Origin: an uncultured Acidobacteriota bacterium
GTDB lineage: Bacteria > Acidobacteriota > UBA6911
Assembly (NCBI GenBank): GCA_963827655.1
Contig: CAWHCF010000049.1
Location: 128,001-192,000, forward strand
Length of the DNA stretch: 64,000 nucleotides
Direction: 5' to 3'
This document shows, piece by piece, positions 1 to 64,000 of this stretch. Both the position numbers and the translations under genes were made by a program. Every line of letters begins with the position of its first letter. Position 1 is the stretch's first letter. The notes under the pieces were generated by a model. That model made no database searches. It had not been told where the DNA came from and saw only the letters and a program-made list of their open reading frames with translations.

Positions 1-2
1 AT

Positions 3-623
3 CTGCCTGGACCGGATCCCACGGCGGAAGAGCTTGCCCTTATCCTGTATGCCATTCCCGCGCAGCGCTTCGTGGTGGTCAATACTACGACTTGCAGCGG
101 GGCAAGCATTCCCGCTTTTGCGAAAAAAGGAAAGATCATTGTGACCGCGACCAAGAGCGGTCAGGAGAAGAATCAGACTCACATGGCGCAGTTCTTCGTG
201 GAAGCCTTCAAGGAAGGCAACGCCGACGTAGACAAGAACGGCCGTGTGTCGGTGCTGGAAGCTTTCACCTACGCCACCCGGAAGGTAGAGGAGTATTACA
301 GCAAGGAAGGGAACCTCCAGACCGAGCACCCGGTCCTGGAAGACAGTGGCGACGGCAAGCCCAATGCCAAGCCGGGCCCGGAAAACGGTGAAGGCTTGCT
401 GGCCCGGACTACGTATCTTGACTCTCGATTACCTTCAGCGGCCAAGGGGAAAACGAGCTCGGAAGAAGGAGCGCTGGCTCTGGAGGCGCAAGCTCTGGAA
501 AAGCAGATCGAAGCGCTCAAGTACACCAAGGGCGAAATGCCCGAGGCCGAATACGAAAAGAAACTCGAGGCGCTGCTAGTCAAGCTGGCGCAGATCAATG
601 CCAAATTACGGAAGAACCAGTAA
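3..623 (+). CDS. Caspase/C13-like domain hypothetical protein, 5'-partial, with a C-terminal coiled coil
   Basis: Frame is open from position 3 to TAA at 623. Motifs VVVNTTTCSG and ADVDKNGRVSVLEAFTYA resemble caspase-fold domains. Confidence 0.6.
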   Translation: MPGPDPTAEELALILYAIPAQRFVVVNTTTCSGASIPAFAKKGKIIVTATKSGQEKNQTHMAQFFVEAFKEGNADVDKNGRVSVLEAFTYATRKVEEYYSKEGNLQTEHPVLEDSGDGKPNAKPGPENGEGLLARTTYLDSRLPSAAKGKTSSEEGALALEAQALEKQIEALKYTKGEMPEAEYEKKLEALLVKLAQINAKLRKNQ

Positions 624-3276
624 CCGCGAAGCACAAAGATCCTGGTGTCTCGGTATCGTTGTGGCCGCAGGACTGTTCCTCGGATGTTTTTCGGCCTGTC
701 AGCCGAGCGCCGCCCAGAGTCAATCTCGAGGCAGAGAAGCCTTGAGGTCTGGCGACTATGCAAAGGCGAAGGAGCATTTTGAGGCTGCACTGAAGTCGAG
801 CGCGGGTCAGGAAGAGAGCCAGGTCGGCCTGCTTCAAACCTTGCGCGAAACCGGGCAGTATGACGAGGCTCGCCGGCGTGGAGAAGAATTCCTGGCCGGG
901 CGTCCTGGTTCTGCCGCTTTGCGCCTGGAGACCGCTCGAAGCCTGATCGCCCGCGGGGAGTATGCCGCGGCCGAAAAGCATCTGCGCGCGGCCCTTCCCG
1001 TGGGTGGCGCAACCCGCGGCGATGTCACCCGCGAACTGGCACTTCTGCTTGAAGACACCGGGCGGCAGGACGAAGCCCGGAATCTCTGGCAGCAACTGGT
1101 CGACGAATACCGAAAGGGGGGCGCGCGCGACAGCCAGACGCTGGGCAACGCGGCTGTTGCCGCCTGGCGGCTGGGCTGGGCGCATGATGCCAAGGACCTG
1201 TTTATCGACGCAACCACCGGGCCTGCCGCCCCGCCCGAAGCCTTATCCAACTTCGGCTACCTCTTCCTGGACAAGTACGATGCCACGAACGCGCTCGGCG
1301 TGTTTCGCGATGGCCTGAAGATTAACAAGCAATACCCCGAGGCCCTCCTGGGTGTTGCCCTGGCGAAGAAATATGAGAGCAGTCCCGAGGTCGAGGATTA
1401 CGCCAAGGCGGCCCTCGAGGTGAATCCCAATCTTGTCCCGGCCATGAATCTTCTGGCGGCGTTGAGAATGCAAGAAGAAAACTACGATGCCGCGCTCAAA
1501 GAGATTCGGCGAGCCCTGGAAGTCAATCCCAAGGATCTCGAATCGCTCAGCCTGGAGGCCGTGTATCATCACTTCAAAGGCGATCAGGCTCGCTTTGCCG
1601 AGGTTGAGCAGAAGGTGCTTGGAATCAACCCGTCTTACGGGCGATTCTATTTCACTGTCGCGGAAAACCTGGTCACACGCAGAAAGTATCAGGAAGCGGT
1701 CGACCTCAATCGTAAAGCCCTGAGCCTCGATGCCAAACTCTGGCCGGCCTACGCCAGTTTGGGAATCAACCTGATGCGCGTGGGTGATCTCGTGGAGGGA
1801 AGGAAGGCGCTCCAGCAGGCTTTTGATGGAGACCCGTTCAATATATGGGCTTTCAACACGCTGGACCTCCTGGACCAGATGGACAAGTTCTCACGCTTCG
1901 AGAGCGAGCACTTCGTTTTCCGTGTGGCCAAGGAAGATGAGCCTACGCTTTCCCGCTATGCTCCCAGGCTGGCCGAAGAGGCCTATGCCCGGCTGAGCGA
2001 GCGCTACGGATTCAAGCCGGCCGGCCCGATTCAGATGGAAATCTTTCCCGATCATGGAGGCTTTGAGGTGCGCACGGTCGGTGTGCCGGGACTCGGCGCA
2101 CTGGGGGTCTGCTTCGGCAAAGTGATTGCGATGGACTCGCCGCGCGCGCGCAAGACCGGATCCTTCAATTGGGGATCCACGCTGTGGCACGAATTCGCCC
2201 ATGTCATAACGCTGCAGATGACGCGGCACAACGTGCCTCGCTGGTTTTCCGAGGGAGTTTCGGTGTATGAAGAGCGGCGGGCGCGACCGGGCTGGGGGGA
2301 CGATCTCACGGCCCACTTCCTCAAGGCTTACCAGGAGGGCAAGGCTCTCAAGGTGAGCGAATTGAACTCGGGCATGATGCGCCCGAAGTTCCCTGAGCAG
2401 ATTGCGTTCTCCTACTATCAGGCGTCCCTTGTCTGCGAGTTGATCGAAGAGAAATTCGGATTTACCAAAATAAGAGAAGCCCTGGCGCTGTTTGCCGATA
2501 ATCTTCCGAGCGAAGAGGTCTTCCGGCGCGCGCTGGGTTGGGATATGGCCACGCTCGATCGGGAATATGAGCGTTTTCTCGAGGGACGCGTCCGGGCCAG
2601 ATCCGAACCTCTCGACTTCAGCCGGCTGAAGGAACGCGACGCTATGAACCCGAAAGGGCCCGGCAAGGAACAGCTGACCTCGCTCCTGGAGAAGAATCCC
2701 AATGATTTCTTTGCCAATCTTGCCCTGGGAACTCTGCTAAGAAAGGAAAAATCCAACGGCCCCGCTGAAGTCTATCTCAAGAAAGCGCAAAAGCTGTTTC
2801 CTGAATTCGTGGAACCGGATAATCCCTACCAGATTCTGGCGGAGATCTACCTGGAAGAGAAACGTGAGGACGAAGCCTTGACCGAGCTGCTGGGCTGGTC
2901 GCGCTTCGATGAGAACTCCGCCTGGCCGCTCGTGCGCGCTGCCGAGATCTATCGAAACCGCAAGGATTGGGCGGGCGCGGCTCGCGTTCTCGAGCTTTCG
3001 GTTTACATCAATCCCTACGACACTAATATCCAGGGCATGCTGGGGGAAGCCGCGGTCGAAGCGGGGAACTGGCCTGCGGCCGTCGCGGCGTACCAGACTC
3101 TCGTGAGCCTGGCTCCGTCCGATCCCGCTGGAGCGCATTACAATCTTGCCCGTGCCTGGCTGGGTTATGGAAAAAAGCAGGAAGCAAAACGCGAAACTCT
3201 GCGGGCTTTGGAAATCGCGCCGTCCTATGAAAAGGCGCAACAACTTCTCCTGAAGCTTAGTGGGAGCCCGCCTTGA
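598..3276 (+). CDS. Secreted TPR-repeat protein with a central peptidase MA-like (zincin) domain
   Basis: 892 aa. Hydrophobic N-terminus, many TPR-like repeats, HEFAH zinc motif followed by PRWFSEG. Confidence 0.85.
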   Translation: MPNYGRTSNREAQRSWCLGIVVAAGLFLGCFSACQPSAAQSQSRGREALRSGDYAKAKEHFEAALKSSAGQEESQVGLLQTLRETGQYDEARRRGEEFLAGRPGSAALRLETARSLIARGEYAAAEKHLRAALPVGGATRGDVTRELALLLEDTGRQDEARNLWQQLVDEYRKGGARDSQTLGNAAVAAWRLGWAHDAKDLFIDATTGPAAPPEALSNFGYLFLDKYDATNALGVFRDGLKINKQYPEALLGVALAKKYESSPEVEDYAKAALEVNPNLVPAMNLLAALRMQEENYDAALKEIRRALEVNPKDLESLSLEAVYHHFKGDQARFAEVEQKVLGINPSYGRFYFTVAENLVTRRKYQEAVDLNRKALSLDAKLWPAYASLGINLMRVGDLVEGRKALQQAFDGDPFNIWAFNTLDLLDQMDKFSRFESEHFVFRVAKEDEPTLSRYAPRLAEEAYARLSERYGFKPAGPIQMEIFPDHGGFEVRTVGVPGLGALGVCFGKVIAMDSPRARKTGSFNWGSTLWHEFAHVITLQMTRHNVPRWFSEGVSVYEERRARPGWGDDLTAHFLKAYQEGKALKVSELNSGMMRPKFPEQIAFSYYQASLVCELIEEKFGFTKIREALALFADNLPSEEVFRRALGWDMATLDREYERFLEGRVRARSEPLDFSRLKERDAMNPKGPGKEQLTSLLEKNPNDFFANLALGTLLRKEKSNGPAEVYLKKAQKLFPEFVEPDNPYQILAEIYLEEKREDEALTELLGWSRFDENSAWPLVRAAEIYRNRKDWAGAARVLELSVYINPYDTNIQGMLGEAAVEAGNWPAAVAAYQTLVSLAPSDPAGAHYNLARAWLGYGKKQEAKRETLRALEIAPSYEKAQQLLLKLSGSPP

Positions 3277-3284
3277 TCCGCTCA

Positions 3285-4050
3285 ATGGCAAAGACGCTGA
3301 GTCAGAAAGGGACGAGGATTCTGCTTGCGTCTTTGTGCATTGGCGTGTTGATGGTCGGCCTCTCCGGCTGGCGGTTGCCTGCTCAAGACCAGTTCCCGTT
3401 AACGAACTACAAATTCACCTTGGGACGAATCCGCTACTCTACCGGAAATCTGAGTTCATTTTTCTCCGGCGGGCAAGGTCCCCCGTGGAGCCACGATTAC
3501 CCTCGCGGGGAACGTCACTCTGATGAAGATCCTGGCGGAGATCACCAAGATCGACGTCAACTCGGACGGACACATAGTCTCGTTCGAGGATGACGAAGTC
3601 TTCAAATATCCGATTGCTTATCTATGCGAGGTGGGCTTTCTGGACCTGTCGGAAAAGGAAGCCCGGAATATGAGCCAGTATCTCATGCGCGGCGGATTCC
3701 TCATCGTGGACGATTTCCGAGGCGAGCGGGAGCTGGAGAATTTCAAACAGCAGCTGAAAATCGTCTTTCCGGACCGCTCGTTGGAAGAAATCCCGCGCAC
3801 CCACGAGATATTCAAGTGTTTCTATGACATCACGAATGTGTTTCCCGCGCCACCGCCCATCTACCGGGGTGCCATCCCGCAATACCTGGGGATGAGCGAC
3901 GACCATGGGCGATTGATGATGGTGGTCGACTACAATAACGACCTGAGCGAGTACTGGGAATGGTCCGATAACCCTTACGTCCCCATCGAGCATACGAACG
4001 AAGCCTACAAATACGGCGTCAACTATGTGATCTATGCCCTAACCCATTGA
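3285..4050 (+). CDS. DUF4159 domain protein (frameshift near 3519)
   Basis: ORFs 3273..3593 (PWSHDYPRGERH) and 3523..4050 (YLMRGGFLIVDDF, GVNYVIYALTH) join across one indel. Confidence 0.8.
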
Positions 4051-4129
4051 TTGAATTCATAGGGGTCATCGAGTCTTGGTATTCTTGGCGTTCATTCCGG
4101 CAAACATATAAGAAAGGGGAATTCTGCGG

Positions 4130-5153
<1,024 letters not shown>

Positions 5154-5154
5154 G

Positions 5155-5340
5155 GATTGACGATTTACGATTGACGATTGACGATTTAAAAAAACAATTG
5201 AGTGTCGAATTCGTTAATCGTCAATCGTAAATTGACGGAGTGGCTGTTAGGATGGGTAAACAGACAATGCACGGGTTGTTAAATCGTCAATCGTCAATCG
5301 TTCTCAATCGTCAATCGTCAATCGTAAATCGTAAATCGTC
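5155..5340. repeat. Heptamer palindromic element, family A (TTGACGA runs followed by TCGTCAA runs)
   Basis: 4 units of TTGACGA/TTTACGA at 5157-5184, then several TCGTCAA/TCGTAAA runs ending immediately before the DUF58 ATG. Confidence 0.95.
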
Positions 5341-6252
5341 ATGGTGACTGTCCAGCAAACAACTCCGCCAACCAGGTTCATAGATCCGTCGGCACTGGCC
5401 AAAATCTCGAGCCTGGAACTGGTTGCAAGAACCGTTGTGGAGGGCTTCATCTCGGGGCTGCACCGCTCTCCGCATTTAGGGTTCAGCGTGAATTTCGCGG
5501 AATACCGCTCTTATCGCCCGGGTGACGACATTCGCAAGATTGACTGGAAAGTTTTTGCCCGGCTCGATCGTTTCTTCGTAAAAGAGTATGAGGGAGAAAC
5601 GAATACCAGCATCTACCTGATCCTCGATTGCAGCAGGTCGATGGCTTATGGGAGCCGGGGGGTTTTGAAACTCGAGTATGGCCAGTATCTCGCGGCGTCG
5701 CTTGCCTACTTTGCCTTCAAGCAGAGGGACAGCGTCGGGTTCGTCTCTTTCGACGAACAGGTGCAGGAATTTGTTCCTGCCCGGGGAAGTGTCGGCCATC
5801 TCAACACGGTGTTGCACGCCATCGAAAGGACCGGGCCGGGGCAAAAGAGTAATTTCATCAAGCCGCTGGTGAGCGCGGCCGAACGGGTGCGCCGCAAGGG
5901 AATCGCCATAGTGATTTCGGACCTGTACGACGAAACCAAGCACGTCATGGACGGCCTGAGGCACTTCGCCTTCAGGGGGAACGATGTCATCGTATTCCAC
6001 ATTCTGGATCCGACGGAACTCAGATTCGATTTCGAGGAGAGCGCGCAGTTCGTCGATCTTGAGACCAGAGCCGAAATGCACGTTATCCCCGACTACATTC
6101 GCCAGGAGTACCGAAAGATCATCAAGGATCAGACTACATTTTTCGAGAAGGAATGCCAGAAGGACAGGATGGATTACGCGCTGCTGGACATCTCCCAGCC
6201 CCTGGACCACGCCCTGTTCACTTACCTGTTACGCAGGCAGCAGCTCTATTAG
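5341..6252 (+). CDS. DUF58 domain protein (vWA-like MoxR partner)
   Basis: GLHRSPHLGFSVNFAEYRSYRPGDDIRKIDWKVFAR signature and LDCSRSM. Confidence 0.92.
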   Translation: MVTVQQTTPPTRFIDPSALAKISSLELVARTVVEGFISGLHRSPHLGFSVNFAEYRSYRPGDDIRKIDWKVFARLDRFFVKEYEGETNTSIYLILDCSRSMAYGSRGVLKLEYGQYLAASLAYFAFKQRDSVGFVSFDEQVQEFVPARGSVGHLNTVLHAIERTGPGQKSNFIKPLVSAAERVRRKGIAIVISDLYDETKHVMDGLRHFAFRGNDVIVFHILDPTELRFDFEESAQFVDLETRAEMHVIPDYIRQEYRKIIKDQTTFFEKECQKDRMDYALLDISQPLDHALFTYLLRRQQLY

Positions 6253-6253
6253 G

Positions 6254-6282
6254 CTTAGTTGCGTCTTCGTGTCTTAGTGGTG
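6254..6282 (-). repeat. 8-bp-periodic dispersed repeat, family E
   Basis: TTGCGTCTTCGTGTCTTAGTGGTG is the reverse complement of the ACCAC.AAG-ACACGAAG-ACGC pattern. Confidence 0.7.
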
Positions 6283-6283
6283 A

Positions 6284-8401
6284 GTGATGAGCTTTATTAC
6301 GCCTTTGTTTTTCTTCGGAATGCTCGCGGCAGCCGTTCCGATACTACTGCACCTGATCAAGCGCGAACGCGCTACCAAGGTGGAATTCCCGACTTTGATG
6401 TTTCTCCGCAAGATCAGCAAGAAGGTCATTCGCTTTCAGAAATTACGTCACCTTCTTCTCCTCCTGCTTCGGGTTTTAGCTTTTCTATTGCTGGCACTGG
6501 CTTTCACCCGTCCTTTCCGGGAGACGGTGTCTGCGGCCCGGCCAACCGGCAAGGTCAGCACCGCGCACATCATCCTGCTGGACAACTCCATGAGCATGGC
6601 GTACGGGGATCGCTGGGAGAGAGCCAGGAAAGCGGCGGCCGATATTGCCCGGAGCGCCGAGACCGGTGACAAACTGGCGCTCCTGACCTTCTCAGACAGG
6701 GCAACGGCGCTCACCCAGCTCACTGAAGATCCTGCGCTTGTCCTGGGCCAGATCGACAATGGCGCCGAGCTTACCGATCACGCGACTCGGTATGGTCAGG
6801 CGCTCAAGCTGGCGGAGAAGTTCGCGCTCGAGGCGAGCGCCGGAAAACGAGTAGTCCACCTGATTTCGGATTACCAGAAGAACGGCTGGTTCGCCGAGGA
6901 CCAGGACTTCAAGTTTCACTCCTCCATCGAGATCAAGCCGGTAGACGTTGGATCAGAGGACTACAGTAATCTCACCCTGGGAGATGTTCAGGTGCTGGAG
7001 GGGGATGAGAGTAGCGGAGGGGGGCTCCGGATAAAATCCTCGGTGGTAAACCTTGGATCTCAGGACCGCAATAATGTGGCCGTGAGTCTGTTGATGGACG
7101 GCCGGGTGGTCCTGGAAAAGCGAGTCGATGTGACCAAGTCCGGGCTCCAGGCGGTTGAGTTTCAAGTTCCCGGCTTGAGTCCCGGTCAGCATTCCGGGGT
7201 GCTGCAGGTCGAAGATGCGCAGCTGACTCGCGACAATCGATTCAACCTGATGCTGGAGGCTCGAGCCAAAACCCCGGTCCTTTCTGTCGAGAACCCCACT
7301 TCGGCAAGGGGAAGCAGGTCGCCCAGTTTCTTCCTGGGTCACGCGCTCAACATCGGAACTTTATCCCCCTATCGCCTGACGGCCCTTACTCCGCAAAAGG
7401 CGGAAGCCCTGCCTTCATTTTCGGGCGGGCTTCTGGTCTGGAACAATGCTGGCGGCGGCGGCGCCGCGCTGCAGAAGAGGATTCAGGACTATGTAAGGGG
7501 AGGCGGGGGGCTGGTGATTGCGCTGGCCGATTCCGCCCTCGCTCCTGATTTCAATCGAACTTTCGGATCCTGGATTCCCGTCAAGATGGAAGATTCGGTG
7601 GTGCGCGCTCGCAGCGGCGCAGGCTCGCGATCCGGTCCGGACTATGCCCTGCTGACGGACATCAAGCTGGACCATCCGATCTTCCGTCCGTTCAGCGAAC
7701 CTCACTCGGGAAGCTTTGCCAGCGCAAAAATCTTCAAGCACGCCCGTCTGGCGGTCGGGGCGGGCGCCGAGGTGCTCGCCCGCTTTGACAACGGCGAGGT
7801 GGCGCTGGCCGCGGCAACTCTGGACAAAGGACGGATTCTGGTCTTTGCCTCATCTGCCGATGACAGCGCGAACGATCTTCCTCTCAAGGCCGTCTTCGCT
7901 CCGTTCTGGCAGCAAATGCTGCGCTATGTGGATAATCTCCAGGAAGGGCGGCGCTGGGTCGAGGTGGGCGAAACCTTTGCGCCCCGGACCGTTCTCCTCG
8001 AGGCCATGCTGCGTCAGGGGAAAGCGACCATTGACCTCAACCAGGCGGTCGTGGTCATCGATTCGGCCAAGCAGCGCGTTCCGCTAGCTGCTCGGTCCGG
8101 CGACGTCGCCGTGGATAAGACCGGCTTCTACGAGATCCGCACGGCCACCTTGAGCGCGGTTGTGGCCGCAAATTCGGTCCCGCGGGAATCGGATCTCACG
8201 CACGTCAATGCGGAGGAACTCGTCGCCGGATGGCTATCCCCAGATGCCGGCGGGCCTGCCGTGGTTGCCGACGATGAGCGCCTGTCCGCCGAGGATCAGG
8301 AACGGCAGCAGCGAATCTGGCGCTATCTCTTGCTTGCAGTTCTGGTATTCTTAATATCAGAATGTTTGCTGGCAAACCAATCGGTGTTGAAACCGGATTG
8401 A
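6284..8401 (+). CDS. BatA domain / vWA membrane protein
   Basis: N-terminal AVPILLHLI..FPTLMFL BatA motif, LLDNSMSM MIDAS-like motif, C-terminal TM helix. Confidence 0.88.
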   Translation: MMSFITPLFFFGMLAAAVPILLHLIKRERATKVEFPTLMFLRKISKKVIRFQKLRHLLLLLLRVLAFLLLALAFTRPFRETVSAARPTGKVSTAHIILLDNSMSMAYGDRWERARKAAADIARSAETGDKLALLTFSDRATALTQLTEDPALVLGQIDNGAELTDHATRYGQALKLAEKFALEASAGKRVVHLISDYQKNGWFAEDQDFKFHSSIEIKPVDVGSEDYSNLTLGDVQVLEGDESSGGGLRIKSSVVNLGSQDRNNVAVSLLMDGRVVLEKRVDVTKSGLQAVEFQVPGLSPGQHSGVLQVEDAQLTRDNRFNLMLEARAKTPVLSVENPTSARGSRSPSFFLGHALNIGTLSPYRLTALTPQKAEALPSFSGGLLVWNNAGGGGAALQKRIQDYVRGGGGLVIALADSALAPDFNRTFGSWIPVKMEDSVVRARSGAGSRSGPDYALLTDIKLDHPIFRPFSEPHSGSFASAKIFKHARLAVGAGAEVLARFDNGEVALAAATLDKGRILVFASSADDSANDLPLKAVFAPFWQQMLRYVDNLQEGRRWVEVGETFAPRTVLLEAMLRQGKATIDLNQAVVVIDSAKQRVPLAARSGDVAVDKTGFYEIRTATLSAVVAANSVPRESDLTHVNAEELVAGWLSPDAGGPAVVADDERLSAEDQERQQRIWRYLLLAVLVFLISECLLANQSVLKPD

Positions 8402-8519
8402 GCCAAGGACCTGATCGGTCGCTGTCTAGCTCTTCGACAAGTTATGAATGACATGTGGCAAGCGAATAGTGACAACCTTTCGAACCGGTCGCTGATCACG
8501 CACCACTGAAGGGAGACCT

Positions 8520-11500
8520 ATGAGCTCAGTAGACATCTTATTGTCGCGCATCCGGCAGGTGCGCCGAAAATGGCGCCTGCAGTTGACGATCAAAGGGATC
8601 TCCCTGTTTCTGGGCGCAAGTATTGCACTCCTGCTGCTGGGTATCTGGGGCGCCGACTTGTTCGGCTTCAAGCCCGCGGCCGTCTGGGTCATGCGCGTCC
8701 TCACGGGGGCGGCCGTCATTTATGTTGCGGCGCGATTCCTCTATTTTCCTCTGCGCCGGCGGATTTCGGACGTTCAGGTGGCGCAATTTATCGAGGAGCG
8801 TTACCCGTACCTCGAAGACCGCTTGATTACAGCCGTCGAATTCGGCAAAGGAGATCGCGTCGCTCCGGGAATGCTCGACCTCCTGATCAAAGACGCGCTG
8901 GACAAGATCAACCGCGTCGATTTTTCGGTCTTCATGAATCGCAAGCGGGCTGCGTCGTACGGCGCCGTCGGTGCGACCGCGCTTTTTGTGCTGCTGGCGC
9001 TCCTGATGTGGGGACCTTCTTTCTTGCCGTACGGCTTCGAACGTCTCTATGTCCGTTGGACTGAGGCCGCGGCCACTCCTTTGCTCATCCAGGTTTTGCC
9101 GGGCCATGCCGAGCTTGCCAAGGGATCAGACCAGCAGATCAAGGCCCAACTGGTGGGTTTTGACTCGCCGGACGTGAAGCTTATGGTCCAGCCTGAGACA
9201 GGCACCGTTTGGTCTGCCTATGGGATGGAACCGGAACGGGTGGGAAGCGGTTTTCTCTACCTCCTCATCGATGTCCAGTCTTCAATGCGCTACTACGTGG
9301 AATCGAAGGGGCTTCGTTCGGAGACCTATACCCTCAAGGTGGTGGACCTGCCGCGGGTAGAGCAAATCGATCTGACTTACAATTTTCCGGCTTATGCCGG
9401 CATGGCCCCGCAGACAGTCGAAAATGATGGCGACGTTTCGGCTCTGAAAGGAACTCGAGTGGATTTCAAAATTCGAGTGAGTCAGAACACAGGCGCGGCA
9501 AAGCTTATGTTCGATGACCGATCGTCGGTGGCGCTGGCGCCCGCGGGCGACAAGCTCCTTAAGGGCACCTTGAACTTGCAGCGCTCGGGTTCCTACGTCG
9601 TTCAACTGACAAACCGCGACGGACCGCCCGTATGCCGCGTCATCCGAGTACCAGGTCGAGGCGGTCGAAGACAATCCTCCGAAGGTTTCCATTATCAAAC
9701 CTCTACGGGATCTGAAAGCCACCAACGTAGAGGAAGTATTTGCCGAGATGAAGGCTGAAGACGACATCGGCATGGCCAAATTAGAACTCCGGTATTCCGT
9801 CAATGGCGCGGCGGAAAAGGGAGTTACCGTCTTCAGCGGCAAGGGCGGCCCTCAGCCTAGCGTCACCGGGGCACACACCTTCTTCCTGGAGGAACTAAAG
9901 CTTCAACCGGGCGATGTGATCTCGTATTACGCCAAGGCACAGGACAACAACACCGTGACCGGACCGGGAGCTTCGTCATCGGATATCTACTTCATAGAGA
10001 TTCGCCCGTTCGAGCGGAAGTACACCCAGAACCAGGCGGCGCCCGGCGCCGGAGGCGCCGGGGAAGGTCCAGGAAGCGTTGTCGCCGTCAGCAGAAAGAG
10101 ATTATCAGCGCCACCTTCAAGCTGATCCGGGACAAGGACAAAATGGACGGCAAGGAGTACGTGGAGAGCCTCAAGGCGCTGGCGCTGGTCCAGGGCCGGC
10201 TGCAGGCTCAAACCCAGGGGCTGGTGGAGCGCCTGCAGCGCCGCGGAGCCGGCGATGCCAGCGGCGATTTCGGCAAACTGGCCGAGTACTTGAAGACTGC
10301 TATTGGCGAGATGGAAAAGGCGGCAGTCCATCTTGGGGAGCAGAAACCGTCCGAGGCCCTCCCCGAGGAGCAGAAAGCCTTGCAGCAATTGATGCGCGCG
10401 GAAAGTTTCTTCAAAGAGATTCAGATCTCCTTTGCTCAGCAAGGGAGCCAGGGCGGCGGCTCGCAGGCGAACGCCGAAGACCTGGCCGATCTTTTCGAGC
10501 TGGAGTTGAATAAGCTCAAGAACCAGTACGAAACCGTTCAAAGGGGCGAGCAGCAGGCGAGGGATCAGCACCTGGACGAAGCGATGCAGCGGCTCAAAGA
10601 ACTGGCGCAACGCCAGCAGCAGCTCAATGAACGGATGCGAATGATGGGTCAAAAGGGGTCGTCGTCCTCGTCCTCGGGCGGCGGAGGACAAAGCCAGCAG
10701 CAACTGGTCGAGGAAGCGGAACGTCTCCAGCGGCAGCTTCAGCGGCTGTCGCGCGAGCGGAGCTCCCCCGAACTGAACCGGGTCAGCAGCCAGCTCCAGC
10801 AAGCGATTCAGGACATGAAGCGCGCCCTCGACCAAAACCAGCAGGGAAAAGGCGGGGAAGCGTCGGCCCAGGGAATGCGGGCCCTTCAGCAGCTCGATGA
10901 CGCCAAGCGCGCTCTTTCGCGCGTGCAGGATTCGGGACTCAACCAGGGTCTCGATCAAGCCGCAGAAGAGTCGAACCGGCTGCTCGAGGAGCAAAAACGG
11001 ATTCAGGAGGGGCTGGATAAGCTGACACAGGACAAGCAGCAGGCCTCTTCGCCCCAGTTCCAACAACGGCGCGAAGACCTTGCCGGCCGGAAGAGTCTTT
11101 TGGCGGACAGAGTCAAAAAACTGGGAGATTCCATCGACGATCTGGCCAAGCAAGCGCGGCGCACTCAACGAGAGACCAGCAGCAAACTGGCGGATGCCTC
11201 AAGCACAATCCGGGACAAGAAATTGCCCGAGCGTATCCTGCAAGGAAACCAGCTTCTGGAGTCAGGCTACTATGACTTCATCCGTGGTCGTGAGGACTTC
11301 ATCCGGGCGGGCCTCGAGCAGGTGAACAAGCAGCTGGAGTCCGCAAAGGGCAGCGTTGGTCAGACTGCCCGAAGGAAAGCTCGAAGATCAGGTGAACAAG
11401 ACTCGAGCACTGGCGGAAGGGCTGGAATCGATGCAGCAACGCCTGCGCAACCAGCAGCGGCAGGGGAAGCAGAGCCCCGCCGGGACACAACAAGGTCAGC

Positions 11501-12133
11501 AGCCAGGCCAGCAGAGAGCTGACGGGCAGTCGCCCGGTCAAGAGAGGGGCCAGGGCTCAGCAAGGCCAGCAGGGTCAGCAAGGCCAGCAGGGTCAGGGCC
11601 AGCAGGGTCAGCAAGGCCAGCAGGGCCAGCAGGGACAAGGCCAGCAGGGCCAGCAGGGACAAGGCCAGCAGACGGGCCAGGGGCAGGGAGGTGGACAGAA
11701 TCCCTCCGGAGGGGCCCCGCAGGGCTTTATCCGCGGCTTGACGGGGAACGCCACTGCGCCGCCGGTTGGTGTCGGACCTTACAGCGATGAAGACATGCGG
11801 CAACTCCGTCGTGAATTCCAGCAGCGGATGGGCGACGCCAGCGAGCTTCGCCGTTTGATGGACCGCAATTCGACGTCCTTGCAAAACCTGGATCAGGTCA
11901 TTGAAGCGCTCCGGCGGCTGGACAGCTCCCGCAACTTTAACGATCCGGAAGAAATCGCCCGCCTCAAGGGGGCCATCGATACTCTTCGGGGCGTAGAGGC
12001 GGATCTGGCCCGCGACCTGTCAAGGTTGACTCAGAAGGACAAATACTTTTACTCCGATGACAATCAGGCGCCGAGCAGTTACAAGAAGCTGGTCGACGAA
12101 TACTACAAGGCCCTGGCTAAAGGTAAACCGTGA
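8520..12133 (+). CDS. Giant DUF4175-like membrane-anchored coiled-coil protein (several frameshifts near 9625, 10070-10085, 11368, 11545, 11710)
   Basis: Consecutive ORFs 8520..9758, 9748..10125, 10143..11522, 11356.. and 11738..12133 form one protein: N-terminal TMs, Ig-like region, Q-rich coiled coil, C-terminal [16 protein letters not shown]. Confidence 0.75.
11550..11690 (+). repeat. Coding low-complexity (QQG)n repeat
   Basis: CAGCAAGGC/CAGCAGGGT/CAGCAGGGC tandem units encode QQGQQGQG. Confidence 0.85.
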
Positions 12134-13183
12134 TGAGAGTCGTGATCACGGGAGGAGCAGGATTCCTGGGGAGCCACCTGTGCGACCACCTTTTGAACCA
12201 GGGGCACGAAGTCATTTGCCTCGACAACCTGCTTACCGGCGCCGTCGATAACATCGCGCACCTGATGGGACACGAGAGATTCCGGTACGTAAAGCACGAT
12301 GTGACCGAATACTTGTTCATCGGGGATCCGATCGACGCGGTCATGCACTTTGCCTCTCCTGCCAGCCCTCGCGACTACCTTGAGCTTCCCATTCAGACTA
12401 TGAAAGTTGGCGCCCTGGGGACTCACAAGACCCTCGGGCTGGCCAAAAACAAGCGGGCGCGATTTCTCCTGGCCAGCACGTCGGAAACTTACGGGGATCC
12501 CTTGGTGAATCCGCAGCCCGAGACTTACTGGGGAAACGTCAATCCGATCGGATTGCGCGGAGTCTACGATGAGGCGAAGCGATTCGCTGAGGCGCTGACG
12601 ATGGCTTACAACCGTTATCATGGTATCGACACCCGAATCGTGCGCATATTCAATACCTACGGCCCTCGCATGCGGCCGCACGACGGCCGCGTGGTATCCA
12701 ATTTCATCGTCCAGGCCCTTCGGCAGGAACCTCTTACCGTCTATGGAAACGGCGAGCAAACGCGGAGCTTCTGCTACGTCGAGGACGAAGTCGGGGGGAT
12801 CGTAAAACTGCTCATGGCGCCCGATACGCCCGACATTCATGACCCCGTGAACATCGGCAATCCGCATGAACTCACCGTCATGGAAATCGCGCGCAAGGTA
12901 CTCAGCCTCACCGCTTCGTCCAGCAAGATCGTTCACGAACCCCTGCCACAGGATGACCCGAAGGTGCGGCGGCCGGACATAACCAGGGCTCAAAAGGCTG
13001 CTGGGCTGGAACCCCACAATAGCGCTGGAAGAGGGTCTTCGGCGCACCATCGATTACTTCAGAACCAAACTCAACACGGCGTCTGCGCGAGCGCCGATGG
13101 TAGTGGCGACTGACAAAGCGCGGCCTGCGGGCCGCATCAAGGGCGCGATCCGCGCGTGCTCACAGAAACCGGTTCATGATTGA
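12133..13183 (+). CDS. UDP-glucuronate decarboxylase-like SDR (frameshift near 12995)
   Basis: [24 protein letters not shown]. The shifted frame restores [21 protein letters not shown]. Confidence 0.88.
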
Positions 13184-13232
13184 GCACCGACCTCGCGCAG
13201 AATTAAGTTCTCGCGATCGAAATCTCGAGACA

Positions 13233-14460
13233 ATGAAAGTTCCTCTGCTCGATCTCGAGGCTCAGTACGCCGTGGTGCGCGAGAAGGTTCGCGCCGCGGT
13301 CGATGAGGTTCTGGAAAGCCAGCATTTCATCCTGGGGTGCCAGGTATCGCGACTGGAAGAGGAGATCGCGCGCCTTTGCGACCTGCCCTACGCCGTGGGC
13401 GTGGCTTCCGGAACCGACGCCCTGTTGCTCGCGCTTAAGGCCCTGGGCGTTGGACCGGGCGATTCCGTGATAACGGTTCCTTACACCTTCTACGCGACCG
13501 CCAGTACGATCGTCAATCTCGGGGCCAGGCCGCTGTTTGTCGATATCGACGACGCCAGCTACAACATGGATCCAGAGCAGCTGGCCCAGCTTCTGGAGCG
13601 CGACTGTTCGTTCAAACCTTCGTCGGGGACCCTGGTTCACAAGAGCTTCAGAAACCACGGTCAAGGCCATTGTGCCGGTCCATCTCTTCGGTCAATGCGC
13701 CGAGATGGCGGAGATCGCTCAGATTGCAGATCGCTATCAGCTCCCGACCGTGGAGGATGCCTGTCAGGCAATCGGGGCGCGATATCGGGAGAAAGCAGCG
13801 GGGTCGCTTGGCACACTCGGATGCTTCAGCTTCTTTCCATCCAAGAATCTCGGGGGGGGAGGGGATGGCGGCATGATCGTGACGCGCGATTCAGATCTTG
13901 CCCACCGGATACGCCTGCTGCGGGTACATGGAGAAAAGTCCAAGTACTACCATTCGATTATCGGGTTCAACAGCAGGCTGGACGAATTTCAGGCGGCAAT
14001 TCTTCGGGCCAAACTTCCCTATCTTGACGGCTGGACGACGATGCGACGGCGCAACGCCTGCTTTTACCAGACTGAACTACGGTCGGCCGGATTGGGTCCG
14101 AAAGTTGTGCCGCCGGCCGTATTGCCCGACCGGACTCACGTATTCCATCAGTTTGTGATTCGTTGCATGCGGCGCGATGAGTTGCGGAAGTTCCTGGAAA
14201 GCTGTGGCATTGGTACGGCGACCTATTATCCTCTTCCTTTGCATCAGCAGGAATGCTTTCGCTATCTCGGGTATGCGCCTGAGGACTTTCCCCGGTCATG
14301 CGCCGCGGCCCGGGAGACCCTGGCGCTTCCGGTTTATCCGGAACTCACGCCCGAGCAGAAGGCCTTTGTGGTTTCATCGATCACTGAGTTTTACGCTGCA
14401 AAACAAATACCACCAGGACACGAAGACACGAAGAAACACCAAATAAAAGGATCTTCATGA
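13233..14460 (+). CDS. DegT/DnrJ/EryC1/StrS PLP aminotransferase (frameshift near 13650)
   Basis: VASGTDALLLAL, VEDACQAIGA, FSFFPSKNLG, GFNSRLDE. Confidence 0.9.
14409..14442 (+). repeat. Family E repeat inside the 3' end of the DegT gene
   Basis: ACCACCAGG-ACACGAAG-ACACGAAG-AAACACCAA. Confidence 0.85.
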
Positions 14461-16055
14461 AGCGAGTCTCATTATTTCTGATTGTGCTCTGCTGGGGATT
14501 TCAACCCGGGCATGCTCAACGACAGCCGGTGAAGCCTAATATCCTCTTCTGCTTCGCCGACGACTGGGGGCGCTATGCGAGCGCTTTCGCAGCGCTGGAA
14601 AAACAACCTTCACCCAATCAGATCGTCAGGACTCCAAGTATTGATCGCATTGCGCGCGAAGGCGTTCTGTTTCGCAATGCCTTCGTGAATGCGCCTTCGT
14701 GTACGCCATGCCGCAGCGCGCTGCTGACCGGGCGATACTTCTTCAACACCGGGCGCGGGGCGATTCTGCAAGGCGCGCAGTGGGACGCGGCGATTCCCAG
14801 CTTCCCGCTGCTGTTGCGCGACGCGGGGTATCACATCGGCGAGACGTACAAGGTCTGGAGTCCGGGCACGCCGATTGATGCACCGTTCGGCGCGGGCAGG
14901 CACAGCTACGAGAAAGCGGGCAACTTGCCTAACAACTACTCCGAGAACGTCACGCAGATGATGCGCGAAGGGCTGTCGCTTGAGCAGGCGCGCGAGAAGA
15001 TCTTCGCTCAAGTGCGGGCGAACTTTGAGTCCTTCCTCGCTGACCGGAAACCGGGGCAGCCGTGGCTCTATTGGTTCGGTCCCACCACGACGCATCGCCG
15101 GTGGATCCAGGGTTCCGGCAAGGCGCTCTGGGGGCTTGATCCCGATGCGTTGCAAGGCAAGCTGCCGCCGTTTCTGCCGGATGTGCCGGCGGTGCGGGAG
15201 GACTTTGCCGATTACCTGGGCGAGGTGCAGGCCTTCGATGCTTACATCGGGTTGTTGTTAAAGAAGCTGGAGGAGACAGGCGAGCTTGACCGTACCCTTA
15301 TCGTCGTTAGCGGCGATCATGGCGGCCCGGGGTTCCCGAACGGCAAGTGCAATCTTTACGATTTCGGCACCGGCGTGACGCTTGCCGCGCGCTGGCCCGG
15401 CGGCAAGGGGGGACGCGTGGCAGACGACCTCGTGAGCCTGGCGGATTTGGCGCCGACCTTCCTCGAAGCGGCCGGCGTTGCCGCTCCTGCAGGCGTCAAT
15501 GGCCGGAGCCTTTTGAATGTGTTGCATTCCAATCAAAGCGGTCTTGTGGACTCTCAACGCACATGGGTTATTACGGGCCGCGAACGTCACGTAGCGGCCG
15601 CGCGTGAAGAGAACCTGCCTTATCCGCAGCGCGCCTTGCGCACGCCGGAATTTCTCTACATCCGCAACTTTGCTCCTGACCGCTGGCCGCTCGGATCACC
15701 GAAGGCGGTGACAGCAAGTGAAGCGCCGGCGGCAGACGTCCTGGAAAGAGACACACACATCGCTTTCGCCGACATGGACGCCGGACCTACCAAGGCCTGG
15801 CTCATCACTCATCGCAACGACACACAATGGAAGCGGCATTATGACATCGCGTTTGCTAAACGGCCTGCCGAAGAGCTTTACGACCTGCGCCAGGATCCGC
15901 ACCAGGTGAAGAACGTCGCCGCCGATCCGGCCTACACTGCAGAGAAAGCCAGGCTGGCAGCCCAGCTGATGAAAATCCTGACGGAGGCCGGCGATCCGCG
16001 CGTCTCAGGGGATGGAAAGACTTTCGAGCGTTCGCCGTTTACGGACGAAAAGTAA
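14457..16055 (+). CDS. Secreted sulfatase (formylglycine-dependent)
   Basis: Signal peptide, PNILFCFADD, CTPCR (CxPxR) motif, SGDHG. Confidence 0.92.
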   Translation: MKRVSLFLIVLCWGFQPGHAQRQPVKPNILFCFADDWGRYASAFAALEKQPSPNQIVRTPSIDRIAREGVLFRNAFVNAPSCTPCRSALLTGRYFFNTGRGAILQGAQWDAAIPSFPLLLRDAGYHIGETYKVWSPGTPIDAPFGAGRHSYEKAGNLPNNYSENVTQMMREGLSLEQAREKIFAQVRANFESFLADRKPGQPWLYWFGPTTTHRRWIQGSGKALWGLDPDALQGKLPPFLPDVPAVREDFADYLGEVQAFDAYIGLLLKKLEETGELDRTLIVVSGDHGGPGFPNGKCNLYDFGTGVTLAARWPGGKGGRVADDLVSLADLAPTFLEAAGVAAPAGVNGRSLLNVLHSNQSGLVDSQRTWVITGRERHVAAAREENLPYPQRALRTPEFLYIRNFAPDRWPLGSPKAVTASEAPAADVLERDTHIAFADMDAGPTKAWLITHRNDTQWKRHYDIAFAKRPAEELYDLRQDPHQVKNVAADPAYTAEKARLAAQLMKILTEAGDPRVSGDGKTFERSPFTDEK

Positions 16056-16130
16056 CCAGTTAACTGGCGGGTTCGGCGACTTGTGGTTTTTTCCCGTCAT
16101 CGGCTGGCCTCAATTTTTTTGGCGGCATCA

Positions 16131-18467
16131 CTAGGTGGAGTCTTTGGACGGGGTGGAGTAGATACTGGTCGCGCCGCCCAGTATTTGTTCGTAGCTGTTT
16201 CCGTAACACCGGATTGCGGGTTCGGTCCCTTTGATGAAATGTTCGCTCATTCGGTCCAGGCAGCGATCCGTAGCCAGCAGGCCGGTAGTAGGGTCGATTT
16301 CCAGCTCTACGATCCCATCCGGCTCGGTAAATTCCTCGCCACTTAAAGGGCGAAGTGAAATCGCGCGCTTCATGAAATCGGTCCACACAAGCAGGGCGGA
16401 TTGGGATCCGGAGAGGTTCAACTCGCGATTGTCGTCGAAGCCGACCCAGACGATACAAAGCAGCTCGGGAGTATAGCCGGCGAACCAGCCGTCGTGCGAG
16501 GTTCCAGTCTTGCCTGCGGCGGGCAAGGTAAAGCCCCGCGCTCGGGCCCCGGTACCGGTCCCGTTGTTTATTACCGACTGCAACAGCGACGTGACCATAA
16601 AGGCGACCTGAGGGGACAAGACGCGGTTCGATCTTGGATTGGCGACGAAGGCCGGCTTTCCATCGTTATCGAGCACTTTGAGGATCGGCGTCAAGTCCGA
16701 AAGCGTCCCGTCACTGGCAAAGGCGGTATAGGCTCGCGCCATCTCGAGAGGCGTGACTTCGAAGGCGCCGATGGCCATGGCCGGATAGGGCTTGATCTGC
16801 TGATTCAAGCCAAGGCGGCGCGCCATTTCGGCGACTTTATGATATCCGATCTTTTCGGCAAACTTGACGGTCGCGATATTTAGCGACCTGGTAACCGCCT
16901 GTCGCATCGTGACCTGGCCCAGATACTCCTCCTTGAAATTCCGCGGTTCATAGACCAGATCCTGAAAGGCGAATTGCGTCGGCTCATCCAGGACCGTGGA
17001 TACCGCAGTCAGCGCGCCGGAACCGCTGTAGGCTGTTTCCAACGCGGCCGCGAAGACGAAGGGTTTGAAGATGCTGCCGGGTTGTCGCCGTGATTGCGTG
17101 ATGCGATTGAACTGGCTCAGTCCGTAGTTTCGGCCACCGACCATCGCAAGAACCGCCCCGGTCCGGGGATCGAGCGCAATGAGGCTGGCCTGAACCGTGC
17201 CGGGAGGGATGGCTCGCTTTCCCTTGGCGAAGTGGGCATCCAGGTGAGCGACCCCCTCCCGCACCGATTCGAAGGCGGCCTGCTGAAGATCGGTATCCAG
17301 GCTGCTGTAGACCTTGTATTTGAAACGGGCTAAGTCCACGTCGCCGAACTTATCGGTCAGAATATCCTGAACATAGTCGACGAAGTAGGGCGCATCCGAA
17401 TAGTTGAAGATCGAGGCAGGCTTTACTTCGAGCCGACTTGCCTTGGCCTGATCCCGCTCCTGCGGGGAAATCATCTCGTATTCGGCCATGCGATCGAGCA
17501 CGAGGTCTCTGCGAACCTTCGCGCGCTCAGGATAACGAACAGGTGTATATCGATTTGGCGCTGGAATGATTCCGGCCAGCATCGCCGCTTCCGCGAGCGT
17601 GACATCTTTGACATTCTTATGGAAGAAGGCTTCGGCGGCCTCACCGAAGCCTACGATGCTGAAGGAGCCGCGCTGGCCCAAATACACCTCGTTGCTGTAG
17701 AGCTCAAAGATGGTTTCCTTGTTCAGGCGCTTCTCCAGGAGAATCGACATGTAGGCGTCCGTGAACTTGCGCCACCAGCTTTTCTCCGGAGTGAGGAAGG
17801 AGTTCTTGACGAACTGTTGAGTCAGTGTGCTGGCTCCCTGCAGCGTGTCTCCTTCTCGAATATCGATGATGAACGCCTTTACAATCCGGATGGGATCGAC
17901 GCCGCTGTGGTTGAAAAAGCGGCGATCCTCTGAAGCGAGCACGGCATCGATCAGCGCCTTGGGAAGGTCTCGATAGTTGACGAAGCGCCGTTTTTCCCGG
18001 TTCTTGTTGATGATGTTGCTCAACAGTTCGGGTTTCAACATGAACTTCGGGAGGGAGTTCTTCGAAGCGGTATCGACGATTGATCGAATCGCTGTGTTCG
18101 AGCAGGTCACCTCGACCAGCCGATTCGAATCCTCGGGCGTCTTGGCGTCATTGAAAAGCAGGATCCGATTGTCCTTTACGATCTCGTAGCTGGATACCTT
18201 AGAGGCTTTAGCGGCGCGTTCGGCATATCCAAGACGACGGAGCTTGGCCAGGAGTTCTTGCATTCGAACCCGTTTGCCCGGATAGAGTGTGACCGGCGCC
18301 GAGTAGATCTCAGTATCGGCAACGTTGTACCGTTTCCCCAGTTTCTGTTCGATGATCCCGTCGAAGATGTAGTAATAGCGGATCAGGAATGCTGCGAGTG
18401 CGAGCGCAGGTATAAGGACAATAACAGCCGTTATCTTGAGTACACGGCGGCTGGGGGTCCTGACCAA
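16131..18467 (-). CDS. Class A penicillin-binding protein (PBP1A/1B family)
   Basis: EDRRFFNH, GASTLTQQ, SIFK, SLN and KTG motifs, N-terminal TM. Confidence 0.92.
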   Translation of the reverse strand: MVRTPSRRVLKITAVIVLIPALALAAFLIRYYYIFDGIIEQKLGKRYNVADTEIYSAPVTLYPGKRVRMQELLAKLRRLGYAERAAKASKVSSYEIVKDNRILLFNDAKTPEDSNRLVEVTCSNTAIRSIVDTASKNSLPKFMLKPELLSNIINKNREKRRFVNYRDLPKALIDAVLASEDRRFFNHSGVDPIRIVKAFIIDIREGDTLQGASTLTQQFVKNSFLTPEKSWWRKFTDAYMSILLEKRLNKETIFELYSNEVYLGQRGSFSIVGFGEAAEAFFHKNVKDVTLAEAAMLAGIIPAPNRYTPVRYPERAKVRRDLVLDRMAEYEMISPQERDQAKASRLEVKPASIFNYSDAPYFVDYVQDILTDKFGDVDLARFKYKVYSSLDTDLQQAAFESVREGVAHLDAHFAKGKRAIPPGTVQASLIALDPRTGAVLAMVGGRNYGLSQFNRITQSRRQPGSIFKPFVFAAALETAYSGSGALTAVSTVLDEPTQFAFQDLVYEPRNFKEEYLGQVTMRQAVTRSLNIATVKFAEKIGYHKVAEMARRLGLNQQIKPYPAMAIGAFEVTPLEMARAYTAFASDGTLSDLTPILKVLDNDGKPAFVANPRSNRVLSPQVAFMVTSLLQSVINNGTGTGARARGFTLPAAGKTGTSHDGWFAGYTPELLCIVWVGFDDNRELNLSGSQSALLVWTDFMKRAISLRPLSGEEFTEPDGIVELEIDPTTGLLATDRCLDRMSEHFIKGTEPAIRCYGNSYEQILGGATSIYSTPSKDST

Positions 18468-18551
18468 ATTCCTGGCTCCAAGCTAGCGACGGTCCCTAAG
18501 GATGCAACCATTCAAGAATGATAAGCGACCGAATTATATCACGAATCTTGG

Positions 18552-18587
18552 CTTAGCGTTTCTTCGTGTCTTTGTGTCTTCGTGGTT
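18552..18587 (-). repeat. Family E repeat
   Basis: Reverse complement is AACCACGAAG-ACACAAAG-ACACGAAG-AAACGCTAAG. Confidence 0.88.
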
Positions 18588-18703
18588 GGTTTTGTCCGCG
18601 ATTAACTCATCTGGTGACCGGTTTTCCAAACCGTGTTACGATTTGTTCGATTTGGGGATTTCCGATTCAGATCGGTAAATCCGCAACTGCATGGTGGGTG
18701 CGC

Positions 18704-19729
18704 ATGATCGAGAGGTATTCCCGGCAGGTGCTTTTTCCTCCCATTGGAGAAGCCGGGCAGCAAAGACTGGGGCGGAGCCGCGTACTCCTGGTGGGGTGTG
18801 GCGCCCTGGGATCTGTAGTCGCCGAGATTCTGGCGCGCGCCGGCGTCGCGCGTCTGACCCTCGCCGATCGCGACTACATCGATGAATCGAATCTGCAGCG
18901 TCAATCTTTGTACACCGAGGACGATTGTCGGCAAGGTCTGCCCAAAGCGGTTGCCGCGGCGCGTCACCTGACCGAAATCAACAGCGGGGTCGAACTGGTG
19001 CCCCAGGTCCTGGATGTCAATGCGCGCTCGATAGAGTCGCTGGTGCGCAACCACGATTTGATCATTGATGGGACGGACAACTTCGAGACTCGCTATCTTC
19101 TGAACGACGCCAGCCTGAAGTGGAACCTTCCGTGGGTCTATGGCGCGTGTGTGGGTAGTTACGGACTGTGCCTGGCTTTCGTCCCGGGATTGACGCCCTG
19201 CCTGCGCTGCGTTCTGGAACAGCTCCCCGCCCCGGGGAGTTCGCCTACGTGCGATACTGCAGGGGTTATCGGTCCCATCGTGCACCTGGTGGCATCGCTT
19301 GAGACGGCTGAGGCGATGAAGATTCTTACCGGGAATCTGGAGCGCCTCAATCGCAAGATTGTCTCCGTTGATGTCTGGCAGAATCTGATTTCCACTTTAG
19401 ATCTTTCCCGGATGGAGCGTAACGGCCATTGTCCTGCGTGCGGCCAAAGGCAGTTCGAGTTCCTGGAAGGGAAGTTCGAAGGGCGAGGCCAGTTCCTTTG
19501 CGGCCGCAATGCAGTTCAGATCTGGCGAGAGTCCGCCCGCGCGATCGACTTGAGGTCGATTGCGGAACGGTTGGCCAGGATAGGCGAAGTGCGCTGCAAC
19601 GAGTTTCTCTTGAGAGCCCGGGTCGACGAGTTCGAAATCGCGCTGTTCCGCGATGGCCGCGGCATCGTGAGAGGAACTGAGGATTTGGACGAAGCCCGGC
19701 GCGTCTATGCGAAATTCATCGGGAATTAA
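18704..19729 (+). CDS. ThiF/MoeB family adenylyltransferase
   Basis: ERYSRQ, VGCGALGS, SNLQRQ, PCLRC and CPAC zinc motifs. ATG at 18704. Confidence 0.9.
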   Translation: MIERYSRQVLFPPIGEAGQQRLGRSRVLLVGCGALGSVVAEILARAGVARLTLADRDYIDESNLQRQSLYTEDDCRQGLPKAVAAARHLTEINSGVELVPQVLDVNARSIESLVRNHDLIIDGTDNFETRYLLNDASLKWNLPWVYGACVGSYGLCLAFVPGLTPCLRCVLEQLPAPGSSPTCDTAGVIGPIVHLVASLETAEAMKILTGNLERLNRKIVSVDVWQNLISTLDLSRMERNGHCPACGQRQFEFLEGKFEGRGQFLCGRNAVQIWRESARAIDLRSIAERLARIGEVRCNEFLLRARVDEFEIALFRDGRGIVRGTEDLDEARRVYAKFIGN

Positions 19730-19814
19730 GCTCGATGGCAATGAACCACAAAAGCGCAAAGATGTCAGGCGAGTCTGAGGGCCTTGGTCTTTGCTTGGCA
19801 AAGGATGAGTCGCG

Positions 19815-20579
19815 ATGATTAGAATCCGTCTCTTGCTGGCGAGCCTGCTGCTGGCAATTTCCGAGAACGTGCCGGCCCAGGACGAAGAGAAGATCCAGAA
19901 TTTGTTTCGTGAGGCGATAGAAGCCATGGGGGGCGACAAATTCTTGAAGGTCGATGACATCGTCAGCGAGGGAAATTACTTCTTCTTCGATCGAGACGGC
20001 AATTCATCGGGACTCATAAAATACAACGACTATACCAAGCTTCCCGACAAGAGTCGCAACGAGCTGGGAAACAGGAAGAAAGAGCGCGAAATCGTTGTTT
20101 TTAACCTGGAAAAAGGCGAAGGATGGATTCTGGAGGGACAGAAGGAGACTCGGGACGCCACCCCCGAACAGATGAAGGAATTCAGAAACATGATCAAGCA
20201 CAGCTTCGAACTCATCTTCCGAACCCGCTACAAGGATCCTGCGAACAAGCTGTTCTACCTGGGCGCGGGAGAAGGAAGCGATGTCCGTATGGATATTGTC
20301 AAACTTCTCGATCCGGAGAATGATGAAGTCACAATCTACTTTGATCGTTTGAGCAAGCTGCCGGCCAAAATCGAATATCGAGGTTTGGATAAGCGTGGAG
20401 TTCAACTCCGCCACGTCCAGGAATTCAGCATGTGGCATGTCATCCAGGGAATCAAGACGCCCTTGCGCACCGACTCCTTTGTCAACGGCCGGAAATCAGC
20501 CCAGTTTTTCGTGGTCAAGATCAGCTACAACAACAGCCTCACGGATGCCTTCTTCTCCAAGCCGTTGCCGCCGAAGTGA
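19815..20579 (+). CDS. Secreted hypothetical protein (LolA-like/lipoprotein-sorting fold possible)
   Basis: Signal peptide, AIEAMGG start, beta-rich body ending NNSLTDAFFSKP. Confidence 0.6.
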   Translation: MIRIRLLLASLLLAISENVPAQDEEKIQNLFREAIEAMGGDKFLKVDDIVSEGNYFFFDRDGNSSGLIKYNDYTKLPDKSRNELGNRKKEREIVVFNLEKGEGWILEGQKETRDATPEQMKEFRNMIKHSFELIFRTRYKDPANKLFYLGAGEGSDVRMDIVKLLDPENDEVTIYFDRLSKLPAKIEYRGLDKRGVQLRHVQEFSMWHVIQGIKTPLRTDSFVNGRKSAQFFVVKISYNNSLTDAFFSKPLPPK

Positions 20580-20588
20580 TCCCGCTGA

Positions 20589-20780
20589 ATTGAGTAAACA
20601 AGTTGAAAGTGCTCTGAATCGAAAGTAATCCTTGATTGCTGCAATTTTCGAATGTGTTGCCTCAGCGCTTTCAAGCATTGAGTAAAAAGTAGAAAGTGCT
20701 GAGTCGAAAGTAGTCTTGATTGGTGCAATTTTCCAATGTGATGCCTCAGCGCTTTCAACTGCAGCACTTTATACTTTACT
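20589..20780. repeat. Tandem duplication (~88-bp period) of a hairpin element related to heptamer family D
   Basis: Units start at 20589 and 20677. Each has GAAAGTGCT..GA paired with TCAGCGCTTTCAA. 20681-20704 matches the reverse complement of 59809-59832 at 23/24. Confidence 0.85.
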
Positions 20781-20799
20781 TTGAACGCGTGCAGCCGTT

Positions 20800-22071
20800 T
20801 CACGCGTAAATTCCCCGAATCCGCGTGCCGCGGGCGACCCGATCGATGGCCAGCATGTAAGCTGCGATCCTCATGTTGACGTTGTGAGTCTCGGAGTAGC
20901 GGACCACTTGCGCGAAGCTGTCGGTCATATAGTCAGCCAGCCGCTCGTTAACCATCGATTCTTTCCAGAAATAACCCTGCCGGTCTTGCACCCACTCGAA
21001 GTAGGAAACCGTGACACCGCCGGCGTTGGCCAGAATGTCAGGGATAACGAAGATTCGTTTGTCTTCCAGGATCAGGTCCGCTTTGGCGGTCGTCGGACCA
21101 TTGGCTCCTTCGGCGATGATCCGGGCCTTGATGAGACTGGCATTGAGGGACGTGATCTGGTTCTCAACCGCAGCCGGAACCAGAATGTGGCAGGGAAGCT
21201 CCAGGAGCTCCCGATTGGTGATGCGATCCGTGTCGGGAAATCCGTCGAGCGTCCGGTTCCGCCGATGATATTCGACGACTCTGGGGATATCCAACCCGTC
21301 AGGATTGTAAATGCCGCCACGAATGTCAGAGACGGCGACGACCTTGAATCCTTCGGTATGCAGGAGCTGAGCCGTAACGGAACCTACATTCCCGAATCCC
21401 TGGATCGCGACCATCGAATCCGAGGGCGCAAGACTGAACTTGGCGCACGCTTCCTTGATCGCGATCGCGAGTCCACGGCCGGTCGCTTCCCTCCTTCCCG
21501 CCGATCCGCCTAGCTCGACAGGTTTTCCGGTTATCACGCCGGTTACTGTCTGGTGCGCGTGCATGCTGTAGGTGTCCATCACCCAGGCCATGATCTGCTC
21601 GTTTGTGTTCACATCCGGGGCGGGAACATCCTTTTCTGGACCCAGGAATTCGTACAGTTCGGCCGTGTAGCGCCGCGTCAGCCGCTCGAGCTCTCCGGTA
21701 GACATCCGGGATGGATCACAGATAACCCCGCCCTTGGCTCCACCGAAGGGAATATTCACAACCGCGCATTTCCAGGTCATCCATGCCGCGAGCGCCTTGA
21801 CTTCATCCAGGGTTACGTCGGGAGCGAAGCGGATTCCCCCTTTGCTCGGGCCGCGCGAGATATTGTGCTGCACACGATAGCCGGTAAAGACCTGCAGCCT
21901 TCCGGTGTCCATGAACACGGGAATGTAGACCGTCACCTCTCTGCGCGGATACCGAAGAAACTGATACAGTCCGTCATCCAGGTTCAGTTTTTGAGCAGCG
22001 ACATCAAACCGCGACATCATGGCTTCGAAGGGATTGATTTCACTGTCCTGCTCTGCCATCAGCAGTGCCAT
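20800..22071 (-). CDS. gdhA: Glu/Leu/Phe/Val dehydrogenase (glutamate dehydrogenase)
   Basis: [35 protein letters not shown]. Confidence 0.92.
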
Positions 22072-22140
22072 AGAGCTTGTCCTTGCATGAGTTTAATTCT
22101 AGCCCAAGTTCCTTGTGATGAACACTGGCTCTGGCAGGCC

Positions 22141-22166
22141 CTTGGTGTTTCTTCGTCTTTGTGGTT
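22141..22166 (-). repeat. Family E repeat (short)
   Basis: CTTGGTGTTTCTTCGTCTTTGTGGTT. Confidence 0.75.
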
Positions 22167-22426
22167 AGCGCTGCGAAACAGCTAGGTCACGAAGAACACG
22201 GCAAACCTAGCCTACCCGGTGCGGCACGTGAGGAACAAGCCGATCAAGTCTAGCGGGCACGTGCAGGTCAGCAGCTGCGACGGTGGCGCGATCCTCAGCG
22301 TGCTTAGCGGACAGAAACTGGTGTCATGATTCGACCGCCGGATTCGGGCACAGAAGTGTGAAGTTATTTCGGCAGCTGAGCCCTAAGGACACGGAAGAGG
22401 AATAAATGAAGAGTATCAGGAAACGC

Positions 22427-23320
22427 TTATCCAGCCGCCTGTCGAGCCCGAGGGGGGGCTTCCAGATCAAGAATAGTGCAAGAGCGGTATTTTTCCGAGT
22501 GGCGCACGATCTGGTCGGCTAATGCTGCGTGAATGGCGTGACCGGCTTTCTCGGCGTAGAGGTGCCCGATAATGGGGTAGCCAACGAGCGAAATGTCGCC
22601 GAGGAGGTCTAGCATCTTGTGGCGAACGAACTCATTCGGAAACCTGAGCTCGGCATTGACTATTCCGGATTGATCCAGGACGACCGCGTTTTCCAGCGAT
22701 CCGCCTCGAATCAGCCCGCATCGTTTCAGGTACTCGACATCGGATATGAAACCAAAGGTCCGGGCACAGCCGATCTCTCGGCGGTAAGACTCCGGAGTAA
22801 GGTCGATACGGATTTCCTGGCGCCCGATGGCGTTGTGCTGAAAATCAATGATGTAGCTGGCTTGGGGGCGGGGCGAGGGATAGACGCCGGCCACCTTGTC
22901 TCCCTGCCGCACCTCGATAGGTTTCTGAATGACGATGTAGCGGCGTAAGGCGTCCTGCTCCTGAATTCCCGTCTTTTCAATCTCCTCCATGAATCGGCGT
23001 CCGCTGCCATCCATGATCGGAACTTCCATGGAGTCGATGTCAATGAACAGGTTATCGATCCCGAGACCGTATAAACTCGACAGCAAGTGCTCGACCGTCG
23101 AGATCATTACTCCCTTTTTCATCAGCGTTGTGGCATAGCTCACTTTGGCGACGTGCTTGCGCGTGGCCTCAATTTCAAAGTGCTTCAGATCGGTTCTGCG
23201 GAAGAGGATGCCGGTATTCTCAGGCGCAGGCACCAGCGTCATGTTCACCGGGTATCCGGTATGGAGGCCAATTCCCTTGAAGTTGATCTCGTCACGCAGC
23301 GTTCGTTGGTATCGGAGCAT
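22427..23320 (-). CDS. lpxC: UDP-3-O-acyl-N-acetylglucosamine deacetylase
   Basis: QRTL..GIGLHTG, TVEHLL, EVPIMDGS, RHKMLDLLGD. Confidence 0.95.
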   Translation of the reverse strand: MLRYQRTLRDEINFKGIGLHTGYPVNMTLVPAPENTGILFRRTDLKHFEIEATRKHVAKVSYATTLMKKGVMISTVEHLLSSLYGLGIDNLFIDIDSMEVPIMDGSGRRFMEEIEKTGIQEQDALRRYIVIQKPIEVRQGDKVAGVYPSPRPQASYIIDFQHNAIGRQEIRIDLTPESYRREIGCARTFGFISDVEYLKRCGLIRGGSLENAVVLDQSGIVNAELRFPNEFVRHKMLDLLGDISLVGYPIIGHLYAEKAGHAIHAALADQIVRHSEKYRSCTILDLEAPPRARQAAG

Positions 23321-23619
23321 TTTGTCCTCGGTTGTCTTCTGCAGTTATGACGCGTCTCATCCCCGGACAATAGTGACACTTCAATCGCAATCGACCGCAA
23401 CCGAGAGCTAGCATGCAAGACCTGTTCCAAGATCTTTGAACCTGAGGCCCGTGTAGTCATAACCTATTTGATTCCTATGGTTTGTGCTATTCCCGAGATC
23501 AATATCGCGAACCCGAGATGTCTTCCAGGGTGTGTCGCCTGGGCCACACTCGAAAGTAAAGAAAGGTTTGATTGATGAAAGAACGCGAAGGCGGGGTCAG
23601 GCTGAGCCTGATGTCCAGC

Positions 23620-24075
23620 TCACCCAACTGAACGCTCCTCGAAAAGGTGGGCAATCTCCTCATCCCCCGACTCCCTGGCGTGCTGCGACAGGGCCTTGCC
23701 CCGCGCGTCCGTAGCCTTTGCCAGGGCTGGCGAACGGCCCAACAGCCGGCGAACCCACCGAACGTCCCTCTCGCGAATTGCGAAGAGCATGTCGTCGATC
23801 TCGATCGCTAGTAACCCGCCTAGCCCCCGGAGGTACTCAATTGCCCAGCCTGTGGGCGTGGCACCGAATCGATCGTCCCGCGCATTGATGTCGGCGCCCA
23901 TCTCCTGCAGGAACCTCGCGATCTCCCGATGTCCATTCTCCGTAGCGTAGTGCATGGCGGTCGCCCCTTCGTCGTCTCTCACCTTGGCCAGGGCTGGATC
24001 CGCAGTCAGGAGCGCTCGAACTCGTTCCGTGTTTCCCGATTCGACAGCCGTGAAGAACTCCGTGGTCTTGCTCAT
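23620..24075 (-). CDS. Ankyrin repeat protein
   Basis: GATAMHYATENGH and GADINARD ankyrin motifs. Start taken at MSKTTEF. Confidence 0.8.
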   Translation of the reverse strand: MSKTTEFFTAVESGNTERVRALLTADPALAKVRDDEGATAMHYATENGHREIARFLQEMGADINARDDRFGATPTGWAIEYLRGLGGLLAIEIDDMLFAIRERDVRWVRRLLGRSPALAKATDARGKALSQHARESGDEEIAHLFEERSVG

Positions 24076-24444
24076 GGTTCTAAAATGAGCCTGACGATAT
24101 ACGACCAGACGTTGTTTGTTTCCACTGAATCCAACCCCATCGATAAATCGGAGCTGCATCAGATTCGGGGCAATTTACCAAGCGGCTCTCAAGCCAGGAA
24201 CTACAGAAACAATAAGCAAACGTTCCATCAGTTCGATGAGTCCCAGGTTCCCGTCCGAGTCATGCCATTTCGGGTCCACTCTCATAAAAGCAGTCGAACG
24301 CCCCGGACTCAGCCGCCGCGGTCGGGATCGACGGCAGTGTACCAGTTAGTCAAATGCGCTTCCAATCCCATTCGCTTGCAAAAACGGAGTTGCGTCTTTT
24401 CCGGTTCATGTGATAGAAGTAGCAACTGAGTTCAGGGTAAACCA

Positions 24445-24522
24445 ATGAAGGCAGCGTTTCAGGGATGGTACTGGTACTGGCTCCCGGGATCTGGAGATGC
24501 CCGGGGACTGTCCACTGCCTAA
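24445..24522 (+). CDS. trpL: trp operon leader peptide MKAAFQGWYWYWLPGSGDARGLSTA
   Basis: 25-aa ORF with three clustered TGG codons, about 80 nt upstream of trpE. Confidence 0.85.
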   Translation: MKAAFQGWYWYWLPGSGDARGLSTA

Positions 24523-24550
24523 CCTCTGAAACTAAGAGATCGAAGACGCG

Positions 24551-24590
24551 GCCGTGGACGACCTAGAGGCGTTCACGGCTTTTTTGTTTT
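24551..24590 (+). terminator. trp attenuator terminator
   Basis: Stem GCCGTGGACG (24551-60) pairs with CGTTCACGGC (24570-79) and is followed by TTTTTTGTTTT. GTCCAC at 24510-15 can pair with GTGGAC as an antiterminator. Confidence 0.85.
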
Positions 24591-24602
24591 CATTAGGTCG
24601 AG

Positions 24603-26087
24603 ATGATTCAACCGTCGCTGGAGGAAGTCGAAGAGTTAGCGGCTCGGTATACAGTAATCCCGGTACGCCGGGATATCCTGGGAGACCTTCTGACTCCTGC
24701 CGCAGCGTTTCTTCGGGTAAATCAAGGGCGCAGGCGGGTATTCCTGCTCGAAAGCGTGGAAGGCGGGGAGCGTCTGGCCCGGTACTCCTTCGTGGGGTGG
24801 GATCCTTTTCTGGTAGTCCGGGCCAAAGGAGATTCACTCACTTTGGAGGAGATGGGTGAGACCGCGCGGGAGACAGGGAAACCGCTTGAAAAACTTCGCG
24901 CCCTGGCCAGGCAGTTCAGGCCCGCCACCTTTCAGGATCTTCCTCCCTTCGCCGGGGGGGGCGTCGGGTATTTCGCTTATGACCTTGTCCGGCAATTTGA
25001 AAGGCTGCCGTCGATCACACCGGACGAGCTGCAACTGGACGACCTCCACATCATGTATTTCTCGACGATTCTCGCCTTCGATCACCTGAGACACCGAATT
25101 CACATTATCGCCAATATCTTCCCCAACCGGGGCAGGCAGAGTCTGCAAGCCAAGTATCAGGACGCATTGCTGCGTCTCAACCAGATTGAAACGCGGCTGA
25201 CGGCACCCATTTCACTCCCGGCTCCACTCGCTGCGAGCCGGATTCCGGACCCGGCTTCGAATCTCACCGAAGATCAATACGACGCGAATGTCGAGAAGGC
25301 GAAGGACTACATCCAGGCCGGAGATATCTTCCAGGTGGTTCTGTCTCAGCGCCTCGCGATGCCTATCGAATGTGAGCCTTTTGATATTTACCGGGCTTTA
25401 AGATTCATCAACCCCTCGCCCTACATGTTCTTTCTCCGGATGGACGATCTCTACCTTGCGGGCGCCTCTCCTGAAATGCTGGTGAAGGTGCGAGACGGGA
25501 AGGTTGAATACGGACCGATCGCGGGCACGCGGCCCCGGGGAAAGACGCCGCAAGAGGATGCTCGCCTGGCAGAGGAACTTGTCCGGGACGTGAAAGAGCG
25601 GGCCGAGCATATCATGCTGGTCGATTTGGGACGCAACGATCTAGGGCGGGTATGCAAGTTCGGAACGGTCAAGGTCACGGATCTGATGCGCACGGAAAAG
25701 TATAGCCATGTGATGCACCTCGTCAGCAGTGTAGAGGGGCAGCTGCCGGATGGATTGGATAGCTTTCACGCGCTCGAGGCGTGTCTCCCGGCAGGGACCG
25801 TGTCGGGCGCCCCTAAGGTGAGGGCTATGGAAATCATTGAAGAATTGGAGCCGTGCCGACGGGGAGTTTACGGCGGGTCGGTAGGGTATGTGGATTTCTC
25901 AGGTAACCTCGATACCTGTATCGCGCTGCGCACCCTGGTCATCAAGGACGGCACGGCCTACATCCAGGCGGGTGGCGGCATTGTCGCCGACTCTGATCCG
26001 GTGCTCGAGCGCGAGGAATCCTGGAATAAGGCGAAGGCGCTGATCCGGGCCGTGAAATTCGCCCATGAAGGGCTGAAGATGAATTGA
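24603..26087 (+). CDS. trpE: Anthranilate synthase component I
   Basis: [41 protein letters not shown]. Confidence 0.95.
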   Translation: MIQPSLEEVEELAARYTVIPVRRDILGDLLTPAAAFLRVNQGRRRVFLLESVEGGERLARYSFVGWDPFLVVRAKGDSLTLEEMGETARETGKPLEKLRALARQFRPATFQDLPPFAGGGVGYFAYDLVRQFERLPSITPDELQLDDLHIMYFSTILAFDHLRHRIHIIANIFPNRGRQSLQAKYQDALLRLNQIETRLTAPISLPAPLAASRIPDPASNLTEDQYDANVEKAKDYIQAGDIFQVVLSQRLAMPIECEPFDIYRALRFINPSPYMFFLRMDDLYLAGASPEMLVKVRDGKVEYGPIAGTRPRGKTPQEDARLAEELVRDVKERAEHIMLVDLGRNDLGRVCKFGTVKVTDLMRTEKYSHVMHLVSSVEGQLPDGLDSFHALEACLPAGTVSGAPKVRAMEIIEELEPCRRGVYGGSVGYVDFSGNLDTCIALRTLVIKDGTAYIQAGGGIVADSDPVLEREESWNKAKALIRAVKFAHEGLKMN

Positions 26088-26352
26088 CGATTGACGATTT
26101 ACGATTGACGATTTAACGAGTACGGGAGATTCGTCAATCGTCGATAGGGTATACGAGGATCGCTAGCGTAGCCTGCAAGCGCTAGGTTTGTGGAACGGCG
26201 CGGAAAATTGGCAGCTGGCGCGGACAATGTCAAGGGTAGTCGTGAAATGCGGCACATGGATCAATTGAGAATGGCGAATCGAATCGTCAATCGTCAATCG
26301 TCAATCGTCAATCGAGAAGGTGTTTCAATCGTCAATCGTCAATCGTCAATCG
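26082..26352. repeat. Heptamer palindromic element, family A, with a ~140-nt internal segment
   Basis: 4 units of TTGACGA/TTTACGA from 26084 (supplying the trpE TGA), then TCGTCAA runs at 26131, 26284-26311 and 26329-26349 just before the trpG ATG. Confidence 0.95.
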
Positions 26353-26354
26353 AA

Positions 26355-26918
26355 ATGATTCTCGTCATCGATAACTACGATTCTTTCACCTTCAATCTCG
26401 TCCAATACCTTGGGGAGATGGGACAGGAGTTGAAGGTATTTCGGAACGACGCTCTCACTGTCAATGATATCGAAGCGATGCATCCCGATCGTATCGTGAT
26501 TTCGCCCGGACCGGGTCGTCCGGAGAATTCGGGTATAGTGGTGGAAGCCATAAAGAGAATGGCCGGCAAGATTCCTATCCTGGGAGTATGTCTTGGACAC
26601 CAGGCGATCGGGGCGGCTTTTGGAGGACAAGTGATACGGGCTCCGTCCATCATGCATGGCAAGACGAGCCAGGTATTCCATGACGGCCGAACTATTTTCG
26701 CCGGGTTAAAGAACCCCTTTACCGCCACCCGCTATCATTCTCTGGTGGTTTCGCCCGAAGGGCTACCGGATTGCCTGGAGGTGGCTGCCCGAACTGACGA
26801 TAGTGTGATCATGGGATTGAGGCATCGGAGATTTCCGGTGGAGGGCGTGCAGTTTCATCCGGAATCGATACTGACTGAGGAAGGGAAGAAATTGCTGTCG
26901 AATTTTGTCGCCGGCTGA
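26355..26918 (+). CDS. trpG: Anthranilate synthase component II (glutamine amidotransferase)
   Basis: [30 protein letters not shown]. True start is 26355. Confidence 0.95.
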
Positions 26919-26952
26919 ACGGCGCCTGTAAGAGGAGCGAAAGCCCGGATTC

Positions 26953-27804
26953 ATGATTAACTCAGGGAAGATCTTAGGTTACGAAGTGCCTCAAGCCATA
27001 AAAGGGACGATTCTGGAGCAGATCGTCGAGACCAAGCTTCACGAAATCGTGGGAGCGAAGCAGAAGTTTCCTGCGGCTTCGCTCCGAATGGCGATGGACC
27101 GTGCTCCCGTAGTCCGTTCATTCAGGAAGTCGATTCTGCGAAGTTCGCCGGCGCTGATCGCCGAGATCAAGAGGCGATCACCCTCGGCAGGAATCCTCCG
27201 CCGGGACTTTGATCCGGCGGGAATCGCGCGGGAGTATGAGGACTCAGGCGCCGCTGCGATTTCTGTCGTCACGGAAGTAAAGCATTTTTCCGGTGGGCTT
27301 GAAATTCTGGCGATGCTGCGTTGGCAATGCAAGATTCCGCTGCTCCGGAAGGATTTTCTGCTCGACCCTTACCAGATCCTGGAGGCGCGCCACGCCGGTG
27401 CCGATGCCGTGCTCTTGATCGCGGCGCTTCTGGACGCCTCGTCCTTGCGCAAGATGCGAGAGGAGGCGGAAGGCATCGGCATGGAAGCATTGGTTGAGGT
27501 ACACGATGAAATTGAGCTGGATCGAGCGCTGGAATCGGGTGCCGTGCTGATTGGTGTGAACAATCGCGACCTTCGCACCTTCGAGGTTTCACTCGAAACT
27601 TGTTTCAGGCTGGCCGGGCGCTTGCCCGGTAACGCCGTTCCCGTGGCTGAGAGCGGAATCCGCAGCGCCGACGATGTCCAGCGGCTGATGGATGCCGGAT
27701 ACAGGGGGTTTCTGATAGGGGAGCAGCTCTTGCGGGCACCTTCGCCCGGGGCCGCTCTTTCGAAATTGTTTCCAAGGTCCGCCGCAAGCCGGAGAGCTTC
27801 GTGA
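26953..27804 (+). CDS. trpC: Indole-3-glycerol phosphate synthase
   Basis: IAEIKRRSPS, LRKDF, GVNNRDL, AESGI. Confidence 0.95.
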   Translation: MINSGKILGYEVPQAIKGTILEQIVETKLHEIVGAKQKFPAASLRMAMDRAPVVRSFRKSILRSSPALIAEIKRRSPSAGILRRDFDPAGIAREYEDSGAAAISVVTEVKHFSGGLEILAMLRWQCKIPLLRKDFLLDPYQILEARHAGADAVLLIAALLDASSLRKMREEAEGIGMEALVEVHDEIELDRALESGAVLIGVNNRDLRTFEVSLETCFRLAGRLPGNAVPVAESGIRSADDVQRLMDAGYRGFLIGEQLLRAPSPGAALSKLFPRSAASRRAS

Positions 27805-28427
27805 AAGTCAAGGTCTGCGGGATAACCAGCTATAGCGATGCCGCATTCGCCCTTGATCAGGGCGTTGACGCCCTGGGTTTCAATTTTTACCCACGGAGCC
27901 TGCGCTACATAGATCCGGCCAAGGCTCGCTCGATAATCGGGCGCCTGCCCCCTTTTGCTACCACGGTCGGACTGTTTGTCAACGAAGAGAATCCCGAAGC
28001 GGTGTGCGAGGCGGCGCGCCAGGCCGCGGTCAAGGTCTTACAGTTTCACGGCGACGAATCACCATCCTACTGCCGTTATTTCGCATCCTGGCCCCTGATC
28101 AAAGCCCTGCGGCTGGATCGGGCATCCGTCGCGAGCGAACTGCGCGAATACCCGGTCCATGCCTTCCTGCTCGATTCCAGAGATGATGCTCTTTTCGGAG
28201 GGACTGGCAAAACGTTCGATTGGTCCCTGGCCGAGCTAGTCAAGGGGATTCGGCCCATTGTCCTGGCGGGCGGCTTGAAACCCGAGAATGTGGGCGAAGC
28301 TATTCGGGAGGTCCAGCCTTACGGCGTAGATGTGTGCAGCGGCGTGGAGAGCGCTCCGGGGAAAAAAGACGCCGGAAGATTGATCGACTTCATGAACGAG
28401 GTAAGAAATGCAGTCAAAAGTCCATGA
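27801..28427 (+). CDS. trpF: Phosphoribosylanthranilate isomerase
   Basis: [35 protein letters not shown]. Confidence 0.95.
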
Positions 28428-29664
28428 CCACATGGTTTCGCCGGGTCCTGATGCCCGCGGGCGCTACGGTCCTTATGGAGGAAGGTTTGTTCCCGAAACT
28501 CTCATGGGGCCGCTTCAGGAGCTGGAAGAGGCCTATGCGAAGGCAAGGGAGGATCCATCGTTTCAGGCCGAGCTGGAAGCGCTATTTCGTACCTACTCGG
28601 GACGGCCGACGCCCCTCACCTTTGCCCGCCGCCTCTCGCAGCACCTGGGCCGCGGTCGAATCTATCTCAAGCGTGAAGACCTGAACCATACCGGGGCTCA
28701 CAAGATCAACAATGCCCTGGGCCAGATCCTTCTCGCCCGCCGCATGGGAAAGACTCGCATCATTGCGGAGACCGGCGCCGGTCAGCACGGGGTTGCTACG
28801 GCAACGGTAAGCGCGCTCTTCGGCATGGAGTGTGAAATCTACATGGGGACGGAGGACATGCGCCGCCAGGCGTTGAACGTCTTCCGCATGCGCCTCCTGG
28901 GAGCAAAGGTAACTCCGGTTCATTCCGGCAGCCGGACCCTGAAGGACGCCATCAATGAGGCGATGCGGGATTGGGTGACCCATGTGGCGCGCACTCATTA
29001 CCTGCTTGGTTCGGTTCTGGGCGCTCACCCATACCCGTGGATGGTTCGAGATTTCCAGTCGGTCATCGGCAAGGAGACACGCAAGCAGATCCTGCATGAA
29101 GAACAGAGGCTCCCCGACCTCTTGCTGGCCTGCGTTGGAGGAGGGAGCAACTCGATCGGACTCTTTTACGACTTCCTGGGCGAACCCGGCGTGCGCATGG
29201 TCGGGGTCGAGGCCGGCGGCCGCGGCCCGGCCCTGGGAGATCACGCGGCGCGCTTCTCCGCTGCCAGGACCGGAGTCCTCCAGGGTACATTGAGCTATGT
29301 CCTGCAGGACGAAAACGGGCAGATTGCCGGCACCCACTCCATTTCCGCGGGGCTCGATTACCCGAGCGTGGGGCCGGAACATGCTTACCTCCATGACATC
29401 GGCAGGGTCGAGTACACATCGGTTACCGACGAACAGGCACTCGAGGCATTTCAACTTTTAAGCCGGCTGGAAGGGATCATTCCCGCCCTCGAGAGCGCTC
29501 ACGCTATTGCGGAGCTGGTACGGCTTCGAGACACGCTGGAAAAAGACGCAGTGGTGGTGGTCAACCTTTCAGGCCGCGGCGACAAGGATGTCAGTCAGGT
29601 CGCCGAGCTTCTGTCGATTGCGGATTGCGGATTGAACAACAAGGAATCGCGGACTGCGGATTAG
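28408..29664 (+). CDS. trpB: Tryptophan synthase beta chain
   Basis: [35 protein letters not shown]. The C-terminal tail is repeat-derived. Confidence 0.96.
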
Positions 29665-29723
29665 GCGCCAGTCGCTACCGATTTTATTTCAATCCGCAAT
29701 CTGAAATCCGCAATCCGCAATCG
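29615..29723. repeat. Heptamer palindromic element, family B (GATTGCG / CGCAATC)
   Basis: CGATTGCGGATTGCGGATTGAA inside the trpB 3' end pairs with TTCAATCCGCAATCTGAAATCCGCAATCCGCAATCG. Confidence 0.9.
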
Positions 29724-29737
29724 AGAAACGGACCACT

Positions 29738-30538
29738 TTGATGCGAGCCATCGGTCGAAAATTCGAGGAACTCAAAAATAACGGGAAGAAAGCCTTTATT
29801 CCGTTCATCACCGCGGGCGATCCCGATCTCGAAACTACCGTCCGGTTGGTCCTCGAGCTGGAGCGCGCCGGGTCGCACGTGGTAGAGCTGGGGATTCCGT
29901 TTTCCGATCCGCTCGCGGACGGGCCGACGATCCAGCGCTCCTCAGAGCGGGCGCTGCGCCATGGGTATGGCCTTGCGGACTACCTGCAGGCGGTAACAAG
30001 CATCCGGCGCCACACCTCGATCCCGCTGGTTCTCTTCAGCTATTTCAACCCAATCCTTCAATACAGCTTGGAGCGGCTCGCAAGCGACGCGCGGGCCGCC
30101 GGAGTGGATGGCATTCTGGTTACGGATATGACTCCCGAGGAGGCGGACGATTACTGTTCCGTTCTGGAGCGGCACGAACTCGATCCGATATTCCTGGTTG
30201 CTCCTACCAGCAGCGCCGAGCGGGTCGGCCGCATCGTGCAGCGCGCCCGCGGATTTGTCTATCTGATCTCACGCACGGGCGTGACCGGCGAGCGGGAGAA
30301 TTTTTCGGAATCGGTTGCTCCCACTCTGCGCCGCGTGAGAGAGCGCACCGGGCTTCCGGTCGCGGTCGGATTCGGCATCTCCACTCCCGAGCAGGTGAGG
30401 GCCGTGTGGGACGTCGCCGAGGGTGCAGTCGTGGGTAGCGCGATCGTAGCTCGAATAGAGAAGCTGGCGGGATCAAGCCAACTGCCGGCTCAGGTGGGAG
30501 AATTCTGCAGGTGGCTGACAGAGGCGCGGAATGGCTAA
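29738..30538 (+). CDS. trpA: Tryptophan synthase alpha chain
   Basis: FITAGDP, ELGIPFSDPLADGPTIQ, VGFGIS. Confidence 0.96.
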   Translation: MMRAIGRKFEELKNNGKKAFIPFITAGDPDLETTVRLVLELERAGSHVVELGIPFSDPLADGPTIQRSSERALRHGYGLADYLQAVTSIRRHTSIPLVLFSYFNPILQYSLERLASDARAAGVDGILVTDMTPEEADDYCSVLERHELDPIFLVAPTSSAERVGRIVQRARGFVYLISRTGVTGERENFSESVAPTLRRVRERTGLPVAVGFGISTPEQVRAVWDVAEGAVVGSAIVARIEKLAGSSQLPAQVGEFCRWLTEARNG

Positions 30539-30854
30539 ATCCGAAAAGCAGCCGGAGATCAGCGATTGGCGCAGTCGAATCGATGAGCTGGACCTGGATC
30601 TGGTTCGAATGCTGAATGAGCGGGCGCGCTGCGCAATCGAGATCGGAAGAATCAAGCGGAAAAGGAAGATGCCGATTTACGACCCGAGACGGGAGGAAGA
30701 AATCATCCGAATGGTGGTCGAGCACAATCCGGGACCACTCGACAGCGAGGGGATCCGTCGTTTGTTCGAGCGCATCATCGATGAATCGCGGCGCATCGAA
30801 CGAGTCACTGCGGACTCGACCACCAAGACGCAAAGACACCAAGACTCAGAGTGA
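30531..30854 (+). CDS. Chorismate mutase (AroQ type)
   Basis: RSRIDELD..LNERA..IGRIK, IYDPRRE. Confidence 0.88.
   Translation: MAKSEKQPEISDWRSRIDELDLDLVRMLNERARCAIEIGRIKRKRKMPIYDPRREEEIIRMVVEHNPGPLDSEGIRRLFERIIDESRRIERVTADSTTKTQRHQDSE
30819..30850 (+). repeat. Family E repeat inside the chorismate mutase 3' end
   Basis: ACCACCAAG-ACGCAAAG-ACACCAAG-ACTCAGA. Confidence 0.8.
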
Positions 30855-30904
30855 AACTCTTTGCTGACGCCCTCGGCGTCTGTGCGGCAGTCAAGCGAAA
30901 GGAA

Positions 30905-32002
30905 ATGGCAATGGTCATCGTCATGCAGCGAGGCGCAACCGAGAATCAGATCCAGCAAGTGATCGACCGGTTGATCGGAGATGGTTTCGACGTCCATCGG
31001 TCGACCGGAGTTGAGCGGACGGTCCTTGGCGTTGTCGGAGGAAAGATCGTCGACACGCGAGACTACGAGCTTCTGGATGGGGTAAAGGAGGTCGTACGGA
31101 TCACTCAACCGTACAAGCTGTCGAGCCGCACCTTCAGACTGGAAGGGACCGTCGTGGACGTGGGCGGGATCAGAATCGGGGGCGATGATGTCGTTGTCAT
31201 GGCCGGTCCGTGCACGGTCGAAAGTCAAGAGCAGGTCGAGGCCGCAGCGGAAGCGGTGCGGAAGTCGGGCGTCAAGATCATGCGCGGCGGGGCCTTCAAG
31301 CCGCGCACTTCGCCCCATAGCTTCCAGGGGATGGGCGAGCAAGGTCTCAAGCTGCTGCACGCGGCGGCGCGCCGCCAGGGAATGTATGTGGTCTCGGAGG
31401 TCATGGATCATACTCAAATTCCGATGTTCCTCGAGTATGCCGACATACTGCAGGTGGGCGCCAGAAACATGCAAAATTTCAACCTGCTCAAGGAACTGGG
31501 AAAGGTCCGGAAACCGGTTCTGTTGAAGCGAGGAATGTCGGCGACCATTGAGGAGCTTCTCCTGGCCGCGGAATACATCATGACCGGGGGTAACCACGCG
31601 GTTATCCTGTGCGAACGGGGTATTCGCACCTTCGAGAGTTCGACGCGCAACACCCTGGATCTCTCCGCCATACCCGTGGTGAAAAAGCTGAGTCACCTCC
31701 CCATAATTGTCGATCCGAGCCACGGGACCGGACGCAGGGACAAGGTCGCGCCCATGGCGCGGGCCGCAGTGGCAGCGGGAGCCGACGGGCTATTGATCGA
31801 GGTTCATCCCGATCCCGACAAGGCTCTGTGCGACGGCGCCCAGTCGCTGCTTCCGGAGCAGTTCGGCCATCTGATGGACGAACTGCATCTGATCGCCTCG
31901 GCCGTCGGGCGTTCACTTGATGGCTACCAGGGGCAGTCTAACCATCTACGTCATCAGTCATTGGTCATTGGTCATTTGTCATTTGCTACGAACGACCAAT
32001 GA
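30905..32002 (+). CDS. aroF: DAHP synthase class I-beta with N-terminal regulatory domain
   Basis: AGPCTVES, RGGAFKPRTSP, QVGARNMQN, LLKRG, DPSH. Confidence 0.92.
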   Translation: MAMVIVMQRGATENQIQQVIDRLIGDGFDVHRSTGVERTVLGVVGGKIVDTRDYELLDGVKEVVRITQPYKLSSRTFRLEGTVVDVGGIRIGGDDVVVMAGPCTVESQEQVEAAAEAVRKSGVKIMRGGAFKPRTSPHSFQGMGEQGLKLLHAAARRQGMYVVSEVMDHTQIPMFLEYADILQVGARNMQNFNLLKELGKVRKPVLLKRGMSATIEELLLAAEYIMTGGNHAVILCERGIRTFESSTRNTLDLSAIPVVKKLSHLPIIVDPSHGTGRRDKVAPMARAAVAAGADGLLIEVHPDPDKALCDGAQSLLPEQFGHLMDELHLIASAVGRSLDGYQGQSNHLRHQSLVIGHLSFATNDQ

Positions 32003-32038
32003 CCAATGACCAATGACAAATGACCAATGACCAATGAC
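31950..32038. repeat. Heptamer palindromic element, family C (GTCATTG / AATGACC)
   Basis: GTCATCA-GTCATTG-GTCATTG-GTCATTT-GTCATTT, then about 6 units of AATGACC/AATGACA. Confidence 0.93.
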
Positions 32039-32914
32039 GTCATACCGTTCCGCAGAGTGGCAATTCACGGAGTCGGGCTCATAGGCGGGTCTCTCGGCAT
32101 GGCTCTCAAGCGATGCGATGCTCGCGTGAATATCCGAGGCATAGGACGGGACGCGGCGCGCCTGGAACGGGCCCGTCAGCTGGGAGCGATCGACGAATAC
32201 CGTACGGACTTGAACGGCGTTTCGGACGTCGACCTTGTCGTTCTTGCCACTCCCGTCGAACACATACTCGAGACCCTGGGGGCCATAGGTCAGCATCTCT
32301 CGGAGGGAACGCTCGTCACCGACGTCGGCAGCACCAAGCGGAAGATCGGTAGCAAGGCCGAGGATTGCCTGCCCGCCGCCATCGAATTCATCGGAGGTCA
32401 TCCGATTGCCGGAAGGGAGCGCGGCGGGGTGGAGAATAGCGTGCCCGATTTGTTCGAGCGTGCGCCCTATGTTCTCTGCCCAGGTTCTCGAGAGCGTTCT
32501 CGAAGCCTGGAGAAGCTGGTGCAAACCGTGAAGGCAATTGGCGCCGAACCGGCTGTTATTTCGGTTGAAGAGCATGATCGAATTCTGGCCTGGAGCAGTC
32601 ACTTGCCGCAGATTCTCTCGACGGTCCTGGCCAGTCTAGGTCTCGAGCAGGAGACGCGCGGATACCCGCTGGTCCGGCTTTCGGGCACGGGTTTCAGAGA
32701 TGTCCTGCGTCTGGCGGGGAGCCCGTACTCCGTTTGGGAAGGGATTCTGGAGAGCAATGCCGATAACATCGAGCACGCGCTAGGGGAATTCATCCAGCAC
32801 CTGGAGCGGGTCCGCACCGGGCTGAAACAGGAGAGCCTCTCGGCCGATTTTGGCCGCGCCGTTGAGTTTTATGGCCGCCTGCGAGACTCGAAGAAGCCTT
32901 CGAACGGCGAGTGA
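32027..32914 (+). CDS. tyrA: Prephenate dehydrogenase
   Basis: GVGLIGGS, TDVGSTK, GGHPIAG, HD..SHLPQ, GFRD. Confidence 0.92.
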   Translation: MTNDVIPFRRVAIHGVGLIGGSLGMALKRCDARVNIRGIGRDAARLERARQLGAIDEYRTDLNGVSDVDLVVLATPVEHILETLGAIGQHLSEGTLVTDVGSTKRKIGSKAEDCLPAAIEFIGGHPIAGRERGGVENSVPDLFERAPYVLCPGSRERSRSLEKLVQTVKAIGAEPAVISVEEHDRILAWSSHLPQILSTVLASLGLEQETRGYPLVRLSGTGFRDVLRLAGSPYSVWEGILESNADNIEHALGEFIQHLERVRTGLKQESLSADFGRAVEFYGRLRDSKKPSNGE

Positions 32915-32970
32915 CGACGGTGGATACCCGATCGTAGCTGGCCATTCGGCTTAGCGCTGAAAACAAAGCC

Positions 32971-33071
32971 ACCACGAAGACGCCAAGAAACACCAAGGGC
33001 GTTATGCCAACCAGAGATTCGGCAGCGATACCGAGCGAGTACCGTCTTTGCGTCTTAGCGTCTTTGAGGTT
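32971..33071. repeat. Inverted pair of family E repeats between convergent tyrA and rho
   Basis: ACCACGAAG-ACGCCAAG-AAACACCAAG at 32971-97 and CTTTGCGTCTTAGCGTCTTTGAGGTT at 33046-71. Confidence 0.8.
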
Positions 33072-33083
33072 AGAGCGGTATTC

Positions 33084-34390
33084 CTATCCTGCGGAAAGAG
33101 ACCCGAGGAAATCGGCGTTCGACTTGCTTTTCGACAGGCGCTCCAGGAGGAGTTCCATGCTCTCCGTCACCGAAAGCGACATTGAGAACCTTGCGCAGGA
33201 CCCAGATCCGATTCAAGTCTGCGGCGGGAAGAAGAAGCTCTTCTTTCCGAGTTCCCGACTTGTTGATATCGATGGCGGGAAAGACCCGCCGGTCGACCAG
33301 TTTTCGATCGAGGTGAAGCTCCATGTTGCCGGTGCCCTTGAATTCTTCGAAGATCACATCGTCCATCCGGCTGCCGGTATCGATCGAGCGAAGTGGCAAT
33401 GATGGTCAGGCTCCCTCCCTCCTCGATGTTGCGCGCGGCTCCGAAGAATCGCTTGGGGCGCTGAAGCGCGTTGCTGTCCACGCCGCCTGAAAGAACCTTT
33501 CCGCTCGGGGGGACGATCGTATTGTAGGCGCGAGCCAGCCGCGTGATGCTGTCCAGCAGGATCACCATGTCGCGCTTGTGTTCCACGAATCTCTTGGCTT
33601 TTTCCAACACCATTTCAGCCACCTGAACGTGCCGGGCTGCGGGCTCATCAAATGTGGAACTGATCACCTCGCCCTTGACGGAACGCTGCATATCGGTCAC
33701 TTCCTCGGGTCGCTCATCGATCAGCAGAACGATCAGGTAGACCTCCGGGTGATTCCTGGAGATTGAATTCGCAATGGACTGCAGCAGCATGGTCTTGCCA
33801 GTTCGGGGCGGTGATACGATCAGACCGCGTTGTCCTTTGCCGATGGGGGCCAGCATGTCCATCACCCTGCCGGAAAGGTTGTCGCCGCTGGTCTCGAGCT
33901 TCAGGGCCTGATTGGGGTACAACGGGGTCAGGTTATCGAAGAAGACCTTGTCCTTGGCGGCATCCGGATGTTCGAAGTTGACCGCCTCCACCTTGATCAG
34001 GGCAAAGTAACGCTCGCCGTCCTTGGGTGGACGGATCTGGCCGGAAATGGTGTCACCCGTACGCAGATCGAACTTTCGGATCTGTGAAGGCGAAACATAG
34101 ATGTCATCCGGTCCGGGGAGATAGTTATAATCCGGGGCCCTCAGGAAGCCGAAACCCTCGGGAAGGCATTCCAGTACTCCCTCCGAAAAGATCAGACCGC
34201 TCTGCTCGGTTTGCGCCTTTAGAATCTGGAAGATCAGCTCCTGCTTGCGCATCCCGGTATATCCGGGAACGTTCAGGTCCTTGGCGATCTGCGTCAGCGC
34301 TGAAATGTTCATTTCCTTCAGATCCCGGATGTTTAAATGGCCGTTTTCCCGGCCCGCTGTATTTCGACGTTGTTGCATTGTTTCAGACAT
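33084..34390 (-). CDS. rho: Transcription termination factor Rho (frameshifts near 33390 and 33180)
   Basis: [36 protein letters not shown]. The corrected C-terminus is [18 protein letters not shown]. Confidence 0.95.
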
Positions 34391-34451
34391 ATCAACCCTC
34401 CAAAGGGGAGACCAAAAAAATAGGTTAGAGGTTAGGGGAATTCTCTAGGGG

Positions 34452-35033
34452 TTAGTTTCTGTGAGTGACTTCATCCACGCGCTGCCAGATTTCTTGGCAG
34501 CCTAAACCAGACACCGCGGACCACAGGACCACCGACGTGTCCCGAAACGCGGCGGAGATAGCGCGGTGCTGGACGCCTTTTTCATTTCCCGACAACTTAT
34601 CAGCCTTCGTTGCCACAATCATGTGAGGAATTTCCAGGTGGTCCAGCCATCCAGCCAGCGCGAAATCAAGCGGGGTGGGGAGCATCCTGGCGTCCACCAG
34701 GTGCAATGCCAACGCAATAGCCGAGCGTTCACGAAAGTATTTTTCAACCAGTTTTTTCCACTGCTGGCTGGCTGATTTCCCGGCCTTCGCATAGCCGTAC
34801 CCGGGCAAATCAACCAGGAAAAACGAGCCATTAATCCGATAGAAGTTAATACTCTGGGTCTTTCCCGGAGTCGAACTAGTTCGGGCGAGGTTTTTTTGCC
34901 CCACCAGCCTGTTTATCAGGCTAGATTTCCCTACGTTGGAACGACCGGCCAGGGCGATTTCAGGAATTCCTTCACGCGGAAGATCTTGCCAGGCGACGGC
35001 GCTCACAACAAATTCAGCGCTACTTGTTTTCAC
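34452..35033 (-). CDS. engB: Ribosome biogenesis GTPase EngB/YihA
   Basis: GRSNVGKSS, STPGKT, DLPGYGY, TKADK. Confidence 0.95.
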   Translation of the reverse strand: MKTSSAEFVVSAVAWQDLPREGIPEIALAGRSNVGKSSLINRLVGQKNLARTSSTPGKTQSINFYRINGSFFLVDLPGYGYAKAGKSASQQWKKLVEKYFRERSAIALALHLVDARMLPTPLDFALAGWLDHLEIPHMIVATKADKLSGNEKGVQHRAISAAFRDTSVVLWSAVSGLGCQEIWQRVDEVTHRN

Positions 35034-35069
35034 AGGGAATTCATCGTGGGAGCCCTGGCGGTCAAGCTT

Positions 35070-37472
35070 TCAGTGGGCGATGTTCTCGCTTGGACGGTTG
35101 CCCTTGAGGTTGGAAATGGCATCCGATACTTGACCCTGTGGAACGGGTATCCTCTCCAGGGCCACCTGCAGCACTTCATCCATCGTTTCCACGAGGTCGA
35201 TTTTCAATGATGCCAGGACATCCGTCGGAATGTCCTGGAGATCCTTTTCGTTCTCCTTGGGCAGAATGACATTCTTAATACCGGCGCGGTGGGCCGCCAG
35301 CAGTTTTTCCTTAACACCTCCGATGGGCAGTACCTTCCCCCGTAAGGTGATCTCGCCGGTCATGGCAACATCTTTGCGGACGGGTATCTTGGTCAAGGCC
35401 GATACGATGGTGGTGGCCAAGGTGATTCCGGCCGAAGGCCCGTCTTTGGGAATGGCGCCTTCCGGGATATGTATATGGAGATCCATCTTCCGGTGGAAAT
35501 CGCGCCCGATTCCATAAGAAGCGGCCCGGCTGCGCACATAGGACATGGCCGCCCGGGCTGATTCCTGCATAACCTCGCCGAGTTTGCCGGTCATCGTGAG
35601 CTGCCCTTTACCCTCCATCAGGGTGGCCTCGGTCAGGAGAACTTCGCCGCCCACCTCGGTCCAGGCCAAGCCGGTAGCGAGCCCCACCTGGTTGCTCTCA
35701 CTGAGACCCGTCTGTCTGAACTTCGGTTTACCCAGGAGCGCCCCAACCACCTCCGGGTTCACCTCGGCATGGTTGGCTTCGGCAATAACGATCTTCTTGA
35801 CGGTCTTGCGGCAGATGTTGGCGATCTCCCTCTCCAGGTTACGAACTCCAGACTCGCGAGTGTATTTTCGAATCAGTTCGAAAAGGGCGTCGTCGTTGAA
35901 CTGAAGCTGATCCGATCGCAACCCGTTGGCTTCCAGCTGCTTCTTTACCAAAAAGCGCTTGGCAATCTCGAGTTTCTCCAGCTCCGTGTATCCTGAGAGC
36001 TGGAGTACCTCCATGCGGTCTTGCAAAGGCCGCGGAACCGTGTGCAGCACGTTGGCCGTCGCAATGAACATCACCATCGACAGATCGAACTCGGTGTCGA
36101 GATAATGATCGACGAACATGTGGTTCTGTTCGGGGTCGAGCACTTCCAGGAGCGCAGCCGAGGGATCACCTCGAAAGTCCATGCTCATTTTATCCACTTC
36201 GTCGAGCATGAAGACGGGATTCCTGGTCCCGGACTTCTTCATCATCTGGATGATCTGGCCGGGAAGAGCGCCGATATAGGTCCGGCGGTGCCCGCGTATT
36301 TCGGCTTCGTCTCTCACGCCCCCGAGCGAGAGGCGCACAAATTTCCTTCCGGTCGCGCGCGCAATGGATTTGCCCAGCGAGGTCTTTCCCACGCCTGGAG
36401 GTCCGACAAAGCACAGGATGGTCCCCTGGGGTTTTCTTACCAGACTGCGAACCGCGAGAAACTCGATGATGCGCTCTTTGATCTTTTCGAGTCCGTAATG
36501 ATCCTCTTCCAGGACTTTCATGGACCAACGCATGTCGCGGATTTCGCGCGACTTCTTTTGCCATGGCATGGCCAGCAGCCAATCCAGGTAAGTCCGTGAG
36601 ACTGTCGACTCGGCCGACATGGGGGGCATCATCTCGAGGCGCTGAATCTCCTTCGTGGCTTTGTCGTAAGCGTCCTTCGGCATCTTGGCGGCCTCGACCT
36701 GGCGCTTGAGGTCGTCCAGCTCGCTCTTTTCGTCCTTGCGACCCAACTCCTTCTGGATCGCCTTCATCTTTTCGTTCAGGTAGTATTCCTTCTGCGCCCG
36801 TTCCATCTGGCGCTTCACGCGCCCTTGAATGTTGCGGTCGACCTTGATCTTTTCGATTTCGACTTCAATGATCTCGTTGATCTTCTCGATCCGCTCCGCG
36901 AGATCCGGCATCTCCAGCAATTGCTGTTTTTCTTCGATGCCGACCGGCAGGTTCGCGCAGATATTGTCCGCCAGCTTCGAAGGCTCCAGCGTCTTCATCG
37001 CGTTCAGGATGGCATCGTAGTTTACGTGATGACTGAGCTTTGAAAACTGCTCGAAGACCGACTGCAGCCGCTTGATCAAGAGATTGGTCTTGGCGCTGGC
37101 GAGGGAAGACTCCTCCAGGTATTCGACGTCAGCTACGAAGAAGCCTTCTTCACCTAGAAAGCGAATAGCCTTGGCCCGCTGAATTCCCTCTACCAGGACT
37201 TTGATGTTGCCGTCGGAAAGCTTGACGCTCTGGACGACGTTGGCGGCGGTCCCGACGTGATAAATGTCTTTGGCCTTGGGCTCGTCGACCGAAGCATCCA
37301 TCTGTGTTGCGAGGAATATCCGCTTGGAGCCCTCCAGCGCAAACTCCAGGGCGCGAACCGAAGAGGGACGCCCGATAACGAAAGGTATCATCATGTGCGG
37401 GAACACCACCACGTCCCGGATCGGGATCATGGGCAGGCGTTCCACTTTTCTAACGGATTCGTCGTTCGTCAT
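35070..37472 (-). CDS. lon: Lon protease
   Basis: GPPGVGKTS and PKDGPSAG, 800 aa. Confidence 0.97.
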
Positions 37473-37484
37473 CTTTTCCTTTTG

Positions 37485-38727
37485 TTAACCAGCCTTCTCC
37501 AGTAGAGCAAACACAATGTCTTTGTTGTCAACCATCTCCCGCGTAATAACAAACTCCTTCACTTTTTTCTGCGAAGGGAGCTGATACATGACGTCCAACA
37601 TAAGATCCTCAAGAATGATCTTCAACCCCCGCGCCCCCATCTTCCGTTCAAGTGCCAGGTGAGCCACCGCGCCGACCGCGTCGTCGGTGAATTTCAGTTT
37701 GACGTTTTCAAACTCGAAAAGTTTCTGGTATTGACGTATCAGCGCGTTTTTGGGCTTGGTCAAGATCTCAACCAGAGCCAGCTCATCGAGTTCCGACAGA
37801 GAGCCGATGACCGGCAGACGTCCGACAAATTCCGGAATCAAACCGAATTTGATGAGGTCACGCGGCTGGGTAAGCTCAAGTGCGTTCGAAGTTGCCGCGC
37901 TTTTCGCCTTCTTCCCGTCTTTCTCGCTGGCTATGAAACCGAGGCGTCTTCTTGCCCACGCGGCGCTCGATGATTTTCTCGAGACCCACGAAGGCGCCGC
38001 CGCATAAGAATAGTATGTTGGTCGTGTCTATCTGGATGAACTCCTGATGTGGATGCTTGCGCCCTCCTTGCGGCGGGACGTTCGCTATGGTTCCCTCCAG
38101 GATTTTCAGCAATGCCTGCTGGACTCCCTCCCCTGACACGTCACGGGTAATCGACGGATTTTCGTCCTTGCGGGCAATCTTGTCGATCTCGTCGATATAC
38201 ACGATTCCCTGCTGGCATTTTTCCTTGTCACCCCCGGCGTTCTGAAGCAGCTTGAGGATGATGTTCTCCACGTCTTCGCCGACGTAGCCTGCTTCTGTGA
38301 GGGTCGTGGCATCGACGATGGCGAACGGAACTGAAAGCATCTTAGCCAGAGTCTGGGCCAGCAGGGTTTTTCCGGTTCCGGTCGGTCCGATGAGCAGGAC
38401 ATTGCTCTTCTGCAACTCGAGATCGCTTCTTTTTTTGGTGATCTCGAGCCGCTTGTAGTGGTTGTACACCGCGACGGCGAGCTTCTTCTTGGTCGTCTCC
38501 TGTCCGATGACGTAAAGATCCAGGAATTCCTTGATCTCCTGGGGTTTGGGGAGCTTCTCTCCGATCGGTGAAGTAACGACATCATCCGCGATGATCTCGT
38601 TACATACGTCGACGCACTCGTCGCATATATAGACCGTCGGTCCTGCGATTAGCTTCTTGACGTCGTTCTGGCTCTTGGAGCAGAACGAACATCTCAGAAT
38701 ATCATCGCGCTCGTCGTCCTTTCTCAA
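37485..38727 (-). CDS. clpX: ClpX ATPase (frameshift near 37944)
   Basis: CSFC..CDEC zinc finger, [17 protein letters not shown]. Confidence 0.96.
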
Positions 38728-38755
38728 CGAAACCCCCTCCCAAGGGTTGAAGCCG

Positions 38756-39343
38756 CTATTCTTTCTTTGTGATCACCTGGTCTACGATACCGTACTCTCT
38801 GGCCTGGTCCGCGGTCATGATGTAGTCCCGCTCGACATCATTCTTGATTCTTTCGAACGTCTGCGCGGTGTGGTACGCGAGTATTTTATTCATGGCCTCG
38901 CGCAGCCTCAAGATTTCCCGGGCGTGAATATCGATGTCGGTTGCCTGGCCAGAAAGCCCGCTCATAGAGGGCTGGTGTATCAAGATTCTGGAATTCGGAA
39001 GAGCGAATCGCTTGCCGGGTGCTCCCGCCGACAGAAGAAGAGCACCCATACTGGCTGCCTGACCGATGCAGATTGTGGTCACGTCCGGGCGGATGAACTG
39101 CATGGTGTCATAGATTGCCATGCCGGCGGAAATTGAGCCGCCCGGAGAATTAATATAAAGAGAGATGTCCTTGTCCGGGTCCTCCGCCTCCAGGAACAAT
39201 AGCTGGGCCGTGACGACGTTGGCGACATTGTCATCGATGGGAGTCCCAAGGAAGATGATATTGTCCTTCAGGAGACGAGAGTAAATATCGTACGCACGTT
39301 CGCCTCGATTGGTTTGCTCGACCACCATCGGTATCAATGCCAC
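38756..39343 (-). CDS. clpP: ClpP protease
   Basis: [25 protein letters not shown]. Confidence 0.97.
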
Positions 39344-39349
39344 AGCGTT

Positions 39350-40633
39350 TCACCTTTGCGTAATATTAGCATTGCGAAAGATGAAATCAAGCGCCTTCTT
39401 CCGCAGCAGATGCTCCTTAAAGCCCTGAATTCGCTTGTCCTTTTCGAGTTGGGCCCGAAGGGCTGCCGAAGACTTCTTGGTGGCTTCGGCGAGTGCCTGG
39501 AGCTCATGTTCGAGCTCATCTTCCGTCACTTGAAGGTTCTCCCGGCGGGCCACGGCGTCCAGGACGAGCGCTCTTCTGACGGCCTGCTCTGCCTGAGGAC
39601 GCTCTTGTTCAAAGATCTTGCTCCAGTCGATCGAGGCTCGGTTGACGTCGATTCCTTGCCGGGCCAGCGTGGCGGCAATGCGGCGCAGATGATCTTCGAG
39701 TTCCTCGCGGATCAGGCTATCGGGAATATCGAAAGAGTGGCTCCGCACGACTTGATCCACCACTGCTTCCCTGGCCTGGTTTTCGGCATTCACAACCGCC
39801 TTTGCCATCAAGTCGTCCCTCACCTTTTCCCGAAGCTCCTGCAGGTTCTCGGCTGCGCCAGAATCCTTGGCAAAGTCGTCGTTTAAGTCGGGAAGCTGCT
39901 TGTCTTTGATATCCTTGACCTGGACCGCGTAGCGTACGCGCTTTCCGGCAAACCGCTTGCGATGATATTCCACCGGGTAATGGATATCGAAGGAGCGCGT
40001 CTCTCCGGATCTGGCCCCTATCAGGTTTTCTGAGAAGGTCTCGTTAGTCTGGGGATCGCCCACGACACAGGAGACATCGTCCTCGTGAAAGGGCTTACCT
40101 TCCCCTTCGAAGGTCCCATCCACTGTAAGGGTCACAAGATGCCCTTTGCGAACCTCTCCCTCTTCGACGGGAACGAACTCGGCGAACTGTTCTCGCCGGC
40201 CTTCAAGGGCACGGTCCACGTCGGCTTCCTCGACGACGGGTGGCGCTGCCGTCATCGAGACTCCCTTGTAGTCATGGAGCTCCAGCTCGGGAAGCACCTC
40301 AAACGAAAGCTTGAATTTCAGCGGATTTCCGGGGTTTGCCTCCAGAAGCTCAACCGCCGGCTTTGTAAGCGGGTGGAGGTCGTGTTTCGATACCGCCTCG
40401 TCCCACGAGCGGCTGATCAGATCCTGGGTGGCTTCGGTGCGGAGTTCATCGGCGAATCGCTGTTTGATGATGCTCAACGGTATTTTGCCCGGACGAAATC
40501 CCGGGACCTTCACGCGCCGGGCATACTCTCGTGCCAGCCTCTCGATTGCCTGATCGACCTGTTCTTGAGGGACTTCAACCAGAAGATCCTTCTTGCAGCC
40601 GCTGACATCGACAATTTCGACGGTCAATTTCAA
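39350..40633 (-). CDS. tig: Trigger factor
   Basis: PGFRPGK motif and position upstream of clpP. Confidence 0.93.
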   Translation of the reverse strand: MKLTVEIVDVSGCKKDLLVEVPQEQVDQAIERLAREYARRVKVPGFRPGKIPLSIIKQRFADELRTEATQDLISRSWDEAVSKHDLHPLTKPAVELLEANPGNPLKFKLSFEVLPELELHDYKGVSMTAAPPVVEEADVDRALEGRREQFAEFVPVEEGEVRKGHLVTLTVDGTFEGEGKPFHEDDVSCVVGDPQTNETFSENLIGARSGETRSFDIHYPVEYHRKRFAGKRVRYAVQVKDIKDKQLPDLNDDFAKDSGAAENLQELREKVRDDLMAKAVVNAENQAREAVVDQVVRSHSFDIPDSLIREELEDHLRRIAATLARQGIDVNRASIDWSKIFEQERPQAEQAVRRALVLDAVARRENLQVTEDELEHELQALAEATKKSSAALRAQLEKDKRIQGFKEHLLRKKALDFIFRNANITQR

Positions 40634-40742
40634 TTACCTTTTTTTAAACTCGCTTCCTTCGCCAAGGGCTCAAAAGCTCGGGAAAATGTCAAAACGATCA
40701 GTGGTTTATGCTCCCGGGCGGGAGAGCCGCAGAGTGCTGAAA

Positions 40743-40827
40743 TGGTGCGAAAGGGGGGAGTTGAACCCCCACCCCTTGCGGGACTGGATCCTAAGTCCAG
40801 CGCGTCTGCCAGTTCCGCCACTTTCGC
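40743..40827 (-). tRNA. tRNA-Leu (anticodon UAG)
   Basis: Reverse complement is GCGAAAGTGGCGGAACTGGCAGACGCGCTGGACTTAGGATCCAG...GGTTCAACTCCCCCCTTTCGCACCA, with a long variable arm and encoded CCA. Confidence 0.96.
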
Positions 40828-41070
40828 ATCTGTGGTGAATCCGGTAATAGGCACCTGATTAACCGAGAGATCCCGCGACGGCCGAATTGTTTGCGCACGC
40901 CTGATTCAGTACCCATCACCAAAATTACTCTGCCCAAATTCGATTGTTCCGGAGGTGTCCGCCAGTGACGAACAGCCGGTGAGGCGGGGACGCAATCGCC
41001 AAAGCGAAGATGTGTCACGGACCGCAACACAGCCTCGAAATCTAACAAAGACCTCACGCCAAGTCAATTC

Positions 41071-41146
41071 AATTGACGATTTACGATTGACGATTGACGA
41101 TTATCTTTCGTTGTGACTCCCAATCGTCAATCGTAAATCGTCAATT
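41071..41146. repeat. Heptamer palindromic element, family A, perfect 26-bp inverted repeat
   Basis: 41071-41096 is the exact reverse complement of 41121-41146. Confidence 0.96.
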
Positions 41147-41206
41147 AATAAGTGACTTCAGGCTAAAAATAGTATCATTGGCTTCAATGCCGCCGGAGGA
41201 TTGGCG

Positions 41207-41533
41207 ATGAAGCTGGGCGTTATAGAATACATCGACTGTGCTCATTTCTTGCCGGGACATAGCCGGTGCGGTAACCTGCATGGCCATACTTACAAGGTCG
41301 AAATCATCATTGAAGGCGAAAACAAGGCTGGAATGGTTGTTGATTTTGCAGACTTAAGGCGATCTCTTAGAGAGACGCTGAAAATCTACGATCACAAGTC
41401 CCTTAACGACTTCCTCGAGTATCCCTCAGTCGAGAACATCTGCGAAATGATCAAGGGCAAGTTGAAGGACCCTATCCATTTTCCATTTACCCTTCGAGTG
41501 TGGGAGGGTGAAGGGAAGTGGGCCGAACTATAG
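41207..41533 (+). CDS. queD: 6-carboxytetrahydropterin synthase
   Basis: CAHFL, CGNLHGHTY, VVDFADL, PSVEN. Confidence 0.88.
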   Translation: MKLGVIEYIDCAHFLPGHSRCGNLHGHTYKVEIIIEGENKAGMVVDFADLRRSLRETLKIYDHKSLNDFLEYPSVENICEMIKGKLKDPIHFPFTLRVWEGEGKWAEL

Positions 41534-41534
41534 A

Positions 41535-41610
41535 GATTGACGATTGACGATTGACGATTGACGATTGAAAAACCAATTGGGGGAAATCGTCAATCGTCAA
41601 TCGTCAATCG
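41535..41610. repeat. Heptamer palindromic element, family A
   Basis: 4 units of TTGACGA at 41537-64, then 3 units of TCGTCAA. The last unit supplies the stop of the convergent gene. Confidence 0.95.
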
Positions 41611-42368
41611 GATGGGGGTGATGAACTTGCCGGGCGCCCTTCCGCGCCGGGATAAACCGTCGGGCTGAACAATAGCCGCGCCAGACGGCCATCGGACTGT
41701 GCAAGCTTTTCAGCCTCCACACCTGCTTTACCGGGATCGGCGGACCCGAACCACCCATATTCTCGATCCAGAGCGGCCGCCAGTTCTTTCAATTGGTTCG
41801 GCTCCATTGGCTTGCCGACCCGATCTTTGCTCTGCAGGGGACGTGCCACCATGTAACGCAGGAATTGTTCGAAGGCCTCCCGGACGCGGGCGGTCAGGGA
41901 ATCGAGCTGGGTCTGGTTCTCATAGCGAAATGGGATCAGCGTCGCCTTCGCTGGGATGAAGTCGACGCGAAAATCGAGCCCATTCTGACCGGGCGCAATG
42001 TCGCTCTGAGCCGCCCATCGCGCATTGACGCGGGCTGCGATGACGGCCGAGGTTTCCGGCGTAAGCGTTCGAGAACTGCCCAGCGTTTCCACGGTTGCTG
42101 GGAGAGTCTCCCATAGCGGCACCACGTCAAGGTCCTTCGCCTGTTCGAGCTCCTTGGCCATCATGATTGCGGCGCCGAGGGAAACCCAGCGCAGTTCGGC
42201 ATTGTCGGATGGGACGTTGACGGGGAGCAGGGCTATTCGAATCGGTTCTGCAGGATACGTAGGAGTCGAGGGTTTCTTTTTAAAGAGGCAACCCGGTTGA
42301 AGCAGAGTTGCCAGGACGGTCAACACAAGGATGACAGATGAACAGATTCGTGGCCTGTGACAAGTCAT
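41604..42368 (-). CDS. Hypothetical lipoprotein
   Basis: Hydrophobic stretch ending LLQPGC, then IRIALLP. The start is uncertain. Confidence 0.6.
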   Translation of the reverse strand: MTCHRPRICSSVILVLTVLATLLQPGCLFKKKPSTPTYPAEPIRIALLPVNVPSDNAELRWVSLGAAIMMAKELEQAKDLDVVPLWETLPATVETLGSSRTLTPETSAVIAARVNARWAAQSDIAPGQNGLDFRVDFIPAKATLIPFRYENQTQLDSLTARVREAFEQFLRYMVARPLQSKDRVGKPMEPNQLKELAAALDREYGWFGSADPGKAGVEAEKLAQSDGRLARLLFSPTVYPGAEGRPASSSPPSD

Positions 42369-42442
42369 CCTTGTTTCCTCAGCCTTTGGCACACAGTGCT
42401 CCATTTGCAGCTCGTCTCCTCTTTCTATTTCACGCGCGAGAT

Positions 42443-45347
42443 CTATTGTAGCGCCCCGGCCAGGACTTCGGCCAGATGGCGCGCCTTGCGACCGGTGGCA
42501 TGAAGTATCTGCTGGCGGCACGAGATCCCTGCGGCAACGATCTCCGCCTCAGGCGGTGCCTGACGCACTGCGGGAAAGAGCCGCATCTCGCCTATCCCGA
42601 GTGACAACCCGTAATGCTCCTTTTCATAGCCGAACGATCCTGCCATACCGCAACACCCTGAGTCGATCTCACTCACCTCGGAGCCGGGCGTCAGTCTCAG
42701 GAGTCGGAGGGAAGCTGCTGTTCCCACAAGGCTCTTCTGATGGCAATGGCCGTGGAGCAAGATAGGCCGGCGCTTCTGGGAAAAAGCGGGCTCCCATTGA
42801 CCGGTTTCCAGCCGTTGAACCAGGTATTGGTCCACAAGCAGGGCACTGCTAGCAAGCTTCTGTGCCTCTTCAGATGGCACCAGTGCCGGGTATTCGTCCC
42901 GCAGCGTCAACAAGCAGCTGGGCTCGCACCCCACGACTACGCAGCCGGATTCCAGCAGGGGAGCCAGTAGCGCGATATTCTTTCTCGCATTCTCCTTGGC
43001 CTGGTCGAGCAACCCCTTGGAGATTAACGGGCGGCCGCAGCATACGATCTCAGGAACACAAACTCGCGCACCGGCGCTTTCGAGTAATTTCAGGGCCGCG
43101 ATCCCAATCCAGGGTTCATTGTAGTTGGTGAATGTGTCATTGAAAAGGACGACATTCGGAGTTGAGCCCGGCTTGCAGGACGGAGGATTCTTGCGTAAAT
43201 GGCTTTGGAAAGTCACGCGCGCGAAGCGAGGAAGTTTGCGCAAGGGATGTATCCCCAAAGCGCTCTGCAGCGAGCTCCGAATGATCCGGGACTCGAGCAG
43301 CCAGTTCGATACCGGCGCAGTGGCCGAGCCAATACGGCTGAGAAGGGCGATGTTGCCGAAGACCCGAGCGCGCAGCGATGGACCGTGCCTGGCGTTGTAG
43401 TGAGCCAGGAACTCGTACTTGAGCTTTGCCAGGTCCACGTTGGCCGGGCACTCGGTCTTGCAGGCTTTGCATTCCAGGCACAGATCAAGAGCTTCAAACA
43501 TACGCGAATCGGTGTAATCGGCTTGCGGCAGGCGTCCCGAAAGAGCGGCGCGAAGCAGGTTGGCTCGTCCGCGGGTCGAGTGTTCTTCCTCGCGCGTCAC
43601 CATGTAGGAAGGACACATGGTTCCTGAACCTAGCTTGCGGCATGCCCCCATGCCGTTGCATTGCTCCACCGCCCTCGCCAATCCTCCTTCCTTCGTGAAA
43701 TCGAAGTAGGTTGGCAATTCGACGGTCGAGTACTCCGGACCGTAGCGCAGGTTCTCGGTCATCGGCGGCGACTCTACAATCTTGCCCGGATTCATGATCC
43801 CGGCCGGGTCGAATGCAGCCTTGAGTTGACAGAAGGATCCATAGAGCCTGTCCCCGAAGAGCTCGCGGTTCCAGTGGCTCCGCGCCAGCCCATCGCCGTG
43901 CTCGCCGCTCATGGCGCCCTTGAACTCGACGACCAGGTCCTTTACCGCGGCCGCGATATAAGCCATCTTCTGAACCTGAGAACCTTCCTTCAAGTTGAGC
44001 AGCGGACGAATATGAAGGCACCCTACCGACGCATGGCCGTAAAATCCGGCTCGCGTGCCGTGCCGCGCCAGGATTTGCTGGAATCGAGCCACGTATTGAC
44101 TCAGTTGGTCCGGTTCAACGGCTGTGTCTTCCACAAAGGCCAGGGGCTTGGAATCCCCACGGATGCTGGAGAGCAGTCCCAATCCGGCCTTGCGTATCGC
44201 CCAAACATTACCCTGGGCTTCGGGTGGTTACGGCTCGCACGTAAGCCGTACCCATTCCTCCCCGCTTCAGTCTCGACTCGAGCTGGTCCAGTTTTTCCTG
44301 CAGCTCACCAGGATTCTCGCCATAAAACTCGACGATCAGAATCGCCGCAGGATCACCTACGACGAAGGTCATTTTGGGAGCAAAGCCAGGCTGGAGCCGC
44401 GTCAGGTCTAGCAGCATCTTGTCCACCAATTCCACAGCCGCCGGCCCGAGTTTGAGGATTTCGTGCATGGCGTCCATGGCTGCCACCATGTCCGCGAAAT
44501 GAACCACACTTAGAGCGGTGAGCCTGGGAGAGGGCACCAGACCGACTACAGCCTCTGTGTAGGTGGCGAGTGTTCCTTCGGAACCGACGAGAGCATGGCA
44601 GAGATTCCTGCTCGCGCCGGTCACAAACCTGTCGAGGTTGTAACCTCCGACGCGACGCATCACCTTGGGGAAGCGAGTCATGATCTCGGGACCGCTTTCC
44701 CGCGCGATTCTATCCACGCTGCGATAGACCATCGCTTCGAGGTTGTCCCTGGAGGCTTTGCGCTCCCATTCGATGGGGGTCAGCTCAGAGAACCGGCATG
44801 CGTCGCTGTTTGAGAGAAGCACTCGCATCTCTCGCACGTGATCGATAGTCTTGCCATACAGGATCGAATGCGAGCCGCAGGAGTTGTTTCCCATCATCCC
44901 GCCCAGGGTCGCGCGGTTGCTCGTGGAGACATCCGGGCCAAACCGCCAGCCTCTCGGGCGCAGATGGGCATTGAGCTGATCCAGGACAACTCCGGGTTGA
45001 ACTCGCGCCCAATGCTCTTCGATGTTCACTTCGAGGATACGGTTCATGTACTTTGAATAGTCGAGCACCAGAGCTGCGCCGACGGTCTGCCCCGCGAGAC
45101 TGGTCCCGCCACCCCGGGGTAGTAAAGGCAGACGGTGTCGGCCGGCGAGAGCCACCGCTGCCGCCACATCGTCGTGCGACCGCGGGACAAGCACGCCGAG
45201 CGGCTCCACCTGATAGATGCTCGCATCGGTGCTGTAAAGTAGTCGAGAAAAACGGTCCAGGCGAATCTCGCCGGAGAAAGAGCGGCGGAGTTCTTCGGAA
45301 AAATCGCGAAGCGGCTCGTCGGATGAGACTCCAGATACGCTTTTCAT
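42443..45347 (-). CDS. FAD-binding and (Fe-S)-binding oxidoreductase (GlcD/GlpC fusion; frameshift near 44215)
   Basis: YSTDASIY, PRGGGTSLAGQ, GEHGDG, CNGMGAC, CLECKACKTEC and CCG domains. Confidence 0.88.
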
Positions 45348-45409
45348 CCGGCTCACTATACAACAATTACTTTCGTCCCCGTTAAGATGCTTCGCGCCTC
45401 TTGGGACCT

Positions 45410-45519
45410 TTCGTTCGGGGCGAAGTCCCCGAACGAACCTTAGTGTCTTCGAGTCTTCGTGGTTAGTGCGGCGGAACAAAAACCAACCTCCAAGACACGA
45501 AGACTCGAAGAAACGCAAG
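45410..45519. repeat. REP-like hairpin plus two divergent family E repeats
   Basis: TTCGTTCGGGG-CGAAGT-CCCCGAACGAA at 45410-37. E copies at 45439-64 (-) and 45485-519 (+). Confidence 0.85.
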
Positions 45520-45556
45520 GAACCTATCGAAGAAGAAGATACCAAAAGGAGGGTTC

Positions 45557-46291
45557 ATGAACTTTAAACGAAGAGTTTTCGGAGTTGCGATCCTGTTCTG
45601 GATTTCGGTCGCCGCGTCATGGCAGGCGCCCCGGCAATCGCCTTACAGTGTCCTTCGGACGTCGTCGAGCATCAATGTCGACGGCAAACTGGAGGATGCC
45701 CCCTGGGCGGCAGCGCCGGACGTGGGCGACTTCGTGGTCAATCGTGACGGTTCGCCGAGCCAGCACAAGACCCAGGCCAAGGTGCTGTACGATGACAGCT
45801 TTCTGTATTTTGCGTTCCGGTGTGCCGACCAGAACATCTGGTCCACCATGAAGAAGCGCGATCAGCGCCTCTGGGAAGAAGAAGTCGTGGAGGTCTTTCT
45901 CAAGGCGGATCCGAACCAGACCAGCTATATCGAGTTGGAGGTAAATCCGCTTGGAACCATGATCGACATCTTTCTGCTCGACGTTCGCAAGCCTCTGCGC
46001 TTCGAGAGCTGGAATAGCGAGAAACTGAAGTGGGCTGTCCAGGTAGACGGCACGGTCGACGGCAAAGACGGCGATAGGGAATGGACGTGCGAAATCGCTC
46101 TTCCTATGGAAGACATCGTCCCGGCGCCGCATAGACCGCCCAAGCCTGGGGACCGCTGGCGGCTCAATCTGTATCGAGTGGAAAAATTGCCCGTCCGCGC
46201 GCTGCTGGCCTGGATTCCTACCTTGAAGGACGATTTTCACCGGCCGGAGATGTTTGGCGAGATTGTCTTCTCAGACCGTCAAGTGCCATAA
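45557..46291 (+). CDS. Carbohydrate-binding family 9-like (DOMON) secreted protein
   Basis: Signal peptide, IxVDGKLEDAPW, EVVEVF, YIELEVNPLG, WRLNLYR. Confidence 0.82.
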   Translation: MNFKRRVFGVAILFWISVAASWQAPRQSPYSVLRTSSSINVDGKLEDAPWAAAPDVGDFVVNRDGSPSQHKTQAKVLYDDSFLYFAFRCADQNIWSTMKKRDQRLWEEEVVEVFLKADPNQTSYIELEVNPLGTMIDIFLLDVRKPLRFESWNSEKLKWAVQVDGTVDGKDGDREWTCEIALPMEDIVPAPHRPPKPGDRWRLNLYRVEKLPVRALLAWIPTLKDDFHRPEMFGEIVFSDRQVP

Positions 46292-46292
46292 C

Positions 46293-46421
46293 AATTGACG
46301 ATTGACGATTGACGATTGACGATTTAAACTTGCGGTTGCTGGCCAATCGTCAATCGAATCGACGGTTTGACGAACGTCTTTTTTTAAAAATCGTAAATCG
46401 TCAATCGTAAATCGTCAATCG
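46293..46421. repeat. Heptamer palindromic element, family A
   Basis: 4 units of TTGACGA at 46295-322, an internal TCGTCAA, and terminal TCGTAAA-TCGTCAA-TCGTAAA-TCGTCAA supplying the gltA stop. Confidence 0.95.
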
Positions 46422-47689
46422 GGATAGCGCCGTTTGGAAGGTCCCTGGTAAATCTGCCTGGGCCGGGCTATTTTCTGTTCGGAGTCCAGGATCATCTCCT
46501 CCCACTGGGCGATCCAGCCGCAGGTTCTCGGAATGGCAAACATCACGGGGAACATGTCGACCGGCAAGCGCATGCTCTGGTAAATCAGCCCCGAGTAGAA
46601 GTCGACGTTCGGGTATAGCTTGCGCGAGACAAAATACTCATCCTCGAGTGCGATACGTTCCAGTTCGAGCGCAACTTCCAGCAGCGGATTGGGCCCCATC
46701 ACCTCGAAGACTTTATCGGCCACCTGTTTGATGATCTTGGCCCGCGGATCATAAGATTTGTAGATCCGGTGCCCGAAACCCATGAGGCGCCCTTCACCCC
46801 GCTTCACCTTCTGAATGAATTCAGGAACGTTCCCTTTCGACCCTACCTGATTCAGCATGCGCAGGACGGCCTCGTTGGCGCCGCCATGCAGCGGTCCGTA
46901 GAGCGCGGCTGTCGCCGCCGCTATCGCCGCGTAGGGATCCACGTGGGAGCTTCCCACGCTGCGCATCGCGTTTGTGCTGCAGTTCTGTTCATGGTCTGCG
47001 TGGAGGATGAAGAGAACTTCGAGAGCGCGTTCGAGCACAGGATGGGGTCTGTACTTCAGCTCGGTCATCTTGAACAGCATGTTAAGGAAATTTCCCGTGT
47101 AGCTCAGGTCGTTATCGGGATAGGCATAAGGAAGACCAACGCTGTGCCGGTAACAGAACGCCGCAATGGTCGGCATCTTGGCGATCAGGCGAAAGGTCTG
47201 CTCCCGGCGAATCTGTGAATCGAAAATGTTTTTGGCGTCGGGGTAAAAGGTCGACAGCGCTCCCACGATACTCAGGAGCATCCCCATTGGATGCGCGTCG
47301 TGATGAAAGCCGTCAATCAACTTCTTGATGTTCTCGTGAATCAGCGTGTGATTCTTGATATTGTGCACCCATTCCGCCAGATGGGCTTTTTCCGGGAGCT
47401 CTCCGTGAAGGATTAAATAAGCAGTTTCAAGGTAGGTGCTTTTCTCTGCCAGTTCTTCAATCGGATACCCGCGGTATTCGAGAATGCCCCGGTCACCATC
47501 GATAAACGTGATCTTGCTGCGACATGAGGCCGTATTGGTAAAGGCCGGGTCATACGTCATCAGCCCAAAATCGTTCAAGGAGGTCTTGATCTGGCGCAGG
47601 TCCATGGCGCGTACGGTTCCATCTTGAATCGGAATCTCGAAACTCTTTCCGGTCCGGTTATCGGTGATAGTCAGGGTGTCTTTGGGCAT
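46415..47689 (-). CDS. gltA: Citrate synthase
   Basis: HADHEQNCST, GPLHGGAN, GFGHRIYK, YPNVDFYSG. Confidence 0.96.
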   Translation of the reverse strand: MPKDTLTITDNRTGKSFEIPIQDGTVRAMDLRQIKTSLNDFGLMTYDPAFTNTASCRSKITFIDGDRGILEYRGYPIEELAEKSTYLETAYLILHGELPEKAHLAEWVHNIKNHTLIHENIKKLIDGFHHDAHPMGMLLSIVGALSTFYPDAKNIFDSQIRREQTFRLIAKMPTIAAFCYRHSVGLPYAYPDNDLSYTGNFLNMLFKMTELKYRPHPVLERALEVLFILHADHEQNCSTNAMRSVGSSHVDPYAAIAAATAALYGPLHGGANEAVLRMLNQVGSKGNVPEFIQKVKRGEGRLMGFGHRIYKSYDPRAKIIKQVADKVFEVMGPNPLLEVALELERIALEDEYFVSRKLYPNVDFYSGLIYQSMRLPVDMFPVMFAIPRTCGWIAQWEEMILDSEQKIARPRQIYQGPSKRRYPD

Positions 47690-47786
47690 AAAGCGGTTCT
47701 CCAGCGTGAGTGCGGCAGGGGGCGCCGGATCGCGACGGCGTATCCGCTGGCAAGATAGCACGACCTCTTTGAGAAGGGGAAGCTAT

Positions 47787-47887
47787 CGATTGCAGATTTC
47801 GGATTGCAGATTGCGGATTGAAACCTGCTTCGCCCCTGGGAAAGTCTTTTGTTCAATCCGCAATCCGCAATCCGCAATCCGCAATCG
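47787..47887. repeat. Heptamer palindromic element, family B
   Basis: 36-nt arms CGATTGCAGATTTCGGATTGCAGATTGCGGATTGAA and TTCAATC(CGCAATC)4G. Confidence 0.95.
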
Positions 47888-47953
47888 GCTGGCTCTTTAC
47901 ATCGGGTGATGAATTCGCTACCGTTCCTTCGTCAAAGCGAGTGGCAGGGAACC

Positions 47954-49327
47954 ATGAAAAAGATTCTGATAGTTGTCCTCGGAAGCGTGCTCTCGTTTCT
48001 CGCCCTGCATATGCCAGGTCCGTCGCGCGAGAATCGCTCCGGCCATCCGGATCTACTGGCGTCGGAACTTACACCCGAAGAGAAGGGATTTCGCAACCTG
48101 ACCGAGCGCGCATATGGCGTTTCGATGGTAAATCCGAAAGTCTTCGAGAAAATCTGGACGGTTTGGGAACCGGAGTGGAAATCGAAGGTGGATCCCCAGG
48201 ACCCGGCGCAAATCCGGAGGCTTGCGTTCGAGCGCTATGGTTTTTCAGAGGCTCCGTATCCCAACGGCGGGTTGCCGATGCAGTATGTAGCAACGGAAAA
48301 GGGGTGGGTTCCGACCTGCATGCAATGCCACGGCGGGAGGCTGCCCGGGAGCGGCGAGAGCGTTATCGGCCTTCCCAACACGGAAATCGACTTGGCCACG
48401 CTGGCTGAGGATCTCTCGAAGAGCTTTGGTCTGAGTTCGGACCAGAGCCGGCTTGGACAGACTCGAGGCCGAACCAACGCATTTGTGTTCAGTATAGAGC
48501 TGCTCCGGATGCGCAATGAAGACCTTTCAAAACGCTCTTCCCCGCTGGATATGGGGACCTACAAGAGTTCCGATCTCGATGCCATTCCCTGGTGGCATCT
48601 CAAGAAGAAGAACCGCCTGTATGCGGACGGCGGTCTCACCGGCGATTTTGCGAGAGCCATTATGCAGTTCACGCTCGCCGGACCTACCGGAGAGCAGATC
48701 AGGTCCTGGGAACCCGACTTTGTCGATATCCTCGCCTATTTGCGTTCGATTGAACCTCCCAAGTACCCGTGGCCTATCAATAAAGAGTTGGCTGCCGATG
48801 GAAAGAAGGTTTTTGACGGAACGTGCTCCGCGTGTCACGGGACTTACGGTCCGGGCGGAAAGTATCCCAACCGGGTAGTCCCTGTTGACATAATCGGCAC
48901 CGATCCAGTTCGGTTCACCGGAGTTCCACCGGAGTTCCGGCGCTACTACAACCGGACCTGGTTTGGCGAACGGGCACGCGCCAATGGGGAAACTCAGGGG
49001 TACGTCGCTCCTCCGCTCGATGGGATCTGGGCCTCGGCTCCCTACTTTCATAATGGATCAGTTCCGACGATCTATGGGGTTCTCTCTCCGGAAAGCCGTC
49101 CCAGGTACTTCCGCAGAATTGGAGCGCCCAAGGGGTATGACACAGCCAAACTGGGGCTCACCATCGAGGTGTTAAACGGTCCTCCCCCGGGCGGGCTTGC
49201 GCCCGAAGCGCGCCGTCGCATCGTGGATACCACCCGGCCCGGGCTCGGCAATGGAGGGCATACCTTCGGGGCGTCTCTGACCGAGTCAGAAAAGCTCCAG
49301 GTCATCGAATACCTCAAGACGCTTTAA
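47954..49327 (+). CDS. Secreted di-heme cytochrome c (RoxA/cytochrome c peroxidase-like)
   Basis: Signal peptide, CMQCH and CSACH, LDGIWASAPYFHNGSVPT. Confidence 0.82.
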   Translation: MKKILIVVLGSVLSFLALHMPGPSRENRSGHPDLLASELTPEEKGFRNLTERAYGVSMVNPKVFEKIWTVWEPEWKSKVDPQDPAQIRRLAFERYGFSEAPYPNGGLPMQYVATEKGWVPTCMQCHGGRLPGSGESVIGLPNTEIDLATLAEDLSKSFGLSSDQSRLGQTRGRTNAFVFSIELLRMRNEDLSKRSSPLDMGTYKSSDLDAIPWWHLKKKNRLYADGGLTGDFARAIMQFTLAGPTGEQIRSWEPDFVDILAYLRSIEPPKYPWPINKELAADGKKVFDGTCSACHGTYGPGGKYPNRVVPVDIIGTDPVRFTGVPPEFRRYYNRTWFGERARANGETQGYVAPPLDGIWASAPYFHNGSVPTIYGVLSPESRPRYFRRIGAPKGYDTAKLGLTIEVLNGPPPGGLAPEARRRIVDTTRPGLGNGGHTFGASLTESEKLQVIEYLKTL

Positions 49328-49341
49328 CCCGCCTTTCAGTT

Positions 49342-49376
49342 CTGGTGTTTCTTCGTGTCTTCGCGTCTTTGTGGTC
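49342..49376 (-). repeat. Family E repeat
   Basis: Reverse complement is GACCACAAAG-ACGCGAAG-ACACGAAG-AAACACCAG. Confidence 0.85.
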
Positions 49377-49449
49377 CCTGGCACACCGAAGAAACAGCAA
49401 GAATCTTGTTCTCGTGAAATTATCGGGCTGATGACGAAACAATAAGGGC

Positions 49450-50934
49450 ATGACTCTTGAGCCAAGCACCTGGCGCGACCAGGAAGGGCTGGCCATCTTG
49501 ATGTCCCTGATCGCGCTCTCGCTCTTCTCGCTTCTGGGGCTTTACATGGCGATCAACGCCACTACCGAAGTGCGCGTCAGCGACAATTACGAGAGCCAGG
49601 TGCAGGCCCGATTCGCGGCACAGGCCGGTTTGAATCATGCGCGGGAGCTGCTCCGTGGCCTGCGATTCGATTACCACTTGAAGGGACCGGACGGGCTCAT
49701 CGACGCCGGCCCGACCGATCTCGTTCAAGCCAGGACGTATGCCTTTCGGAACCCTCTGGACTGGGCGACCGCGCGTTCCATAAACATCCTTGATCCGCCA
49801 AGCGATGTTGCCGCTGCCGGCGACGACGGGGTTTTGAACACCGGAAAGTACGGAACCAGGGACGGGACGGCCTTGATTCCTCGGACCGGAATAGCGCATA
49901 CAACGCCGCATCCCAACGGGGGTGGCTTGCTTACGACCTCGCGTTATTTCGTCAAGGTCACCGACAACAATCGCGAAGCCTCCGAGCTTGGCGTGGACCT
50001 GGCGGACGATCCGTTTGTGGACGGTGACGGAATCGTTGTCGTGCGTTCGATGGGGGTGGCACAGACGATCCTCGAAAAGACGGGCGCGAACTTGCGTCGG
50101 AATTCAGTCGCCCTGTTTGAAGCACGCTACAAAATCCGCACTGTATTCAACCTCGATGCTGCCCTTGTGGTGCAGGGAAATATAGTTCTCCCATCAGAGT
50201 CCGTCATGTTCAACGGCGCCTCGTTCTTGATCCAGGGGGGTGCAATCAACAGGGGGATAGCGACAATCGACGTGGAGACTACTGATAGTCTGTCGCCAGC
50301 GCAGGCGATATCCTCGAAACTGCGCGGCTCACAAACGAACAACGTTCAGGGAGCCGGCCTGATACCCTCAATTCAGGACATGACCAATTCCATTGTCGCC
50401 CATAGCGAGAAGAAATCCCTGCTGGACAGAGCCTTCATGTGGAATTTTGTCACGAACGCGGCGCCCGGATTCGCGGATACTACCGTCAACGGCAACCAGT
50501 CATGGTCCGGAGGGAACGCGCCCTATCTGGGACGCTACGACGTGGGCCGGGCGGCGAATGATCCTGTGCAGGACCCAAGAGTGACGCTGGTAAATGGCGA
50601 TCTTTCGATAAGCGGGAACGTCACCGGGGGAGGGATCCTGCTGGTGCGGGGCAAGTTTTCGGCAGCCGGCTCATTCAGCTATAGCGGGTTGATTCTGGTC
50701 ATAGGAGCCGGCGATATAAGCCTTGAGGATCTAAGCGCCGGAATCAATGGCGGAATATACGTCGTGAATCTGGCGAACTCGGGAGGCGGTCTGAGCTGGG
50801 GCATCCCGAAGATGACGATATCGGGAACCTGCAATATCATCATGAATAGAGACGCGATTGACGCTGCGGCGCGGCTGATTCCTCCCGCTCAGATCAGCTG
50901 GCGTGAAGTCACCAGCATCATGGATCCCCCGTGA
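49450..50934 (+). CDS. PilX N-terminal domain protein (pilin-like)
   Basis: QEG-LAILMSLIALSLFSLLG prepilin-like start, ARFAAQAGL, C-terminal SWREV. Confidence 0.72.
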   Translation: MTLEPSTWRDQEGLAILMSLIALSLFSLLGLYMAINATTEVRVSDNYESQVQARFAAQAGLNHARELLRGLRFDYHLKGPDGLIDAGPTDLVQARTYAFRNPLDWATARSINILDPPSDVAAAGDDGVLNTGKYGTRDGTALIPRTGIAHTTPHPNGGGLLTTSRYFVKVTDNNREASELGVDLADDPFVDGDGIVVVRSMGVAQTILEKTGANLRRNSVALFEARYKIRTVFNLDAALVVQGNIVLPSESVMFNGASFLIQGGAINRGIATIDVETTDSLSPAQAISSKLRGSQTNNVQGAGLIPSIQDMTNSIVAHSEKKSLLDRAFMWNFVTNAAPGFADTTVNGNQSWSGGNAPYLGRYDVGRAANDPVQDPRVTLVNGDLSISGNVTGGGILLVRGKFSAAGSFSYSGLILVIGAGDISLEDLSAGINGGIYVVNLANSGGGLSWGIPKMTISGTCNIIMNRDAIDAAARLIPPAQISWREVTSIMDPP

Positions 50935-51146
50935 GAAAATGCCACCGAAGCAGATCGGAACATGCGGTCCGGGCGGAACTATCGGTAGGGACAAGAAGAA
51001 TTTCCTGGCCGAGCGTTCCATTCTGCGCGAAGATGACACCATGAACCGCCTTGATCCGCAGCGGGCCCGAGTGAGGGAAATGCTTCTAGAAGTCGCAGGG
51101 GTCGCGCACGCTTGAGCTGCGCGGAGACAGGAGACAGAGGATAACG

Positions 51147-51350
51147 ATGCCAGCACTGAAAACATTTAAAGGAACTTCCAAGAACGGCAACGTGCAGAAG
51201 GCGCTAGACCTTGCAATACAGGCCGCGCAACAGGCCGCCCCCGGCGCCGACCGATTGATCGAGTGGACCTTGAAGGAAATCTCAGGCCGCCAGGGCGGGA
51301 TCACGGGCCTCAAGGAGGCGACTGTGGTAATCAAGGCCCGAGTGGTCTGA
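51147..51350 (+). CDS. Small dodecin-like protein
   Basis: 67 aa. GTS...VQKALDLAI and W..KEISG resemble dodecin. GAGG SD upstream. Confidence 0.55.
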   Translation: MPALKTFKGTSKNGNVQKALDLAIQAAQQAAPGADRLIEWTLKEISGRQGGITGLKEATVVIKARVV

Positions 51351-51505
51351 ACGAACGCCTGCAGCTTGCGCAGCATCTACGCCCGTGTTGCGTCGTGGCG
51401 CGTATTAATGCCTCGGATGTTCAGTCACGTTGACACCACGCGTCGACGATGAGCCAGGACAACCGACACACACCGAACGCCGAAGCGTCGCCGATGGGAC
51501 CTGGG

Positions 51506-52150
51506 CTACGGAGCGTCGGGTCTCATTCTTCGATCAATGACCGCGTCCGATAGTTCGTTCACATCATCGTGGAGTCTCGGAAAATATTGAACGAGAGCAT
51601 TGCCACAGCTCTCGATTGCAGCGCATATACCCTCGCGGGCCTTTCCGCTGTGAATGCCCTCAATGATGCGATCCCTGACTTCATCCCAGTGGTGATCTCC
51701 GAGCTTCTCATGGATCCCTCGGTCCCCCAGGACTACGACACGCCTCTCGAAGCATGAAAGAAGAATCAGAACGCCGTTGGAGTCCCGTGTTCGATGTAGG
51801 CCGCTGGAGTAGAATTCGGTAAAGGCCGCGTCACGAACGCGCGCGTCCATTTCCGCCGCCGAGATAAACCAGCGCCGCCAGGATACTTTGGAAAAAAGGG
51901 CGTAAAAGCCCGCAAAAGATATGAGTTCGATCCAAAGCAGCAGGCTGATGGAGTGTATCAAAGGAAGGGCCAGGTACGTGGCGGCGCTCGCCACCATACC
52001 CGCCAGCGCGGCCTGAAGAGTCGCGTGGCGGTACTTTGCCGCCGCGTCGGTCAGGGAAAATACGATCTCGCCCGAGGTAGAGGATTCAGCCTTCCGGATG
52101 ACCTCTGCTATAGCCAGCTTGTCTGATTCCGATAACAGGCTCTTTGCCAT
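51506..52150 (-). CDS. TPM domain protein
   Basis: IAEVIRKAESSTSGEIV, NGVLI, DRGI, NELSD. Confidence 0.85.
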   Translation of the reverse strand: MAKSLLSESDKLAIAEVIRKAESSTSGEIVFSLTDAAAKYRHATLQAALAGMVASAATYLALPLIHSISLLLWIELISFAGFYALFSKVSWRRWFISAAEMDARVRDAAFTEFYSSGLHRTRDSNGVLILLSCFERRVVVLGDRGIHEKLGDHHWDEVRDRIIEGIHSGKAREGICAAIESCGNALVQYFPRLHDDVNELSDAVIDRRMRPDAP

Positions 52151-52164
52151 ATCTACCAAGAATC

Positions 52165-52200
52165 AACCACGAAGACTCAAAGACTCGAAGAAACGTTAAG
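52165..52200 (+). repeat. Family E repeat
   Basis: AACCACGAAG-ACTCAAAG-ACTCGAAG-AAACGTTAAG. Confidence 0.88.
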
Positions 52201-52203
52201 AAC

Positions 52204-53132
52204 CTACCAGTTTCCCGAAGATCCACCGCCGCCAAAACTCCCGCCACCGCCCGAGAATCCTCCGCCGCCCGAAAACCTCCGCCGGAAAAACCGCCGAAAT
52301 CGCCCGAACCCCCGGAGCCCGGGTACCATGGGCCGATCGCTCCACCCCATCGCCGGCGGCCGGGCCCCCTTCGGCCGGCGCGCGCAACAGCGCCGAGAAA
52401 AGCGCCGGCGACCGCTCCAATCGGCGCGCCCAGCAGCAATCCAAACCATCCCATCCCCATAACCATGCTCATCACGATGGCTCCGGCAGCGGCTCCCAGG
52501 ATTCCACCTCCCCATTTGCCGACCGCGCCCAGAACCCACAGAAATGGGATAAAGAGAAAAATGATCCAGTCGAAAGATCTCCTTCCACCGGATCGATTAG
52601 AACGTGGACGGCTGGGCTCGGCCTGATACGTTCCCCGCACCACCTGGATTATTCCCGTGATTCCGGCCTCGATGCCCGAGTAGAAGTCACCGGTCTTGAA
52701 ATGCGGAATCATGTTGTTTTGAATGATACGCCGGCTCCGCGCATCCGTCAGGGTTGGCTCCAGTCCATATCCAACCTCGATCCGGATCTTTCTCTCCTTC
52801 ATCGCGATCAGGACAAGCGCGCCGTTATCGCGTCCCTTCTGTCCAAGCTTCCAGGCGCTGGCCACTTTATGCGAATACTCTTCCAGTTGCTCCTCTTCCA
52901 GCGTGGGAATAACGAGAACCGCCACCTGAGTCGAATCTTTAGACTCGAGTTCCTGGAGCTTCGCTTCCAAGGCGCGGACCTGTTCCTCGGAAAAAACGCC
53001 GGCCAGATCCGTGACGCGGGCCTCCAGCTTGGGAACGTCGAGGGCGAACGCAGTATGGCCGAGCAGAATCAGCAGTGCCAACGTAACCCGCAAGGTGCGC
53101 GCTCTCACGCTTGAGACTCCATGTATTTCCAT
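52204..53132 (-). CDS. TPM domain (YgcG-like) membrane protein with Gly-rich tail (frameshift near 52270)
   Basis: VTDLAG, WKLGQKGRDNG, RIEVGYGLE, tail GGGGSFGGGGSSGNW. Confidence 0.88.
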
Positions 53133-53165
53133 CCCGACCGGCGTATTGAAATATTCGCGCTTCGC

Positions 53166-53769
53166 CTAACGGCTGAAATCCACCACGGGCGCCTTCTCGC
53201 TTCCTGGAGTGCCCTGGAAATATTGCTTCTCGGCAAATCGGAAGAAGACCGGCGACCAGGTTGGACGGAAATAGTTTGATCCGCGTGTTGTATTGCTGCG
53301 CCGACTCGTTGAAGCGTTTGCGCTCGACGGTAATTCGGTTCTCCGAGCCCTCGAGCTGGCTTTGCAGTTCCAGGAAGTTCTGGTTGGCTTTCAAATCCGG
53401 ATACCTCTCGACGACTACCAGGAGTCGCTGAAGAGCGCTCCCGAGACCGGCCTGAGCCTGCTGGAATTTTTGAAACTCCGCCGGATTATTCAGGATTTCC
53501 GGCGTGGCCTGGATGGAACCGACCTGGGATCGGGAGGCGGTGACGGCTTGCAGGACCTCACTCTCGTGCGCCGCGTAGCCTTTTACCGTGGCGACCAGGT
53601 TCGGAATCAAATCCGCCCGCCGCTGATAAACATTCTGGACCTGCCCCCATTTGGCGTTCACATCCTGTTCGAGGGTCACAATCTCGTTGTAAGTGCTGCG
53701 TAACGAAAACCCTCCAATCAAGAGCACAAGGACGATCGCGCCGGCACAACCTATCAACCCTTTTTTCAT
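53166..53769 (-). CDS. lemA: LemA family protein (frameshift near 53245)
   Basis: YQRRADLIPNLV, ERYPDLKAN, LEGSENRI. Confidence 0.92.
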
Positions 53770-53944
53770 GGTTCCCCCTCCCGTTTAGAGGAAAGTTCGC
53801 GACATATACTTGCCCGGCTGCGATTCTATTCGAACTGAGTTTTCGCAGGGCCGCTTACCTGATGCACAATCATACCGTTATTGCCGGCCGCCGGGCGAAT
53901 TTTGTAAGTCTACTGCCAGAACGATGCAGCCGGCCGCCGCAACC

Positions 53945-53979
53945 CACCACGAAGGCTCCAAGACACGAAGAAACGCTGG
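53945..53979 (+). repeat. Family E repeat
   Basis: CACCACGAAG-GCTCCAAG-ACACGAAG-AAACGCTGG. Confidence 0.82.
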
Positions 53980-53997
53980 CTCGAAAGCTGTAAGATA

Positions 53998-54027
53998 TTG
54001 ACAGGAATCAACCACCGTACTCATAAT
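53998..54027 (+). promoter_or_regulatory. Putative sigma70 promoter of the TBDR gene
   Basis: TTGACA, 18-nt spacer, CATAAT, about 25 nt upstream of the ATG at 54052. Confidence 0.6.
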
Positions 54028-54051
54028 CTGGTAAAATCAGCGGGGGTGTCC

Positions 54052-57000
54052 ATGCGAAACATAGGGAAACAAACCTGGATGGCGTGGCTTGCGTTCGCTC
54101 TGTTTATCAACGTAGTGCCTGCTTCGGCAGACGTCACCGGCTCCATCAGCGGGGTGGTGAAGGATTCGACCGGCGCCATAGTCCCCGGAGCCGAGCTGGT
54201 CGCCACGAACGTGGGGACAAACGCCACTTATAGCGCTCTCAGCGACGAGTCCGGAGTCTACGTGGTCCGGGCCATCCCGATAGGACTCTACAACCTGTCG
54301 GCCGAAGCGCGCGGCTTCAAGAAATTCGAATCTAAAGGCATCCGGGTCCAGGTCAACGAAGTAGCGCGGGTAGACGTCGCCCTGACGGTAGGCGAGACTT
54401 CGGAGACAATCGTCGTATCCAGCAAAGTCACCCACGTTGATACCGAATCTTCTACTCTCAAGACCGTGGTGGACCAGCGGAGGATCGAGGATCTTCCTCT
54501 GAACGGCAGGAATCCGACTCAGCTCATGCGGCTCGTAGCCGGTGTCCAGGCTGATCCCAGGGCTGACGTGTTGTCAGGGACCACCTATCCGGGCGTAGTT
54601 CCGGTTTCGGTAAATGGCGGCCGGGCCAACACAACGAATTACGTTCTCGACGGCGGACAGAACAACGATCACTACAGCAACGCGCCCAACCCCATGCCGA
54701 ACCCGGATGCCTTGCAGGAGTTCAGTGTTCAAACCAACAACTTCAGCGCCGAATTCGGACGAAACGTGGGCGGAATCGTCAACGCCGTCACGAAGTCGGG
54801 AACCAACAAGCTGCACGGGACCGCATTCGAGTACGTGCGCAATCATGCGCTCAACGCGGCCAACTTCTTTTCGCCCATCAACGCACAGGGCGAAAAACAG
54901 GACGACGGCCTGAAGCGCAACCAGTTTGGAGCCACGCTGGGAGGACCGGTCTGGTTAGGCCCGCTTTACGATGGACGCGACCAGACCTTTTTCTTCTTCT
55001 CGTATCAGGGAACGCTCGATCGCAGAACGCCGCAATCCGTCCAGCGCGTGGTTCCCACTGAAGCGCAAAGGCGCGGTGATTTCTCGGCGCTCTCCAGGCA
55101 GCTTCGAAATCCTTTCACGGGCGCAAACTATCCCAACAATCAGATTCCGTTATCCGATTTCAATCCTGTGTCTAAATTCATCACCGACAATTATCTTCCT
55201 GTGCCCTCCGCCGGTGGAAATACGATCGCGTTTGCCGACACTGACCAACCTTGATGACCATCAAACCATGGTCCGGGGAGACCATAAGCTTTCCACCAAC
55301 AATACGCTGAGCGGCCGATTCTGGGTCTCCAACGCCAGCCAGCCCGCCTTTCTCGATTCGAAGAACTACCTGGCTCAGAGTACGGGAAGAACCTGGCGCA
55401 ATACCAGCGTCGTGATCGGCGACACGCACGCGTTCGGAGCCACGGTCCTGAACAGCGCGCTCTTCAGCTTCAACCGGACCAACGGAAACAACTTCCAGGT
55501 CTCTTCCGGACAGGAGCCTCACGGATCTGGGAGTCAAGATGTACAACGACCAGACCCCGCAATACCACCTGACCGTGGACGGATACTTCATGATCAATAC
55601 CGGGGACACGAACACGTTTCTTCGGGACGAGTACCAGATAAGCGATACGATTCGCTGGTCGAAAGGCAAGCACCAGATCAGCCTGGGCGGCGAGTATGGA
55701 CGGGGTATTGGCGATGTCGTCAATAATTTCCGCGCCAACGGCCAGTTCGGGTGGAGTGGCGCGGCCCCCTTCACCGGCGATGCGCTCGCCGACTTCTTCG
55801 TGGGCAAGTTCAACAGCTCTGGTCCCAGGGAATTGGCGAATACAAAAAGACGCGCTTCGATATTCTCGCGCTTTTCTTCCAGGACAGCATTCGTCTCACC
55901 AACCGGCTTACAGTGGATCTGGGCCTCCGGTGGGATCCCTTCTTTCCCTACACAGACGTGGATGGGAAGCTCTCGGCGTGGAGACCGGGTCAAGAGTCGA
56001 CGCGATACGTCAATGCCCCGGTCGGAATTCTTTACCCGGGTGATGCCGGCTTGCCTGACGGGGGTTACGATACATCCTGGAACAACTTTGGGCCTCGCTT
56101 CGGTTTTGCATGGGATCTCTTCGGAGACGGCAAGACAAGCCTGCGCGGCGGCTACGGTATCTTCTACGATCGGTCCAACACGATCTCGACCAACAGCCAG
56201 GCCAACCAGGGACCCTTCGGTACTCTGGTCACGATCAACGGAAACGCCGCCAACACCTTCAGCGATCCGTACTTGGGTGCGACGAATCCGTTTCCGGCCA
56301 GCACAAATCCGCCGCCCGACGTAGCCTTTGTTCTGCCTCATGTCGCCTTTGTGTATGAGGCCAATATGCGAAACCCTTACATCCAGGCTTGGAACCTCAC
56401 GCTCGAGCGGGAGGTGGGATGGGGATTCGTCGCCCGGGGGGCCTATGCGGCGTCGAAAGGGACGCACCTGGTGATCGGCCGGGAAGGGAATCCTGCCATC
56501 TTCGCGCCTGGCGTCACCACGGCCACAACCAACCAGCGCCGGCCGCTATTTCCAAATTTCGGCCAGGTGACGCTCGTCGAAGGGACGGGGAATTCAACGT
56601 TCCATTCGATGCAGTTGACGGCAGAGAGAAGATTCAATCAGGGCTTCTCGATCCTCACGAATTACATGTTCTCAAAGAGCATCGATGACAGTTCCGCCAA
56701 TAAAGCGACCGGCCAGACGCGCGTCGGCATCTACGATCAGTCGTTCGACCGGGGTCCGTCTGATTTCGATCACAGCCATGTGTTCACCTCCTCGAGCCTC
56801 TGGGAGATTCCGGGGCGACTCGACAATCGTCTCGCGAATGCTTTCGTGGGCGGCTGGAACCTGACTTCAATCATTACGCTTCAGAGTGGGTTCCCCTTCA
56901 CCGTCGCGAGTGGCGTTGATAATGCTCGAAGCGGCACAGGTAGCCAGAGGGCTGACCTGGTCGGAGACCCCATTCTCCCGGACAATCGCAGCCGGGGTGA

Positions 57001-57298
57001 AGAGGTGGCGATGTGGTTGAACCGGACTGCCTTCGCGCCCAACGTACTCGGAACATTTGGCAACCAGGGGCGGAACATGTGGCGGGGTCCGGGATACGCC
57101 ACAGTGGACCTTGGAGTTCACAAGAACTTCCAGGCTGCCGAAGCGCTCAGGATTCAGTTCCGCTTCGAAGTATTCAATGCTTTCAACCGCCCAAATCTGA
57201 TGGGGCCGAATGCCAGCCAGAATTCCGCTACATTCATGAGGACCACGACGGCCTTCGACCCGCGCATCCTGCAGTTCGCCATGAAGCTGATCTTTTGA
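54052..57298 (+). CDS. TonB-dependent receptor, Oar-like with carboxypeptidase-regulatory domain (frameshifts near 55243, 55505, 55818)
   Basis: GSISGVVKDSTGA, LPLNGRN, EFSVQTNNFSAEFG, NNFGPRFGFAW, C-terminal QFAMKLIF. Confidence 0.9.
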
Positions 57299-57381
57299 GG
57301 TGAGACTTTGGGTTTCGCTTGCGGCATCGCCGCAGCGGCGAGGCCAAGTTTTGAACTCTTCTTGTTTTGGAGAACGAAGCC

Positions 57382-58639
57382 ATGAGCCAAGAACATGAAA
57401 AAAAGCTTAGCCGGCGCAATTTCCTGCAGAGTTCCCTGGCGGCCGCAGCAGTGTCGGGTGCCGTCGCAATGCCTCGGCCGTCGGCTGCGGCGATTCCTGA
57501 CGGGCCCCTGCTGAGAGCCGGGCTCGTGGGTTGCGGAGGTCGTGGTACGGGCGCAGCCAGAGATATTGTCAAGGGGGCTCCCAACGTGAAGATTACCGCC
57601 TTGGCCGATGTATTCCAGGACCGGCTGAACCGCGCTCGAACGACGCTGGAGAAAGAGGGGCAGAACGTACCCGATGATCATTGTTTCGTGGGGTTCGATG
57701 GCTACAAAAAGCTGATTGCCAGCGACGTCGATGTTGTGCTCCTGGCGACACCGCCGCATTTCCGTCCCGCGCATTTTGCCGCCGCCGTGGATGCCCGGAA
57801 ACATGTTTTCATGGAAAAACCGGTCGCCGTGGACCCGGTCGGGATACGTTCCATTATTGCGAGCGGAGAGAAGGCGAAGACGTCTGGGGTTAAGCGTGGT
57901 GGCGGGAACCCAACGGCGACACAGTCCGGATTACCTCGAGGCCAGAAAACGAATCGCCGACGGCGCCATCGGGAAAATCGTAGCGGCGCGCGCTTACTGG
58001 AACCAGGGCCAACTGTGGTACAGGGAGCGTGATCCGAAGTGGTCCGACATGGAATGGATGATTCGTGACTGGGTAAACTGGGCCTGGCTTTCTGGAGACC
58101 ACATTGTCGAACAACACGTGCACAACCTCGATGTCATTAACTGGTTCACCGACAGTCATCCGGTAAAGGCCGTCGGCATGGGAGGACGAGCTCGCCGGGT
58201 GACCGGAGACCAGTTCGACTTTTTTGATGTCGACTTCGAATTCGCGGACGGAATGCACCTTCACAGCCTGTGCCGGCAGATCAACGGATGTAAGGATAAC
58301 GTTTCCGAATACATCGTAGGCACCAAGGGTTCCACCAACTGCGCCAACAAGATACTCGACCTCAACGGCACCCCGGTCTGGTCCTACGAAGGGCCAAAAC
58401 CGTCCCCGTATGTTCAGGAACACACCGATCTGGTGGCGGCGATTCGCGCCGGCAAGCCGATCAACGAGGCTCGGAACGTCGCCGAATCGACCCTGGTGGC
58501 CATCATGGGGCGGATTTCCGCCTACACAGGAAAAGAGGTTACCTGGGATGAGCTGATGAAGTCGGATCTCTGCCTGGGGCCCACCGAATACGCCCTCGGC
58601 CCCATGCCGATCGGTAAGGCGCCAGTTCCGGGAGCGTGA
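57382..58639 (+). CDS. Tat-exported Gfo/Idh/MocA oxidoreductase (frameshift near 57890)
   Basis: SRRNFL Tat motif, VGCGGRG, EKP, GDHIVEQHVHNLD. Confidence 0.88.
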
Positions 58640-58644
58640 CACCT

Positions 58645-58670
58645 CACCGCAAAGTCGCGAAGACGCCAGG
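58645..58670 (+). repeat. Degenerate family E repeat
   Basis: CACCGCAAAG-TCGCGAAG-ACGCCAGG between convergent genes. Confidence 0.55.
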
Positions 58671-58676
58671 GATTAA

Positions 58677-59748
58677 TCAAGAATCAAAGCCGACGAATAC
58701 CGGTTCAGGGGTTAGATCGACACCGAAAGTTGTCTTGACTCCGGTCTGAATCTCGCGCGCCAGGTTGAGCACATCCTCGGCTGTGGCGCCCCCTCGATTC
58801 ACAAGCGCGAGCGTGTGCTTGGAGGAAAGCGCTACTCTTCCGCGGGCATATCCTTTCGGAAATCCGGACCTCTCGATAAGCCAGGCAGCCGGTACTTTGA
58901 CGTTCCCAACAGGTGCCTTGTATCGAGGAAGGGTTTCGGCGGGGGATAGAAAACCGCCGCGTCGAGCAGCCTCCTGGATTTCCAAGTAAGCCGCTTCGCT
59001 CACAATCGGATTCTTGAAGAACGAACCTGCGCTCCTGCTATCCGGGTCACCCGAAATCAGAAGCATCGCCTTGCCCGCCCGAATGCTAAGGACGGCCTCG
59101 CGGACGTCGGTGAGCGAAGGGTCGCCGGGTCTTCCGGCGAAATAACGCTGAAGATCGGCATATTCGATCCGAGGTTTTCCATTCACACGAAGCGCATAGG
59201 TGACGCTGAGGACGATGTACCGGTCTCGCATGGTGGTGTTGAAGAGGCTGGTTCGATACGTGAAACCGCATTGCGCGTTGCTCAGCTCCAGAATCGAGCG
59301 CTTCTCTCGATCGAGGACCCGCACGGACACGATTACCTCGCTCACCTCCTCTCCGTAGGCGCCGACGTTTTGAACCGGCGTTCCCCCCACCGTTCCAGGA
59401 ATCCCGCTGAGGCACTCAATGCCAGCCCAGTTCCGCTCGACGGCCATCCGGACCACGGGATCCCAATCTTCGCCTGCCGCAGCCGTAAAGGTGCCGCTCT
59501 GCCCTGATCCGTGTTGTCGGATGCCACAAAGCGCCACCCTTAAAACCAGACCGGGGAAGCCTGAGTCGGCGATCAGCGTATTGCTCCCGCCCCCCAGGAT
59601 GAACACCGGAATTCCTCGACTATCAGCAAAGTCCAAAGCTTCCAGGGCGCGGCTTTCTTCAGTTGCTTCTGCCAGAAAGCGAGCCGGTCCACCGATCCCC
59701 AGAGTAGTGAAGGGGGCCAGAGGGCACGTTCTCAAGAATCCAGGACAT
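58677..59748 (-). CDS. murB: UDP-N-acetylmuramate dehydrogenase (frameshift near 59721)
   Basis: GGGSN, SGIPGTVGG, QNVGAYG, GSFFKNP. The probable true N-terminus MSWILENVP-LAPFTT starts at 59748. Confidence 0.92.
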
Positions 59749-59754
59749 CTCTCT

Positions 59755-59832
59755 AGTAGAAAGTAGAAAGTGCGAGTGTTGAGTGTTGAGTACTTTAAAT
59801 TACTTTTCACTCAGCACTTTCTACTTTCTACT
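59755..59832. repeat. Heptamer palindromic element, family D (AGTAGAA/AGTGTTG vs ACTTTCT/ACTCAGC)
   Basis: AGTAGAA-AGTAGAA-AGTGCG-AGTGTTG-AGTGTTG-AGT pairs with ACTCAGC-ACTTTCT-ACTTTCT-ACT and supplies the TAG of the LLM gene. Confidence 0.88.
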
Positions 59833-60823
59833 GGCGAAAATGCGGCAGGATTTCCTTACCGTAGACTCTGAGGGTCTCTTCTTCTTCGCCGCACATCAGG
59901 TAGATGTTGAACTGCGTGACCCCGCGGTTGAAAAGCTCCTTGAGCTTCTGGCGATGTGCGCCGATCGAGCCTACGACGCAATAGCGATCGACAATCTCAT
60001 CCGGCACAAAGGCCGCGTTGTCGCTCCCTACCTCTGCGTGGTGGTGATAGTCGTACCCCTTTCGGTTGTGGATATAGGCGGTTAATCCAGCCGGAAGCTC
60101 GGAAGGTTGGTACCGCGAAACCAGGTCTACTACGTGATTGGAAACCAGCGCCGGGAACCACCGCACGCGATCGCGCGCCAGCGCAAGATCGTCGGATACC
60201 CAAACCGGAGCGGCGCTCATGACCTCAATCGTCTTGGGGTCCCTTCCGGCTTTCTCGGCTCCCTCCCGGACGAAGCCCATGCACCACTGGATCAGATCAG
60301 GGTCCGCAAACTGGAGGACGATACCATCGGCGATCTTCCCGGCCAGGTGCAGGACTTTTGGACCATAACCCGCCACCCAGACCGGTACGTTCCCCTTGGC
60401 CCACGGCATGGAGATCGTTGCGCCGTCGTAGACCAGTTCCTCGCCCCGCGTCAAAACACGGATCGCGTTTACCGCCTCTTCCAGACGCTCCATCGTGGTA
60501 GGTTTCTTACCCATGACCCGGCGCGAGGAATCGCCGCGCCCGATACCCAGATCCATCCGTCCATTCGAGACGATGTTCAGCGTGGCCAGGAGACTGGCGG
60601 TAACCGTAGGATCCCGGACAACCGGATTGGTAACCAGCGTCCCCAATCGCATGGTTCGGGTGTTTATCGCCATGAGAGTCAGAAGCGGATAGGGTTCCTG
60701 CCAGAGAATGTGCGAATCAAAAGACCAGCCATATGTGAAACCGGCGCTCTCGGCCTGCCGGACCAGTGATACCAGGCGTTCCGGAGGCATGTCAGGTTTC
60801 AGGGTGATTCCAAAACTCGGCAT
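59828..60823 (-). CDS. LLM-class oxidoreductase, TIGR03842-like (predicted F420-dependent)
   Basis: FDSHILWQEP, LVTNPVVRD, GIGRGDS, QFNIYLM. Confidence 0.78.
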   Translation of the reverse strand: MPSFGITLKPDMPPERLVSLVRQAESAGFTYGWSFDSHILWQEPYPLLTLMAINTRTMRLGTLVTNPVVRDPTVTASLLATLNIVSNGRMDLGIGRGDSSRRVMGKKPTTMERLEEAVNAIRVLTRGEELVYDGATISMPWAKGNVPVWVAGYGPKVLHLAGKIADGIVLQFADPDLIQWCMGFVREGAEKAGRDPKTIEVMSAAPVWVSDDLALARDRVRWFPALVSNHVVDLVSRYQPSELPAGLTAYIHNRKGYDYHHHAEVGSDNAAFVPDEIVDRYCVVGSIGAHRQKLKELFNRGVTQFNIYLMCGEEEETLRVYGKEILPHFRQ

Positions 60824-61301
60824 AGTTCATCTCCTGCGCAAGAGATTAGTTCGCGTGACGGAGAAAGGCTATCCCTTTCTCTGTTTACTGGAAACCAGGA
60901 TGTCAGACTCGACGCCCCACAGACAATGACCAGGTCGAGCCATGCTGTCATTGTCGAAATCGAGGCTCGCGACGTCAGGGCATCAGAGAGTCAGGATGGG
61001 TGGGCCGCATGCCGGCTCTTCACGCTGGCAATGCACCTGGCTTATAATCCGCACGGTCGGGACTCATCGAGGACCAAGGAATACCGGGTCAAGTCAAAAG
61101 GCGCCTTCTCGGAAGCTCGGATCTTCCGGAAGTCGGCGCAAGAGGAGGGGTACATGGCGCTTGCCTCCTCCTATCCGACGCTTAGCGGAAGAGAGTAACG
61201 ATAACGGGAAGCGGGAGGTATGGAACCGCTCTTCGCCCGAAGTGTCGAGGCATCGGCACGGCGGGCAGGAGAGTAACGCGGCCACTACCTCCATCGCTGT
61301 G

Positions 61302-61958
61302 TCAGGCCGGCTGAAGGGCCGTCTTACGGCGGAACAAAGCCACGGCAATCCCACCAAAGAGGCAACCCACCACCACGGTATACGCAATCCAACCGGTAAG
61401 CTGAGGCACGAGCCCGATGAACAGCCATTTGGCAAACACGCCCATCTCCGGGAAGCCCGGCGGCGCTACGTCATAATGGGTACCCCAATTGCCAAGCATG
61501 GCCACGAGCATGAGGACGGCCACAGGAATCCGAGCCGCCAGGCCGTAGGCGAAAAGGACCTTGCCCAGCACCGGCGAGCCTGCATAGACGATAATCGTGC
61601 AAACCACCGAGGCGACGATGAAGAGGACGAGCGACGTCAAGGACGGCGAATTCGGGTCGAGTCCCAGGGCGAACACGCCTCCGAAACCGATCACAAAGAA
61701 GGCCGCCAGGCCCGACACCGCGTAGAGGACCGTCTTGCCGGCCTTGAGGGGTGCGGTTCCGGGCTGTGAGAGCTTGAGCGCGAAGTAAATTCCGAAGATC
61801 GGCACAAGCCACGCGATTCCGACGAGGGCGCCGCCGCCCCCCGCTTCGCGATTAAAGAGCACAGGTGACCAGTTCAGTAGCTCCCCGATGAGCCGCAGCA
61901 GAGTTACCCCAAGGGTGATGAGAGCCGGGACGCGGACGAGTTGAAAGAGGGACTCCAT
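61302..61958 (-). CDS. Hypothetical multi-pass membrane protein
   Basis: About six hydrophobic segments, AYGLAARIPV, WGTHYD. SD GGAG precedes MESLF. Confidence 0.7.
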   Translation of the reverse strand: MESLFQLVRVPALITLGVTLLRLIGELLNWSPVLFNREAGGGGALVGIAWLVPIFGIYFALKLSQPGTAPLKAGKTVLYAVSGLAAFFVIGFGGVFALGLDPNSPSLTSLVLFIVASVVCTIIVYAGSPVLGKVLFAYGLAARIPVAVLMLVAMLGNWGTHYDVAPPGFPEMGVFAKWLFIGLVPQLTGWIAYTVVVGCLFGGIAVALFRRKTALQPA

Positions 61959-62212
61959 GGATTGCTCCCTTCCGGTGCTTGGAGCTGCGCTTGCGGCTCC
62001 TGCACCACTGGTGTGATTGTACACTGCCCACATCATACAACCTCTTGGCCTGCAAGAGAATTATCGGACTTGCGCCAGGAGGAATTGAGGAATTGAGAAA
62101 GTTGCAACCTTACCGAGCCCTTTCCTCCAAAAAGACCGCCCGAAACGGAGGCATTTCGTGGGTGACCCGAATTATCCTGGCCCGCCAGGGACTCCTCCAC
62201 TAAAATCGACTC

Positions 62213-62338
62213 ATGTCCTTGTCCGCCAACACGCGCCTCGGCCCGTACGAAATTCTCGCGCCGCTCGGCGCGGGCGGCATGGGGGAAGTGTATCGCGCCA
62301 AAGACACGAGACTGAAGCGCCTGGTGCCGGCGAAGTAG
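62213..62338 (+). pseudogene. N-terminal fragment of a Ser/Thr protein kinase
   Basis: [41 protein letters not shown] covers subdomains I-II only. panE follows convergently. Confidence 0.85.
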
Positions 62339-62404
62339 CTCTCGCGCTCCACCGATATCCATTCAGTGGGTGGGTGCCGGCAGCTTCCGACGCGAATGGA
62401 GATT

Positions 62405-63385
62405 TCAGACGCTGGACCGCACGACGACCTTCTCCAAAAGCCTGGTGGAGGCGTATATGGTTCGGGTATGCGGAATCGAGACTCCAAGCCGGTCCGCTAG
62501 CTCCACCACGGCCCCGACGATGGGCTCTAATTCGAGCGGCTTGCCCGCCTCGAGATCCTGCAGCATGCTGGTCTTGAATGCTCCGACCCGGGCGGCTGCT
62601 TCAAGACGTTTGTCGATTGGAATATCCGTTTCCATCCCGATCGCGCGGCCCACGCCCTCGATCTCTTCCATGATCGCTCGAATCAGGGTTCGGACGGCAG
62701 GATCCTGCGTCATCTGTTCGAGCGTCGCGCGCGTGAGCGCGCTCAGCGGGTTGAAGGCGACGTTTCCCAGAAGCTTGACCCAGATGTCATGACGAATGCG
62801 CTTGCGAATCGGACACTTCAAGCCTGCCTTCTGGAAGACGGCAGAGATTCTTCGGCACCGATCGCTGACAGCTCCATCCAGCTCCCCTATGGGGAAATGA
62901 TTTCCTCCGACGTGAACGATGACGCCCGGTTCCGAAATCACGGTTGAACAATTGATCACACACCCGATGACACGGCGGGTTTCCACGGTCGCGGCCAGTT
63001 TTCCCTCTGGATCTGTCGTTTCCAGGCGGAGACCCTCCAGCGGCCCCCCGTGATTCTGAAAATACCACCAGGGGATGCCGTTCTGCCCGATCACCAGGGG
63101 GGTATCGCTGGAGAGCAGGGGCTTGAGGCGCGGCGCCATCTCGGGGAGACTGTGAGCCTTCAACGTAACCAGGACCAGGTCCACGGAACCAATCACCGCC
63201 GGTTCATCCGTCGCCAGTGGATGCGCGGTGAACTCGCCCTCGGCGGAGCGAACCGTCACTCCACGTTCTTGAATCGCCCGAAGATGTTTACCTCGAGCGA
63301 CCAGGGCCACCTCTTCTCCCGCCGCCCAGAGCTTGGCGCCTGCAAAGGCGCCGATCGCCCCGGCCCCAATGACTGCAATTTTCAT
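62405..63385 (-). CDS. panE: 2-dehydropantoate 2-reductase family protein
   Basis: IGAGAIG, QNGIPWW, WVKLLGN, KTSMLQD..LE. Confidence 0.88.
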   Translation of the reverse strand: MKIAVIGAGAIGAFAGAKLWAAGEEVALVARGKHLRAIQERGVTVRSAEGEFTAHPLATDEPAVIGSVDLVLVTLKAHSLPEMAPRLKPLLSSDTPLVIGQNGIPWWYFQNHGGPLEGLRLETTDPEGKLAATVETRRVIGCVINCSTVISEPGVIVHVGGNHFPIGELDGAVSDRCRRISAVFQKAGLKCPIRKRIRHDIWVKLLGNVAFNPLSALTRATLEQMTQDPAVRTLIRAIMEEIEGVGRAIGMETDIPIDKRLEAAARVGAFKTSMLQDLEAGKPLELEPIVGAVVELADRLGVSIPHTRTIYASTRLLEKVVVRSSV

Positions 63386-63525
63386 CTGATGCGACTCCTC
63401 CAAGGTGAAATCAGCCGCGAGTCTAGCCCAACTTAGCCGCAGGCAAAAGCCGCCACTAAAGGGCCACCCGGATTATCGTGAGCACCTCGATAGCGACCGA
63501 GCGTGAGCTCCAGCGAACTCTCGGG

Positions 63526-63574
63526 TTGACAAGGCGGATATCGTGAACTAAAACTTAGGTGAAATTTGATTTCA
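63526..63574 (+). promoter_or_regulatory. Putative promoter with a downstream Fur-like 7-1-7 box
   Basis: TTGACA (63526), 17-nt spacer, TAAAAC, then TGAAATT-T-GATTTCA at 63560-74, upstream of an iron permease. Confidence 0.55.
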
Positions 63575-63597
63575 ATTTTCGTTTCAGGAAAATCGCC

Positions 63598-64000
63598 ATG
63601 TTGCAGGCTTTCGTTATTACCCTCCGTGAAGGAATAGAAGCGTTTCTGATCGTCGCCATCAGCGTCTCCTACTTGCGCAAGATGGGGCGGGAGGCCCTCT
63701 TACAGCCGGTGTATTGGGGCATTGCCGCGTCAGTTTTTACCAGCGCCGCGGCGGGTTACCTGTTTTCATTCGCTTCGAACCAGGCTCTCTGGGAAGGGAC
63801 GCTTGCTGTGGTGGCGGCGATCCTTGTGGCCACCCTGGTCGTGCACATGTGGCGCGCGGGCCGCACCCTCAAGGCTCGTATCCAGGCGCGGCTGAAGATT
63901 GCCGCCGAAGCGCCCGACCGGCGCGCCTGGCTGGGCGTTTTCCTGTTCATTGTGCTCATGATTACTCGTGAAGGAATGGAAACCGCGCTTTTGCTGGGCA
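63598..64000 (+). CDS. FTR1 family iron permease, 3'-partial
   Basis: MLQAFVITLREGIEA and a second REGMET motif near 63965. Confidence 0.88.
   Translation, partial: MLQAFVITLREGIEAFLIVAISVSYLRKMGREALLQPVYWGIAASVFTSAAAGYLFSFASNQALWEGTLAVVAAILVATLVVHMWRAGRTLKARIQARLKIAAEAPDRRAWLGVFLFIVLMITREGMETALLLG

Follow-up and report, generated by a model that had tools for sequence, protein, structure and literature searches.

Tandem heptamer repeats in intergenic regions have been described in Xanthomonas (GGGAATC) and Nostoc (GGGGA(C/T)T), where the commonest number of counted units is four, 70-75 convergent inverted pairs occur per genome, and the repeats lie near stop codons, many within housekeeping operons (Rehm 2015, PMC4692102). 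The Xanthomonas repeats are mostly transcribed according to Rehm et al., who interpreted the repeats as G-quadruplex sequences and named no protein partner (PMC4692102). Coxiella burnetii's intervening sequence (IVS) carries a gene of the S23/four-helix-bundle type enclosed by a 28-bp inverted-repeat stem that is cleaved by RNase III, has tandem heptamers upstream, and is considered to be of horizontal origin, with no mobility enzyme described (PMC4990558). The Avd protein, an accessory factor in diversity-generating retroelements, is a five-subunit barrel said to resemble S23 proteins (PMC6182149; bioRxiv 10.1101/2023.10.23.563531), and the crevices between its five protomers hold RNA bases (bioRxiv 10.1101/2023.10.23.563531). 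The array architecture itself is already published, for both the Xanthomonas repeats and the Coxiella IVS.

REP/REPIN sequences with their RAYT proteins, and MITEs, are gene-less palindromes at gene junctions whose cognate gene lies in its own repeat type, with several such pairs per genome. DNA uptake sequences form dialects that match variants of the receptor ComP; they occur as inverted pairs at gene ends, are biased toward the core genome and spread via recombination. For the cyanobacterial STRR heptamers we know of no link to a protein. Why heptamer repeats are in excess in bacteria and what the S23/four-helix-bundle proteins do are long-standing questions.

The window analysed here is a stretch of 64,000 nucleotides from an uncultured soil bacterium of the Acidobacteriota, in which the initial annotation reported ten junction elements, each a tandem heptamer run, a spacer and the mirrored run. 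All ten were present where it placed them, and none of them encloses a gene. They are as follows (no strand is assigned; cores are ATT cores):

5155..5341, A element separating a MoxR-type AAA gene piece, whose stop is at 5153, from a DUF58 gene with its ATG at 5341; left arm 5155-5186 and right arm 5306-5337 (five cores each), extra inner right pieces 5211-5232 and 5282-5299
20589..20787 (end approximate), worn D element carrying an 84-bp tandem duplication (20589-20758) and flanked by convergent genes, an ORF ending at 20579 and a Glu/Leu/Phe/Val dehydrogenase gene ending at 20800
26082..26351, A element between trpE and trpG; left arm 26082-26113 (five cores), which provides the trpE stop codon, right arms 26282-26313 (five cores) and 26327-26351 (four cores), the element ending 3 nt upstream of the trpG ATG
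29613..29758, tract replacing the ancestral trpB-trpA junction; B left arm 29616-29633 and right arm 29691-29722, a new trpB tail, a shifted trpA start, and synonymous changes at 29749, 29752, 29755 and 29758
31950..32040, C element between aroF and tyrA; left arm 31957-31983, right arm 31994-32038, from which the called tyrA ATG (32027) comes
41071..41146, A element upstream of a PTPS (queD-like) gene; arms 41071-41102 (five cores) and 41122-41146 (four cores)
41535..41609, A element between convergent genes, beginning 1 nt past the stop at 41533; arms 41535-41566 (five cores) and 41585-41609 (four cores)
46293..46420, A element between a CBM9 gene (stop 46291) and a convergent citrate synthase gene; arms 46293-46324 and 46389-46420 (five cores each)
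47788..47886, B element between divergent citrate synthase and cytochrome c protein genes; arms 47788-47819 and 47855-47886 (five cores each)
59755..59832, D element at the junction of a luciferase-like gene and murB

Like the Xanthomonas and Nostoc repeats, these are intergenic runs of roughly four heptamer units that lie near stops and form convergent inverted pairs, and the Xanthomonas unit, when rotated, becomes a GAAT-core heptamer. Unlike them, the units GATTKAC and GATTKCR of families A and B contain no GGG tract and hence no quadruplex-forming G-tracts, several families occur together, and replacement between strains can be seen. The likeness to 23S rRNA IVS lies in cassettes elsewhere in the genome, in which an S23/PF05635 ORF stands within inverted repeats, and not in the ten window elements; unlike IVS, the elements lie between protein genes, most have no gene, and the window has no rRNA match. 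The family C unit, which had been equated with STRR2, is a rotation of the STRR2 consensus as the annotation gave it, TT(G/T)GTCA.

Period-7 runs numbered 20 in the window, whereas Markov-resampled controls, 30 in all, gave 0-1 each. The whole genome held 529 of them, together with 7-38 runs for periods 4-6 and 9-13, 368 for period 14, 53 for period 15 and 102 for period 8, the last deriving from a separate 8/9-mer family. The genome-wide census gave 113 A and 43 B elements, and 128 of 129 left-right arm pairs were of one family. An Rfam search of the window matched only a tRNA. The arrays are not an assembly artefact, because contigs of another run span the 41071 and 47787 loops with minor changes (small deletions in the 41071 loop in run X1, two substitutions in the 47788 loop in runs X1 and X7) and because 19 of 50 further genomes from the family contain the same arrays.

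The proposed architecture holds in general and fails at the worn, duplicated D element at 20589; the elements at 5155 and 26082 have the extra right-arm pieces listed above, and the left arm of the B element at 29615 has three cores. All five A left arms and that of the B element at 47788 contain four full units, as annotated, followed by a fifth ATT core. Genome-wide, A and B arms typically have five cores with a sharp cut-off at six: five cores were counted in 194 of 347 A arms and six in 16, and the corresponding numbers for B were 63 of 133 and three. In the 19 other genomes, a tally from arm lists gave more than five cores in about 49 of the 531 arms having at least five. With the core definitions of this analysis, no five-core mode was seen for families C, D, E, F and G in this genome. 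Slippage does occur, as seen in long runs of 8-15 units in three genomes (G033, G039 and L099) and in tandem duplications beginning at arms.

Arm order is strict, the reversed order being found 0 times against 113 for A and 0 against 43 for B. The core and polarity that A and B were said to share with C are not firm for C, whose arm order is mixed (10 one way, 2 the other, and reversed in L037) and whose unit agrees with that of A at 5/7 positions on the reverse strand and at 4/7 on the given strand. Position 5 of the unit was G in 351 and T in 158 of 511 units, all other positions being at least 98.6% fixed. The T frequency varied with core position from 9 to 44%, and the choice of G or T in one arm was not mirrored in the other. 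A single master pattern for the five-core arms was rejected, the patterns fitting independent positions, and pairing between the outer and inner flanks of a single arm was not above shuffles.

The elements had been said to abut or overlap gene ends and never to disrupt a catalytic domain, and the arms in the window indeed lie outside the Pfam domains of the neighbouring genes. Genome-wide, using ORF calls from a gene caller written for this analysis, outer arms lay deep within a called ORF in 3 of 262 cases for A and 6 of 90 for B. Stop-side arms fell within -35..+10 of the stop in 135 of 166 cases (median +1; 2.3% for random positions), start-side arms had a median of 23.5 nt and mostly spared the ribosome site, and among 84 lone arms 34 of 43 were located at stops. 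The orientation of flanking genes did not differ from background (p 0.37).

Junctions with and without an element occur among relatives, as seen at the trp junctions. The ancestral trpB-trpA junction, which the relative L014 also has, is present in runs X1 and X7 and in strain L013, which is 99.5% identical to the window (10 mismatches over 2155 nt); in its place the window has a B element, and next to it a synonymous change in each of four neighbouring trpA codons. The element at this junction, the one conspecific junction resolved, therefore arrived by replacement of the whole junction and not by insertion. The synonymous changes favour a DNA donor, which was not found among 80 metagenome loci and 29 family loci. 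Of 29 relatives, 9 have an element at the trpE-trpG position, and 14 of 30 loci have no element there; the element itself persists across genera. The trpB-trpA junction has a differing family or none depending on lineage, and across relatives the same junctions hold different families. The aroF-tyrA junction is plain in L014, at 83% identity. In one pair of sister genomes (L275 and L287, 92% coding identity) every core of both arms and the loop differ at the same site. In sister pairs, no clear donor patch was detected in the flanking divergence of the coding DNA beside the trpE-trpG element. None of 60 trp junction loci contained a four-helix-bundle gene. No intrinsic terminators, promoters or terminator-like U tract were found at the trp elements, and in the thinly covered contigs of RNA runs X16 and X17 none of the 15 joints listed out of 149 was at an element, in a comparison that took in 4 of 24 runs.

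The genome has 11 TIGR02436 loci. As the initial annotation anticipated in proposing paralogous cognate proteins and naming small four-helix-bundle genes, members of this family are wrapped by arms of A, B, C and E (one each) and F (four), and three more by hexamer-type arms assigned by eye; none turned up for D in this genome, which is 90% complete. The A, B and C proteins score 86, 71 and 88 bits against the TIGR02436 HMM (cut-off 24), and the A and B proteins, encoded at C26:290684-291034 and C6:206805-207158 of the genome, are close paralogues, 62-63% identical, with distinct units. A heptamer run with a GA(A/T/G)T core and the same polarity was present at 74 of 82 homologue loci, on both sides at 49 (wrong-polarity runs, 3 and 2), and protein clades retain their own unit across phyla. 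In cyanobacteria, homologues of the A and B proteins are flanked by heptamer arms, a likeness to the STRR setting. In G034 the dispersed unit is the unit around the resident gene. The resident gene and the trpE-trpG element had the same unit in 4 of the 5 genomes compared, with a mismatch in G051. No cognate gene for the dominant arrays was found in G033 (95% complete), G013 and G023. The protein matched 32 of 72,556 plasmid records and 2 of 50,697 phage records. A few viral contigs have five-core arms at gene ends, and of 11 viral loci with the five-core A pattern none had a cognate gene within 800 nt.

The solved homologues 2RLD (E 1e-18) and 2GSC have five chains each, which suggests that the cognate proteins are five-subunit rings, a number with which the five-core length of A and B arms agrees. 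Single-chain structure prediction was of low confidence (pLDDT 55), and Avd was not among the matches in a profile search of solved structures. XCC0516 is a solved five-chain homologue of the cognate proteins, and Xanthomonas array #15 overlaps its start (PMC4692102 supplement 2); the terms "helix bundle" and "xcc0516" do not occur in the main text of that article. No literature tying dispersed heptamer arrays to the TIGR02436 family was found in a literature search covering few subscription journals. In 39 strictly labelled loci of the 74, residue 65 was K with xAC units (15/15) and G with xCG units (6/6), which is suggestive of a residue-65 linker rule. A single-residue code at this position was rejected, the association not being phylogenetically independent (one independent pair on supported branches) and failing in L207 and L209.

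We propose, with a probability of roughly 0.5, that the elements are gene-less targets of small non-catalytic five-subunit rings (TIGR02436/PF05635, S23- or Avd-like) and that recombination spreads the junction modules. Each ring paralogue would quite probably bind a single arm as single-stranded RNA or DNA, and one ATT core per subunit would account for why arms are five cores long, why G or T is tolerated at one position and why the linker is family-specific. The mirror arm may base-pair with the first to give a stem of 25-35 bp, which would compete with the ring and let the junction tolerate an insert, as the RNase III-cut stem does in 23S rRNA intervening sequences. Gene-bearing cassettes would lose their interior to leave gene-less copies, as shown for family F and presumed for A and B, after which loop turnover would be fast. 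Spread between lineages would occur as whole-junction swaps through recombination anchored in conserved gene ends, needing no transposase of their own and making no target duplication; the trpB-trpA replacement is one such case, with a presumed donor. Binding would keep arms matched to the resident paralogue, either through biased DNA survival or recombination, a drive resembling that of DNA uptake sequences, or through selection on mRNA; unlike ComP, a pilin, the partner here would be a helical ring of the cytoplasm, and the signal a five-core tandem run. Counted in favour of this reading are the cognate genes with their matching units, the overlap of Xanthomonas array #15 with XCC0516, the five cores and five chains, the one variable unit position, the trpB-trpA replacement, the arm switch between L275 and L287, and an A and B density that follows tRNA density. 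Counted against it are family D and the dominant arrays of G033, G013 and G023, for which no cognate gene was found, the mismatch in G051, the limitation of the five-core mode to A and B in this genome, the runs of 8-15 units, the failures of the residue-65 rule, the scarcity of cassette traces in A and B loops, the lack of four-helix-bundle genes at the trp junction loci, and the failure to find a donor for the trpB-trpA tract or a clear donor patch in sister pairs. The viral five-core arms and the 84 lone arms are left unexplained by swaps between orthologous junctions.

It is only tentatively that we extend this to a nuclease-free molecular drive, in which rings reading five-core arms on single strands bias the retention or recombination of junction DNA. 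Each paralogue would then stamp its own repeat dialect on hundreds of core-gene junctions, and a single cause would cover STRR-type and Xanthomonas repeats and ORF-bearing rRNA IVS and give a function to S23/four-helix-bundle proteins. The binding of rings to arms would in itself give a long-unexplained class of bacterial repeats a candidate, testable protein partner and make the Xanthomonas repeats, published as quadruplex candidates, binding sites of an already-solved protein. The five-core rule predicts the stoichiometry, and the genome supplies both a close paralogue pair with distinct units and a strain pair showing the arrival of an element.

The annotation's own model, in which a dedicated arm-recognising transposase mobilises REP/MITE-like non-autonomous elements, agrees with the strict arm order and same-family pairing and with the REP/RAYT-like pairing of dispersed gene-less palindromes with paralogues wrapped in their own repeat type. 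A MITE-like history was demonstrated for family F only, a genuinely multi-copy element outside the window (23 loci) whose loops are in 11 of 15 cases a gene-bearing cassette with internal deletions, and whose shared ends past the arms start after TAG and end in TAG; a C-type element, conserved across its 90-nt interior, also has about a dozen copies. For A and B this model is unsupported and quite unlikely, because target duplications are not in excess (direct repeats of at least 3 nt at 41 of 156 elements versus 33.8 in shuffles, maximum 56; of at least 4 nt at 6 of 156 versus 9.3), loops are unique (none of the 43 B loops and 10 of the 113 A loops match elsewhere, the latter being local duplications or nested repeats), the trpB-trpA change is a replacement, and the genome's one Y1 transposase gene (PF01797), of the transposase family searched for, has no A, B, C or D arms beside it. 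Moreover, no conserved sequence was found outside A and B arms, a profile search of the 156 loops gave no four-helix-bundle remnants, the only trace of a resident cassette was one 15-nt match to the A cassette, and the cognate protein, in contrast to RAYT, is all-helical with no HUH or other known nuclease role, its arms being tandem heptamers. We consider it distinctly improbable that a ring-guided polymerase adds about five units to both flanks of a break close to the end of a gene in a telomerase-like manner, the broken ends then being joined across captured sequence. Such synthesis would fit arms that both read 5'->3' away from the adjoining gene, the independence of the G/T position between arms, the unique loops, the whole-arm unit switch between sister genomes and the copies on viral contigs, and a reverse transcriptase is the partner of Avd; however, the two reverse-transcriptase hits in the genome, one of group II intron type and one fragment, are next to no A, B, C or D arms, no template RNA or variable region as in Avd systems was seen, the dependence of T frequency on core position is more like inheritance or a binding preference, and the synonymous changes beside the trpB-trpA element point to a DNA donor.

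It is possible, though unlikely, that selection alone maintains the arms as host-domesticated mRNA control, ring and stem acting on transcripts just past stops through RNase III processing, decay or coupling in housekeeping operons. The clustering of stop-side and lone arms at stops, the sparing of the ribosome site, the trpE-trpG element kept across genera, the transcription of most Xanthomonas repeats (PMC4692102) and the RNase III cut in the Coxiella IVS stem (PMC4990558) would all be expected; the empty trpE-trpG loci, the lineage changes at trpB-trpA, the background gene orientation, the near-identical strain without the B element and the missing U tract argue otherwise. This control is compatible with ring binding, the two not being exclusive. 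Random slippage as the origin, already doubted in the annotation, is argued against by the fixed arm order (113 to 0 and 43 to 0), the one degenerate position, the five-core ceiling and the same-family pairing. Slippage-born simple repeats forming neutral or mildly useful hairpins, with the four-helix-bundle genes as bystanders and no protein partner, would suit the long runs and tandem duplications and the array-rich genomes that have no cognate gene, and are very improbable in view of the same observations and of the units kept by protein clades across phyla.

The density of A and B elements followed tRNA density over contigs (rho 0.46, p 0.005). The 8/9-mer family was spread more evenly and did not track A and B, and the single GxxExxY gene, which is frameshifted, is flanked by this family rather than by heptamers.

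All ten junction elements claimed by the initial annotation, described there as a left arm of tandem heptamers, a spacer and a reverse-complement right arm, were located in the window, and their description held overall, with some points corrected. The window contained 20 period-7 runs compared with 0-1 in each of 30 controls, which is far over chance. The occupied junctions included trpE-trpG, trpB-trpA and aroF-tyrA, and elements were also found beside citrate synthase and murB. As had been claimed, domains were spared, the arms lying outside the Pfam domains of their neighbours; none of the ten elements enclosed a gene, and a long stem was predicted for each (-38 to -99 kcal/mol). The elements are real and belong to a published repeat class. 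Repeats of the same gene-less architecture in Xanthomonas were interpreted as quadruplex DNA (Rehm et al. 2015, PMC4692102).

Genome-wide (8.18 Mb), 529 period-7 runs were found, and the geometry of the elements was fixed. Clusters with at least two arms began with a left arm and ended with a right arm in 113 cases for family A (unit GATTGAC) and 43 for family B (GATTGCG), with none in reverse order; the other such A clusters were nine right-right and five left-left, and 10 clusters of family C (CATTGGT) were in left-to-right order versus two reversed. Both partners belonged to the same family in 128 of 129 left-right pairs. Within the noise that assembly frameshifts bring to distances from our own gene calls, stop-side arms were located at -35 to +10 of the stop in 135 of 166 cases (random positions, 2.3%), with a median of +1 and peaks at +1, -6, -13 and -20, and for start-side arms the median distance was 23.5 nt and a minor peak fell at 3. 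Flanking gene orientation did not differ from background (p 0.37). A/B density varied strongly between contigs and tracked tRNA density (rho 0.46, p 0.005); a separate 8/9-mer family did not track A/B density. This palindromic family had 719 evenly spread motif matches in the genome (window copies at 14417, 18557, 33043, 45488 and 49350), and its words border a frameshifted GxxExxY gene (C19:35523-35875). At C34:88610-90159, the whole atpD gene is bracketed by two A arms, one left and one right.

Of 511 A units, 351 had G and 158 had T at position 5, which varied independently between the two arms of one element; each remaining position was at least 98.6% fixed. Counted as ATT cores in register, A arms with 2, 3, 4, 5, 6 and 7 cores numbered 13, 39, 74, 194, 16 and 8, and B arms 14, 23, 28, 63, 3 and 2, a ceiling of five. 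Perfect arms with at least five cores numbered 531 across 19 further genomes of the family, about 49 of them having at least six (by difference between two pattern scans, distinct arms being counted from the list); at trp loci chosen independently of the pattern, 13 arms had five cores, eight four and one six. Counter to the five-core rule, much longer runs occur in some genomes, and no clear five-core mode was seen in families C, D, E, F and G of this genome. Three viral contigs (L255, L258, L264) carry five-core A arms at gene ends with no cognate gene nearby, and one of their arms changes unit partway, from A to B.

The paralogous cognate genes suggested in the initial annotation were found: genes for four-helix-bundle TIGR02436 proteins lie inside arms of their own family (A, B, C, E, F). 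The arms around the 11 TIGR02436 loci of the genome (none in the window) were A, B, C and E at one locus each, F at four and hexamer-type repeats, assigned by eye, at three; none was D-armed in this 90% complete genome. The A and B proteins (117 aa each) are 62-63% identical and matched five-chain 2RLD and 2GSC/XCC0516. In a permissive-pattern survey of the two own genes and the 80 best homologues, which span many phyla (82 loci in all), GA(A/T/G)T-core runs in the same polarity were found at 74, on both sides at 49, with three and two wrong-polarity runs; more distant clades had other units, kept within the clade. The dispersed unit was that of the resident gene in genome G034 and in four of five genomes checked at trpE-trpG, the two units differing in G051; in G033, G013 and G023, the search turned up no cognate gene to go with the dominant arrays. 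Among loci passing a strict filter (39 of 74), residue 65 was K where unit position 6 was A (15/15) and G where it was C (6/6), a rule with one independent pair only that fails in two new loci. The proteins of loci L106 and L298, both with GAAT-type xAC arms, have F replacing Y in the GANYR motif, possibly a second specificity position. In Xanthomonas, array #15 lies six bases after bccP and across the start of XCC0516 (PMC4692102 supplement table), a gene never mentioned in the main text of that article. Our literature search found no publication joining dispersed heptamer arrays to the TIGR02436 family. Several independent lines tie the elements to this ring-protein family, which has no known function.

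At trpB-trpA, the near-identical strain L013 (99.5% identical) and contigs of sequencing runs X1 and X7 have a junction other than that of the window; X7 is from another study, and L013 and X1 may not count as separate observations. Since its outline is common to the 83%-identical relative L014, that junction is ancestral. In the window the replacement takes in the final codons of trpB, the spacer and the start of trpA, and four neighbouring trpA codons hold four synonymous changes, the kind of pattern that a tract from a foreign donor would show. The L013 junction is filled by a worn 8/9-mer family copy, and among relatives the site holds A, C, F, other families or nothing. At trpE-trpG, the best 30 loci including our own, labelled by eye, comprised 10 with intact A-type elements fused to the stop, six worn or other and 14 without, requiring five changes on the tree. 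All cores and the loop differ between sisters L275 and L287, and in the pair L279/L284 third positions are 91% identical versus 50 of 71 loop columns. No four-helix-bundle gene was found at the 60 trp junction loci examined.

The proposal that A and B are REP/MITE-like did not survive these comparisons: there was no excess of target duplications, the trpB-trpA junction was replaced, and loops were mostly unique (matches elsewhere for 0/43 B and 10/113 A loops, the latter via local duplications or nested repeats). A/B is not a MITE family, and transposase-driven MITEs are an improbable explanation. A true MITE-like subfamily, at C1:88100-88230 and a dozen or so loci, has C-type arms on either side of a 90-nt interior that is conserved. 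Family F is a multi-copy four-helix-bundle cassette (C4:22080-22661 and 22 other loci) with a full internal-deletion series, 11 of 15 F loops being internal deletions of it. Its ends, shared beyond the arms at 23 loci, start after TAG (often a stop) and finish in a GCA-loop hairpin plus TAG, and it is the best place to seek an enzyme moving a cassette.

We put at about one in two an account in which a five-subunit ring would bind one arm as single-stranded nucleic acid, the mirror arm would make the insert tolerable, and recombination in conserved gene ends would spread the elements. The binding step is suggested by analogy with Avd, described as holding flipped-out RNA bases with five protomers (bioRxiv 10.1101/2023.10.23.563531). 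A role in mRNA control alone is rather unlikely. In the Coxiella 23S IVS, tandem heptamers are reported to precede the S23 gene inside an RNase III-cut stem (PMC4990558). Templated synthesis of the arms seems still less probable than transposase-driven MITEs, and slippage without any protein the least.

Split or shifted frames in the window (4130-5153, 13176-14460, 37485-38727, 53998-57298, 26078 and 31930-31945) affect genes for a MoxR-type AAA protein, DegT, ClpX and a TonB receptor and the aroF end, and suggest indel errors of the assembly; at 26078, relatives have one extra base ahead of the trpE stop codon. Run X1 differs from the window by single bases at 30853, 40645 and 44226. Tandem duplications of 84-140 nt starting at an arm (C26:290523-290690, C1:90203, C17:57040; window 20589-20758), one inside the A cognate gene at its 3' end, reflect either recombination at arms or assembly error. 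The window also contains a 9-nt repeat encoding a QGQ-rich stretch (11551-11671) and a tRNA-Leu(TAG) (40743-40827) directly upstream of the trigger factor-clpP-clpX-lon cluster.
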